Source of the DNA: an uncultured virus (IMG/VR IMGVR_UViG_3300011242_000004)
Lineage: Duplodnaviria > Heunggongvirae > Uroviricota > Caudoviricetes
DNA length: 20,000 bases
IMG/VR virus record: IMGVR_UViG_3300011242_000004
Reading direction: 5' to 3' (one strand)
The notes beneath the pieces were generated by a model. That model was not told the DNA's origin, did not search any database, and worked only from the letters and a program-made list of their open reading frames with translations. Positions 1-20,000 of the stretch are shown in pieces. Position numbers and translations under genes: made by a program. How positions within the stretch are numbered: the stretch's first letter is position 1; the number at the start of each line of letters is the position of its first letter.

Positions 1-1043
1 TACTGGAATCTAGAATCGCCCATTTTATAGTGCCCTGTCCGTTGTTCGAACATTTCAAAGGCAATATTCCCCATGGTCGGGTTGTTGTATCCATAATCCC
101 TATTTTTTTGTTTCTGTTCCCGTTTCTCTAAACGGATTTTCTTTTCCCCTTCGTCTTTGATGTCTTCGACGTCTCCGCTTCGCTTCATTCCATGCAGGGC
201 AGATAGCACTCCGCCGACAGCGATGACACCCATACCAATCTTTCCTGCTTTCATCATCTGCTTACCTCGTTTGACGACCCGGTCTTCATGGGACAAAGGA
301 CCTTTTCCATCTGCCGTTAACGTTCGGCTGATGCGTTCCTCTTTGGTTTCAAGGTTCTTACGTTTACGGATTTCTTCGCCTTTTTCTTCTCCGTATTTCT
401 TTTTCAGTTCATCAATCTTTTTCTGGTCCCCGGAAGCGGCGGCTTCAAAGCGTTCCGATTGATTGCGGTACAACTTCTCTTTCTTTTGCGCTTCATCGAC
501 ACCATCTAAGTATTTCTTTCCTGCAAAGACGGCTCCTGTGATACCCCCAGCGTAGACAGAGGACGTAATCAATGTTGACATCACCGTATCATCATCATTA
601 TCAAGGATGCTGTGTGTGACCCCTAGCTTGAGTCCTAAAGCCGCCAGCGTTCCGACCCGGCTTTTCCCTGACATCTTACTGATACGACTTCTGACGCCCA
701 TTAAGGCTTCTTTCCCCGCATTCATTTCTGCTTTTTGCAGTCCTTTTTGCGCCCGACGGTATTGGTTCCCAGAAACAGAACCTCGTATCGTGCGTTCACC
801 TCCTTTAGGCGGTTCTGGTGGTTTTGGTGGACCTCCCGCCGGGGAACCTCCTTTTTGTTGTTTCTCAATCTCATGGGCACGATGATAGACATTATAGTTC
901 GGGAAAGCCCCTAAGAATTCATCGAGTTTAAAAGCGGCAGGAGGTTTGATTATCTTTCCGCCATTAACCTTCGGTGATTTCTTTGGTTTTTTTTCAAAAT
1001 CATTGATTATATCCGGGACAGTAGGTTTTTCGAATTCACTCAT
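1..1043 (-). CDS. Hypothetical phage protein, 347 codons in window (possible virion/internal protein); absent from the ORF track
   Basis: Manual translation from ATG at 1043 (ATGA overlap with the stop of 1040..1768) reads MSEFEKPTVPDII...GHYKMGDSRFQ with no stop to base 3. The last two bases read TA, so the stop probably straddles the window edge. Contains a Pro/Gly linker and Gly-rich hydrophobic segments. Confidence 0.85.
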   Translation of the reverse strand, partial: MSEFEKPTVPDIINDFEKKPKKSPKVNGGKIIKPPAAFKLDEFLGAFPNYNVYHRAHEIEKQQKGGSPAGGPPKPPEPPKGGERTIRGSVSGNQYRRAQKGLQKAEMNAGKEALMGVRSRISKMSGKSRVGTLAALGLKLGVTHSILDNDDDTVMSTLITSSVYAGGITGAVFAGKKYLDGVDEAQKKEKLYRNQSERFEAAASGDQKKIDELKKKYGEEKGEEIRKRKNLETKEERISRTLTADGKGPLSHEDRVVKRGKQMMKAGKIGMGVIAVGGVLSALHGMKRSGDVEDIKDEGEKKIRLEKREQKQKNRDYGYNNPTMGNIAFEMFEQRTGHYKMGDSRFQ

Positions 1044-1768
1044 TCGTTATCAGCTTCTTCAGGTAGTCCTTCTCCTAGTAATTCATCCAAGTAATCGCCG
1101 TCGATGATTTCACCCGGCGCCGCATTGATTTCTTTTAACAGACTTGCCGCATAACTCGATGGGTCCATACTAACTTGGACTTTTGCCCCACTCTTATCTT
1201 TACGAGTACTATTCATCAGCTCTAATACCTTATGACGTTTGTTCGTAATCTTCTCTTTGTATTCGGTTGCTTTTGAGAGTTGTTTGTTGGTGATTTCATC
1301 GCCATTCTCTGTGACAGTGACTACAACGTCCTCTACGAAGTCGCCATCGATTGCCATCTTGTTCTCTGCTCGCATGAGTTGAACATCATAGTCAATGAGG
1401 TCTTTAATCAGAGACATATCAACGAAATCATCGTCACTGGCTCCGAACTCTTCTTTATAGTCTTCATAACGTGTCATAATCAATGAGATTTCCAGCGGAC
1501 AGCGTTCTCCGGTCGGGTCATACCCTTGGTCTAGAATTGGACAGACGGACGCATACTGGCATTCCTCACCTTTACAGAGCATAGGGATAGAAGCATACAT
1601 ACCATGTTTCGTCTTATTCATCGCAACACCGAACTTAATCGCTTCGATGCCTTTTTCACTAATCTTCCATGAAGACGGTAACGCTTCTTTTTTGATGTTC
1701 ATATACTTCTTAGGAGCTAACAAAGAAAGCTCTTCTTTACGTTTTTGTTGTTCTTCCACGTTCAACAT
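1040..1768 (-). CDS. Conserved phage protein with Cys cluster; possible terminase small subunit
   Basis: 242 aa. AAAGAAAGG RBS directly upstream; C-x4-C-x5-C-x13-C cluster. The segment RAENKMAIDGDFVEDVVVTVTENGDEI...KVLELMNSTRKDK loosely resembles P27-type small terminases. CDS is confident; function is inference only. Confidence 0.55.
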   Translation of the reverse strand: MLNVEEQQKRKEELSLLAPKKYMNIKKEALPSSWKISEKGIEAIKFGVAMNKTKHGMYASIPMLCKGEECQYASVCPILDQGYDPTGERCPLEISLIMTRYEDYKEEFGASDDDFVDMSLIKDLIDYDVQLMRAENKMAIDGDFVEDVVVTVTENGDEITNKQLSKATEYKEKITNKRHKVLELMNSTRKDKSGAKVQVSMDPSSYAASLLKEINAAPGEIIDGDYLDELLGEGLPEEADNE

Positions 1769-2506
1769 CCTTTCTTTTTCCTGACCTTTTTAGCACGCTA
1801 CGGTCTAGGGTTACCATTCATTTATGAATCGAATTTTTACAGGATTATTTTCCTGACATTTGTGCTTATTACGGTCTGATGCGTAAGCATAGAGAAGTTC
1901 TGCCTGAAATGTAACCATTTATGCGTCAAATCTCAAGAGAAAGTGCTGAAGACGGCAAAAAGACGAAGCTCCGGGTTAGATATCTCCGGCTTCGCCTACT
2001 ACTAGGTTAATGAAGTTCTAGTACTTCTCTCTCTATAGAGGTATCTCCCTATAGACTCTTTATACTCTCTACTCCTATTAGATAAGGGATAGGAGGGCTA
2101 ACGCCCCACATACAAAGAGTATGTTCCCGCCGCCAACTGGTTTTTCTATAGGGACTCTGTACTAATCAGGTCTTTCTCTCTGTCTCTCTTACTCTCTTAA
2201 TAAGTATTACTTGAAGATGTCGGTGATTAAGATAAAACAGGTGACGCCGCCGACACTTCCCATTCCAATTAACATGATTTTAAACAAGGTGATGTCTTTG
2301 AGTCTCTCTTTCAAGGGAACTCACTCCTTTAATAAGTAAAGGACGGCTCCATGGATACAGAAGAACCCTATCCAAAGGAATACCGCCCGCCACTTCGATA
2401 TTTTCGCGGGATTTTCCTCTAAGACGTAAATAGACGTCTCTTGATAGAGATAAAATACACTACATATCAGAAATACACCATACCACTCATACATTGTCAT
2501 CGAATC

Positions 2507-2794
2507 TTAAGCACTTACAACTTTTTGTGGTTCTTTTTGGGCTTTTTCGCGGGTATACCGCATTCTCTTAAATTGAATGTAATAGATAAAGGCAGAATGC
2601 TCTTTTTTCCATCCGACAATCTCAATATCAAAGAACTCATAGTGGGTTCCCTCATAATTAAAGAATAAATCTTCTAAATCTCCGATTAACCCGCCGACAT
2701 CAATCCGGTGCATGTACAATAACACCCCATTCGAGCTATCTGGGTTCTTTTGATACCGGACATCGAACGCTTCATCTAATAATGCATTAATCAT
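2507..2794 (-). CDS. Hypothetical protein (95 aa; start revised to ATG 2794)
   Basis: ATG 2794 overlaps the TGA of the upstream gene (ATGA). The extra 47 codons in the track overlap that gene. Confidence 0.7.
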   Translation of the reverse strand: MINALLDEAFDVRYQKNPDSSNGVLLYMHRIDVGGLIGDLEDLFFNYEGTHYEFFDIEIVGWKKEHSAFIYYIQFKRMRYTREKAQKEPQKVVSA

Positions 2795-2982
2795 TTGATA
2801 CCACCCATCTCTCTTGCCCGTAGCGTGCGTTCTAAGGCGTCTGCACACGTATGACAGAGTCTTACTATCTGTTTGTCTTCTTCCATTACGTAGGTGGCAT
2901 AACGGCTTCTGAGCGCCGCGTTGCATGACGCACATTGACGTCCCTCAATCACAGAAAAATGAAGCTGAATCGAATCCTTCAT
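2791..2982 (-). CDS. Small zinc-finger protein (CxxC...CxxC)
   Basis: 63 aa with CASC and CHTC motifs; GGAGAGGAG RBS upstream. Confidence 0.75.
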   Translation of the reverse strand: MKDSIQLHFSVIEGRQCASCNAALRSRYATYVMEEDKQIVRLCHTCADALERTLRAREMGGIK

Positions 2983-3418
2983 GACTTCGGTCTCCTCTCC
3001 TATCCTGTTGTCTCAATCCTCTAGTTGTCTTGCCTTTATCCTATCATCTCCTATCAATAAATACCATATTTTACTTCCTAACTTGTGTCTTATCACTCTT
3101 ATTTTTTAATTAAATTTTATTTTGAGAATGTGTGTTTGTGTTTTAAAGGGGAGGGGTCTTTATTTCCGCCCACCCCCCTTAGAATGTGGGATTTTATCGC
3201 GCTCTTAGCGGGTGGAGGTGGAAACTGGGAGAGATGGAGGAGAAAAGATAGCAAGCCCGAACACTTTGTCATCGGCACGGAGCAAGAGTCGAGAAAAAGG
3301 TTACATATGGTGGAATTGACAAAAAATTCTCAGCGGCATGGTAAGTGTATATGGATAAAGTGGACATCTTTCGGCGCCCACCCCCATCTACGAATATTAT
3401 CAGGAGGTGTTCATTATT

Positions 3419-3991
3419 ATGAACGAATTACAAGATGCAATCTATGACTCATTACAGGGTCATAAGGAAGACATGGTAGAGCTCTTACACTTAGAGCTAC
3501 CTGTACGTCTTCAAGTCTGGTTTGGAGAGGAATCAGGCGGTTATTTAGCATTACATCCTCTTACTACACAGGGGTTATACATTGCCCCTACTGTAGATAC
3601 ACCAATCCATACAGTATGTGTACGTATGGACAGCGATATCGTACAAGTCATTGATTCATTGGCGCATGAGATGCGTCACGCATGGCAGTATGAGAACGCA
3701 TGTAATGAGGAGCTAGTACGCAATAAGCTACATGCATTCATGGTGCGTGTAGTAGCTAAGGTAGTTAAAGATATTGCTACCTTGCAGTATGCCAATGCAT
3801 GGGAAGAAGTAGATGCCCGTGTATTCGCATCATGGTACGTAGGTGGTGAGGATACACCTTGTCCTACTGTACCTATGTTAGAGGATATGCGTGTACGCTA
3901 CCCATCTCTATCTGATGGTGAGCTACGTATGATGCGGCGCCGTGCTGGTAATGATTATGCACAGCATGGGCCTAATAGCATCATTTCATGA
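3419..3991 (+). CDS. Zincin-like (HExxH) metallopeptidase-domain protein
   Basis: AGGAGGT RBS at 3402-3408 then ATG 3419; motif LAHEMRHAWQY followed by WEEVDARVFA (candidate third-ligand Glu). Confidence 0.75.
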   Translation: MNELQDAIYDSLQGHKEDMVELLHLELPVRLQVWFGEESGGYLALHPLTTQGLYIAPTVDTPIHTVCVRMDSDIVQVIDSLAHEMRHAWQYENACNEELVRNKLHAFMVRVVAKVVKDIATLQYANAWEEVDARVFASWYVGGEDTPCPTVPMLEDMRVRYPSLSDGELRMMRRRAGNDYAQHGPNSIIS

Positions 3992-4253
3992 GAACACCCA
4001 CCTATTACTATGTGGGAGCAATAGGGCACATATAGTGCATGAGCTACAGAGGGGAGTAGTTGTTGTGTCAGATTTATTTAAACAGGTAGGTGTGTATACG
4101 TATGTGTACACAGGTAGTAATAACGTTGAGCTTGAGCTAGGTATTATCGAGCTCTTTAAGCAACAGTATCCTGATATGGGATATGCACTATACGATGTAA
4201 TGGTAGATGGTGAGGAGATTATCCTTATTGTCTTCCCTACATCTGAGTATTAA
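3942..4253 (+). CDS. Hypothetical protein (start uncertain)
   Basis: About 100-aa ORF with the same compositional bias as the preceding gene; no clear RBS. Confidence 0.55.
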   Translation: MLVMIMHSMGLIASFHENTHLLLCGSNRAHIVHELQRGVVVVSDLFKQVGVYTYVYTGSNNVELELGIIELFKQQYPDMGYALYDVMVDGEEIILIVFPTSEY

Positions 4254-4260
4254 CTAGTAT

Positions 4261-4420
4261 CCCTGTATAGGTAGGCCCTCATATGGAGGGGTGCCTATAT
4301 GGGGTGCTGTATATGGGTGCCTCTATATAGGGGTGCCTATAGCAAGGCCTCTATATAAGGCCCTCTATATAAGGGGGTCTATATAGGGGGTACTATATAA
4401 GGCCCCTCTATAGAAGGGGC
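4261..4420. repeat. Tandem array of about 11 degenerate quasi-palindromic 14-bp units (approx. CCTCTATATAAGGG)
   Basis: TATA cores start at 4266, 4280 (CATA), 4296, 4310, 4324, 4338, 4352, 4366, 4380, 4394 and 4409; eight consecutive cores are exactly 14 bp apart. Confidence 0.9.
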
Positions 4421-4468
4421 ATCCAATAAGCCGGAGAAACCGGATGCGGACGAAAGGGGTAATTCCTC

Positions 4469-5080
4469 ATGACAAACTCAACTAAAACAATCCTATCTAC
4501 TACTGCTGTATTCGCAACACCTGCACAAAAACGTGCAGTCGAAGAAAAACAAATCGTAACACCGGTCGAATTTGGGCCAGCTGTAAAATTCCCTTTATAC
4601 GCATTCACAGTAGAAGGGAAAGCAACTCGTGGCGCACAAGTCTTCAATAAACACCATCACTTCTGCCACGTCGGATTAGAAGATTTCAAAGCTGTTCTTC
4701 AAAAATACCGTATCAATAATGCGGTACTTGCACGGATGTTGAATGGCGTCGGCAAAACAACGGCTCGCGAAGGATATGTTTACGTATCCTATGACCAACA
4801 AATCGGATTGCCGAATCCGTATAAAAAAGCGGCGCCGTACCGTAAGGCTTGCCAAGATTACTTGAACGGTTTGCCGCTTTCGACTGTTGTTGTTTCAAGC
4901 AATAAATTGGTGCTGGAATTGGCGTCAAGACGTGGACATCGTGTTCTGCATCGCGACGTCAATTTCGCACGTGTTCATGACATCGAACACACTTGTATCT
5001 ACCGTGGTCGCAACCACAACGCAATGCCTGCTGTTATGTCTCTCTTCTTTGGTTCTAAAGTGAATCTACTTGTTTATTGA
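4469..5080 (+). CDS. Hypothetical basic protein (203 aa) upstream of the RNA polymerase
   Basis: AAAGGGGT RBS; codon usage like the downstream polymerase gene. Confidence 0.85.
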   Translation: MTNSTKTILSTTAVFATPAQKRAVEEKQIVTPVEFGPAVKFPLYAFTVEGKATRGAQVFNKHHHFCHVGLEDFKAVLQKYRINNAVLARMLNGVGKTTAREGYVYVSYDQQIGLPNPYKKAAPYRKACQDYLNGLPLSTVVVSSNKLVLELASRRGHRVLHRDVNFARVHDIEHTCIYRGRNHNAMPAVMSLFFGSKVNLLVY

Positions 5081-5179
5081 AAAACATTTTCTAAGTTCTA
5101 AAAAACTTTCGGTCTTGGCGAGGACCTTAAACTACGACATCGTGGGCGCACTTACGCAAATTGAAAGGGGTAATTAATC

Positions 5180-7975
5180 ATGACAAACGCTAAAAACAAC
5201 AACAACGGAAAACAAAACAAAAAGGGGATGAAACCTATGAAAGCATTAACAATCACTGAACTCGTCAAACAACGTAAAACTATCGTCAAGCACCAAGGTC
5301 CAAAGAAACCATCGTTCAACTTGTCAGCAACAAAATCAGTTTTCGGATTCACACACCCGATGACTGGCGCATTAACAATCTTGAATGACAAAACGCTTCA
5401 GCACTTGTTTGTCAGCGATGACATGAACAATACAAAGTTTAATCCTGCTGTCCGTTTGTTCATGGTGACGGAAGGTTCTACAAAAGTAGAAGATTTCATG
5501 GTCAATGAGAAAACATTGGTTCAGCGTAACTCTGAATCGATGCTTGTACGGGATGCCGCTAAAGTCACAACAGAATTCGACATTATCAAGAAAGACCCGC
5601 TCAACCGTAAACAGATGTTGACGGAGAAGCTTGAGGCCTTTGACAATACACGTCAGCTCAACCTTAAGGTTGCAGATGTCGTTGTCAAACTCAAGAAGTT
5701 ATTTGAATCAAAAGAAGTCAAAGCACGTTTTGGTAATATCGATGCAAAAGACATCAATCATTTCATCAAAGAAGTACTCTTGAATGGTGTCGTGAATCTT
5801 GACTTCGTGAATGGCGATTACGATGTCAAAGTATTCACATTGAATTCAGCGGCACCATCGCAAACTCGTAAGGGTGAAGCGGCTTTCTGGCAGTATGCGG
5901 AACAACGTGGTCTTGCCAACCTCAAGGATTTAATCTTTGATGACGCAAAACGTTCAATCGCTGTTTACGGTCGTTTTGTTTCAACCTACCGTATGAACGA
6001 ATACGGTAAACTCAAATTGAAGCGCGGTAAACGCATCTTCAAGATGGACAAAGAGCCAAAACGTTTGGACATGCCCGCATCAGGTTCGCGGGATTCACAG
6101 GCTTTCAAGTTCCTGTTCGGTAAAATGGTCATCGTCGACCGTTTCCTTTACACGGATGACGAGAAAGAAGCTGGTACTAATATCAAAGTCGTTAAAGAAG
6201 CGATTGTATTAGAATCTTCTTCTTTGATGATGGGTGGCGTCAAACGTCGGGTTCTTATCATTCAAGACCCGATTCGTGAAGTTGAAGCAACGGCGAAAGT
6301 CGTTGAGAAGTACAACACGGAGTCAGGTAAGCCTGAAATCGTGGAAGGGCTTTACAAGTTCCCTAAGAACTTGGTCGATGGTGGTATCTTGGTTTCTGAG
6401 GAAGTGACAGAGTTTATGGTCGCTGAAGGAAACTTGAAGCACAAAGGGCAGTCATTCCAAGGTCGTGGTGTAGCGGGTGTTAAACCATTCGCTTATGGCA
6501 CACCAATGCTTAAAGAGATGACTGGTGTAGACATGGTCTTCATGTCAGGTGCATTAAAACTCGATGTTATCCCATCATTGCTTGATGGTCGCTTCGAGTT
6601 TGCAGTCGTTCAAGGGTCACGTCTTGAGTTTGCTGAAGACATGGCACCGGTAGCAACACAGGCTTTACTTGCGGCTGGTACACCGCAAGAGAACCTTGAA
6701 TTGCTTCACATGATTGCGGCAGGTCGTATCGATGCTTCTATGTACTCAGCGTCAAAAGCTCTCAAGATTCTTGGCATCACAGAGAACTTTGACGAGGAGA
6801 CAATGAAAGTTGTCGAACAAGATGAAGAGTTCGTCGAAGAGTTAGATGGCGAAACAGGTGTGAAAGCGATTCTTCGTAAAGCACCTCACGCTATCAAAGA
6901 TGGTCTTCTCAAAGACCGTCTTATCAACATCATGGCAAAAGCCCTTGAGAAAATCAAGTTGGGCAATGTCCTTGTTGATGACGCTAAAATGCGTCACATG
7001 GGCTTTGACATCTTTATGGTTGTCAAAGCTATCGAATCATTATTTGTTCAACGCAATAAAGGCGTTGAAGTGCCACAGATGGAATGGGTGAACTCTATCC
7101 CAGCTGGTGGTGCAGTTGTTGTTGACGCTTACGGTCGTCTTCGTGCAGGATACTTCCTTGCGATTCGTTACCCAGCATTGAAGAACGAAGAAGTACGCAA
7201 AGTACTAGCGGCTGTTGAGTTTGGTTCAGAAGAAGCACGTCTTTACTACGAACGTGCGGCACAAATGGGCTTCTTCCAAGGCCTTGTGTTGTTTAACTCT
7301 GTTGACATGACGACAGAGGCAATGAGTGGTGCCGATTTTGATGGCGACACTTGCTTGGTTATCTTCAATGCTTTAATGGTTGAACCGTTTGTAAACAAAA
7401 CACCACTTCTCGATTTCTTTATCACTGAGACTGGTGCGCTCGAAGGTGGATGCCCATGGTCTGCACCGGAGGAAGCTGTTGATTTTAAAGCTCACATCAC
7501 AGCACCTGAGGGTCTTGAATTCACGCAAGTGATGGAAAACAACTCTCGTACGTGGGCACTTGAGTTCGACGAAGAAGACGTCAAAAACCGTCCAGCAGAC
7601 GTTTACTATGTCTTCAACCGTGCAGGAGCATTGCACATCGCTGAGACAGCGAAGATTTCTTCAATCGGAACATGGACAAACCGTCTTATGAACGTTGAAG
7701 ATATCCAACTCGAAATCATCGGTGAAATCGGACTTGCACGTCAGCTTCAAGACCGTGCGAAATTCGTTTCTCTTTCGAACGAGTTGGCGTTCTACGATGA
7801 TTTAGCAATGTGGTTAACATGTATCGTTCGTTGGGCAATCGACGAAGCGAAACATGGTGGAGCGTTCAACGGACCACTTGCTCATATCGTCAACATCTTC
7901 GAAGATGCAACATCTCCAACGAAGATGCGTGAAGACCTTGAGAAACATGTCTTCAAAATGGGTCGTATGTTCTAA
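5180..7975 (+). CDS. YonO-like / eukaryotic-RdRP-related two-barrel RNA polymerase, catalytic polypeptide (931 aa)
   Basis: Motifs in the order expected for the cellular RdRP/YonO family: DGGILVS (aa ~400), QGRGVAGVKP (~427), RYP (~663), catalytic SGADFDGD (DFDGD at nt 7334-7348, aa ~719), AIDEAKHG (~886). AAAGGGGT RBS. Confidence 0.88.
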   Translation: MTNAKNNNNGKQNKKGMKPMKALTITELVKQRKTIVKHQGPKKPSFNLSATKSVFGFTHPMTGALTILNDKTLQHLFVSDDMNNTKFNPAVRLFMVTEGSTKVEDFMVNEKTLVQRNSESMLVRDAAKVTTEFDIIKKDPLNRKQMLTEKLEAFDNTRQLNLKVADVVVKLKKLFESKEVKARFGNIDAKDINHFIKEVLLNGVVNLDFVNGDYDVKVFTLNSAAPSQTRKGEAAFWQYAEQRGLANLKDLIFDDAKRSIAVYGRFVSTYRMNEYGKLKLKRGKRIFKMDKEPKRLDMPASGSRDSQAFKFLFGKMVIVDRFLYTDDEKEAGTNIKVVKEAIVLESSSLMMGGVKRRVLIIQDPIREVEATAKVVEKYNTESGKPEIVEGLYKFPKNLVDGGILVSEEVTEFMVAEGNLKHKGQSFQGRGVAGVKPFAYGTPMLKEMTGVDMVFMSGALKLDVIPSLLDGRFEFAVVQGSRLEFAEDMAPVATQALLAAGTPQENLELLHMIAAGRIDASMYSASKALKILGITENFDEETMKVVEQDEEFVEELDGETGVKAILRKAPHAIKDGLLKDRLINIMAKALEKIKLGNVLVDDAKMRHMGFDIFMVVKAIESLFVQRNKGVEVPQMEWVNSIPAGGAVVVDAYGRLRAGYFLAIRYPALKNEEVRKVLAAVEFGSEEARLYYERAAQMGFFQGLVLFNSVDMTTEAMSGADFDGDTCLVIFNALMVEPFVNKTPLLDFFITETGALEGGCPWSAPEEAVDFKAHITAPEGLEFTQVMENNSRTWALEFDEEDVKNRPADVYYVFNRAGALHIAETAKISSIGTWTNRLMNVEDIQLEIIGEIGLARQLQDRAKFVSLSNELAFYDDLAMWLTCIVRWAIDEAKHGGAFNGPLAHIVNIFEDATSPTKMREDLEKHVFKMGRMF

Positions 7976-8000
7976 GAATTAAATCGTAACAGCGAATGTT

Positions 8001-8025
8001 GAGGGGTGAGATGCCCTCTTTTTTT
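8001..8025 (+). terminator. Putative intrinsic terminator
   Basis: GAGGG-N8-CCCTC hairpin followed by T7. Confidence 0.6.
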
Positions 8026-8100
8026 ATGGATTGTTTTACTGCCAATAGGACGGAAAATACCGTATGAGGCCCTGCACATGCAGGAGAATAGGGGAAAATC

Positions 8101-10071
8101 ATGTCTAACACTACTAACACTGCTATCTACAACGTCGCTACAGAAGCTGAAATCGCAAATTCTGTCGGCTTGCCAGAAATGTCAATGGAAGAAGCACGCT
8201 CATTGGCAATCAACGTCTTAAACAGCTCAATGGTGTTGGTTTCATCACAGGAAGCACGTAAGTTTGTCATGGCAGATAAAGAATCTGCACTTAAGCAAGT
8301 AGTTCTTCTCACGCAACAAAAGCTTCGTCTCAAATTCGGACCAAAGATGGACTTCTTCCACGGCGAAGTGGAAAAGGATATTGAATGGTTCCGTGCAACA
8401 GCTGACGAGTTGATTGCAAAAGGTGAGTTGCGTCTCATTCAAGATGTTGATTCTGACATCTTCATGTGGACTGAGAAAGCCCACAAGTTCACGTTCCAAA
8501 TCTTCAAAGGGAAACGTTTCCGTACGTCTCAGTTGATTGTCAAACTTCAGAATGAAGTCACTTTCCGTGATGTTCACAATGAAGCACTTGCTCGTGCAGA
8601 AGCACATGAGACACAGTACAAAAGCAATAAAATGCCGTTGCAACGTCCGGCTTATATTGCGGCTCAAAAAGGAGAAGAAGGTGTTCGTGTTGCACATCGT
8701 CATTCTTCAGTGCAATTGGCAACAGACTTCGCTGGTTTCATTCTTGAAGAGTTGAAAGTCAAGAAAGCAAGTCTTAAACGTTCAATGAACATGTTGAATG
8801 ATTTCATTGCTTTGAAAGACCGTTTTGAAATCTCTGACGATGAGCGTGCACGCTTGTCAGCAGAAGCTAGCACGTTGCTTTCTACTGCTAAAGTAGGGCT
8901 TGATGAAATTCAGTTGGAACGTGACAGCTATAATGAACGTGCACAAATCTTCATGGGTATGAAAACTGTCCATGATACGCATGACTTCAAAGTATTTGTG
9001 GCCAACGAGAAAGCGGCTGGTCGCAAAGTCAACATGGACAAAGCAAAACAACACTTTGCTCTTCCAGTTGGGAAAGTGCTTTGGAAACAAGCGACAGAGG
9101 GGATGCGCAACTCTGCTCGTCGTAAAGCGATGACAACGGCTGAGCTTGACCGTCTTGCTGAGATGAATCTATCTTATACGCAAGAAATGAAAGCACAGAC
9201 GCTTCAAACTGCTCAGAAACTTGAGAAAGAGTTGAAGATGTCAAATGCAACGATGAAATTGGCTATCATTGCCTATATCGATGCATACAACGCTGATAAA
9301 GAAGGTTTGGGCGGTCTCGCTTCAATGTGGGATACGTTCGAAGAAGGATTGTTGATGGCATTGGACGCAATGGCTACTCAAGGCCCTCTCGTTGAGTACA
9401 AACCATCTTCAGCAGAATTGTCGTTCTTCTTTGAACCTGCCATGAACGATATTACGACTATTGAGAAAGCGCATGCTGAATTAACAGCAATGAAAGTTCT
9501 CAACAAAGACGTTAATATCGTTACTGTTGATGGCGAAGTCGGCCTTCAACTTGATGCTGGTTTCTTCCCACTTGAAAAGCAAGAAAAGAAACTCAAGTGG
9601 TTGCCAGCAGGTCGTGACTATGTAGCAAAAGTAACACGCTACAAAAACACGGTCAAAACAGGGATTGCGATGGGGCTCTCAGATATCCGTGCCATCAATG
9701 TGCCTGAAGAAGAAGTGCAAGAAGCAGTCGTCGACCAAGTTGTCGATGGTTACACTGCTGATGCGGATTACGATTGGGCGCAAGAGCCAGCGCCTGATTA
9801 TATCGATGGTCTTTTCTTCGATAACTACGAAGAAGAAACTGTTGAAGCACCACAGCCTGTTGTTCTTGCTCCAACGGAAATCATCGTTGCGACGTTAGAA
9901 CGTAATACTGTTGAAGCTGTTCTTTCTCAACAGTATGAAATGGCAGTATCACCGCTTGGTACGCAAGTCTTCATGCTTCATAACGGACAGCGTATCTTGT
10001 CGTTCACGACGGATGTTCAATTGTCTTCGCTTGACGGTATGCGTCACGATGGCACGAACTTCGTCATCTGA
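8101..10071 (+). CDS. Large protein (656 aa), probable second (C-terminal) subunit of the split RNA polymerase
   Basis: AGGGG RBS. RPAYIAAQKG...HSSVQL (~182), AIIAYIDAY (~388) and SMWDTFEEGLL (~408) resemble the C-terminal motifs of RdRP/YonO enzymes. Acidic C-terminal linker. CDS is certain; function is inferred. Confidence 0.6.
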   Translation: MSNTTNTAIYNVATEAEIANSVGLPEMSMEEARSLAINVLNSSMVLVSSQEARKFVMADKESALKQVVLLTQQKLRLKFGPKMDFFHGEVEKDIEWFRATADELIAKGELRLIQDVDSDIFMWTEKAHKFTFQIFKGKRFRTSQLIVKLQNEVTFRDVHNEALARAEAHETQYKSNKMPLQRPAYIAAQKGEEGVRVAHRHSSVQLATDFAGFILEELKVKKASLKRSMNMLNDFIALKDRFEISDDERARLSAEASTLLSTAKVGLDEIQLERDSYNERAQIFMGMKTVHDTHDFKVFVANEKAAGRKVNMDKAKQHFALPVGKVLWKQATEGMRNSARRKAMTTAELDRLAEMNLSYTQEMKAQTLQTAQKLEKELKMSNATMKLAIIAYIDAYNADKEGLGGLASMWDTFEEGLLMALDAMATQGPLVEYKPSSAELSFFFEPAMNDITTIEKAHAELTAMKVLNKDVNIVTVDGEVGLQLDAGFFPLEKQEKKLKWLPAGRDYVAKVTRYKNTVKTGIAMGLSDIRAINVPEEEVQEAVVDQVVDGYTADADYDWAQEPAPDYIDGLFFDNYEEETVEAPQPVVLAPTEIIVATLERNTVEAVLSQQYEMAVSPLGTQVFMLHNGQRILSFTTDVQLSSLDGMRHDGTNFVI

Positions 10072-10077
10072 TTTAGG

Positions 10078-10106
10078 AAGGCCCTCTTCGGAGGGTCTTT
10101 TGTTTT
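10078..10106 (+). terminator. Intrinsic terminator
   Basis: AAGGCCCTC-TTCG-GAGGGTCTT followed by TTGTTTT. Confidence 0.8.
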
Positions 10107-10149
10107 GTTGTCTGTCACTCAATCCACATACAAAAAGGAGATTATTAAA

Positions 10150-11295
10150 ATGAAAATCCAAAACAAAGTAGCTCGTTATATCAACAACGTCAATGCAACT
10201 AACACTTCAGTCCAAATCAACAAAATGGTGAAGGCCATTGCATTGGCAGAGCGTGAGTTGGAACAAGCACGTCAAATGTTTGCCGATTTCACGGCACCAA
10301 CTCCACCGGCTCCAAAGAAATCCATTGTTCATTCTTCTAAAGGAACAATGACAACACAGTCTGAAGTTCATGCGCTTCTCATGGACACAGATAAAACAGT
10401 TGTAGCCGTTAAAGAAGCAGTCAAAGAAGAACCTGTGTACAAAGGTTTGGATTTGACACCGGCTCCAGCTACTCCTGAACCAACGGAGTACAAAGGCTTA
10501 GATTTATCCGCTCCAACTCCTGAGCCTGAGTATAAAGGACTTGATTTAACACCGGCTCCTAAACCAGCACCATTGGCGAAGGAAGTCCGGGAGAACATGG
10601 CAAAACCAGCACCAAAACCTGTACAACAGCCAGTCAATTCGAAGGCTGGTTTCTTGTCAGGCCCTGCTGAGTCTTCCAACGTGTTGAACAGTGCTATGCC
10701 AAGTCATAAGCACGACACGCTTAAATACGTCGAGAAGCTGAAGAAGTTTATCTTCTCTGGCATCATGAAACTTGCAGAAGCAGGGATTCGTGAGATTCGT
10801 GTCGCTGAGTTCTATGGCGTCGAATTGTTGACAGCGCTCGTCTGGCCTAGCGTGCTTGCGAAGTGTCCAGACATGGAGCTCATTCTCTATACAAATGAGA
10901 ATAAGAGCTTCAAGCAATACAAGACGGAAGAGTACGAGGCGACGTTCAAGATTCATTCGCCATACCGTCTGCAACAAGACTTGCGTCGACTGGCTAATAA
11001 AGTCGTTAAAGTCGAAGGCAATGCCTTTGCAGTACGCCGTGCTGTAGCAAAAGATACAGCCGGTTATGTGCGTATCTCTCCATTTGGTTTGGAGGATATC
11101 ACGACATCGTTATTCAGCAACAAGACGCTACGGGTGAACATTTGCCCATGGACGCTTGCTGTTGAAGTCGGTGGTGATTTACCTGCCCTCTCTCTTGCGG
11201 GAGATGGTGGGGATTACCGTCCACGCCAAATGGTAGCGGACGAAAAGTTGTTAGCGGCGGACACGTCAGACTATAAGGGCCTGACTCTTTCATAA
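10150..11295 (+). CDS. Hypothetical protein (381 aa) with Pro-rich linker and repeated YKGLDL motifs
   Basis: AAAGGAG RBS before ATG 10150; YKGLDL three times plus terminal YKGLTLS. Confidence 0.85.
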   Translation: MKIQNKVARYINNVNATNTSVQINKMVKAIALAERELEQARQMFADFTAPTPPAPKKSIVHSSKGTMTTQSEVHALLMDTDKTVVAVKEAVKEEPVYKGLDLTPAPATPEPTEYKGLDLSAPTPEPEYKGLDLTPAPKPAPLAKEVRENMAKPAPKPVQQPVNSKAGFLSGPAESSNVLNSAMPSHKHDTLKYVEKLKKFIFSGIMKLAEAGIREIRVAEFYGVELLTALVWPSVLAKCPDMELILYTNENKSFKQYKTEEYEATFKIHSPYRLQQDLRRLANKVVKVEGNAFAVRRAVAKDTAGYVRISPFGLEDITTSLFSNKTLRVNICPWTLAVEVGGDLPALSLAGDGGDYRPRQMVADEKLLAADTSDYKGLTLS

Positions 11296-11358
11296 GAGCC
11301 GGGCTTTTGCTTAACGTTGGCTATCAGGCCTTCGGCTAGGGGTTTTAACCCCTTACAA

Positions 11359-11380
11359 CCGGAGGCTTCCAGCCTTCTCT
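11359..11380 (+). promoter_or_regulatory. Degenerate copy of the hairpin motif, embedded in a longer stem-loop (11319-11374)
   Basis: CCGGAGGCTTCCAGCCTTCTCT; lacks the TGATT element. Confidence 0.4.
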
Positions 11381-11409
11381 TGCGGTATCACTACTAGAAA
11401 GGAGTGACG

Positions 11410-11646
11410 ATGATGTCACGAGAATTTATTGTTTCTTTGTTACGCTTAGTATTACCGTACCCATTACACTGGTACGAAAGTAAGTCCTTGCACCAATTGA
11501 ACGGAATCTACACGGAATACCGGGGAGCCATTTCCCGGAAACGTGTACAGTTGGCATTTGAAGCCGATGACCGCCGTTTAAAAGAAAAACTGAAGAAAAC
11601 ACCATTCGTTCCTCCGAAAGAGGACAATGGGTTGCCCTTCTTTTAG
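11410..11646 (+). CDS. Small hypothetical protein (78 aa) ending EDNGLPFF
   Basis: AAAGGAG RBS, ATG 11410. Confidence 0.8.
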   Translation: MMSREFIVSLLRLVLPYPLHWYESKSLHQLNGIYTEYRGAISRKRVQLAFEADDRRLKEKLKKTPFVPPKEDNGLPFF

Positions 11647-11666
11647 GGCAAGTTCAAAAACAAAGG

Positions 11667-11696
11667 GCGGAGGACTCCGTCCTTCTTTTGTTGATT
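11667..11696 (+). promoter_or_regulatory. Repeated hairpin motif copy 1 (putative phage RNAP promoter/terminator)
   Basis: GCGGAGGACTCCGTCCTTCTTTTGTTGATT; TGATT starts 25 nt after the first G. Confidence 0.7.
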
Positions 11697-12060
11697 CAAT
11701 GAGGGGAACTTGATTCCAACCAACAGCTCAACTGGTCCTTCGGGATAGAGCCTTCACACCTCATTGAATTGCACCAACATGCAGGTGAAGGTTCTCGCTT
11801 TCCCCCTACTGTCCAGTGGGGGGTTGCGTCATGAGAGCGGTGAACACTTCCGTCTTTGGACATATCCAGCGCTACCCTGATGGGTTCTGGAGAAAAGACG
11901 GTCGTATTACTTCCTACTTGGTAGGAGCACGACATCAGGTCTCCTTTTTGTCCTACCGGATAGGGGATTCGTATTCTATGCGTCGCACAGGGGTGTGCAA
12001 AGTCATAGATAGTAGGTGTTATGTAGCGCGGAGGCTTACCCAACCTCCGGCACATAGCAA
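11694..12060 (+). ncRNA. Putative ~370-nt structured non-coding RNA, family not recognised
   Basis: Perfect 11-bp stem 11694-11704/11759-11769 is crossed by an 11-bp stem 11747-11757/11785-11795 (pseudoknot). Also a cUUCGg hairpin and at least six further consecutive stems. No RBS-supported ORF. Confidence 0.7.
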
Positions 12061-12075
12061 ATACATAGTTAGAAG

Positions 12076-12106
12076 GCGGAGGCCTCCGGGCCTTCTTCTC
12101 TTGATT
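12076..12106 (+). promoter_or_regulatory. Repeated hairpin motif copy 2
   Basis: GCGGAGGCCTCCGGGCCTTCTTCTCTTGATT (spacing 26). Confidence 0.7.
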
Positions 12107-12132
12107 CTATTACATGCAAAGGGGAGATTGAC

Positions 12133-12411
12133 ATGAAAGAAATGAAACTCACGCAATTGGACGAAAGTAAAGCACGTAAGCTTTTACCTGAAGAAATAGC
12201 GGAACTCGATAACGCTGTTGAGAATCATCAAACGATATCGGAACTCAAAGTCATGCATTCGAATGCTGGGTATTATCTAGGGCATACGATTGACCAAGAA
12301 ATTGATGGTCAAGTATTTGAAATGCCTTGGGACCGCGTGACCGACTACTATAAAACGAAAGAAAAAGCGGAGCAAGCGCTTCGGTTCGAACAACTGCATC
12401 AACAAGACTAA
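12133..12411 (+). CDS. Hypothetical phage protein (92 aa)
   Basis: AAAGGGGAG RBS; motif SNAGYYLG...PWDRVTDYY. Confidence 0.85.
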   Translation: MKEMKLTQLDESKARKLLPEEIAELDNAVENHQTISELKVMHSNAGYYLGHTIDQEIDGQVFEMPWDRVTDYYKTKEKAEQALRFEQLHQQD

Positions 12412-12413
12412 AA

Positions 12414-12444
12414 GCGGAGGGCTCCGGCCCTTCTTTCTTTGATT
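12414..12444 (+). promoter_or_regulatory. Repeated hairpin motif copy 3
   Basis: GCGGAGGGCTCCGGCCCTTCTTTCTTTGATT (spacing 26). Confidence 0.7.
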
Positions 12445-12473
12445 ACAACTTTATATGAAAAGGAGCGATTCAC

Positions 12474-12803
12474 ATGTATGAACAAATTGAACGGGAAGTC
12501 GAAATGGACAAATTCTTCCGTCGGGGGAAATACTCAACGAACGTTAACCCGGCGACTGGTGAATTCATCGAGCAACCAGTACTTTCAGCGGATAAGCCTC
12601 ACCGCTGTCATGTCATCAAACGGCTATGCCCGAAAATGACGATGAACACGGATATGGCTACCATCACGCAAGATGTGAAGTTGGCTTATCAAGGAAAACA
12701 GTTTTGGCATACGATTGAACTTGAGACATGTAAACGGGAAGATGTTGCTCGTGTGTATCAACAACATGCTCAACGTTGGCGCCTAGAGGAGGAAAGCAAA
12801 TGA
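12474..12803 (+). CDS. Hypothetical protein (109 aa)
   Basis: AAAGGAG RBS. Confidence 0.8.
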   Translation: MYEQIEREVEMDKFFRRGKYSTNVNPATGEFIEQPVLSADKPHRCHVIKRLCPKMTMNTDMATITQDVKLAYQGKQFWHTIELETCKREDVARVYQQHAQRWRLEEESK

Positions 12804-12979
12804 ACGACCAATTGCTTTTCTTCATGATGGCATCCATGTATCTCGTCTTTTGTGCGTACGTTGTTGGTATCGCGTATATCGCGCGGTACCTTCTGCTTCG
12901 TAATCATTTCAAGTTAGCCTTCTCTAGTTTCTTCGTCGGTGTCGGCGGTCTTATCTTCGTTTTAAATACATTATTCTAA
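12800..12979 (+). CDS. Small membrane protein (59 aa, two hydrophobic segments)
   Basis: GGAGG RBS; ATGA overlap with the previous stop. Confidence 0.75.
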   Translation: MNDQLLFFMMASMYLVFCAYVVGIAYIARYLLLRNHFKLAFSSFFVGVGGLIFVLNTLF

Positions 12980-12990
12980 GGGAGCGATTC

Positions 12991-13179
12991 ATGATGAAAA
13001 AGGTTGGTAAAGTATTACTTAAAGGTGCGATTCTCTATACGTTTGCGATGTATGTCGCCGCCATTAACATCGTCGCTGAAAAACGGAAGACCGACGCTCA
13101 GATTGATAAGCTCACGAAACAATACGAAGCAAGCCAAGCTGGTTTTAAAAAGACACTTAAACAATTGGGGGCTATCTAA
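12991..13179 (+). CDS. Small membrane-anchored protein (62 aa)
   Basis: AAGGGAG RBS; N-terminal hydrophobic helix. Confidence 0.75.
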   Translation: MMKKVGKVLLKGAILYTFAMYVAAINIVAEKRKTDAQIDKLTKQYEASQAGFKKTLKQLGAI

Positions 13180-13454
13180 TGAAATACTTTGATATGCATT
13201 ATAGTATTATTGTAGACCGTCCGCTCGTTGCTGTTTTGCTTAAAAATGGTCAGCGCGGGGTATTCGTTAATAACAATATCTCGTGCATTAACGACTTCGA
13301 TTTCGAGAAGCGTGTCCTCAGCCGTCGTTCGATTGCCGGGAACGTCGATACACGCTACAAGTCTCTTGATGAGGCCGTCGCGGAATATAATGAATCATGT
13401 ATTGAAAGCAAACGTATCATTTCATTCGATATCCTAGAGGAGGCAACAGCATGA
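13179..13454 (+). CDS. Hypothetical protein (91 aa)
   Basis: TAATG coupling with the previous gene; GGGGG RBS. Confidence 0.75.
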   Translation: MKYFDMHYSIIVDRPLVAVLLKNGQRGVFVNNNISCINDFDFEKRVLSRRSIAGNVDTRYKSLDEAVAEYNESCIESKRIISFDILEEATA

Positions 13455-13738
13455 ACACTATCATCCAACCTACTACTACGATTAAACCTCTCCGTCATGA
13501 AGATACGACGGAGACACGCAACTATATCAACATCTATAAAGATGGTGTCCTCTATGAGGGCATCACCGCGATTCGTCAAACGTCTTTTGATAATAATGGA
13601 CATCGTCTTTATGAAGTCTCAGTTGACCCGGAGAAAAAGGTCTTTTACAAACTTCCGTATAGCTTCGATATTCCCTATGAGTTCGAAGGCAAGGACTTAA
13701 ACATGATGATTACGCACGCACGGTTTAAACAACACTGA
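13451..13738 (+). CDS. Hypothetical protein (95 aa)
   Basis: GAGGAGG RBS; ATGA overlap. Confidence 0.8.
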   Translation: MNTIIQPTTTIKPLRHEDTTETRNYINIYKDGVLYEGITAIRQTSFDNNGHRLYEVSVDPEKKVFYKLPYSFDIPYEFEGKDLNMMITHARFKQH

Positions 13739-13762
13739 GGGCCTTCGGGCTCTCTTTTTTTT
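13737..13762 (+). terminator. Intrinsic terminator
   Basis: GAGGGCC-TTCG-GGCTCTC followed by T8. Confidence 0.8.
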
Positions 13763-13813
13763 ATGGACACACATCTCCAGTGGGAACACACATTCAGAAG
13801 GGAGACATATCCA

Positions 13814-14014
13814 ATGTCTACAGTCAGTCTTATTGCCAACCTCATTATTTTTCTCTCCACCCTCTACACCTTATTCTTTTATATTCGTGCCCGTCGGGTT
13901 GTATCAACACATGGAGAAACAGATGCGCGCGTTCGCACTCTCCGTGAAACCAAGAACTACTTCATGATTTGTATCTCTTATTCTGTATTAGTCATTGTGC
14001 TTCAGTTCTTTTAA
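13814..14014 (+). CDS. Small membrane protein (66 aa)
   Basis: AAGGGAG RBS before ATG 13814; two hydrophobic segments. Confidence 0.7.
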   Translation: MSTVSLIANLIIFLSTLYTLFFYIRARRVVSTHGETDARVRTLRETKNYFMICISYSVLVIVLQFF

Positions 14015-14024
14015 AAGATAAAAG

Positions 14025-14054
14025 GCGGAGGCCTCCGGCCCTCTTTTCATGATT
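14025..14054 (+). promoter_or_regulatory. Repeated hairpin motif copy 4
   Basis: GCGGAGGCCTCCGGCCCTCTTTTCATGATT (spacing 25). Confidence 0.7.
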
Positions 14055-14098
14055 CTCAGCGTCTGTAGCCATTCACCTTATAGAAAGGAAGATTATCC

Positions 14099-14404
14099 AT
14101 GGAAGAACAAATCTACGCCTATCAGCACATCCTTAGACACACATCCAAGTTCGATGAAATCACTGTCGGGTTAGCCTCTGTCGTCAACGGACTCGTCAAT
14201 GACCTCATTGCCAAGAATCAGGACTTCATTCGTATGAACAGTGAACAGCGGTTGTATTCAGCTATTGCCAAAGCTCGTATCTTAGAAATGCAATTGGCAT
14301 ACACGATTGATTACAGTCATACGCCGTTGCTTCCAGAGATTCTTCCGCTCGACCCTATCAAGGTCAATGCGCTACAGGAAGAATACGAAGCCCAGTTCCA
14401 ATAA
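14099..14404 (+). CDS. Hypothetical protein (101 aa)
   Basis: AAAGGAAG RBS. Confidence 0.8.
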   Translation: MEEQIYAYQHILRHTSKFDEITVGLASVVNGLVNDLIAKNQDFIRMNSEQRLYSAIAKARILEMQLAYTIDYSHTPLLPEILPLDPIKVNALQEEYEAQFQ

Positions 14405-14445
14405 GAGCCTTCCGGCTCTTACATACCTTAAAGGAGGAGATACTA

Positions 14446-14844
14446 ATGAATGCTTCAAACCGTCTGTTTCATTTAGCACAAGATGCTCTCACCAAACAAA
14501 AAGTCAGCGAGAGAGCCTACTCGATTGCACAAGACTTCATCAAACAAGCAGAGTGGTATGCAAGTAGAGGAGATGACAGTACCGCCTTTATTTGTGACGA
14601 AGAACAGAACTTCAGTGGCTCTCTAACTGAAATTAAAGAGTTGTTGTCTGAAGTCCGAAAAGTTCTTTCCAACGAAGGATTCAAGACGACTTCCTACATG
14701 CACCCTTCTATTATGCAACCGGTCTTGCGAATACATTGGGCGCAACCGAAAGAAAACAGTACATTCGTTATACATGCGGAAACTAAAGATGGAGTAGAAG
14801 CCATCCACCATATGCTTAAGTTTTTACCTGAACTAATCAACTAA
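14446..14844 (+). CDS. Hypothetical protein (132 aa), paralog of the next gene
   Basis: AGGAGG RBS; shares LAQ(D/E)A and L(R/H)I(H/N)WA.P motifs with 14861..15220. Confidence 0.85.
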   Translation: MNASNRLFHLAQDALTKQKVSERAYSIAQDFIKQAEWYASRGDDSTAFICDEEQNFSGSLTEIKELLSEVRKVLSNEGFKTTSYMHPSIMQPVLRIHWAQPKENSTFVIHAETKDGVEAIHHMLKFLPELIN

Positions 14845-14860
14845 ACAGGAGGAGATACTA

Positions 14861-15220
14861 ATGAAAAACGCACAGATGATGTACAAACTCGCGCAGGAAG
14901 CGAAAGCAGAAGAAAAACGGGCAGAGGTCATCAACGCCATCACATTCAAAATCGGTGATATCATCCAAAGCCACGCGAAGAAAGGATTCACGGACATCCG
15001 CATCTCCACAGACAACATGGGCTTTAACCACGACTTCATGTTGAACATGAACAACGTCCACGAACTCATGGCTCATATCAGACAGTTCGGATACGAGGTC
15101 CGTCTTCTGTTGATGGCAGACACCAACGAAATGATTCTTCACATCAACTGGGCTCCGAACCCATTCGAAGAAATGCGTAGAAACTTCGGCAATCCACTTG
15201 ACCTAGACCCTCATTATTAA
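14861..15220 (+). CDS. Hypothetical protein (119 aa), paralog of the previous gene
   Basis: AGGAGG RBS; identical 19-nt initiation region to the previous gene. Confidence 0.85.
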   Translation: MKNAQMMYKLAQEAKAEEKRAEVINAITFKIGDIIQSHAKKGFTDIRISTDNMGFNHDFMLNMNNVHELMAHIRQFGYEVRLLLMADTNEMILHINWAPNPFEEMRRNFGNPLDLDPHY

Positions 15221-15229
15221 AACCGAAGA

Positions 15230-15259
15230 GCGGAGGGCTCCGCCCCTCTTCTCTTGATT
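15230..15259 (+). promoter_or_regulatory. Repeated hairpin motif copy 5
   Basis: GCGGAGGGCTCCGCCCCTCTTCTCTTGATT (spacing 25). Confidence 0.7.
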
Positions 15260-15277
15260 ATGAAAGGAGTGATAGCT

Positions 15278-15778
15278 TTGAAAATTGGTGTCATCGGCAT
15301 GCGTATGCGGAAACACCATCCGTACTATAACCGCAACAGTCCGAAGCTTGATGAAATTTGGAAGTGGCAGGAACAGCACTTGAAAGTCTTAGCGAAAGAA
15401 GGGCATACCTTCTTAATCGGGTGTGCCGACCATTGGGACGCCCGTGCCATGAAATGGTTGTACTACAACGGTCACGCCGACCAGATTCAATTGATTCTTC
15501 CGTTCCCGGGCTTTGGCTCGAAACAAGGGAAGGATTGGCGCACCGTCCGGGAACAACTCGAACACAGAGGACAAGCCACGTATGTCCATCAACAAAGTAC
15601 GTCCGATGAATATCAAATGCTCAACCAACGCAATCGTACCCTTATCAAGGAAAGCGATTGGGTGCTATGGCTATGGGACGGCACACAGACCGACGCCTAT
15701 AGTCATTTAATCTTGAACAAGAAACCGGGCTACTTCTTCCCATGGAAGGAATACGCCCAAAGCCATCAAACGGTTTAA
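15278..15778 (+). CDS. SLOG-superfamily protein (YspA/DUF1273-like)
   Basis: AAAGGAG RBS, TTG start. KIGVIGMR, GCADHWDARA, LILPFPG and RNRTLIKESDWVLWLWDG follow the DUF1273/YspA motif order. Confidence 0.7.
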   Translation: MKIGVIGMRMRKHHPYYNRNSPKLDEIWKWQEQHLKVLAKEGHTFLIGCADHWDARAMKWLYYNGHADQIQLILPFPGFGSKQGKDWRTVREQLEHRGQATYVHQQSTSDEYQMLNQRNRTLIKESDWVLWLWDGTQTDAYSHLILNKKPGYFFPWKEYAQSHQTV

Positions 15779-15828
15779 GCTTACTCATCGTCCATAACTC
15801 AATCATATACTAAAAGGAGACTACTACT

Positions 15829-16197
15829 ATGACTACATCTATTAAACACTTTAACTTCGAGGATACTATGACAATTGAAGGGCAAGGCGTCGTCATCGGC
15901 GCAACCCCTGCTGTCCTCTCTAAAATCAAGGAGTTCGGTCTAAGCGTCTATGAAATCGTAGCGGACTTACAACTCACTGCACCGGAAGCGTTCGACCTTC
16001 CGAACATGACGAACTATGCGGTTATGAATCCGTTCATGGATACGTGCATCCTCGCTAAAGTCTATAGCGACGGCGACAACATCTGCATTGACGCCTTCGA
16101 TGTACGGAACCATATCCCATACGGAAACGTTCGCAATGACGGCACGCAAGGGTATCGCTTAGGCGCTATCCAGAAAGTCTTCACTGTGGTGCAATGA
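15829..16197 (+). CDS. Hypothetical protein (122 aa)
   Basis: AAAGGAG RBS. Confidence 0.85.
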   Translation: MTTSIKHFNFEDTMTIEGQGVVIGATPAVLSKIKEFGLSVYEIVADLQLTAPEAFDLPNMTNYAVMNPFMDTCILAKVYSDGDNICIDAFDVRNHIPYGNVRNDGTQGYRLGAIQKVFTVVQ

Positions 16198-16301
16198 TGA
16201 AACGTAGACATCCGCATTACCACGATATCATGGAAGATATCAGTATCGCCGTCGGCTTATTGTCGATGGCATACTTTACCTTATCGTTCGCATTCCATTA
16301 A
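16194..16301 (+). CDS. Putative 35-aa hydrophobic peptide (not in the ORF track)
   Basis: ATGA overlap with the previous stop; MMKRRHPHYHDIMEDISIAVGLLSMAYFTLSFAFH; fills the gap up to the next motif. Confidence 0.5.
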   Translation: MMKRRHPHYHDIMEDISIAVGLLSMAYFTLSFAFH

Positions 16302-16311
16302 AAACCAAAAA

Positions 16312-16336
16312 GCGGAGGGCTCCGCCCCTCTTCTTA
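16312..16336 (+). promoter_or_regulatory. Repeated hairpin motif copy 6 (no TGATT)
   Basis: GCGGAGGGCTCCGCCCCTCTTCTTA. Confidence 0.6.
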
Positions 16337-16373
16337 TAGGGCTTACTACTTGAATTCAGAGAGGAAGATATCC

Positions 16374-16934
16374 ATGCAATTAAACACATTTGTCCAAGAA
16401 TACTATCAGAACCCAAAAGAGAAGCCACTATTGAAACGTGTCGGTGGCATGCTCCCGGTATCAAAGAACGTCTTCAATGACGAAATCATGCATCAGAAAG
16501 TCGATACCGCCGTCAACGCCATCCACATCCAACAGATTGCTTCCCACTTAGGGATTGAACTGGAAGATGTTCAGCATGCCGCTGTCGAAGTATGTGGCAT
16601 GAAACAAGAAGCGCGTCTGTTCGAGAAGAAAGTCCAAGACTTTGACGCTCGTGAGAATGCGTATATGAACGGTTCTGTCTTAGAGAAGGCACGCCGTTGG
16701 ATTGGTTCTGACCCAGTCGACCCACGCTCTACGGTCAAAGGCGAACAGCAACCTATCATCAATATCCAATTGCCGGAGGAACTCGTCGGCGGAGGCAATC
16801 TCCAAGAACGTGTTCAACGCAATGAACAGGCTATGCAAGAACTCTCGACACAGATGGCTTCTTTACTATCTGCTCTTGAGTCTCAGTTCCAAGCGAAACA
16901 AGCAGAAGCGGAAACTTCTGAAATCAAAGCGTAA
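16374..16934 (+). CDS. Hypothetical protein (186 aa) with C-terminal coiled coil
   Basis: AGAGGAAG RBS before ATG 16374. Confidence 0.85.
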   Translation: MQLNTFVQEYYQNPKEKPLLKRVGGMLPVSKNVFNDEIMHQKVDTAVNAIHIQQIASHLGIELEDVQHAAVEVCGMKQEARLFEKKVQDFDARENAYMNGSVLEKARRWIGSDPVDPRSTVKGEQQPIINIQLPEELVGGGNLQERVQRNEQAMQELSTQMASLLSALESQFQAKQAEAETSEIKA

Positions 16935-16986
16935 GGTTTGCGGGGAGTCTAAGCCCGCTCCCCTTACATATAAGGAGGCCATCCCC

Positions 16987-17172
16987 ATGGCATCAGATGA
17001 ACTAGAACTCGTCAAATCATTCTTGTATCTTATCGGCTTATGTATCATCGCCTTAGGCGCATTGTTCTTGAAAATTGCTCACATCGATAGACGCGTAGTC
17101 GACCACTCTCTGCTATGGGGTGGCGTCATGGCCATCGGTATCATCTTTATTTACAAAGTCAGTCAAATGTAG
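16987..17172 (+). CDS. Small membrane protein (61 aa)
   Basis: AAGGAGG RBS, ATG 16987; two TM-like segments. Confidence 0.8.
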   Translation: MASDELELVKSFLYLIGLCIIALGALFLKIAHIDRRVVDHSLLWGGVMAIGIIFIYKVSQM

Positions 17173-17183
17173 GAGGAAACCTC

Positions 17184-17399
17184 ATGTCCATCTTAGCTGT
17201 CATACTTGTTACATTCTATTTCATCATTCTTTTGAACATGTGGCGCCTGACCTTCAGAGCCTTCAGTAAATGGTGGCGCGTCCGTCACTCGAAAGATAAA
17301 GTCAAACGTTCTTATGCCTTCGATAACTTCTTTCAAGGCATTTGCTTAACAATCTTTGCGACGTTCATGTTTAGCGTCATTGTCTACGAAAACCTTTAA
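17184..17399 (+). CDS. Small membrane protein (71 aa)
   Basis: AGGAGG RBS, ATG 17184; two TM-like segments. Confidence 0.8.
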   Translation: MSILAVILVTFYFIILLNMWRLTFRAFSKWWRVRHSKDKVKRSYAFDNFFQGICLTIFATFMFSVIVYENL

Positions 17400-17401
17400 A
17401 A

Positions 17402-17431
17402 GCGGAGGCGTCCCGCCTTCTTTTCTTGATT
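17402..17431 (+). promoter_or_regulatory. Repeated hairpin motif copy 7
   Basis: GCGGAGGCGTCCCGCCTTCTTTTCTTGATT (spacing 25). Confidence 0.7.
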
Positions 17432-17452
17432 ACTAACAAGGAGGAATGGATT

Positions 17453-17791
17453 ATGCATAAAACACTGAAAGAAGAACATCGCCGGGTAAAGACTCTCCTT
17501 TGGAACAACATCGTGAGTCGTATCAACACCGCTTCAGCCGAAGACTTCACGAAACGTAACACCATCATGGAAGTCAAAGAGTTCTCACTCATGAATGACA
17601 TCAACAACGAATTGCTTGCGGAAGGGAAACCTTCTTTAGGCATGGGCTATGGTGGCACCATGGAAATCAAATGCAACCTTCGTATCCTACGGAATGCCGT
17701 CCCTGATGCCTATCCGATGATGAAGGAGCATACGTACAAAGAACTGTTAGAAGCGCTTCGCCAGCAGGAAGAGAGCATGCAAGAGTTTTAA
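17453..17791 (+). CDS. Hypothetical protein (112 aa)
   Basis: AAGGAGG RBS, ATG 17453. Confidence 0.8.
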   Translation: MHKTLKEEHRRVKTLLWNNIVSRINTASAEDFTKRNTIMEVKEFSLMNDINNELLAEGKPSLGMGYGGTMEIKCNLRILRNAVPDAYPMMKEHTYKELLEALRQQEESMQEF

Positions 17792-17800
17792 ACCTTAAAG

Positions 17801-17830
17801 GCGGAGGCTTCCAGCCTTCTTTTAATGATT
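17801..17830 (+). promoter_or_regulatory. Repeated hairpin motif copy 8
   Basis: GCGGAGGCTTCCAGCCTTCTTTTAATGATT (spacing 25). Confidence 0.7.
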
Positions 17831-17833
17831 AAA

Positions 17834-17895
17834 TGCCGAAACGTCGAGAGACGTCATCTACGGGTAACCCTCCGTAGGTCTGATGATGGCAGGGT
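17834..17895 (+). ncRNA. Type II hammerhead ribozyme
   Basis: Stem II TGCC(17834-37)/GGCA(17888-91); GAAA 17838-41; stem III CGTC-GAGA-GACG; GTC cleavage triplet ending 17855; stem I ATCTACGG/CCGTAGGT; core CTGATGA 17880-86 plus one extra U; loop I ACCC can pair with downstream GGGT (17892-95). Confidence 0.88.
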
Positions 17896-17914
17896 AAGGT
17901 CAAAAACCTTAAAA

Positions 17915-17944
17915 GCGGAGGCTTCCAGCCTTCTTCTGTTGATT
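17915..17944 (+). promoter_or_regulatory. Repeated hairpin motif copy 9
   Basis: GCGGAGGCTTCCAGCCTTCTTCTGTTGATT (spacing 25). Confidence 0.7.
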
Positions 17945-18027
17945 CAGAGGACACTCTATCCTTTCTAGGCATAGGTGAGTCCAATGGGTACAAAATTGTC
18001 CACGCGACGTTAAAAGGAGGAATTATC

Positions 18028-18633
18028 ATGCAACAACAACAAGTCCAAGGTCTCGTACTCGATGACGCATCACTCGAACAATCTCGTGGTCCCCGCTGGT
18101 ACCTCGAAGACCAAAATTCGACGGCGGAAGCTTCGAACGCTAAATTGGGTATCGAGAACATCGTCCTGACGAAAGCGACGACGCAAGCTCAAATTGACGC
18201 GGGTGCCATCGGTCAAGTCGCTCTTCACACGACAATCGGTTCATTCTACATGACTGCTTTCCGTGGAAAGAAAGACCCGGGTTCTGTCCGTCTTGCTTTG
18301 CCTACTCGTCAGTACATCGACAAAGACGGCGTTAAGCAAAATCAGGAACAGTACTCGTTGCGTTCGGCTGTTCGTGCCCAAATCCTGAAATTCGTTCACT
18401 CGAAATGTAAGGAAGCGCAAGTCGCACAACAAGCCCCTGCTGGTCACGCTCAAGCAGAAGCGAATCCGGCTCTTGCCGCACTTGCTGGTCTTGACGCGGA
18501 AACAATCGCCAAACTCGTTGCTCTCTTGGGAGCTTCGGGTGGTGCGGGTGCTCAAGCTCAAGCTCAACCACAAGCTCAGGCTCAAGCTGACGTTTCTTCT
18601 GTTCCACCAATCATCACTGAAGGCGCATTCTAA
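18028..18633 (+). CDS. Putative nucleic-acid-binding protein (SpoVG-like core, Ala/Gln-rich tail)
   Basis: AAAGGAGG RBS. RLALPTRQYIDKDG...RAQILKFV resembles the SpoVG pattern (vAMPSrk..dG...R..I). Low-complexity tail. Function is tentative. Confidence 0.5.
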   Translation: MQQQQVQGLVLDDASLEQSRGPRWYLEDQNSTAEASNAKLGIENIVLTKATTQAQIDAGAIGQVALHTTIGSFYMTAFRGKKDPGSVRLALPTRQYIDKDGVKQNQEQYSLRSAVRAQILKFVHSKCKEAQVAQQAPAGHAQAEANPALAALAGLDAETIAKLVALLGASGGAGAQAQAQPQAQAQADVSSVPPIITEGAF

Positions 18634-18642
18634 GACCAAAGG

Positions 18643-18672
18643 GCGGAGGGCTCCGCCCTTCTCTTTTTGATT
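18643..18672 (+). promoter_or_regulatory. Repeated hairpin motif copy 10
   Basis: GCGGAGGGCTCCGCCCTTCTCTTTTTGATT (spacing 25). Confidence 0.7.
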
Positions 18673-18690
18673 ATTTATCTCAGCTTCCTC

Positions 18691-18763
18691 AACGGAGCGG
18701 GCGTTGTCTACGTGCTAGGAGTCCTTCCCCTACTCCTAATGCGTAGACAGCGTCTGCTCTGTT
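18691..18763 (+). ncRNA. Putative long-hairpin small RNA
   Basis: 32-bp stem with 25 Watson-Crick pairs, 6 G-U pairs and 1 mismatch; 9-nt loop CCTTCCCCT. Confidence 0.65.
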
Positions 18764-18787
18764 TCTATCTTTTAATATTACATACCT

Positions 18788-18855
18788 AGACACATCCGCG
18801 ATGGCTTCCCTGTGGAGCTTTTTCTAAAAAAGCAGAGACACATCCGAGATGGCTT
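18788..18855 (+). repeat. 20-nt direct repeat AGACACATCCG(C/A)GATGGCTT, two copies 48 bp apart
   Basis: Copies at 18788-18807 and 18836-18855, one mismatch. Confidence 0.8.
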
Positions 18856-18904
18856 TTCTCTAGGAATTTTTTTTAAATCGTAGCCGTTAGAAAGGAGAAC
18901 TTGC

Positions 18905-19360
18905 ATGCACCCTGTTATCGGAAACTTCTACCTTGCTTTAGACAATGAAGCCCCCTTTATCTATGTCGTCACCGGGAAACTGGACAAGCCCGATGATTAT
19001 ATTGTCACTTGTACTGGTATCTCTCTTATGGGAGGAGACCACTTCTCGTTAACCAGTGAAGATGAGTATGTGTGCGCCTTTATCACCGATAGACAGAACA
19101 TCATCAACTACCTTGTCAAGTACCGGGGTCAATCGATTGCGATTCCAGATTCAGAACGTCGCATATTTGATAAGATGAACACGTTCGGCGCCAATCCCGT
19201 TAAACGAAGACACATCCACATCCAGTCCATTGACGAACTCAAGGACACTCTCGATGAGCATTTCCATCATCGCACTTCAGAACAATCCAAACGCCTGACC
19301 CAACTCTTTCTTGCTCTCAATTCTTTCAAGACATTAAGCTCCCCTAAACTCTCACTCTAG
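18905..19360 (+). CDS. Hypothetical protein (151 aa), paralog of the next gene
   Basis: AAAGGAG RBS; G(N/D)FYL N-terminus and P(K/N)LSL C-terminus shared with 19376..19849. Confidence 0.85.
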   Translation: MHPVIGNFYLALDNEAPFIYVVTGKLDKPDDYIVTCTGISLMGGDHFSLTSEDEYVCAFITDRQNIINYLVKYRGQSIAIPDSERRIFDKMNTFGANPVKRRHIHIQSIDELKDTLDEHFHHRTSEQSKRLTQLFLALNSFKTLSSPKLSL

Positions 19361-19375
19361 AAAGGAAGATGTACC

Positions 19376-19849
19376 ATGTTCACAGTCGGAGACTTTTATC
19401 TATACCGGAATCCATTAGGAGAAGCCCGTTATATCGCCGTCGCCATCCAAAAGAAATCGATGCTTTCTTCAAAAGAAGAAGTCCGTACCCTCGTGCTCGC
19501 CGGAGACCCAGAAGACCTTCTTGACTTTAACTTCTGTATCACGAGAGCCACCATCGATGAGCAAGAAGAACTCATTGCCTACATTAAAGAAATGCGTGCC
19601 TCTGTTTCTGAAGAGAACTTTGACAAGAAACGATTCGCCCGCATCGAACATGGGACACAAAAATCTACTCCTACCTGTGCCCGCCTTGACATGAAACGAT
19701 GCACACCCATCCGTTCCCTTGAAGCCTTAGAAGAACACTTACAAGACTTCTTACCGATGCAAGAATACCAGCACGCTTCCGTCATCCGTTTCTTTAAATC
19801 CATTCACATGGACTTCCACTCGACACAACCACCTAACCTTTCTCTCTAA
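19376..19849 (+). CDS. Hypothetical protein (157 aa), paralog of the previous gene
   Basis: AAAGGAAG RBS; shared motifs as above. Confidence 0.85.
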   Translation: MFTVGDFYLYRNPLGEARYIAVAIQKKSMLSSKEEVRTLVLAGDPEDLLDFNFCITRATIDEQEELIAYIKEMRASVSEENFDKKRFARIEHGTQKSTPTCARLDMKRCTPIRSLEALEEHLQDFLPMQEYQHASVIRFFKSIHMDFHSTQPPNLSL

Positions 19850-20000
19850 TATACAAGATTCCTGCATAAACGAGAAAGCGTATGCAACTACCCCGGGATT
19901 TTTGAACACTTTCTGCATAAGTATACAAATACAGTGAATAACGACTGACCACTTATCCTTCGAAACCACCCTCCGCTCACCAATTATTTGGGGGCGTGAT

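Follow-up and report, generated by a model that had tools for sequence, protein, structure and literature searches.

Organization of the locus

The DNA analyzed here (the window, 20,000 nucleotides of an uncultured virus of the Caudoviricetes) carries a polymerase gene and, downstream of it, one small hairpin signal in about ten copies. These copies bound short genes and three structured RNAs; each unit between the copies comprises either one to five small genes or one structured RNA (a 370-nt RNA, a hammerhead, or a long hairpin with a C-rich loop). The initial annotation had described this arrangement as a DFDGD two-barrel gene with small units behind it that are introduced by a motif of fixed geometry, and the open reading frames, a repeat finder, regular expressions, and a covariance model all bore this out. 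Apart from the repeated element and the RNAs, the following features are referred to below:

5111–5153, + strand: 43-nt leader element just 5′ of the ribosome-binding site of the polymerase gene, invariant in 5/5 aligned sequences
5180–7975, + strand: two-barrel (QDE-1/RDR2/YonO-type) polymerase gene, 931 aa, DFDGD at residues 719–723
8001–8025, + strand: canonical terminator-like hairpin with T7, 3′ of the polymerase gene (terminator scan)
8101–10071, + strand: 656-aa protein, syntenic with the polymerase in relatives
10076–10111, + strand: canonical terminator-like hairpin, 11 pairs, TTCG loop and T-run (terminator scan)
10105–11295, + strand: 396-aa protein, probably starting at 10150, that has YKGLDL repeats and a C-terminal part resembling SLOG/YpsA (weak SLOG match)
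13737–13800, + strand: canonical terminator (UUCG loop, T8), then ACACACAT boxes, a second class of element also present in L001 and L002
18789–18853, + strand: two GACACATCCGNGATGGC boxes, 48 nt apart, before the ORF at 18905–19360, conserved in three genomes

The phage is probably of jumbo size. Its genome comprises ~230 kb overall, of which about a quarter or less is visible; CheckV completeness of a 53.7-kb relative was 23%, and a 237-kb contig carries one homologue. In the explanation favored below, we infer that the window is an early or middle regulatory region.

The polymerase and its neighbor

The DFDGD motif of the 931-aa protein lies within residues 716–727 (SGADFDGDTCLV, containing SGADFDGD). 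DFDGD conforms to the DxDGD metal-binding signature and aligns with DYDGD of QDE-1 and DNDGD of YonO; D719, D721, G722, and D723 are invariant across an alignment of 31 related sequences. When an AF2 model of the protein (pLDDT 84.6) was compared with the PDB using Foldseek, the best matches were QDE-1 (E 1e-9) and RDR2 (E 7e-8), with a probability of 1.00 over ∼840–930 aligned columns but a TM-score of just 0.37–0.42. They were followed by the virion polymerase 6vr4 (crAss-like; E 1.5e-2), and phage “RdRP” entries in BFVD matched down to E 1.5e-14. A profile built from 31 relatives matched QDE-1 at its DYDGD motif (E 4.9e-4), and hhalign against YonO from SPbeta gave a probability of 90% (E 1.7e-6, 216 columns). 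The protein itself had no Pfam match, PF05183 (RdRP) included, at E ≤ 0.01. PF05183 was matched by 9 of 22 distant homologues at E ≤ 0.001, eight of these nine above the cut-off of 23.8 bits, and one of the matching homologues (P0016) is 36% identical to the 931-aa protein over its full length. By fold, by profile, and by its PF05183-passing relatives, the 931-aa protein is a single-chain two-barrel polymerase of the QDE-1/RDR2/YonO clade, which upholds its first description as RdRP/YonO-like. Its architecture is that of the polymerases of RNA interference in eukaryotes.

Like YonO of the Bacillus prophage SPbeta, the enzyme is phage-encoded, consists of a single two-barrel chain, and contains the DxDGD motif; unlike YonO, which serves one long late operon, it is accompanied by an element repeated at every unit, and its sequence is very divergent. 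YonO-like enzymes have already been noted in the jumbo phages 0305phi8-36 and c-st (PMC7824862). Searching 50,697 phage records with the polymerase (tblastn) gave no match, and scans of genomes and metagenomes yielded one further close locus (L004, with short flanks) and a fragment (L005), the rest being distant. The polymerases of the related genomes are 44–62% identical; the leader region (5111–5183) shows 89–92% identity.

The 656-aa protein encoded downstream had no match in Pfam or PHROG and no Atlas lead, and just five homologues were found. Its AF2 model is poor (pLDDT 61.1, pTM 0.31), and a wide structure search with VIA-align returned helical-bundle matches only (Z ≤ 7.4), within the stated background of the tool. 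As Atlas, AF2, and VIA-align gave no lead, the suggestion that this protein is part of the polymerase system is neither supported nor refuted.

A repeated hairpin element of fixed geometry

The repeated element is 30–31 nt long and comprises GCGGAGG, a 7-bp covarying hairpin, a T-rich run, and TGATT. A repeat finder, a regular expression, and a covariance model placed nine strong and two weaker copies in the window, all within positions 11361–18672 of the + strand. The strong copies, numbered 1 to 9 and listed by the position at which their GCG starts, score 43–56 bits in the covariance model; the strong entries rest on the regular expression and the covariance model, the two weaker ones on the covariance model:

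11361–11381, + strand: degenerate first copy, 18.8 bits; CGGTAT replaces TGATT, the same variant being syntenic in L001
11667–11696, + strand: copy 1, 55.9 bits, leads into the 370-nt RNA
12076–12106, + strand: copy 2, 43.0 bits, before the ORF at 12133–12411
12414–12444, + strand: copy 3, 49.9 bits, before the ORF at 12474–12803 and later genes
14025–14054, + strand: copy 4, 55.4 bits
15230–15259, + strand: copy 5, 53.7 bits, 18 nt before the TTG start (15278) of a YpsA/SLOG-like gene
16302–16341, + strand: variant copy, 29.5 bits; TTATAGGG replaces TGATT, the same variant being syntenic in G001 and G002
17402–17431, + strand: copy 6, 55.6 bits
17801–17830, + strand: copy 7, 55.4 bits, 3 nt before the hammerhead
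17915–17944, + strand: copy 8, 54.8 bits, before a conserved leader and the ORF at 18028–18633
18643–18672, + strand: copy 9, 53.1 bits, before the long hairpin

G001 and G002 are the two related viral contigs with readable flanks. Their element matches (10 and 7, respectively) are all forward, with 0 reverse and 0 control matches, and all lie downstream of the polymerase gene. Across 108,580 bases of the window and related loci, both strands searched, the covariance model returned 35 matches at E ≤ 1, all on the + strand and none on the − strand; two of the 35 are sites counted twice in overlapping loci.

All 26 of 26 aligned copies measure 30–31 nt from GCG through the last base of TGAT(T/A), with TGATT at a fixed 7–9 nt 3′ of the stem. 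All 26 copies share G11, C12, G13, G16, G17, C25, C26 (numbering of the first sequence), and TGAT. Of 182 cells in the stem alignment, 89.6% can pair, a value reached by 0/500 shuffles, and 10 cells are changed on both sides; two of the seven stem pairs never vary and three show double changes. The loop is 3 nt long in most copies, and its triplet is constant within each genome (TCC in 9/9, TAC in 10/10, and TTC in 7/7 copies). On the + strand, 19 of the 26 copies have a C:G-closed C[TNC]G loop, which reads C[GNA]G on the template strand, and in the remaining seven the closing pair is G:C or T:A or the loop has 4 nt. Where copies vary in the 3′ box, the variant is retained at syntenic positions in two to three genomes.

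G-T wobbles occur at pair 14-29 in 16 of the 26 copies and at pair 15-28 in seven; on the template strand they become A-C mismatches, which leaves just 4–5 solid pairs there. In DNA form, the hairpin is more stable on the + strand in 20/26 copies. Mean energies for the + and the template strand are −10.8 versus −9.5 kcal/mol as RNA and −5.2 versus −4.8 kcal/mol as DNA, a small asymmetry that does not decide between an RNA and a DNA reading of the element.

In each of the three genomes, the element cluster starts directly behind the polymerase module. Scanning 2.9 million viral contigs in IMG/VR with a strict pattern gave 20 loci, but true hairpin copies were confined to four loci of the G001 contig (seven matches), the other 16 being single non-hairpin matches; the strict pattern thus found the element in no IMG/VR contig beyond the related ones. 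Co-occurrence of element and polymerase, a check proposed in the initial annotation, holds in both relatives with readable flanks. It is seen in three genomes that are related to one another, and common descent may account for it.

Structured RNAs between the elements

Three of the units encode structured RNAs, which agrees with the earlier count of at least three non-coding units:

11692–12075, + strand: ∼370-nt structured non-coding RNA (fold energy, homology to L002, compensatory pairs)
17834–17898, + strand: candidate type II hammerhead ribozyme, core intact, conserved in three genomes
18691–18763, + strand: 32-bp hairpin with a C-rich 9-nt loop, CCUUCCCCU, folding at −49.0 kcal/mol

The 370-nt RNA has a minimum free energy of −139.2 kcal/mol (z −4.28) and is 77.5% identical to positions 16646–17034 of L002, with 7 compensatory changes among 92 predicted pairs. 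No Rfam family matched at E ≤ 10 except for a spurious sRNA match over the element, and a 17-mer scan of IMG/VR gave eight loci, the only true copy being on the G002 contig. The hammerhead candidate resembles Rfam Hammerhead_II (RF02276) in its CUGAUGA, GAAA, and GUC-A core and in its three stems, stem II being open, in 3/3 genomes; stem III varies with pairing kept. Unlike RF02276, it has an extra U between core and stem II in the window and in G001. The two scores against this family (31.5 bits, E 0.0061, for the window; 33.3 bits) are both below the gathering score of 37, and the G001 copy was seen by alignment only, as the Rfam search did not report it at E ≤ 1. Both relatives retain the long hairpin; in G002 its stem differs. 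The further suggestion that these RNAs are regulators or substrates of the polymerase is neither supported nor refuted.

The element as a possible RNA signal

Read as RNA, a G+C-rich stem-loop lies directly 5′ of a U-rich tract, as in intrinsic terminators, the tract being interrupted by C or G. A terminator scan flagged element hairpins at 11663, 12078, 12416, 15232, 17404, 17803, 17917, and 18639. The element might be a terminator or attenuator and nothing else, a reading we regard as unlikely. Intrinsic terminators would then punctuate one long transcript from a promoter upstream of the region, with the phage polymerase reading through or the host polymerase being blocked, and conservation would result from concerted evolution of a repeated cassette. 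The flagged hairpins with U-rich tails at most copies agree with this, as do the location of 18 of the 26 copies 2–11 nt past a stop codon, the G-U pairs, which favor the RNA-sense strand, and the one long operon made by YonO (PMC5467207). However, despite polymerase identities of 44–62%, GCG and TGAT are invariant, each genome has its one loop triplet, and the upper stem shows compensated changes—the opposite of what homogenization of an unconstrained cassette predicts. RNA triloops are also unusual for terminators, and the ordinary terminators of this region look different, with UUCG tetraloops and longer T-runs (T7–8); the stem-loops of SPbeta are heterogeneous. Moreover, ten serial terminators without promoters between them would starve the distal genes, and the syntenic variants diverge in the 3′ box in particular.

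Conserved loop and flanks around a covarying stem would also fit recognition of an RNA hairpin by a protein, be it a phage or host endoribonuclease or a binding protein. The polycistronic RNA would then be cleaved into units protected by hairpins at their 3′ ends, with the hammerhead serving this purpose at one junction. The G-U pairs, the GGAG/GGGG in the 5′ arm, and the candidate self-cleaving ribozyme at one junction are in line with such a processing or stability signal. It leaves both the fixed spacing of TGATT and the template GNA unexplained, though, and no nuclease candidate was found among the 28 ORFs of the window that were scanned; we consider this reading rather improbable.

The element as a candidate promoter

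The initial annotation had seen the motif as a candidate set of dedicated hairpin promoters. A scan for sigma-70–like sites gave 20 compared with 31.7 ± 5.1 in shuffled sequences, and none of them at an element. TTGATT was also considered as a −35 box and rejected: the corresponding −10 positions fall on or past the ribosome-binding sites, and no scan match lies at an element. A sigma-70 promoter would not fit, because TGATT is only 18–30 nt away from most start codons (this spacing applies to 13/26 copies). The element is therefore not of the sigma-70 type, and this part of the claim stands; its features are not those of a promoter alone, since all sequence features of intrinsic terminators are present.

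The absence of a host-type promoter separates the element from the PeSL cassettes of T4-like phages (PMC4122927). These likewise place a stereotyped stem-loop and a start signal between small variable genes, in cassette-plus-gene modules whose order varies between relatives, but, as described there, carry a full sigma-70 promoter (−35, N17, −10) that is read by the host polymerase. Closer in form are the early promoters of the phage N4 virion polymerase. As characterized in PMC4496689, these need a 3-nt loop with 5′G and 3′A and a closing G:C pair, their variable stem bases need only pair, and four template A’s serve as a ruler toward +1C. The element likewise has a short hairpin (seven pairs, within the 5–7 bp of N4-type stems, and a 3-nt loop in most copies), a template G..A loop closed by C:G (19/26 copies), conserved next to freely covarying stem positions, and, on the template, an A-rich spacer that leads to a C at the putative start. 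It differs in that ∼16 nt separate the loop center from this putative start, compared with 11 in N4, and in that N4 has three promoters as against 9–11 copies here, each of which is also terminator-like as an RNA hairpin. Being T7-like, the N4 enzyme belongs to a different superfamily; as the local polymerase is of the two-barrel and not the T7-like virion type, the resemblance is one of analogy, not membership.

Taking both sets of features together, we propose, at what we judge to be even chances of being right, that the element is dual: at the RNA level a terminator, and for the phage polymerase a hairpin promoter resembling those of N4. In the sense RNA, the 7-bp G+C-rich hairpin and its U-rich tail would end the upstream unit. 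As DNA, the element would offer ARRGCG as its conserved 5′ box, a mini-hairpin on the template strand whose loop is C[GNA]G, a template “ruler” rich in A, and the likewise conserved TGATT box, at which, probably at its G, the phage polymerase would start the next unit. We infer that the hairpin forms in DNA and is recognized by the polymerase, where the start site lies, and that transcription terminates at the element. The first helix of the 370-nt RNA opens with the GAUU of the element, and the hammerhead begins 1–3 nt past TGATT in two genomes. Against this proposal stand the A-C mismatches on the template strand, the greater stability of the + strand hairpin as DNA in 20/26 copies, the seven copies without a C:G-closed triloop, the terminator-like features with 18 copies close behind a stop codon, and the single start site of the long YonO operon.

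The promoter of the 931-aa enzyme could also lie elsewhere, in the CTATATAGGGG or GACACATCC boxes, the element being read by a second phage polymerase or a modified host enzyme encoded outside the window. About three quarters or more of the genome are out of view, further conserved boxes exist, and in L002, L004, and L005 the polymerase leader is closely preceded by TATA-type boxes. Yet neither a sigma factor nor a second polymerase was present among the ORFs scanned in the window and the G001 flanks, and in all three genomes the element cluster directly follows the polymerase module; we consider this reading very improbable. An array of CTATATAGGGG at 4279–4420 and the GACACATCC boxes are conserved too and may be the real promoters in place of the element.

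Implications for YonO-type polymerases

YonO uses a single start site for its long late operon, the transcript begins with non-coding RNA, and the YonO promoter was stated to be unknown in 2017 (PMC5467207); a full-text literature search found no later paper that defines the promoter of YonO-type polymerases. The non-virion enzyme gp64 of Thermus phage P23-45 likewise consists of one two-barrel chain and uses a GC-rich, phage-specific motif that recurs before early genes, but belongs to a different two-barrel branch, and the text describing it mentions no hairpin (PMC10770324). We tentatively extend the dual reading, with less confidence than in the reading itself, to the whole clade of YonO/RdRP-like phage polymerases: their promoters may be hairpins whose loop is invariant within a lineage (template-strand GNA or GNNA), convergent with those of N4, each acting in this phage as an RNA terminator too.

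The 370-nt structured RNA is new, with only two copies known, and the hammerhead with its defined genomic setting is a further product of the locus. The locus provides a compact, repeated, and evolutionarily constrained promoter candidate for single-chain two-barrel polymerases of the YonO type. If the dual reading is true, a polymerase superfamily with no relation to the N4 one would have acquired a hairpin promoter independently, and the polymerase with its 30-nt boundary element would form a minimal orthogonal transcription unit that might be useful in engineering. If its extension to the clade is true as well, a single 30-nt element ends one unit and starts the next, and the locus would supply the long-missing promoter rule for this class of polymerases.

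A divergent polymerase in a probably large phage genome

The initial annotation had assigned the following gene to RdRP/YonO-like polymerases, and this identity is correct:

5180-7975, plus strand, polymerase ORF, 931 aa, contains SGADFDGDTCLV

A word-indexed search returned 12 close homologues (44–98% identity). When 1.84 billion representatives were searched exhaustively with HMMER, 78 proteins were recovered at E ≤ 0.001, eight of them at E ≤ 1e-30. Pfam family PF05183 (RdRP) was matched by 9 of 22 scanned homologues at E ≤ 0.001 (eight above the cut-off); the polymerase of the window itself had no match to this family in the Pfam scan. A profile of 31 sequences matched QDE-1 chains over the DYDGD motif (E 4.9e-4 to 8.7e-4) and, weakly, the first-barrel Q-R-K region. 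For the AF2 model (pLDDT 84.6, pTM 0.81), all 21 structure matches at E ≤ 0.001 were QDE-1 or plant RDR2, the next match being the crAss-like virion polymerase; a BFVD search with the model led to phage proteins named RdRP. SPbeta YonO aligned to the polymerase profile with a probability of 90% (E 1.7e-6), its DNDGD facing DFDGD. Within this clade, the 931-aa protein is highly divergent. Directly 5′ of the ribosome-binding site of the polymerase gene lies a 43-nt stretch (5111-5153) that is identical in five of five sequences whose polymerases share 44–74% identity. This stretch, whose conservation is far above that of the surrounding coding DNA, may function as a leader RNA or operator.

From 3085 to the end of the window, every long ORF is on the plus strand; the minus strand carries three left-end ORFs. 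No tRNAs were found in the window. The Pfam scan of 28 window ORFs gave no match over the curated cut-off, and just one of these ORFs had a PHROG match. Among 50,697 deposited phage genomes, there was no match to the window DNA and none to the polymerase by tblastn; the relatives of the window are viral contigs in IMG/VR. Two of them, G001 and G002, carry the polymerase loci L001 and L002. Because G001 (53.7 kb) has a CheckV completeness of 23% and a polymerase with 64% identity is encoded on a 237-kb contig, the phage genome is probably larger than 200 kb. The flanks of G001 contain a NAMPT gene and a PRPP-synthetase-like gene. In both relatives, leftward genes contain group I introns (L001 154-743, L002 877-1460 and L002 35-380, all on the minus strand), which score 65.7, 91.0, and 56.0 bits and thereby exceed the gathering score of 50, and among the leftward genes of G001 a 576-aa ORF (L001 701-2431, minus strand) contains an intein bearing a LAGLIDADG domain. 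Neither group I introns nor an intein were found in the window.

A repeated hairpin element linked to the polymerase lineage

The claim that a motif of fixed geometry recurs downstream of the polymerase gene was confirmed. A repeat finder, followed by regex and covariance-model censuses, yielded nine strong copies in the window, besides one at 16302 that has no TGATT and, at 11361, a degenerate first copy. The consensus is AAnnnnAAGA-GCGGAGG-nCC-TnC-GGCCTTC-TTTTnT-TGATT, and all 26 aligned copies from the window, G001, and G002 span 30–31 nt between GCG and the end of TGAT(T/A). When both strands were searched (108.6 kb), all 35 covariance-model matches were on the plus strand. Within the 7-bp stem, 89.6% of 182 cells are paired, a value reached in none of 500 shuffles, and ten cells carry double changes, mainly in the two loop-adjacent pairs (C-G, G-C, A-U, and U-A). 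G11 C12 G13, G16 G17, and C25 C26 (numbering of the first sequence), as well as TGAT, are invariant, despite the fact that the polymerases of the three genomes are just 44–62% identical. The loop triplet is constant within each genome and differs between genomes (TCC 9/9, TAC 10/10, and TTC 7/7).

Across the whole records, the motif pattern matched 10 times forward in G001 and seven times in G002, with no reverse and no control matches in either, and the matches were confined to one stretch (8.4 kb and 7 kb, respectively) starting 3′ of a gene trio that encodes the polymerase, a 650–710-aa protein, and a 390–460-aa protein. A stricter pattern, conservative in that the G002 copies fall outside it, found 20 loci in all of IMG/VR; four are on the G001 contig, corresponding to seven true copies, and the remaining 16 are single matches without a hairpin, mostly within coding sequence. 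Where variant copies are syntenic, the variation is retained: the copy preceding the 16375 gene carries TTATAGGG, TTATACGG, or TTTTAGGG across the three genomes, and the variant box of the first copy, CGGTAT, occurs in the window and L001. The motif is real, constrained, and linked to the lineage.

The order of the modules, each a motif plus a gene, differs between window 12404-16200 and L001 16771-22646: window 15218-15269 matches L001 18047-18098, and window 15275-16169 matches L001 21737-22646. Module shuffling mediated by the repeated element would be expected to produce such differences.

Further boxes, neighboring genes, and structured RNAs

A different type of box occurs upstream of the polymerase gene:

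4279-4420, array of about ten 14-nt units in tandem, CTATATA(A/G)GGGG(T/C)NC, upstream of ORF 4469-5080

The array is conserved in both relatives (L001 8713-8871 and L002 9300-9486). Single boxes of this type are present at window 2033-2155 and, in L002 and two further polymerase loci (L004 and the fragment L005), just 5′ of the polymerase leader; the array could be another promoter class or consist of protein-binding iterons. A second class of repeated elements was observed at window 13737-13800 and 18789-18853 and at L001 17530, 17961, and 20504. In one form, a canonical UUCG-loop terminator with T8 precedes ACACACAT(C/T)TCC; the other, present in all three genomes, consists of paired GACACATCCGNGATGGC boxes, 48 nt apart, 5′ of ORF 18905. 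GACA[CT]ATCC occurs five times on the plus strand of the window and not on the minus strand.

Two proteins are SLOG/YpsA-like (window 15278-15778 and 10105-11295). ORF 15254-15778 scored 26.4 bits against PF06908, slightly under the cut-off of 27.7, and the 396-aa protein encoded 3′ of the polymerase, which also contains (E)YKGLDL repeats, resembles Atlas SLOG models in its C-terminal half (TM 0.59–0.64 by the hit).

The first 200 nt of the 370-nt RNA are nearly invariant between the window and G002, with covariation elsewhere; the RNA is absent from the syntenic place in G001 and has no Rfam family. The hammerhead core is intact in all three genomes. In G002, it lies within the leader of the gene homologous to 18028; in the window and G001, an extra motif copy is located between the hammerhead and this gene or its homologue. 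Of the 32-bp hairpin, the loop is kept (CCUUCCCCU, in G002 CCUACCCCU), whereas the stem in G002 is entirely different. This C-rich loop (CCUUCCCCU, 18723-18731) shows complementarity to the unusual AAAGGGG ribosome-binding sites (4452-4465 and 5163-5176) common to ORF 4469 and the polymerase gene. By analogy to the C-rich-loop sRNAs of Bacillota, which mask ribosome-binding sites, we infer that the long-hairpin RNA could mask these sites.

Hairpins near distant polymerase relatives

In a crude hairpin screen of 13 IMG/VR loci of distant polymerase relatives, L058 (12306-19465) contained seven perfect hairpins whose fixed loop, C[TAAC]G, reads GTTA on the opposite strand and is there of the GNNA type; the stems are unrelated, and the hairpins have no U tracts. 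L055 (12749-20011) contained three, also with unrelated stems, with the fixed tetraloop C[ATCC]G. All hairpins of both loci are 3′ of the polymerase gene and on its strand. No repeated loop was detected by this screen in the remaining loci. In SPbeta (L076, AF020713), 1.68 kb without genes lie between yonN and yonK (9154-10834, minus strand), where the start of the YonO transcript is reported to lie. A DUF3800-VIII RNA match falls within this stretch (47.5 bits, gathering score 40.2).

Terminator-like and promoter-like features of the element

By its sequence, the motif looks like an intrinsic terminator. A terminator scan picked out most copies, terminator-like sites are enriched (53 versus 17.5 ± 3.6), a stop codon lies 2–11 nt 5′ of 18 of the 26 copies, and G-U pairs at the base of the stem (16/26 and 7/26 copies) are compatible with the RNA-sense strand. 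However, UUCG tetraloops or longer loops and T7-8 runs characterize the other terminators of the region (8001, 10076, and 13737), which have no flanks in common, and the 17 annotated SPbeta stem-loops examined are each unlike the others. The motif is therefore probably more than a generic terminator.

Sigma-70-like sites are rarer than chance (20 versus 31.7 ± 5.1), and the scan found none at any motif copy. The distance from TGATT to the start codon is 18–30 nt at 13 copies, which leaves no room for a −35/−10 promoter. Consequently, any start signal of these junctions must be within the motif. Its template strand presents a 5′-GNA-3′ loop, which 19 of 26 copies close with C:G; next come an A-rich run and a C facing the G of TGATT. 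In N4 promoters, as described in the review PMC4496689, a 3-nt loop with a 5′ G, a 3′ A, and a closing G:C pair is required for extrusion, some stem bases need pairing only, four template A's serve as a ruler, and +1C is recognized. The GNA loop with its C:G closure, the covarying stem, the A-rich template run, and the template C of the window motif are N4-like; GCGNAGC and GCGNNAGC are described in PMC13037366 as DNA mini-hairpins of unusual stability. Moreover, the outer helix of the 370-nt RNA begins with the GAUU of the motif, and TGATT precedes the hammerhead by 1–3 nt in the window and G001 (20 nt in G002). These features fit a start at TGATT without proving it.

Several observations count against a promoter: wobble pairs leave the template-strand stem with 4–5 pairs, in 20 of 26 copies the plus-strand DNA hairpin is more stable than its counterpart, the ideal loop is missing from seven of 26 copies, and YonO, according to PMC5467207, transcribes a long operon from a single start. 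On balance, the best-supported reading, to which we give an even chance of being right, is that the motif would combine a terminator with a hairpin promoter of the phage enzyme.

Follow-up and report, generated by a model that had tools for sequence, protein, structure and literature searches.

Polymerases of the YonO type, like the cellular RdRP-type enzymes, are normally made as one protein chain, but can such an enzyme be naturally divided between two genes? The question is raised by a 20,000-nucleotide stretch of DNA from an uncultured virus (IMG/VR IMGVR_UViG_3300011242_000004; the whole stretch is called the window below), in which an earlier note, made from the sequence alone, proposed that an RNA polymerase is split into polypeptides of 931 and 656 amino acids. 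Two open reading frames of exactly these sizes are present as follows:

5180-7975, + strand: ORF1, 931 aa, RdRP/YonO-type two-barrel RNA polymerase, putative catalytic subunit
8101-10071, + strand: ORF2, 656 aa, putative second subunit, with five homologues at 40-96% identity

The putative catalytic chain

The assignment of ORF1 to the two-barrel RNA polymerases of the RdRP/YonO type is supported. It has 12 homologues at 44-98% identity, and the profile of this family (A1) retrieves 91 proteins at E ≤ 1e-3. ORF1 itself scores 13 bits (E 0.04) against the Pfam RdRP family PF05183, whose gathering score is 23.8; that score is passed by seven of 13 scanned relatives found with the ORF1-family profile (P0020, 83.4 bits; P0089, 51.6; P0097, 50.2; P0070, 43.9; P0032, 41.0; P0026, 38.4; P0110, 37.1), and the other six comprise three that fall under the cut-off and three with no match. 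The Pfam beta and beta-prime families were matched by neither ORF1 nor ORF2 at E ≤ 1, the ORF1 family has no PHROGs match, and tblastn searches of 50,697 phage records with ORF1, ORF2 and P0097 gave no match. The following candidate catalytic elements were located in ORF1:

7166..7174, + strand: R-x-P "Pro-gate" loop, R663-Y664-P665, invariant in 13/13 sequences
7334..7348, + strand: metal-binding aspartate triad of the second barrel, D719-F-D-G-D723, invariant in 13/13
7658..7693, + strand: bridge-helix-like motif S827...I829-G830...N834...N838, these residues being invariant in the ORF1 family
7835..7858, + strand: trigger-loop motif AIDEAKHG (I887-D888-x-x-K891), invariant in the ORF1 family

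By motif and spacing R663-Y664-P665 is probably the counterpart of the R-x-P motif at residues 962-964 of QDE-1 (PMC9508822). The DFDGD string lies inside the Pfam RdRP stretch (ORF1 659-738) and lines up with the corresponding motif in relative P0020. The bridge helix of QDE-1 includes L1082, G1083, M1084, N1087 and R1091 (PMC9508822); the rows of the structural alignment (VIA) stop at ORF1 model residue 825, opposite QDE-1 1078, and spacing together with a low-confidence model suggests that the ORF1 motif just beyond is its equivalent. In the QDE-1 trigger loop the contacts to the incoming NTP are made by V1115, D1116 and K1119 (PMC9508822), and ORF1 I887-D888-E-A-K891 appears to correspond to them, again by motif and spacing. 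The pattern xIDxxKHG is found in 87 of the 90 relatives that could be classed (below), and the remaining three have xIDGAKTG (two) or xIDxxKNG (one). Since AIDEAKHG occupies residues 886-893, ORF1 ends 38 amino acids beyond it (about 40 in the earlier note), and all 13 aligned family proteins, the most distant at 46% identity, share a C-terminus ...RMF/RLF that lies 38-43 amino acids past the motif. Thus, as far as motifs can tell, the catalytic center is complete in ORF1 (both barrels, R-x-P, DFDGD, and the bridge-helix-like and trigger-loop motifs), and the earlier observation that both barrels lie in one chain holds. A split between bridge helix and trigger loop was also considered and is ruled out, as QDE-1 numbering places the trigger-loop motif in ORF1.

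The AF2 model of ORF1 leads to the same group of enzymes. The best 10 matches listed when it was compared with the PDB by Foldseek are all QDE-1 chains (best E 7.4e-4, probability 0.96-1.00, TM 0.23-0.28), and its VIA matches are QDE-1 and RDR2. The low TM-scores are due to the poor quality of the model, which is middling overall (pLDDT 63, pTM 0.47) and has a pLDDT below 50 in the active-site stretch 702-763. The modeled fold appears QDE-1/RDR2-like overall, with two predicted DPBB domains, a predicted slab/N-terminal domain and a bridge-helix-like segment. The earlier note had looked to structure searches with both proteins; ORF1 gave the QDE-1 chains, and the ORF2 model gave nothing against the PDB at E ≤ 1e-3.

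The second chain and the polymerase tail

If ORF1 ends soon after the trigger loop, is the remainder of the enzyme encoded by ORF2? Its sequence divides into three parts, the second of which is the candidate tail:

8101..8616, + strand: residues 1-172, lineage-specific N-terminal alpha/beta domain, without counterpart in the single-chain forms
[quoted passage not shown]
9712..10068, + strand: residues 538-656, lineage-specific stretch made up of an acidic linker and a small beta domain at the C-terminus

The relationship was measured with hhalign between an alignment of the ORF2 family (A2, 8 sequences) and alignments of 32 tails (g1) and of 27 full-length single-chain proteins (A6). A2 matches g1 with a probability of 94.3% (E 9.6e-8, ORF2 173-463) and A6 with a probability of 92.5% (E 4.9e-7, 291 columns), the latter placing ORF2 173-537 opposite residues 856-1175 at the C-terminal end of P0097. 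These matches span 225-291 columns, and the controls (reversed A2 and 10 column-shuffled alignments) gave probabilities of at most 0.2% and E values of at least 0.29. When the g1-tail HMM was run on the window, ORF2 was the best of 119 frames (E 1.6e-5, in two collinear stretches), and in tail columns the two proteins abut: the C-terminus of ORF1 occupies columns 2-31 (A1 vs g1) and ORF2 begins at column 36. Homology of ORF2 173-537 to the C-terminal region of the single-chain relatives is therefore supported by profile comparison, and the detached part appears to be the region after the trigger loop, with that loop itself staying in ORF1. The three strings that had suggested this by eye are present in the expected order (RPAYIAAQKG...HSSVQL at 182-207, AIIAYIDAY at 388-396 and SMWDTFEEGLL at 408-418), and the profile-profile alignments with their controls agree with that reading; profile similarity to the tail, the lack of which the earlier note would have counted against itself, was found. 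The roughly 180 extra N-terminal residues it described also stand, the homologous part beginning at residue 173.

The remaining tail groups are only weakly matched by A2 (g2, E 0.025; g3, E 0.15; g4, E 0.008; all at probabilities of 5% or less), and adding five split-type tail genes to g2 gave E 0.047, so the tail homology of ORF2 depends on one bridging group (g1/A6). The comparison of A2 with the single protein P0020 is similarly weak (probability 5%, E 0.008), and an A2 HMM searched against 110 proteins gave only weak matches beyond its own family, many but not all of which are collinear with the tail. The bridging group itself reaches known enzymes: the A6 profile matches maize RDR2 (E 4.2e-5) with its best stretch in the tail, where the A-Y-x-x-T-Y...F-P-W motif is aligned to RDR2 1000-1107 of 1131, and through the single-chain relatives ORF2 388-413 is aligned with the A-(W/Y)-Y-x-x-T-Y...F-P-W motif of RDR2. 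The g1-tail HMM also matches residues 688-883 of gp99 of Bacillus phage 0305phi8-36 (E 3.4e-9).

Direct searches with ORF2 found no match in Pfam, PHROG, PDB or the ESM Atlas (in the last, no usable feature match, and structural neighbors at TM ≤ 0.18), and the A2 profile found nothing among PDB sequences at E ≤ 10. The ORF2 model is poor, and fold searches with it gave generic helical matches and no specific fold. Residues 30-150 are modeled at pLDDT of about 78-88, residues 534-583 at less than 50, and strands are predicted across 611-637. Residues 538-656 have no match in the single-chain forms; the final 60 residues are conserved in A2. ORF2 has diverged faster than ORF1, with 42-45% identity versus 62-64% in the same relatives.

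The junction and its relatives

The two genes are separated by 125 nt and are in different reading frames. A stop codon lies 9 nt before the ORF2 ATG in the ORF2 frame (the stop-to-stop frame runs from 8092), and a purine-rich AGGGG 7-11 nt ahead of the ATG is the ribosome binding site (RBS) of its own that ORF2 had been said to have. Predicted RNA elements flank ORF2:

8001..8027, + strand: predicted terminator-like hairpin and T-run in the ORF1/ORF2 spacer, near-identical in related contigs L028 and L001
8035..8100, + strand: conserved ORF2 leader with two small hairpins and the RBS
10076..10101, + strand: predicted terminator-like hairpin behind ORF2

The leader hairpin at 8050-8063, which occurs once in the window, is paired in 4/4 sequences, with both sides changed in 2/4 pairs. 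The folding of the spacer RNA is not unusual (z = -1.0), and the hairpins of the L002 spacer fell short of the terminator-scan criteria on the + strand. Rfam at gathering thresholds found no family in the window, and no tRNA genes were found there. The related contigs are from IMG/VR. The gene order ORF1-ORF2-ORF3 is common to the window, L001, L002 and L028; upstream in L001 and L002 there is an intein-bearing ORF with weak terminase-large-subunit matches.

Is the division peculiar to this small group? The KxG motif allowed 90 of 102 polymerase-type proteins to be classed (12 could not be), and the length of their tails is bimodal: 40 stop 36-98 amino acids past the motif and 50 extend 318-572 amino acids beyond it. 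In all 10 short-type loci with downstream DNA (the window, L001, L002, L028, L020, L021, L022, L023, L025 and L026) the tail homologue is the next gene. The last six of these belong to the sister clade; in each of them the polymerase ORF covers g2 tail-HMM positions 1-48 or 1-49 and the next ORF takes up the match to the tails of fused relatives from about position 51-95 and carries it to 470-476 (E 2e-68, 1e-51, 3e-49, 1e-54, 3e-10 and 2e-22 for L020, L021, L022, L023, L025 and L026, respectively; the tail ORF of L026 is ended by the contig end at position 343). These tail genes are without the ORF2-like N-terminal extension. In L024 polymerase and tail are fused in one open frame; fused forms recur inside the same clade as split forms, and the tree requires at least seven changes between the two states. 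The polymerase gene of L023 contains an in-frame TAA. Proteins of 1247-3560 aa were searched for longer, fused ORF2 relatives, and none came up at E ≤ 10, which is weak evidence. When viral contigs were scanned with an alignment of distant short-type proteins (A4), every form retrieved was long or more remote, and split loci were absent.

A probable evolved fission and its alternatives

We think it likely, with a probability of roughly three in four, that the locus records an evolved fission of a phage RdRP/YonO-type RNA polymerase and that ORF1 and ORF2 are a working two-chain enzyme; the pair is then a split variant of that family and not a typical member. Fission rather than frameshift, the view of the earlier note, is supported: the stop and the spacer are conserved, the frames differ and ORF2 has an added N-terminal domain. 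The reading in which the split comes from faulty sequencing or assembly, or from a recent pseudogenizing mutation of a single-chain gene, seems to us extremely improbable. The in-frame TAA of L023 shows that errors or decay do happen in these contigs, but the ORF1 stop is kept in 13/13 family members on separate contigs, the second frame differs and has a stop 9 nt ahead of its start, the hairpins and RBS are conserved along with the rest of the 125-nt spacer, and some 170 residues of ORF2's own precede the homologous part. It is also very improbable that ORF2 is unrelated to the polymerase and owes its motif strings to chance. The lack of Pfam, PHROG, PDB and Atlas matches, the merely generic helical fold matches and the weak similarity to g2-g4 would fit such a protein, but not the 92.5-94.3% profile probabilities against at most 0.2% in the 11 controls, the collinear matches that abut the end of ORF1, or the sister clade, where the same breakpoint has clear pairs in both split and fused form.

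An unlikely alternative, though a weightier one, is that ORF1 alone is the working polymerase and that ORF2 is the old C-terminal region, now dispensable or a conditional accessory, perhaps a promoter-specificity, processivity or regulatory factor employed part-time from its own transcription unit. All recognized catalytic elements are kept in ORF1, and P23-45 gp96 is reported to be active as an RNA polymerase without a C-terminal region (PMC10770324), so ORF1 might function alone; the terminator-like hairpin and conserved leader that part the genes, the two domains gained by ORF2 and its faster divergence point the same way. Against this, the tail gene adjoins the polymerase gene in 10/10 short-type loci, the recurrence of fused forms in the clade argues for a permanent partnership, and in QDE-1 the head domain, including R1369 of the C-terminal region, contacts the template (PMC9508822).

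How would a two-chain enzyme of this kind work? ORF1 retains the two double-psi beta-barrels, its N-terminal domain and the whole catalytic center, and ORF2 173-537 carries the region past the trigger loop. In known structures, that of QDE-1 among them, this region helps to form the head/clamp that grips the template-product duplex. ORF2 has in addition gained its N-terminal domain of about 170 amino acids and the small C-terminal domain. Most likely the two proteins come together as the subunits of a DNA-dependent RNA polymerase by which part of the phage genome is transcribed; we infer the physical association from the fused relatives and the conserved adjacency, and in this picture both chains would be needed, the template would be DNA and the added domains would have a role. 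The terminator-like hairpin that lies between the two genes speaks against their simple co-translation at a fixed ratio, and together with the conserved leader it suggests that the amount of ORF2 may be set separately from that of ORF1. More tentatively, and we hold this to be doubtful as a whole, the post-trigger-loop site could be a natural module boundary that has been repeatedly cut and rejoined in phages, with ORF2 a true second subunit for clamp or specificity functions that is separately dosed or timed. Such a subunit would have its new N- and C-terminal domains, a terminator-flanked transcription unit of its own and a conserved structured leader.

In the literature (PMC5467207, PMC10770324, PMC7824862) the RdRP/YonO-type enzymes are treated as one-chain kin of the multisubunit RNA polymerases, for whose ancestor they may serve as models. 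A two-gene form that is natural and widespread matters for this view. The C-terminal head/clamp region is a separable module, fission and fusion have taken place several times at one site, and the ORF1/ORF2 pair would be a simple system for the role of that region in processivity, template and product handling or promoter choice. If separate dosing is real, the pair would represent a minimal natural step from a "single-subunit" to a multisubunit RNA polymerase. PHROGs do not pick up the ORF1 family, which also scores under the Pfam cut-off, and the ORF2 family is unannotated, so such phages would be annotated as being without a polymerase subunit.

Among known systems, YonO of the Bacillus prophage SPbeta is a processive DNA-dependent RNA polymerase responsible for the transcription of late genes (PMC5467207), and gp99 of 0305phi8-36 (1218 aa) has been termed YonO-like (PMC7824862). 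Like ORF1, these are phage-encoded two-barrel enzymes of the RdRP clade, and they have both the DxDGD triad and the motif x-D-x-x-K-(T/H)-G; gp99 688-883 and ORF2 match the same tail profile, and a YpsA/SLOG-family gene lies near the polymerase gene in both 0305phi8-36 and the window. The YonO-like enzymes are single chains, whereas the post-trigger-loop region is here a separate gene, and ORF1 and ORF2 are only remotely similar to them, the link to gp99 running through P0020. QDE-1 and RDR2 (2J7N, 7Y7P-T, 7W82, 7ROZ, 7EU0), the best structural matches of the ORF1 model, share with it the R-x-P loop, the aspartate triad, the bridge-helix motif and the trigger-loop V/I-D-x-x-K motif, but they are eukaryotic single chains that act in RNA silencing on RNA (and DNA) templates.

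[quoted passage not shown] These proteins are absent among the listed fold matches of ORF1, and none of them is described there as divided between two genes. Template-dependent RNA synthesis is DNA-dependent in YonO, gp66 and gp64. In the literature searched we came across no account of an RdRP/YonO-type enzyme that is split.

Divided polymerases occur elsewhere, as in the archaeal RNA polymerase, whose largest subunit is split into A' and A''. The nearest known architecture to ORF1/ORF2 appears to be that of the RNA polymerase of yeast cytoplasmic linear plasmids (VLE), in which K2ORF6p holds both barrels, the small K2ORF7p corresponds to the C-terminal conserved regions of beta-prime, and the two proteins associate in vivo (PMC6211774). 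The likeness is one of analogy and not of common group: K2ORF6p and K2ORF7p belong to the multisubunit (beta/beta-prime) clade, and ORF1 and ORF2 to the RdRP/YonO clade.

The polymerase gene and its end point

The two genes analysed and the features between them are as follows:

5180-7975, + strand: ORF1, the polymerase gene, 931 aa (P0001)
8001-8027, + strand: hairpin and run of seven T, between ORF1 and ORF2
8035-8100: ORF2 leader
8101-10071, + strand: ORF2, the downstream gene, 656 aa (P0002), candidate for a detached polymerase C-terminal region ("tail")

ORF1 by itself resembles the RdRP family (Pfam PF05183) with an E-value of 0.04 and 13 bits, below the cut-off of 23.8, and it has no PHROG match, no PDB sequence match and no tblastn match in 50,697 phage records. 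A large protein collection contains 12 relatives (44-98% identity), and in the alignment of these with ORF1 (A1, 13 sequences) the following are invariant: R663-Y-P665, D719-F-D-G-D723, S827/I829-G830/T833-N834/N838 and A886-I-D-E-A-K-H-G893. ORF1 has the string MSGADFDGDTC, with the aspartate triad at 719-723. With A1 as the query profile, 91 of 1.84 billion representatives matched at E ≤ 1e-3, of which 70 reached 1e-10 and 32 reached 1e-30; when 13 proteins found in this way were scanned with Pfam, seven scored above the RdRP gathering score, three below it and three had no match. One single-chain relative, P0020 (1244 aa), ties the ORF1 group to annotated phage enzymes: its hhalign probability with A1 is 95.9%, its Pfam RdRP score is 83 bits, and it matches Bacillus phage 0305phi8-36 ORF099 with E 1e-14. 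ORF099 has 1218 aa and carries the annotation of a hypothetical DNA-directed RNA polymerase with similarity to Pfam05183. In PMC7824862 the 0305phi8-36 protein is counted among the YonO-like enzymes, with the two barrels in one subunit.

AF2 gave a middling model of ORF1 (pLDDT 63.4, pTM 0.47, active-site stretch below 50). The earlier note had placed the protein among the RdRP/YonO enzymes, and the Foldseek search with this model agrees: the first 10 matches listed are all QDE-1 (E 7.4e-4 to 1e-2, probability 0.96-1.00, TM 0.23-0.28), followed by RDR2. Two features of the N-termini in this group were also seen: P0020 (L003 8381-12115) has at residues 8-39 a SAP-like Rho_N domain, which at 28.9 bits exceeds the cut-off of Pfam PF07498, and the ORF1-family proteins P0006, P0007 and P0013 have basic extensions of 100-170 aa that are predicted to be helical.

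The position of the cut can be estimated from QDE-1, for which PMC9508822 gives the R-x-P gate loop as 962-964, the bridge-helix residues as L1082, G1083, M1084, N1087 and R1091, and the trigger-loop subdomain as 1102-1136 (V1115, D1116 and K1119 touch the incoming nucleotide), with T854 and R1369 both within the head domain. VIA rows end at ORF1 model residue 825, opposite QDE-1 1078, and at 929, opposite 1161. Judged by motif, spacing and this low-confidence model, ORF1 would hold the gate loop (663-665), the triad, the bridge-helix motif (829-838) and the trigger-loop motif (887-891), and thus the whole recognised catalytic centre. The AIDEAKHG motif occupies 886-893, and the chain ends 38 residues from there, much as first read from the sequence (about 40); this end would lie some 25 residues past the equivalent of the trigger-loop subdomain. 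A cut between bridge helix and trigger loop was considered and rejected, since the QDE-1 landmarks put the trigger-loop motif in ORF1. All 13 A1 proteins stop at a common point. According to PMC10770324, the clamp of single-subunit two-barrel polymerases consists of the barrel connector, the helix/loop after the second barrel and the C-terminal region; the detached part is the last of these three elements.

ORF2 and the tails of single-chain relatives

ORF1 and ORF2 are separated by 125 nt and lie in different frames, and a stop is present 9 nt 5' of the ORF2 ATG (stop-to-stop frame from 8092). No single-base error could join the two frames, so the initial reading of the pair as something other than a frameshift holds, as does its assignment of a separate ribosome binding site to ORF2 (AGGGG, 7-11 nt upstream of the ATG). 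The three ORF2 strings that it likened to RdRP/YonO motifs are all present in the order given, at 182-207, 388-396 and 408-418.

ORF2 has five relatives (40-96% identity); with ORF2 and two locus-derived sequences they make the eight-row alignment A2. The tails compared with A2, meaning the chain after the KHG motif in long, single-chain relatives, fall into four similarity groups (g1-g4). Profile-profile comparison of A2 with the 32 g1 tails gave 94.3% probability and E 9.6e-8, placing ORF2 173-463 on tail columns 36-281, and comparison with 27 full-length g1 proteins (A6) gave 92.5% and E 4.9e-7 over 291 columns, with ORF2 173-537 on residues 856-1175 of P0097, which is the C-terminal end of that protein. 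The controls against g1 (reversed A2 and 10 column-shuffled versions) reached at most 0.2% probability, with E no lower than 0.29. On the tail the A1 match occupies columns 2-31 and the A2 match sets in at column 36, a seamless junction. Conversely, ORF2 is the top match of the g1-tail HMM among the window's 119 stop-to-stop frames of at least 60 aa (E 1.6e-5, two collinear stretches); ORF1 ranks second solely because of the KHG motif left at the tail starts. The same HMM matches residues 688-883 of 0305phi8-36 gp99 (E 3.4e-9).

The motifs aligned between ORF2 and the single-chain tails are the very ones picked out by eye: K-M-P-x-x-R-P-x-(Y/F)-I-A-x-Q-K and then S-S-V-Q of ORF2 stand opposite k-P-x-W-L-A-x-x-K and S-V-L-S, A-x-x-x-Y-I-x-x-Y opposite I-G-Y-V-A-Y-x-x-T-Y, and W-D-T-F opposite F-P-W. 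The A6 profile matches maize RDR2 with E 4.2e-5 in three collinear stretches, the best of which (979-1084 on RDR2 1000-1107 of 1131; independent E only 0.27) aligns A-W-Y-H-V-T-Y ... S-F-P-W. Judged from sequence, this tail motif ties the phage proteins to cellular RdRPs. A2 matches the other tail groups weakly (g2 E 0.025-0.047, g3 0.15, g4 0.008; probabilities no more than 5%), and without the shared KHG segment the groups are themselves only weakly alike (g1 versus enlarged g2, E 0.0027). Against single sequences the A2 HMM gives marginal matches, many collinear with the tail and several not. A search for fused ORF2 relatives among proteins of 1247-3560 aa found none, which by the tool's own account is weak evidence.

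The AF2 model of ORF2, built from the eight-row alignment, is poor overall (pLDDT 65.2, pTM 0.31), with domains discernible as follows:

30-150: alpha/beta domain, pLDDT 78-88
152-230: first tail-homologous segment, which would abut ORF1, pLDDT < 50
230-400: helical region, pLDDT ~80
440-530: beta-rich domain, pLDDT mostly 72-85 (52 at 491-500)
534-583: acidic stretch, pLDDT < 50
590-656: small beta domain, pLDDT about 59-75

Fold searches with this poor model returned no specific match, which does not refute a likeness to the C-terminal region of QDE-1 or RDR2.

Short and long forms among relatives

We measured the chain length after the x-x-D-x-x-K-x-G motif in 102 polymerase-type proteins; the motif was not found in 10 and misplaced in two, which were set aside. 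The remaining 90 fall into short forms, 40 proteins that end 36-98 residues past the motif (38 at 36-59, with P0025 and P0078 at 77 and 98), and long forms, 50 proteins that run on for 318-572 residues and whose tails divide into g1 (32), g2 (13), g3 (3) and g4 (2).

A metagenome scan with A4, an alignment of 17 more distant short-type polymerases, gave 10 loci. At six of them (L020-L023, L025 and L026) the polymerase ORF spans g2 tail-HMM positions 1-48 or 1-49 and the ORF after it, of 417-485 aa (truncated at the contig end in L026), spans positions 51-95 up to 470-476, with tail-gene E-values of 2.2e-68, 1.3e-51, 3.0e-49, 1.0e-54, 3.4e-10 and 2.4e-22, respectively. In L024 a single open frame contains both parts (A4 162-885 and tail 1-474), L028 falls in the same clade as the window, with a 930-aa protein and after it an A2-type ORF of 644 aa (E 9e-259), L029 is a remote form of 1048 aa, and L027 ends 37 nt past the polymerase stop and is outside the adjacency count. 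A tail gene lies immediately 3' of the polymerase gene in all 10 short-type loci with downstream DNA, including the window, L001 and L002. On sequence grounds the homology of split and fused forms at this cut is unambiguous in the sister clade. ORF2 173-537 is homologous to the post-trigger-loop region, the breakpoint is conserved and fused relatives exist.

The sister-clade tail genes have about 5-70 residues before the homologous part, so the N-terminal domain of ORF2 (~170 residues, close to the ~180 extra residues first counted, with tail homology from 173) is special to the window's clade. L023 has an in-frame TAA within its polymerase gene (1555-1557, A4 position ~722-727) and an intact downstream tail gene; sequencing error, decay and read-through are possible causes of the TAA.

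A quick, unrooted maximum-likelihood tree was built on the 520-aa head region that runs as far as the KHG motif, taken from 42 short and 51 long forms (93 in total); 25 of the 118 sequences (110 proteins and eight locus-derived frames) were outside it, being ORF2-family (eight), without the motif or too short in the head. It needs at least seven short/long changes, a figure that none of 500 label shuffles (average 30.8) matched. The window's clade (16 rows) is all short, the sister clade is mixed (25 short rows, 14 long), and the outer clades are long, P0078 excepted. Given the single chain of cellular RdRPs as well as of the outer phage groups, the fused state would be ancestral, as far as a quick and unrooted tree can indicate. 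The history would be a single fission with several later re-fusions of the adjacent genes, or repeated fission at this one site.

Gene surroundings, proposed mechanism and known systems

The element is phage-like: its relatives lie on viral contigs in IMG/VR, 26-54 kb long, with one protein pair on a contig of 237 kb. Of the other 28 ORFs in the window, hardly any matches Pfam or PHROG. ORF1 and ORF2 belong to a conserved block with a 203-aa ORF (4469-5080; 53% identity in L001) and ORF3 (10105-11295; 57% identity in L001, and 32% in L002 over the C-terminal half). ORF3 has no family match and a likely true start at 10150; in its proline-rich linker the repeat E-P-x-Y-K-G-L-D-L occurs three times. 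Further features are as follows:

L001 701-2431 and L002 1418-3148, - strand: intein and LAGLIDADG ORF, 576 aa, upstream of the polymerase block
Window 4265-4420 and L001 8716-8870: tandem array of 14-bp units (about 8-10), immediately 5' of the gene for the 203-aa protein
Window 8035-8100, L028 ~5090-5136, L001 ~12780-12840 and L002 ~12860-12915: ORF2 leader
Window 15254-15778, L001 21714-22244, L003 12466-13278 and L030 7341-7907: YpsA/SLOG-family gene (Pfam PF06908)

The 576-aa ORF has weak terminase-large-subunit PHROG matches at both ends and looks like an intein-interrupted terminase gene. Each 14-bp unit, partly palindromic, is TATATA followed by a G/C-rich half; the array has the same place in L001 and could be iterons, operators or promoters. 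The YpsA/SLOG gene (E 7.7e-6 in the window, just under cut-off) recurs a few kb downstream of RdRP/YonO-type polymerases in the window, L001, the P0020 locus (there a DUF488 + YAcAr SLOG fusion) and Bacillus phage 0305phi8-36 (gp97). Among the small + strand genes downstream of ORF3 (11346-18672) there is a family of 9-10 intergenic elements, each an A-rich run, a GC-rich hairpin (GCGGAGGC-loop-GCCTTC type, G-T pair), a T-rich run and TTGATT, in that order. They may serve the phage's own transcription as terminator/promoter cassettes. Terminator-like sites number 22 in 2000-12500 (8.3 expected).

DNA conservation of the ORF1-ORF2 spacer (window, L028 and L001), and of the leader within it, is far above that of the flanking proteins, and a small spacer hairpin is maintained by compensatory changes in L028 and L002. 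The leader, which occurs once in the window, has a 4-bp hairpin (ACGG/CCGT) paired in all four sequences, with both-sided changes at two of the four pairs, and a second hairpin beside the ribosome binding site; it could be a promoter, operator or translational control element.

We infer that the two chains assemble, because this is the usual reading of gene pairs that are fused in relatives. ORF2 would then complete the head/clamp, which grips the template-product duplex. By analogy with YonO (PMC5467207) the enzyme would be DNA-dependent, and the hairpin and leader would allow the phage to adjust the ORF2 level on its own. In the main rival reading ORF1 needs no partner for activity and ORF2 has turned into an optional factor; in favour of this, P23-45 gp96 is reported to function without a C-terminal region (PMC10770324).

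The full-text literature searched contains no description of a split RdRP/YonO-type polymerase, though the supplementary alignments of PMC10770324 might include one. In Enterocloster phage PMBT24 (L031 3230-6440) the gene for an annotated RNA-dependent RNA polymerase (831 aa) overlaps a downstream ORF of 240 aa, which has no significant match to the tail profiles (best E 0.06). In motifs and fold the window's two-barrel enzyme belongs to the RdRP/YonO clade, but that clade is single-chain and this enzyme is encoded by two genes. The nearest known architecture is that of the yeast linear-plasmid polymerase, described in PMC6211774 as a large subunit with both barrels and a small subunit with C-terminal beta-prime regions; it differs in being a member of the multisubunit clade.

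Follow-up and report, generated by a model that had tools for sequence, protein, structure and literature searches.

Occurrence and organization of a repeated intergenic element

Between the genes of the 20,000-nt stretch analysed here (the window), which comes from an uncultured Caudoviricetes virus, a short hairpin followed by TGATT recurs, and the question is whether this element starts transcription, stops it, or acts in some other way. The original prediction had counted eleven intergenic copies on the + strand, one of them a degenerate copy at 11359, and read them as a probable phage promoter disguised as a terminator. The window contains the heptamer GCGGAGG 13 times where 1.25 copies would be expected, and none of 200 shuffles reached 13. 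Twelve matches lie on the + strand, ten of which are copies named in that prediction; the three other matches are at 12028 (within a different hairpin), 16789 (within an ORF) and 19970 (− strand).

We built a covariance model of the element, termed R1, from 26 copies in the window, L001 and L002, and searched these three sequences with filters off. Exactly 11 full-length matches were recovered in the window (42.4–60.5 bits, E values 1.5e-7 to 9.6e-12), all on the + strand and all intergenic, with starts from 11343 to 18627 and a total span of 11343 to 18678; number, strand and placement are thus as predicted, and the degenerate copy is among them (copy 1, 11343..11394, 42.4 bits). No further copy was found in the window, where the next-best score was at most 14.3 bits. 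Across the window (11 copies) and its relatives G001 (12) and G002 (10) there are 33 copies, the 22 of the relatives being syntenic. All 33 lie on the coding strand in a single block of 7–9 kb that begins 3–4 kb 3′ of a polymerase gene, and the covariance-model search returned no hit in the remainder of the window, nor over the other ~44 kb of G001. A degenerate pattern scan returned 46 loci, with several per contig in G001 only; the 40 loci from other contigs scored at most 21.5 bits with the covariance model. Outside the window, R1 was found in just two IMG/VR contigs, the only two there to encode a close homologue of the window polymerase. The visible sequence per genome is 20–54 kb, and the window phage, with a genome of roughly 230 kb, is probably a jumbo phage.

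R1 is about 45 nt long and consists of a TYAAA box, AAGAGCG, the hairpin, a C-interrupted, T-rich pyrimidine tract and TGATT. Its spacing is regular: TGATT begins 25–26 nt from the first G of the heptamer in nine of the ten full window copies, the same count as in the original prediction, and in 26 of the 33 copies it is 15–16 nt away from the loop centre. Outside the hairpin, conservation extends to AAGAGCG and TGATT in phages with polymerases only 44–62% identical. Copies 5 (14009..14060, 60.5 bits) and 8 (17386..17437, 53.8 bits) are joined by variants: the 3′ arm of copy 3 (12060..12112, 47.1 bits) has a one-base bulge, and TTGATT is replaced by GCGGTAT in copy 1 and by TATAGGGC in copy 7 (16296..16347, 45.3 bits), each variant recurring in both relatives at the orthologous copy.

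A selected hairpin with a lineage-specific loop

The hairpin was initially drawn with GGA/TCC closing a GGNN loop. That register is wrong: its middle pair is broken in all seven L001 rows, and covariation instead makes TCC the 3-nt loop of a GG-NN/NN-CC stem, with a general loop sequence T-N-C and an extension by GGA/TTC that includes G.U pairs. In the revised register 90.1% of cells pair, the observed covariation score was reached by none of 500 shuffles, and the two loop-proximal pairs carry compensatory changes in 5 and 7 of the 26 sequences. By this comparative evidence, the R1 hairpin is under selection. The loop reads TCC in 11/11 window copies, TTC in 10/10 G002 copies and TAC in 10 of the 12 G001 copies, the other two having ATAC. 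Unlike the loop, the stem pairs at a distance of one and two bases from it vary freely inside each genome. We infer that the loop is read by some factor and that its middle base is lineage-specific; in this sample of three genomes, uniform loops may also have come about by copying among the R1 copies inside a genome.

The two strands of the hairpin differ in what they can form. Read on the template strand, the loop becomes 5′-GNA-3′, and 26 of the 33 copies close it with C:G. The only two non-paired cells of the upper stem, C.A and A.C on the + strand, have G.T as their template-strand equivalent, and just four Watson-Crick pairs are available there. At two pairs of the lower stem, 23 of the 52 cells are G.U; these pairs therefore form in the transcript sense only, which indicates an RNA-level role for at least part of R1. 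Transcribed R1 is predicted to form a 7-bp RNA hairpin with G.U pairs followed by a U-rich tail, and nine of the 11 window copies pass a scan for intrinsic terminators. What had been called a disguise may thus be genuine termination.

These traits open a reading, possible but in our judgement doubtful, in which R1 is a terminator or attenuator only: polymerase-specific or factor-dependent, with a conserved sequence, in a block transcribed from few promoters elsewhere. It would halt or meter transcription behind each unit, perhaps with a phage anti-terminator reading the loop. The A-rich tract, GC hairpin and U-rich tail fit such a role, as do the lower-stem pairs that exist just in RNA. Against it, U-N-C triloops are not known to stabilise RNA, and the ordinary terminators that these phages also carry have TTCG tetraloops; nor would an intrinsic terminator need the conserved unpaired GCG or the conserved TGATT.

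The same strand asymmetry would suit an element acting mainly as RNA, either as a stabilising hairpin at the 5′ end of transcripts or as a processing or protein-binding punctuation site, which we regard as unlikely. In the 5′-hairpin version transcription would start at the conserved GCG from a promoter in the TYAAA/AAGA box; initial transcribed sequences of phage polymerases are typically G-rich at T7-type promoters, and GCGGAGG would suit this. A lineage-specific loop could serve an RNA-binding protein, and RNase III sites punctuate T7 early RNA. RNase III substrates, however, have stems far longer than that of R1, a hairpin and U-tract at +8 to +35 of each transcript would risk self-termination, and the GNA/C:G pattern of the template strand would be left unexplained.

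Neighbouring RNAs and genes

Three conserved non-coding structures on the + strand begin 0–29 nt past a TGATT. A structured RNA of ~375 nt (11693..12059) lies directly 3′ of copy 2 (11651..11702, 57.7 bits). It is 84% identical to its L002 counterpart, with similarity continuing through all three reading frames, has 10 compensatory pairs, and matches nothing in Rfam at E ≤ 10. The first helix predicted for it includes the GATT of the R1 tail, beginning at the G of TGATT at 11692, and not behind a 5′ leader as an RNA-level role would have it. A hammerhead type II ribozyme candidate (17834..17898) with an intact CGAAAC / GUC / CUGAUGA core sits between copies 9 (17785..17836, 58.4 bits) and 10 (17899..17948, 55.9 bits). 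It scores 31.5 bits, under the gathering score of 37, its counterpart in L015 scores 33.3 bits, and it begins 1–15 nt past TGATT in all three phages. As another RNA-cleaving element in the block, it could favour a processing role for R1. The third structure, a 25-bp hairpin with a T-rich tail (18697..18780; seven compensatory pairs over three phages), is either a strong terminator or a small RNA; it ends the block behind the final copy, 11 (18627..18678, 57.4 bits).

The first two of these structures bear out the earlier claim that RNA structures begin at or just after TGATT. Since they start 0–4 nt past it, no space is left there for another promoter, and no other conserved element lies upstream; were R1 a terminator only, both RNAs would be made by read-through alone. 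Three L001 copies (17595, 18043 and 20568) lie ~60 nt 3′ of ordinary TTCG/T8 terminators and so are not needed for ending the upstream unit, where a second terminator would be redundant. Between these terminators and R1, L001 has tandem ACAYATYC boxes, which could be promoters feeding an R1 attenuator. The 25-bp hairpin cuts both ways: as a strong terminator it already follows the last copy, which speaks against R1 being a terminator only, and its position within ~30 nt of that copy is an odd placement that counts against a pure promoter.

Gene spacing shows R1 coupled more tightly to the upstream than to the downstream gene, as a terminator would be. Upstream stop codons end 13–31 nt before the loop centre, often inside the TYAAA box (19–22 nt in 14 of the 33 copies, exactly 20 nt in nine), while the distance to the next start codon ranges from 37 to 64 nt (22 copies). 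The shortest leader follows copy 6 (15214..15265, 53.6 bits), where the Shine-Dalgarno sequence starts 4–5 nt past TGATT.

Gene content does differ at R1 boundaries, as a proposed synteny comparison was to ask: copies 3 and 4 (12398..12450, 44.9 bits) flank ORF 12133-12411, for which tblastn found no match in either relative, and L001 has additional genes between its copies. These differences, with the finding that promoter-early stem-loops (PeSLs) of T4-like phages recombine, as far as the available text on them reports, are what could be said for R1 being mainly a DNA recombination joint for cassette shuffling, integron attC-like or PeSL-like, or another DNA-binding-protein site. We think this very improbable. 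Synteny holds for most genes and most R1 copies in the three phages, whose polymerases have the identity given above, and orthologous copies retain their own tail variants, so the block is stable. Among 30 window ORFs scanned against Pfam and PHROGs, none matched a recombinase or integrase family. attC sites are longer than R1 and have core sites that it lacks. Shuffling would more probably be a by-product of the repeated sequence.

A candidate polymerase for R1

The window phage has its own RNA polymerase gene (P0001, 931 aa; 5180..7975, + strand) 3.4 kb upstream of the R1 block, encoding a single-subunit two-barrel enzyme of the QDE-1/YonO-like type. Its SGADFDGD motif is invariant in 18 homologues, and PF05183 is present in two homologues. 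The structural model has a QDE-1/RDR2-like fold and matches QDE-1 (2j7n) at E 4.5e-10; the match to the crAss-like phage phi14:2 polymerase (6vr4) is weaker (E 6.3e-3), and those to the P23-45-type polymerase chains 8f72 and 8f5m are weak (E 0.26 and 0.38). P0001 is a candidate reader of R1, the alternative being another polymerase elsewhere in the genome.

P0001 and the next gene are each closed by an ordinary T-run terminator ahead of the block, a hairpin with T7 at 8001..8025 and a TTCG-loop terminator at 10076..10111, 3′ of ORF 8101-10071, both on the + strand. The latter and a TTCG-loop/T8 terminator within the block (13737..13762, + strand) had been noticed before; the one at 8001 is new. 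In T7, the polymerase gene is followed by an early terminator and then by phage promoters, an order that the window resembles.

Among phage polymerases of the QDE-1-like type one has been studied, gp66; its templates are single-stranded or denatured DNA and not double-stranded DNA, a precedent for the promoter reading. Against that reading, in the available text of the preprint describing gp66, no shared upstream motif was found. YonO-type enzymes are described, in the portion of the literature at hand, as lacking the flap domain that ordinary hairpin termination uses, which makes a special termination signal plausible should R1 be a terminator only.

A proposed promoter cassette that may also terminate

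Taken together, a model for R1 emerges that we consider about as likely to be right as wrong: R1 would be a composite cassette, a promoter for the phage polymerase whose transcribed hairpin and U-rich tail may also terminate. The original prediction is thus partly supported: its promoter half gains from the phage having its own polymerase, from the co-occurrence of R1 with that polymerase, from the GNA/C:G loop, from the adjoining RNAs and from the three L001 copies 3′ of ordinary terminators; the terminator traits stand beside it. In this cassette, the GC-rich inverted repeat would extrude or open, and the template strand would fold into a mini-hairpin with a stable 5′-GNA-3′ triloop. The polymerase, possibly with a cofactor, would read the loop together with the flanking AAGAGCG and pyrimidine tract. 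RNA would start at the first conserved purines past the tract (the G/A of TGATT), ~16–17 nt from the loop centre, a site proposed only from spacing, from these purines coming first behind the tract and from the onset of the downstream RNA structures. When R1 is itself transcribed from upstream, the 7-bp RNA hairpin and U-rich tail may stop or attenuate incoming transcription, and the copies would bound each gene or RNA unit, as in the PeSL cassettes of T4-like phages. If R1 is indeed a start signal, then for polymerases of this type it would be the first to be described.

Comparison with known systems

R1 shares with intrinsic terminators a GC-rich stem-loop and T-rich tail just past stop codons, with an A-rich tract upstream. 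It differs in its C-interrupted tail and in the conservation, among diverged phages, of primary sequence, loop, unpaired GCG and TGATT; moreover, the R1 phages also own ordinary TTCG-loop/T8 terminators, sometimes directly upstream of R1.

A second comparison is with Thermus phage P23-45. According to the available part of its published description, its two-barrel polymerases have conserved promoter motifs, and its virion polymerase has seven termination sites with a conserved 26-nt motif, a precedent both for the composite cassette and for R1 as a terminator only. In both systems a single-subunit two-barrel polymerase goes together with repeated motifs, highly conserved, within a gene block of early type, but P23-45 divides promoter (AT-rich, GC-rich) from terminator (26-nt) motifs where a single motif is seen in the window phage. 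The comparison is by description and not by sequence, and that part of the account does not mention a hairpin.

PeSLs, by the accessible account, contain within a promoter a stem-loop that includes G-T pairs. Like R1, they are conserved composite intergenic cassettes of promoter size that flank small genes, with an A/T-rich upstream part and gene gain or loss at their boundaries. PeSLs carry sigma-70 consensus −35/−10 boxes for the host polymerase, whereas no + strand site listed in a sigma-70-type scan of the window overlaps R1, which co-occurs with a phage polymerase; PeSL regions are also hyperplastic, and the R1 block is largely syntenic.

The original prediction had pointed to the hairpin promoters of the N4 virion RNA polymerase, and here the loop determinants of the template strand agree, even though the register from which the analogy was drawn was wrong. 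The part of an N4 review available to us states that the 5′ G, the 3′ A and the C:G closing pair are needed for the hairpin to extrude and for its stability. Each element is a short inverted repeat, rich in GC, whose 3-nt loop reads 5′-G-N-A-3′ on the template strand within a C:G closing pair. In each, stem positions that are conserved adjoin others that covary freely, and each is specific to a phage-encoded polymerase (as inferred for R1) and is located among small genes that form a block. N4 uses a T7-like single-subunit polymerase, in contrast to the two-barrel enzyme of the window phage; it has three such promoters against 10–12 copies of R1 per genome, and its loop centre lies at −11, whereas the first conserved purines of R1 are 16–17 nt from the loop centre. 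R1 differs further in its long pyrimidine tract, its terminator-like form as RNA and its four Watson-Crick pairs on the template strand. The likeness of R1 to the N4 promoters is limited to DNA structure.

Distribution of the R1 element

The heptamer GCGGAGG occurs 13 times in the 20-kb window against an expectation of 1.25, a count reached by 0 of 200 shuffles. Ten + strand occurrences carry the full motif of R1, a repeated intergenic hairpin element; together with a degenerate copy at 11359, they bear out the copies listed in the original prediction, as does the spacing claimed there, with TGATT starting 25–26 nt past the first G in nine of the ten full copies. Three occurrences were set aside: that at 12028 is inside a different hairpin, that at 16789 is within an ORF, and that at 19970 is on the − strand. 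A covariance model, built from 26 copies and applied unfiltered to the window together with the related loci L001 and L002, returned 11 full-length window matches (42.4–60.5 bits, all + strand, starts from 11343 to 18627) and nothing above 14.3 bits in the rest of the window.

Searches of the whole records of two related phage contigs, G001 and G002, recovered 12 and 10 copies, respectively, all on the coding strand, in blocks spanning 9 kb and 7 kb downstream of the polymerase genes; the other ~44 kb of G001 returned zero copies with the covariance model. Across the three genomes on which all R1 comparisons rest, each of them a fragment, gene order is largely syntenic and single R1 copies are orthologous. 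Scanning IMG/VR with a degenerate pattern yielded 46 loci, with more than one locus only in G001, and the 40 loci on other contigs scored at most 21.5 bits with the R1 model. A blastn search of window 11300–18700 against 50,697 phage records gave no match. Judged from these searches, R1 is confined to the polymerase-bearing clade within the sequence searched.

The 33 copies flank units of one to five genes. Between two of them lies ORF 12133–12411, for which tblastn found no match in either relative; that R1 serves as a recombination element seems very improbable to us. A CRISPR array was rejected on account of irregular spacing, the sole CRISPR-repeat match scoring 13.9 bits (E 1.5).

Stem, loop and flanks

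The R1 consensus reads TYAAA - N4-6 - AAGAGCG - GAGG NN [T N C] NN CC TTC - TTYTNT - TGATT, with the loop in brackets. Folded as a 7-pair stem with a 3-nt loop, 90.1% of cells are paired over 26 sequences, the stem covariation score is reached by 0 of 500 shuffles, and the two loop-proximal pairs show compensatory changes in 5 and 7 of the 26 sequences. The register proposed originally, GGA/TCC closing a GGNN loop, fails, its middle pair being broken in all seven L001 rows (7/7). Slide controls, in which 82.5% of cells still pair at +1, indicate that part of the lower pairing arises from a purine-rich arm lying opposite a pyrimidine-rich arm. At two positions of the lower stem, 23 of 52 cells hold G.U pairs, which would be A.C on the template strand, where only the upper four pairs are Watson-Crick and the lower ones often would be A.C; the full 7-bp stem thus exists only in the transcript sense. 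Minimum free energies of 54-nt R1 segments range from -8.6 to -18.2 kcal/mol.

The loop is 3 nt long in 31 of the 33 copies and has an extra A in the other two. It reads TCC in 11/11 window copies, TAC in 10/12 copies of G001 (ATAC in the other two) and TTC in 10/10 copies of G002, so that on the + strand T-N-C is found in 33/33 copies, two with the extra A, the first and last bases being universal and the middle base lineage-specific. On the template strand this becomes 5'-G-N-A-3', whose middle base is G, T or A according to the phage; closure is by C:G in 26 copies, by G:C in 4 and by T:A in 3. Universal outer bases around a lineage-specific middle base argue for a trans-acting reader that co-evolves with R1. 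The stem pairs adjoining the loop vary inside each genome, and copying among R1 copies within a genome is disfavoured because these adjacent pairs would also have been homogenised.

TGATT lies 15–16 nt from the loop centre in 26/33 copies, and the seven exceptions are not the product of random decay. In each of the three phages the block opens with a copy whose tail is G-rich (GGTAT for the window and G001, GGAAAT for G002), the copies orthologous to that at 16312 carry TA(T)AGGGC or TACGGG in all three, and TGATA is found in two G002 copies. Counted from the loop centre, the first conserved purines are at +16/+17, and +11 falls within the T/C tract.

R1 between stop codons, terminators and start codons

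The upstream stop codon ends 19–22 nt before the loop centre in 14/33 copies, exactly 20 nt in nine of them, and 13–14 nt before it in five further copies, with every open frame of 40 or more codons between stops counted as an ORF, so that a few are not real genes. A TAA stop falls in the TYAAA box, or in TAARAG directly before GCG. The TYAAA box of copy 7 coincides with the end of a likely 35-codon hydrophobic ORF (16194–16301, +), which is conserved in L001 and overlaps the stop codon of ORF 15829–16197.

On the downstream side, 22 copies have a start codon with a Shine-Dalgarno sequence 37–64 nt beyond the loop centre. In the shortest leaders, those of copies 15230 and L001 18043, the Shine-Dalgarno begins 4–5 nt after TGATT, which places any start site at or before about TGATT+5 and leaves no room for a downstream -10 box. 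A sigma-70-type scan found no + strand site overlapping any window copy; on these two grounds, a host sigma-A/sigma-70 promoter inside R1 was rejected. The SPO1 gp28-type promoter, AGGAGA...TTTNTTT, was rejected for its unsuitable spacing.

In a + strand terminator scan, nine of the 11 window copies pass as a GC-rich stem-loop followed by a T-rich tract; 14025 and 11359 fail. For the reading of R1 as a terminator or attenuator only, a parallel exists in the 26-nt motif conserved at termination sites of the virion two-barrel polymerase of P23-45. Set against this reading, RNA genes abut R1, and terminators and R1 occur in tandem, three L001 copies being preceded, ~60 nt upstream, by ordinary TTCG-loop/T8 terminators. 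We regard the terminator-only reading as rather unlikely. Ordinary terminators are present at 10076 and 13737, as had been proposed, with an additional one at 8001; ordinary terminators close the window polymerase gene and its neighbour shortly ahead of the R1 block.

The last R1 copy is followed by a conserved hairpin of 25 bp and a T-rich tail (window 18697–18780, +; seven compensatory pairs among the three phages), together either a terminator that closes the block or a small RNA. A strong terminator at the block end would cancel the effect of a promoter in that position. Tandem ACAYATYC boxes 17–19 nt apart form a third conserved motif of the intergenic regions and occupy window 13769–13812 and 18790–18845 (+) and L001 17563–17589, 17994–18037 and 20537–20563, with counterparts in G001/G002. 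These boxes mostly sit right behind T-run terminators, ahead of a gene or R1 copy, and after the last R1 the pairs are spaced about 45–48 nt apart.

Structured RNAs adjoining R1

Where R1 copies have no downstream start codon, conserved non-coding structures follow. The larger is a ~375-nt structured RNA (window 11693–12059, +; L002 about 16672–17045) that shares 84% identity between the two phages, and about 98% over its first 110 nt, at 44% identity between their polymerases. The similarity crosses all three reading frames and includes ten compensatory pairs, and the predicted first helix, GAUUCAAUGAGG/CCUCAUUGAAUU, starts at the G of TGATT. Rfam gave no match for this RNA, and a tblastn search found no counterpart in L001/G001.

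The second is a candidate type II hammerhead ribozyme (RF02276) at window 17834–17898 (+), 168–228 of L015, a further stretch of a relative, and about 34740–34810 of G001. With 31.5 bits (window) and 33.3 bits (L015), it stays below the gathering score of 37 in both; the core CGAAAC/GUC/CUGAUGA is intact in three phages and stem III changes. An Rfam scan of L014, a G001 stretch, left the hammerhead unlisted, though its sequence is nearly identical to that of the window. In all three phages the candidate is directly downstream of R1, starting 1–15 nt after TGATT, in the order R1-hammerhead-R1-gene in the window and G001 and R1-R1-hammerhead-gene in G002. The earlier observation that structured RNAs begin at or just after TGATT therefore stands for both elements. 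A role for R1 itself as an RNA leader or processing element is improbable in our estimate; this role and recombination are both less likely than the terminator-only reading and than a cassette combining promoter and terminator.

A two-barrel polymerase gene upstream of the block

ORF 5180–7975 (+), about 3.4 kb upstream of the block, encodes a 931-aa protein, P0001, containing SGADFDGD, of which D719, F720, D721, G722 and D723 do not vary across 18 aligned homologous sequences. PF05183, the eukaryote-type RdRP family, is recorded on two of 17 homologues. The AlphaFold model (pLDDT 74.7) matches QDE-1 (2j7n) in Foldseek with E 4.5e-10, probability 1.00 and TM 0.40; it also matches plant RDR2 and, less strongly (E 6.3e-3), the phi14:2 virion polymerase (6vr4) from a crAss-like phage. 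Taken together, the DxDGD invariance, the PF05183 homologues and the model matches place P0001 in the QDE-1/YonO clade as a single-subunit two-barrel RNA polymerase.

Close relatives of the enzyme are encoded on the same two IMG/VR contigs, at 62% (L001/G001) and 44% (L002/G002) identity. CheckV puts the completeness of G001 (53.7 kb) at 23% and that of G002 (26.0 kb) at 11%, and one P0001 homologue is on a 237-kb contig, from which we infer that this is probably a jumbo phage of roughly 230 kb. A tblastn search of P0001 against 50,697 phage records gave no match and no cultured relative, and phmmer against PDB sequences gave 0 matches. With the polymerase alignment, a metagenome scan produced 590 pattern matches, 0 of them confirmed; a GTDB genome scan, a 26%-identical relative on a 2.5-kb Lachnospiraceae MAG fragment; and a viral scan, ten distant loci at 23–46% identity over short stretches, the best of which, L004, was the only one of the ten checked for repeats and contains no R1-like repeat family.

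Pfam and PHROGs scans of 30 window ORFs found no T7-like polymerase family and almost no matches, namely one unnamed PHROG and weak YpsA/SLOG and DUF matches. The YpsA/SLOG match, on ORF 15278–15778 (+), has E 7.7e-6 and 26.4 bits, just under the 27.7 cut-off. The product of ORF 8101–10071 has no usable match in ESM Atlas.

The surroundings of the polymerase gene hold further conserved elements. Upstream of it lies a 43-nt element (window 5111–5153, +; L001 9562; L002 9889), 100% identical in three phages and composed of a GGTC...GACC hairpin plus TTAAACTACGACATCGTGGGCGCACTT, which could be a promoter or leader element of that gene; a metagenome scan with it returned two short contigs ending short of the R1 block. 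A second hairpin motif, CCAAYARG-stem-ATGMGG, has a 4-bp covarying stem (CCGG/CCGG, ACGG/CCGT, CCAG/CTGG) and an A-rich loop, and is found at window 4423–4449 and 8042–8069 (+), L001 8874 and 12783, and L002 8692, 9431 and 12872. Genes flanking that of the polymerase, ORF 8101–10071 included, have it 20–35 nt ahead of their start codons, and it may represent a separate class of promoter or leader. Upstream of ORF 4469–5080 are about ten 14-bp iterons in tandem (CTATATAGGGGTGC-like; window 4279–4419, +; conserved at L001 8713–8871), possibly forming a replication origin or protein-binding array. Group I introns on the − strand (L001 154–743; L002 35–380 and 877–1460; 65.7, 56 and 91 bits, above the Rfam gathering score) occur about 9–10 kb upstream of both relatives' polymerase genes; none was found in the window.

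A proposed mode of action

The simplest account of R1 would be that of a promoter for the phage's own polymerase. A selected hairpin, a reader-specific loop and conserved flanks at fixed spacing favour it, as does the tie between R1 and whatever follows it, RNA genes included, sometimes with a normal terminator ahead; the link between P0001 and R1 is suggested by co-occurrence and position. The template-strand GNA triloop and the reported single-stranded-template preference of QDE-1-type enzymes make an N4-like extruded hairpin attractive: the R1 hairpin would extrude, and initiation would take place where the pyrimidine tract gives way to the first conserved purines.

The terminator-like anatomy of nine of the 11 window copies, their closeness to upstream stops and the strong terminator after the last copy favour, over a promoter by itself, a composite promoter/terminator cassette, the reading we prefer and to which we give roughly even chances. 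A more specific version holds R1 to be the first defined promoter class of the QDE-1/YonO/crAss single-subunit two-barrel clade: a supercoil-extruded, template-strand GNA mini-hairpin convergent with the promoters of N4's unrelated, T7-like virion polymerase, whose middle loop base would be a lineage 'address' co-evolving with the polymerase, and whose same 45 nt, once transcribed, would terminate incoming transcription. In that case the clade's known preference for single-stranded templates would be what calls for a hairpin promoter. We advance this fuller version tentatively, as a possible but doubtful one.

The papers cited here leave start-site recognition unsettled for YonO and gp66, two phage polymerases of the clade. 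At about 45 nt, R1 is a compact candidate for such a signal, available in 33 natural variants that include compensatory changes in the stem, three loops each specific to a lineage and two conserved variants of the tail; together with one 931-aa enzyme it makes the start-site question directly testable in vitro. Were R1 confirmed as this signal, two unrelated polymerase families would use DNA-hairpin promoters convergently, the transcription of a double-stranded genome by enzymes preferring single-stranded templates would be explained, and a new orthogonal polymerase/promoter (possibly terminator) pair would be available to synthetic biology. Should R1 prove to do no more than terminate, it would remain a rare case of a terminator specific in sequence that serves a non-canonical polymerase.

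Comparison with known systems

Among polymerases related to P0001, gp66 of a crAss-like phage is described in a preprint as a QDE-1-type enzyme that prefers single-stranded templates and whose early transcripts have no common upstream motif. The 2017 YonO paper leaves the promoter sequence to be determined, and a full-text search of literature from 2019 onwards gave nothing newer on its definition. A likeness to P23-45 is possible at the sequence level, its motifs having been compared with R1 by description only.

The promoter hairpins of N4 require a 5'G, a 3'A and a C:G closing pair for extrusion and stability, and in the structure the loop G and A form a sheared pair (PMC4496689). R1 resembles them as an inverted repeat whose 7-pair stem agrees with the 5–7 bp expected and encloses a 3-nt loop, with a template loop G-N-A in 33/33 copies and C:G closure in 26/33. 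In N4 the start site is 11 nt beyond the loop centre, whereas the first conserved purines of R1 are at +16/+17, so the geometry probably differs; N4 promoters are read by a T7-like virion polymerase (gp50 family), whereas the enzyme neighbouring R1 is two-barrel and QDE-1-like. With the polymerase family different and the spacing probably so, R1 falls outside the N4 promoter family. In T4-like phages, PeSLs place a stem-loop with G-T pairs inside a promoter, and R1 resembles them as a repeated stem-loop cassette that flanks small genes, with indels at its boundaries. A PeSL has host sigma-70 -35/-10 hexamers around its stem-loop, whereas R1 is without sigma-70 boxes and hence is not a PeSL. 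By analogy with the two systems, R1 appears to work like a blend of an N4-type promoter and a PeSL.

What the first reader, a model, noticed from the sequence alone, without database searches (positions are those of the whole stretch)
11694..12060. Unrecognised ~370-nt highly structured RNA with a 5' pseudoknot
It fills the whole gap between two motif copies. ATTCAATGAGG/CCTCATTGAAT (11 bp) encloses three short hairpins including GTCC-TTCG-GGAT and is crossed by AGAGCCTTCAC/GTGAAGGTTCT. Further stems follow: CGCTTTC/GAGAGCG with CCCCTACT/AGTGGGGG, CCGTCTTT/AAAGACGG with TCCAG/CTGGA, GTCGT/ACGAC with TTCCTAC/GTAGGAG, TCTATG/CATAGA with GCACA/TGTGC, and TGTTATGT/ACATAGCA with CGGAGG/CCTCCG. Deviations are mostly G-U on the + strand. 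I could not see tmRNA, RNase P, SRP or group I/II intron signatures. The last hairpin contains GCGGAGG, the core of the repeated motif, hinting at promoter mimicry (speculative).
Basis: partly seen in the sequence, partly recalled or inferred. Interest (0 to 1): 0.8.

Follow-up and report, generated by a model that had tools for sequence, protein, structure and literature searches.

The report
Unclassified structured RNA in jumbo phage
A stretch of about 370-400 bases in an uncultured large phage codes for no conserved protein, folds into a multi-hairpin RNA and is kept far better than its neighbouring genes in a distant relative, so it is probably a new phage RNA gene of unknown function.

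Summary
All the listed stems are in the window at 11694-12060, between two copies of a strand-specific hairpin+TTGATT boundary motif, and no Rfam family, tRNA or tmRNA matches. The window is part of an uncultured jumbo-type phage that encodes a YonO/RdRP-like single-chain RNA polymerase.

One relative with DNA in hand (L012) has the element at the same syntenic place. Its polymerase is only 44% identical, yet the element is 78% identical overall, with 3 differences in the first ~107 nt. Six of seven indels are not multiples of three and both long ORFs break, but the five-domain fold is kept. The consensus fold scores z -5.2 on the plus strand and -2.4 on the minus strand.

Two more variants are known only as gene-caller ORFs. 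One carries a local frameshift over what look like unchanged nucleotides. A closer relative (L011) has protein cassettes at that site instead.

Best reading: a stand-alone, accessory, trans-acting structured RNA gene in an early-gene cassette array.

Limits:
- The 5' pseudoknot is possible but untested, because both helices are invariant.
- One listed stem is wrong in register.
- Promoter mimicry is unsupported.
- Covariation from two sequences is suggestive only.
- Expression is untested.

The parts
11654..11696 (+). Upstream cassette-boundary motif: A-tract, hairpin 11663-11684, T-rich run, TTGATT box (11691-11696) that runs into the RNA's first helix
   Evidence: Repeat families D1/D2/D5. 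Pattern match with 0 mismatches. Terminator-like by scan. The box and the junction are conserved in L012.
11692..12066 (+). Candidate structured RNA body (about 375 nt; about 410 nt if it ends at the next hairpin)
   Evidence: Homolog L012:16646-17034, 78% identical. Consensus fold -93.75 kcal/mol, z -5.19 against column shuffles. No Rfam hit.
11692..11771 (+). 5' domain closed by helix P1 (11694-11704 with 11759-11769, extendable to 13 bp). It encloses hairpin GGAA/TTCC (11705-08/11714-17) and the UUCG-loop hairpin (11735-38/11743-46).
   Evidence: Three differences from L012 in about 107 nt. The helices are invariant, so covariation does not test them.
11747..11795 (+). Candidate pseudoknot helix 11747-57 with 11785-95, crossing the P1 3' strand; it encloses the small TGCA/TGCA hairpin 11770-73/11780-83
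   Evidence: 11 bp with 1 G-U. Invariant in L012. Its 3' strand overlaps helix 11791-97/11832-38. The nested alternative costs only 1.7 kcal/mol more.
11791..11838 (+). Long hairpin P3: base GTTCTCG/TGAGAGC, inner stem 11802-10/11815-23, loop GTCC
   Evidence: In L012 it is a 13+8-bp hairpin, with 1 compensatory and 3 one-sided changes.
11850..11901 (+). Hairpin domain D3: CCGTCTT/AAGACGG enclosing TCCAG/CTGGA and a small apical stem
   Evidence: Kept in L012 with 1 compensatory and 3 one-sided changes.
11901..11933 (+). Variable hairpin GTCGT/ACGAC with TTCCTAC/GTAGGAG
   Evidence: An 18-nt deletion removes it in L012. It is retained in the two ORF-only variants, judged from the peptide SYQVG.
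11940..11967 (+). Hairpin D4a (TCTCCT/AGGGGA with inner GTCC/GGAT)
   Evidence: L012 has a 9-bp hairpin at the same place with a different sequence.
11975..12009 (+). Hairpin D4b (TCTATG/CATAGA with GCACA/TGTGC)
   Evidence: L012 has an 11+4-bp hairpin at the same place with a largely different sequence. MAFFT cannot align the two, but the domain folds agree.
12012..12064 (+). Terminal hairpin D5 (TGTTATGT/ACATAGCA, CGGAGG/CCTCCG, 9-nt loop)
   Evidence: 19 pairs, 2 compensatory and 1 one-sided change, none broken in L012.
12067..12107 (+). Downstream cassette-boundary motif: terminator-like hairpin 12078-12095, T-rich run, TTGATT. It is the likely 3' end of the RNA and the start of the next cassette.
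5180..7975 (+). Context: 931-aa YonO/RdRP-like single-chain RNA polymerase, 3.7 kb upstream
   Evidence: 12 of 17 family members match PF05183 at E<=0.01 (best 1.1e-6); the window's own copy does not. Invariant GADFDGD at 717-723.

Best explanation
11692 to about 12100 (+ strand) is a stand-alone gene for a non-coding, multi-domain structured RNA of about 375-410 nt. It sits in one cassette of an array of short, motif-bounded early-type cassettes, in an uncultured jumbo-type phage that has its own YonO/RdRP-like RNA polymerase.

Shown:
- It is conserved in place and in fold in a distant relative.
- It is not conserved as a protein.
- It folds best on the + strand.
- It matches no catalogued RNA family.

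Inferred:
- It is transcribed like its protein-coding neighbours, from the hairpin/T-run/TTGATT boundary motif to the next hairpin.
- The near-invariant 5' domain of about 107 nt (P1, the UUCG hairpin, and the helix that can cross P1) is the working core.
- The 3' hairpins, which change sequence but keep their shape, act as scaffold.

Most likely mode of action (inference, about 0.3 given that it is an RNA gene): a trans-acting RNA that binds and diverts a protein of the host or the phage, that is, a decoy or regulator of the host-takeover or counter-defence type. The reason is that it behaves as an optional cassette among small early genes and is not tied to any one downstream gene.
For: Conservation:
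- L012 keeps the order polymerase, large ORF, large ORF, about 80-aa ORF, then the element.
- Window-to-L012 protein identities are 44%, 25%, 32% and 59%, yet the element is 77.5% identical over 414 nt, with 3 differences in the first ~107 nt.
- The best-kept gene shared with L012 (13179-13454, 98% aa) still has 23 of 276 nt changed, 20 of them at third codon positions. The 5' domain is therefore kept beyond synonymous drift.

Not coding:
- There are 7 indels against L012 (1, 1, 1, 1, 18, 2, 4 nt), and 6 are not multiples of three.
- The window's minus-strand frame has stop codons in L012.
- The + ORF splits into two tblastn pieces.
- The database ORF P0019 differs from the window over 7 residues, five of which (ALMTQ) are the window's own +1-frame translation.
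- Neither ORF hits Pfam or PHROGs.

Structure:
- The consensus fold is -93.75 kcal/mol. Column shuffles average -64.7 (sd 5.6) and 0 of 200 reach it. The minus strand gives -74.7, z -2.43.
- L012 alone folds to -141 kcal/mol on + (z -6.2) and -119 on - (z -3.5).
- Of 92 consensus pairs, 7 change on both sides and 10 on one side (as counted; RNAalifold's own table gives 11); none is broken. Slid controls give 0-2 double changes.
- All five domains fold alike when each sequence is folded alone.

Independent cassette:
- The downstream genes differ between the two phages (E 3.0).
- The same strand-specific motif bounds the protein cassettes (9 matches on +, 0 on -).

Other points:
- G+C is raised over the element.
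- No known family matches.
Against: - Only two nucleotide sequences are in hand. The consensus structure was derived from them, so '0 broken' holds by construction.
- The double-change count (7) is reached by 16 of 200 column shuffles and by 6 of 500 partner shuffles. This is suggestive, not proof.
- P1 and the crossing helix do not vary at all, so nothing tests them.
- The window's minus strand folds as well as its plus strand when taken alone.
- A 78-aa minus-strand ORF is open in 3 of the 4 known variants. In the window an AAAGGAG lies 5 nt before its ATG at 11935 (read), and sigma-70-like hexamers lie at 12001-11973.
- The element is missing from L011, a closer relative, both at the syntenic site and in the whole 53.7-kb record. 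It is therefore dispensable.
- The genomes are mosaic, so part of the high identity could come from recent exchange.
- The proposed decoy or regulator role rests on context only.
Confidence: 0.6

Rival explanations
1. It is a cis-acting RNA element that acts on the polymerase transcribing it. One version is a processive antitermination signal of the put or EAR type, letting transcription read through the terminator-like motif copies downstream. Another is a long attenuator or riboswitch-like leader.
For: - It lies near the head of the motif array: 2 motif copies upstream and 9 from its own 3' end onward.
- The 5' domain has two near-isoenergetic alternative pairings of GGTTCT, with 11747-52 or with 11833-38, as switches do.
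- In SPbeta the YonO-dependent late transcript starts at an unannotated non-coding RNA (passages of PMC5467207).
Against: - L011 has the same motif-bounded cassettes downstream but lacks the element.
- A full boundary motif separates it from the next gene.
- The next genes are unrelated in the two phages.
- No known riboswitch or leader family matches.
Confidence: 0.15
2. It is a small protein gene on the minus strand (78 aa from the ATG at 11935 to the stop at 11696), and the apparent RNA structure is incidental.
For: - The ORF is open in the window and is called as a protein in two other assemblies (P0018 94%, P0019 74%).
- An SD-like AAAGGAG lies 5 nt before the ATG (read).
- Promoter-like hexamers lie at 12001-11973 on the minus strand.
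Against: - In L012 the same nucleotides are kept, but the frame carries stop codons, and the ATG-initiated frame ends in another frame.
- P0019 has a local frameshift over what appear to be unchanged nucleotides.
- Replacements are radical (L to E, C to V, S to D).
- The 5' domain is kept more tightly than synonymous sites of the best-kept neighbouring gene.
- No family hit; the only other hit in 1.84 billion representatives is an unrelated repeat protein.
- It would be the only minus-strand gene in an 15-kb + strand block.
- Promoter-like sites are no more frequent than in shuffles (8 found against 12.9 expected).
Confidence: 0.05
3. It is a DNA-level element, such as a single-strand initiation or origin-type structure, a recombination site or a packaging site. 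Its inverted repeats would act in DNA rather than in a transcript.
For: - It has long perfect inverted repeats: 11 bp Watson-Crick-only, seen in 8 of 500 shuffles.
- The near-invariance of about 107 nt includes loops and linkers.
- Both strands of the window fold well.
Against: - The one-sided changes keep G-U pairs only on the + strand, and the consensus fold is 19 kcal/mol better on +.
- It occupies a cassette bounded exactly like the transcribed protein cassettes.
- An iteron-like repeat array that looks more like an origin lies elsewhere, at 4279-4420.
- It is absent from L011.
Confidence: 0.05
4. It is a self-processing RNA (a new self-cleaving or self-ligating ribozyme) whose invariant pseudoknotted 5' domain is a catalytic core. 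It would trim the transcript at the cassette boundary.
For: - The 5' domain is invariant even in its loops and has crossing helices, as in small pseudoknotted ribozymes.
- It lies directly at a transcript boundary.
Against: - No ribozyme family matches in either phage, even at E<=10.
- It is larger than the known small self-cleavers.
- No cleavage-site signature could be tested.
Confidence: 0.05
5. It is non-functional filler: the remnant of a decayed cassette, carried along by mosaic exchange, whose stability is incidental.
For: - It is dispensable in L011.
- The genomes are mosaic.
- Covariation is not significant with two sequences.
Against: - There are 3 differences in about 107 nt, against 23 in 276 nt in the best-kept gene.
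- The 3' half has diverged to about 70% identity and yet every domain keeps its hairpin.
- Consensus-fold z is -5.19.
- G+C is raised.
Confidence: 0.07

Closest known systems
Large orphan structured RNAs of phages and prophages (ROOL, GOLLD; also OLE and raiA in bacteria)
   Same: Several-hundred-nt, multi-domain, protein-free transcripts of unknown biochemical role, found by conservation and structure. Some are carried by phages. (Title and abstract of PMC12286853 seen in the listing; the rest recalled.)
   Different: No Rfam match to any of them in the window or in L012, even at E<=10. It is shorter (about 0.4 kb) and known from only 4 variants. Oligomer formation is untested.
The unannotated non-coding RNA at the YonO-dependent start site of prophage SPbeta
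   Same: A non-coding transcript downstream of a YonO-type polymerase gene in a Firmicutes phage (passages of PMC5467207). SPBc2 has a 1.68-kb stretch without annotated genes between yonN and yonK.
   Different: No sequence or model similarity: nhmmer found nothing and CM R1 found nothing in L025. The SPbeta stretch holds a DUF3800-VIII RNA hit (47.5 bits) that the window lacks.
6S RNA (a polymerase-binding promoter mimic)
   Different: 6S is a single long rod with a central bubble, about 190 nt (recalled). Here there are five separate domains. No 6S family hit. Binding is untested.
HK022 put RNA and the EAR element (cis-acting processive antitermination RNAs)
   Same: A structured RNA placed ahead of a series of terminator-like hairpins.
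   Different: Those are about 70-120 nt and act only in cis (recalled). The element is missing from L011, which has the same hairpin array.
PeSLs: composite promoter-terminator motifs that bound shuffled early-gene cassettes in T4-like phages. This is the parallel for the flanking motif, not for the RNA.
   Same: A repeated stem-loop plus start signal flanks small variable genes, and cassettes are present or absent between relatives. (Titles and abstract starts of PMC2839356 and PMC4122927 seen in the listing.) Here the motif gives 9 + strand matches and 0 on the minus strand, and cassette content differs between the window, L011 and L012.
   Different: Different sequence, and no sigma-70-type -10 follows the TTGATT box. 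The polymerase that uses it, if any, is unknown.
Phage-specific 21-bp promoter candidates of Bacillus thuringiensis phage 0305phi8-36
   Same: A jumbo Bacillus phage with a PF05183-like polymerase, 14 copies of a phage-specific motif in non-coding spacers, and small monocistronic genes near the polymerase gene (passages of PMC2147016).
   Different: The window's polymerase gives no tblastn match at E<=1e-5 in the phage collection, and only 22-26% identity to Bacillus, Paenibacillus and Cytobacillus megaplasmids. The motifs were not compared.

Membership tests
Any Rfam 15 family | Covariance-model score at or above the family's gathering score | tested here: not met
   0 matches at gathering score in the 20-kb window. 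At E<=10 there are only chance-level hits, and they differ between the window and L012.
tmRNA / tRNA-like RNA | tRNA-like acceptor/T-arm domain and a tag reading frame, as detected by ARAGORN or Rfam | tested here: not met
   ARAGORN finds 0 genes. cyano_tmRNA scores 10.4 bits against a gathering score of 70, and the hit lies outside the element.
RNase P RNA, SRP RNA, 6S RNA, group I and group II introns | A match to the family model; for introns, also interruption of a host gene | tested here: not met
   None is listed even at E<=10. The flanks are a complete 80-aa gene with its hairpins and a boundary motif, not split exons.
Protein-coding gene (either long ORF) | Reading frame kept in relatives, with substitutions biased to synonymous sites | tested here: not met
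   6 of 7 indels against L012 are not multiples of three. Stops lie in the equivalent frame of L012, and P0019 carries a frameshifted stretch. No Pfam or PHROG hit.
Conserved structured ncRNA (generic criteria) | Homologs keep the fold through compensatory changes, statistically supported | tested here: inconclusive
   7 double and 10 one-sided changes in 92 pairs (count), with 0-2 double changes in slid controls. But n=2, the structure was derived from the same sequences, and 16 of 200 column shuffles reach 7.
Conserved structured ncRNA (generic criteria) | Consensus fold more stable than shuffled alignments, and strand-asymmetric | tested here: met
   z -5.19 on + (0 of 200 shuffles reach it) against -2.43 on -. 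L012 alone scores z -6.2 on + and -3.5 on -.
Conserved structured ncRNA (generic criteria) | A discrete transcript exists | not testable with these tools
H-type pseudoknot in the 5' domain | Both crossing helices form together, supported by covariation or probing | tested here: inconclusive
   Both helices exist and are unlikely by chance together (1 of 300 shuffles). They are invariant in L012, and the crossing helix competes with helix 11791-97/11832-38.
Cis-regulatory leader of the downstream gene | Constant association with one downstream gene family | tested here: not met
   The downstream ORFs of the window and L012 are unrelated (E 3.0; no tblastn hit).
YonO/RdRP-like two-barrel RNA polymerase (the 931-aa neighbour, context only) | Match to PF05183 and an invariant acidic metal-binding motif | tested here: met
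   12 of 17 aligned family members hit PF05183 at E<=0.01 (best 1.1e-6), though the window's own copy does not. GADFDGD is invariant in 17 of 17. No solved structure was found by profile (best E 0.016, unrelated).

The most novel reading that the evidence does not exclude
The RNA is a dedicated partner of the phage's RdRP-like polymerase. It could be a 6S-like regulator that occupies the enzyme. More radically, it could be a structured template or primer from which this homologue of eukaryotic RNA-dependent RNA polymerases makes RNA from RNA. That would be RNA-templated synthesis in a DNA phage. The shared CGGAGG of the last hairpin and the boundary motif would then be a common recognition element.
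Probability: 0.05. Interest if true: 0.9.

Novelty: new variant of a known kind. Interest (0 to 1): 0.55.

Why it matters
Phage-borne structured RNAs of several hundred nucleotides are rare, and their jobs are almost all unknown. This one sits in a lineage of uncultured jumbo-type phages that transcribe with a YonO/RdRP-like single-chain polymerase, an enzyme class whose promoters and regulators are still undefined.

The RNA is a compact object of about 0.4 kb, with a 5' core of about 107 nt that is nearly invariant. That makes it directly testable: transcribe it, probe it, and pull down its partners. Its bounding motif offers candidate start and stop signals for this polymerase class.

If it proves to be a decoy or a polymerase regulator, it would add an RNA player to phage host takeover in Firmicutes-type phages. 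If not, it remains a well-delimited orphan RNA family with too few members for firm statistics.

Tried and rejected
Searches for further copies, all negative:
- blastn of 11600-12140 against 50,697 GenBank phage records: no match.
- blastn of the element against 72,556 plasmids: no match.
- Four exact 19-21-nt blocks of the 5' half against IMG/VR: only L012's contig, plus one unrelated 20-mer at the start of a protein gene (L027).
- Degenerate motif scan of IMG/VR: 0 matches.
- Back-translated scan with the pseudo-ORF alignment: only L012's contig.
- CM R1 of the first 155 nt over 251 kb of held loci, including SPbeta and distant polymerase relatives: only the two training sequences; the next hit has E 0.25.
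- Search of the whole records of L011, L012 and L013: only L012.

Homology to SPbeta's non-coding stretch was rejected: nhmmer gave no hit and R1 gave none.

The Rfam weak hit SpF03 (27.5 bits against 50) was rejected. It covers the terminator-like hairpins at 11606-11702, not the element.

Neighbour function:
- Pfam and PHROGs gave nothing for the 656-aa, 396-aa and 80-aa ORFs.
- The ESM Atlas gave no usable hit for the 656-aa ORF, and only a weak SLOG/YpsA-like structural lead for residues ~192-374 of the 396-aa ORF.
- The single-protein locus search with the 396-aa ORF found nothing.

Other attempts:
- Two further long-range pairings were noted: CCTGATG/CATCAGG (invariant) and CCTAC/GTAGG (2 compensatory changes). 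Three candidate 5-bp helices with two double changes arise among all combinations, so this is at chance level.
- Own-genome search: no genome is held.
- Earlier-scan look-ups by place and by sequence: nothing.
- Literature searches for a described RNA of this kind returned nothing that describes it (terms; only listings and the named passages were read).
Full report
WHAT IS THERE. The window is a gene-dense, phage-like stretch with Firmicutes-style ribosome-binding sites. A leftward block ends near 2935, and everything from 3085 on is on the + strand. Almost nothing matches Pfam or PHROGs. The 931-aa ORF at 5180-7975 has 17 database relatives. Twelve of the 17 aligned family members match PF05183 (RdRP) at E<=0.01, although the window's own copy does not. 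GADFDGD is invariant in all 17. I read it as a YonO/RdRP-like single-chain RNA polymerase. That this motif resembles the metal-binding motif of two-barrel polymerases is recalled, not tested. Relatives sit on contigs of up to 237 kb, and the only hits in named records are 200-260-kb Bacillus, Paenibacillus and Cytobacillus plasmids at 22-26% identity. The element is therefore most likely from a jumbo-type phage of a Bacillota host. No whole genome is held for the window.

THE BOUNDARY MOTIF. Eleven + strand copies of one motif lie between 11346 and 18672. Each has an A-tract, a G+C-rich hairpin containing GCGGAGG, a T/C-rich run and a TTGATT box. A regex for it hits 9 times on + and 0 times on -. 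The hairpins score as terminator-like. The box lies only about 3-25 nt before the ribosome-binding site of the next gene, and no sigma-70-type -10 follows. L011 and L012 have related versions. I read it as a composite stop/start or processing signal that bounds short cassettes. The closest described things are the PeSL promoter-terminator motifs of T4-like phages (titles and abstract starts only) and the 14 phage-specific promoter candidates of phage 0305phi8-36, which also has a PF05183-like polymerase and small monocistronic genes (passages of PMC2147016). Which polymerase uses the motif is unknown.

CHECK OF THE OBSERVATION.
- The finding's stretch fills the cassette between the copies at 11654-11696 and 12067-12107.
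- All 15 listed stems are present, and their only non-Watson-Crick pairs are G-U on the + strand.
- The fold is more stable than shuffles (z -3.9).
- The two 11-bp helices with at most one G-U occur together in 1 of 300 shuffles.
- G+C is raised.
- On the window alone the minus strand folds as well (z -4.05).
- Rfam gives nothing at gathering score and only chance-level hits at E<=10. ARAGORN gives nothing.

RELATIVES. Scans with an alignment of the polymerase family returned three close loci: L001 (74% identical, but the contig ends too early), L011 (62%) and L012 (44%).
- L012 has the element at 16646-17034, at the same place after the polymerase, two large ORFs and the ~80-aa ORF. Identity is 77.5% over 414 nt, and there are only 3 differences in the first ~107 nt. 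The flanking proteins are 25-59% identical.
- The one neighbour that is 98% identical in protein still has 23 of 276 nucleotides changed, 20 at third positions. The 5' domain is therefore kept more tightly than synonymous sites of the best-kept gene.
- L011 has four protein cassettes at the syntenic site instead, and lacks the element in its whole 53.7-kb record.
- No other copy was found in GenBank phages, plasmids or IMG/VR.
- Two further variants exist only as gene-caller ORFs of 78 aa in the protein collection: P0018 (94% identical) and P0019 (74%, on a 78-kb contig). Their DNA could not be fetched.

CODING OR NOT.
- Against L012 there are seven indels (1, 1, 1, 1, 18, 2 and 4 nt), and six of them shift the frame.
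- The frame of the window's 119/78-aa minus ORF carries stops in L012, while the nucleotides of the 5' domain are the same.
- The + ORF 11816-12136 breaks into two pieces.
- P0019 differs from the window over seven consecutive residues, five of which (ALMTQ) are the window's own +1 frame. The likely cause is a pair of compensating indels over unchanged nucleotides, which is how non-coding sequence evolves.
- On the other side, the minus ORF is open in 3 of 4 variants. In the window AAAGGAG lies 5 nt before its ATG (read), and promoter-like hexamers lie upstream. Such hexamers are no more frequent than in shuffles (8 against 12.9).
- I put the coding reading at about 0.05.

STRUCTURE.
- RNAalifold on the two sequences gives 92 pairs in 13 helices. 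Seven pairs change on both sides and 10 on one side (count; RNAalifold's own table gives 11). None is broken.
- Sliding the partners gives 0-2 double changes.
- Because the structure comes from these same two sequences, the fairer test is column shuffling. The consensus energy is -93.75 against a mean of -64.7, z -5.19, with 0 of 200 shuffles as low. The minus strand scores z -2.43. A count of 7 double changes is reached in 16 of 200 shuffles.
- Thermodynamic conservation and strand asymmetry are therefore clear, while covariation alone is only suggestive.
- Folding each sequence domain by domain gives the same five-domain plan: a P1-closed 5' domain with small hairpins; a long hairpin P3 with a GTCC loop; a nested hairpin D3; a variable hairpin that L012 lacks; two hairpins D4a and D4b whose sequences differ almost entirely but whose shapes match; and a terminal hairpin D5 with two compensatory changes.
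- L012 alone folds to -141 kcal/mol on + (z -6.2) against -119 on - (z -3.5).

- P1 (11694-704/11759-69) and the crossing helix (11747-57/11785-95) share no nucleotides, and the loop lengths look compatible with an H-type knot (my reading of the geometry).
- Both are invariant in L012.
- Nested folds containing one or the other differ by only 1.7 kcal/mol.
- GGTTCT of the crossing helix is also the 5' strand of the P3 base helix 11791-97/11832-38, which L012 supports by a G-U to A-U change. The region could be a knot, a switch, or simply P1 plus P3.
- Promoter mimicry has no support. Only CGGAGG is common to the last hairpin and the motif in both phages, and it pairs differently in the two.

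WHAT IT MOST LIKELY IS. It is a stand-alone gene for a structured RNA. It has its own cassette, bounded like the protein cassettes. Different genes follow it in the two phages, which argues against a leader for one gene. It is optional among relatives, as host-takeover and counter-defence cassettes usually are. The nearly invariant 5' domain looks like the working part and the drifting 3' hairpins like scaffold.

My preferred mechanism is inferred from context only: a trans-acting RNA that binds and diverts a host or phage protein. I give it about 0.3, given that the element is an RNA gene. The alternatives are:
- a cis-acting antitermination or attenuator element (0.15), weakened by L011 having the hairpin array without it;
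- a ribozyme (0.05);
- a DNA-level element (0.05);
- the minus-strand protein (0.05);
- junk (0.07).

COMPARISON WITH WHAT IS KNOWN. It is not a member of any Rfam family tested. In kind it resembles the large orphan RNAs of phages and prophages such as ROOL and GOLLD, but it shows no similarity to them. SPbeta, the phage in which YonO was characterised, starts its YonO-dependent late transcript at an unannotated non-coding RNA (passages of PMC5467207), and has a 1.68-kb stretch without annotated genes there. That stretch carries a DUF3800-VIII motif and shows no similarity to this element. Two earlier notes of this scan report structured RNAs or promoter-like boxes near YonO-like polymerases in other uncultured phages. 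They are leads, not evidence. The literature searches I ran returned nothing that describes this RNA. I read only listings and the passages named above.

VERDICT. This is a real and well-delimited candidate for a new structured RNA family in YonO-type jumbo phages. It is supported by conservation above that of the neighbouring proteins, by loss of reading frames, and by a strand-specific conserved fold. It still lacks expression data and a deep alignment. Interest 0.55.

Noticed in passing
window 5180-7975 (+): The 931-aa ORF belongs to a family in which 12 of 17 members hit PF05183 (RdRP), and GADFDGD is invariant. It is a YonO/RdRP-like single-chain RNA polymerase. No solved structure was found by profile search.
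   Followed up: partly
window 11346-18672 (+), 11 copies: A strand-specific boundary motif (A-tract, GCGGAGG hairpin, T-rich run, TTGATT) precedes most small genes. It is a candidate composite terminator plus phage-polymerase start or processing signal. Related versions occur in L011 and L012.
   Followed up: partly
window 4279-4420: There are about six to eight tandem 14-nt units (TATATAGGGG-like), with palindromic variants, in the spacer before the 4469 gene. They look like iterons and may mark an origin or operator array (families D3 and D7). The spacer is partly conserved in L012.
   Followed up: no
window 17831-17901 (+): A cassette of about 70 nt between two motif copies (17788-17830 and 17902-17944) has no ORF and two neat hairpins (ACGTC/GACGT and CTACGG/CCGTAG). 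It may be a second, small RNA gene.
   Followed up: no
window 18673-18904 (+): A 230-nt non-coding stretch after a motif copy holds a 42-nt direct repeat (18788-18829 and 18836-18877, 76% identical) just upstream of the 18905 gene. It may be a pair of regulator binding sites.
   Followed up: no
window 13179-13454 (+) and L012 18632-18907: This 91-aa protein is 98% identical between the window and L012, while other shared proteins are 25-73% identical. 20 of its 23 nucleotide changes are at third codon positions. The cause is either very strong purifying selection or a more recent exchange.
   Followed up: partly
window 15254-15778 (+); 10105-11295 (+); L011 18080-18469: The 174-aa ORF is near the Pfam cut-off for the YpsA SLOG family (26.4 bits against 27.7). 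The C-terminal half of the 396-aa ORF resembles SLOG/YpsA models in the Atlas (TM 0.63 by the hit). L011 has a further small cassette that reads like the same kind of protein; I judged this by eye and did not test it.
   Followed up: no
window 10426-10559 (+): There are three imperfect direct repeats of about 29-38 nt inside the 396-aa ORF, that is, an internal peptide repeat (families D6 and D12).
   Followed up: no
L025 (SPBc2) 19154-20834, minus strand: A 1.68-kb stretch without annotated genes lies between yonN and yonK, downstream of yonO. It contains a DUF3800-VIII RNA match (47.5 bits against a gathering score of 40.2). The YonO paper places the YonO-dependent start and an unannotated ncRNA here.
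   Followed up: partly
L027 1501-1520 (-): An exact 20-nt match to window 11698-11717 lies at the start of an unrelated protein gene (MNEGNLIP...). There is no similarity beyond the 20-mer, so I take it as chance.
   Followed up: yes
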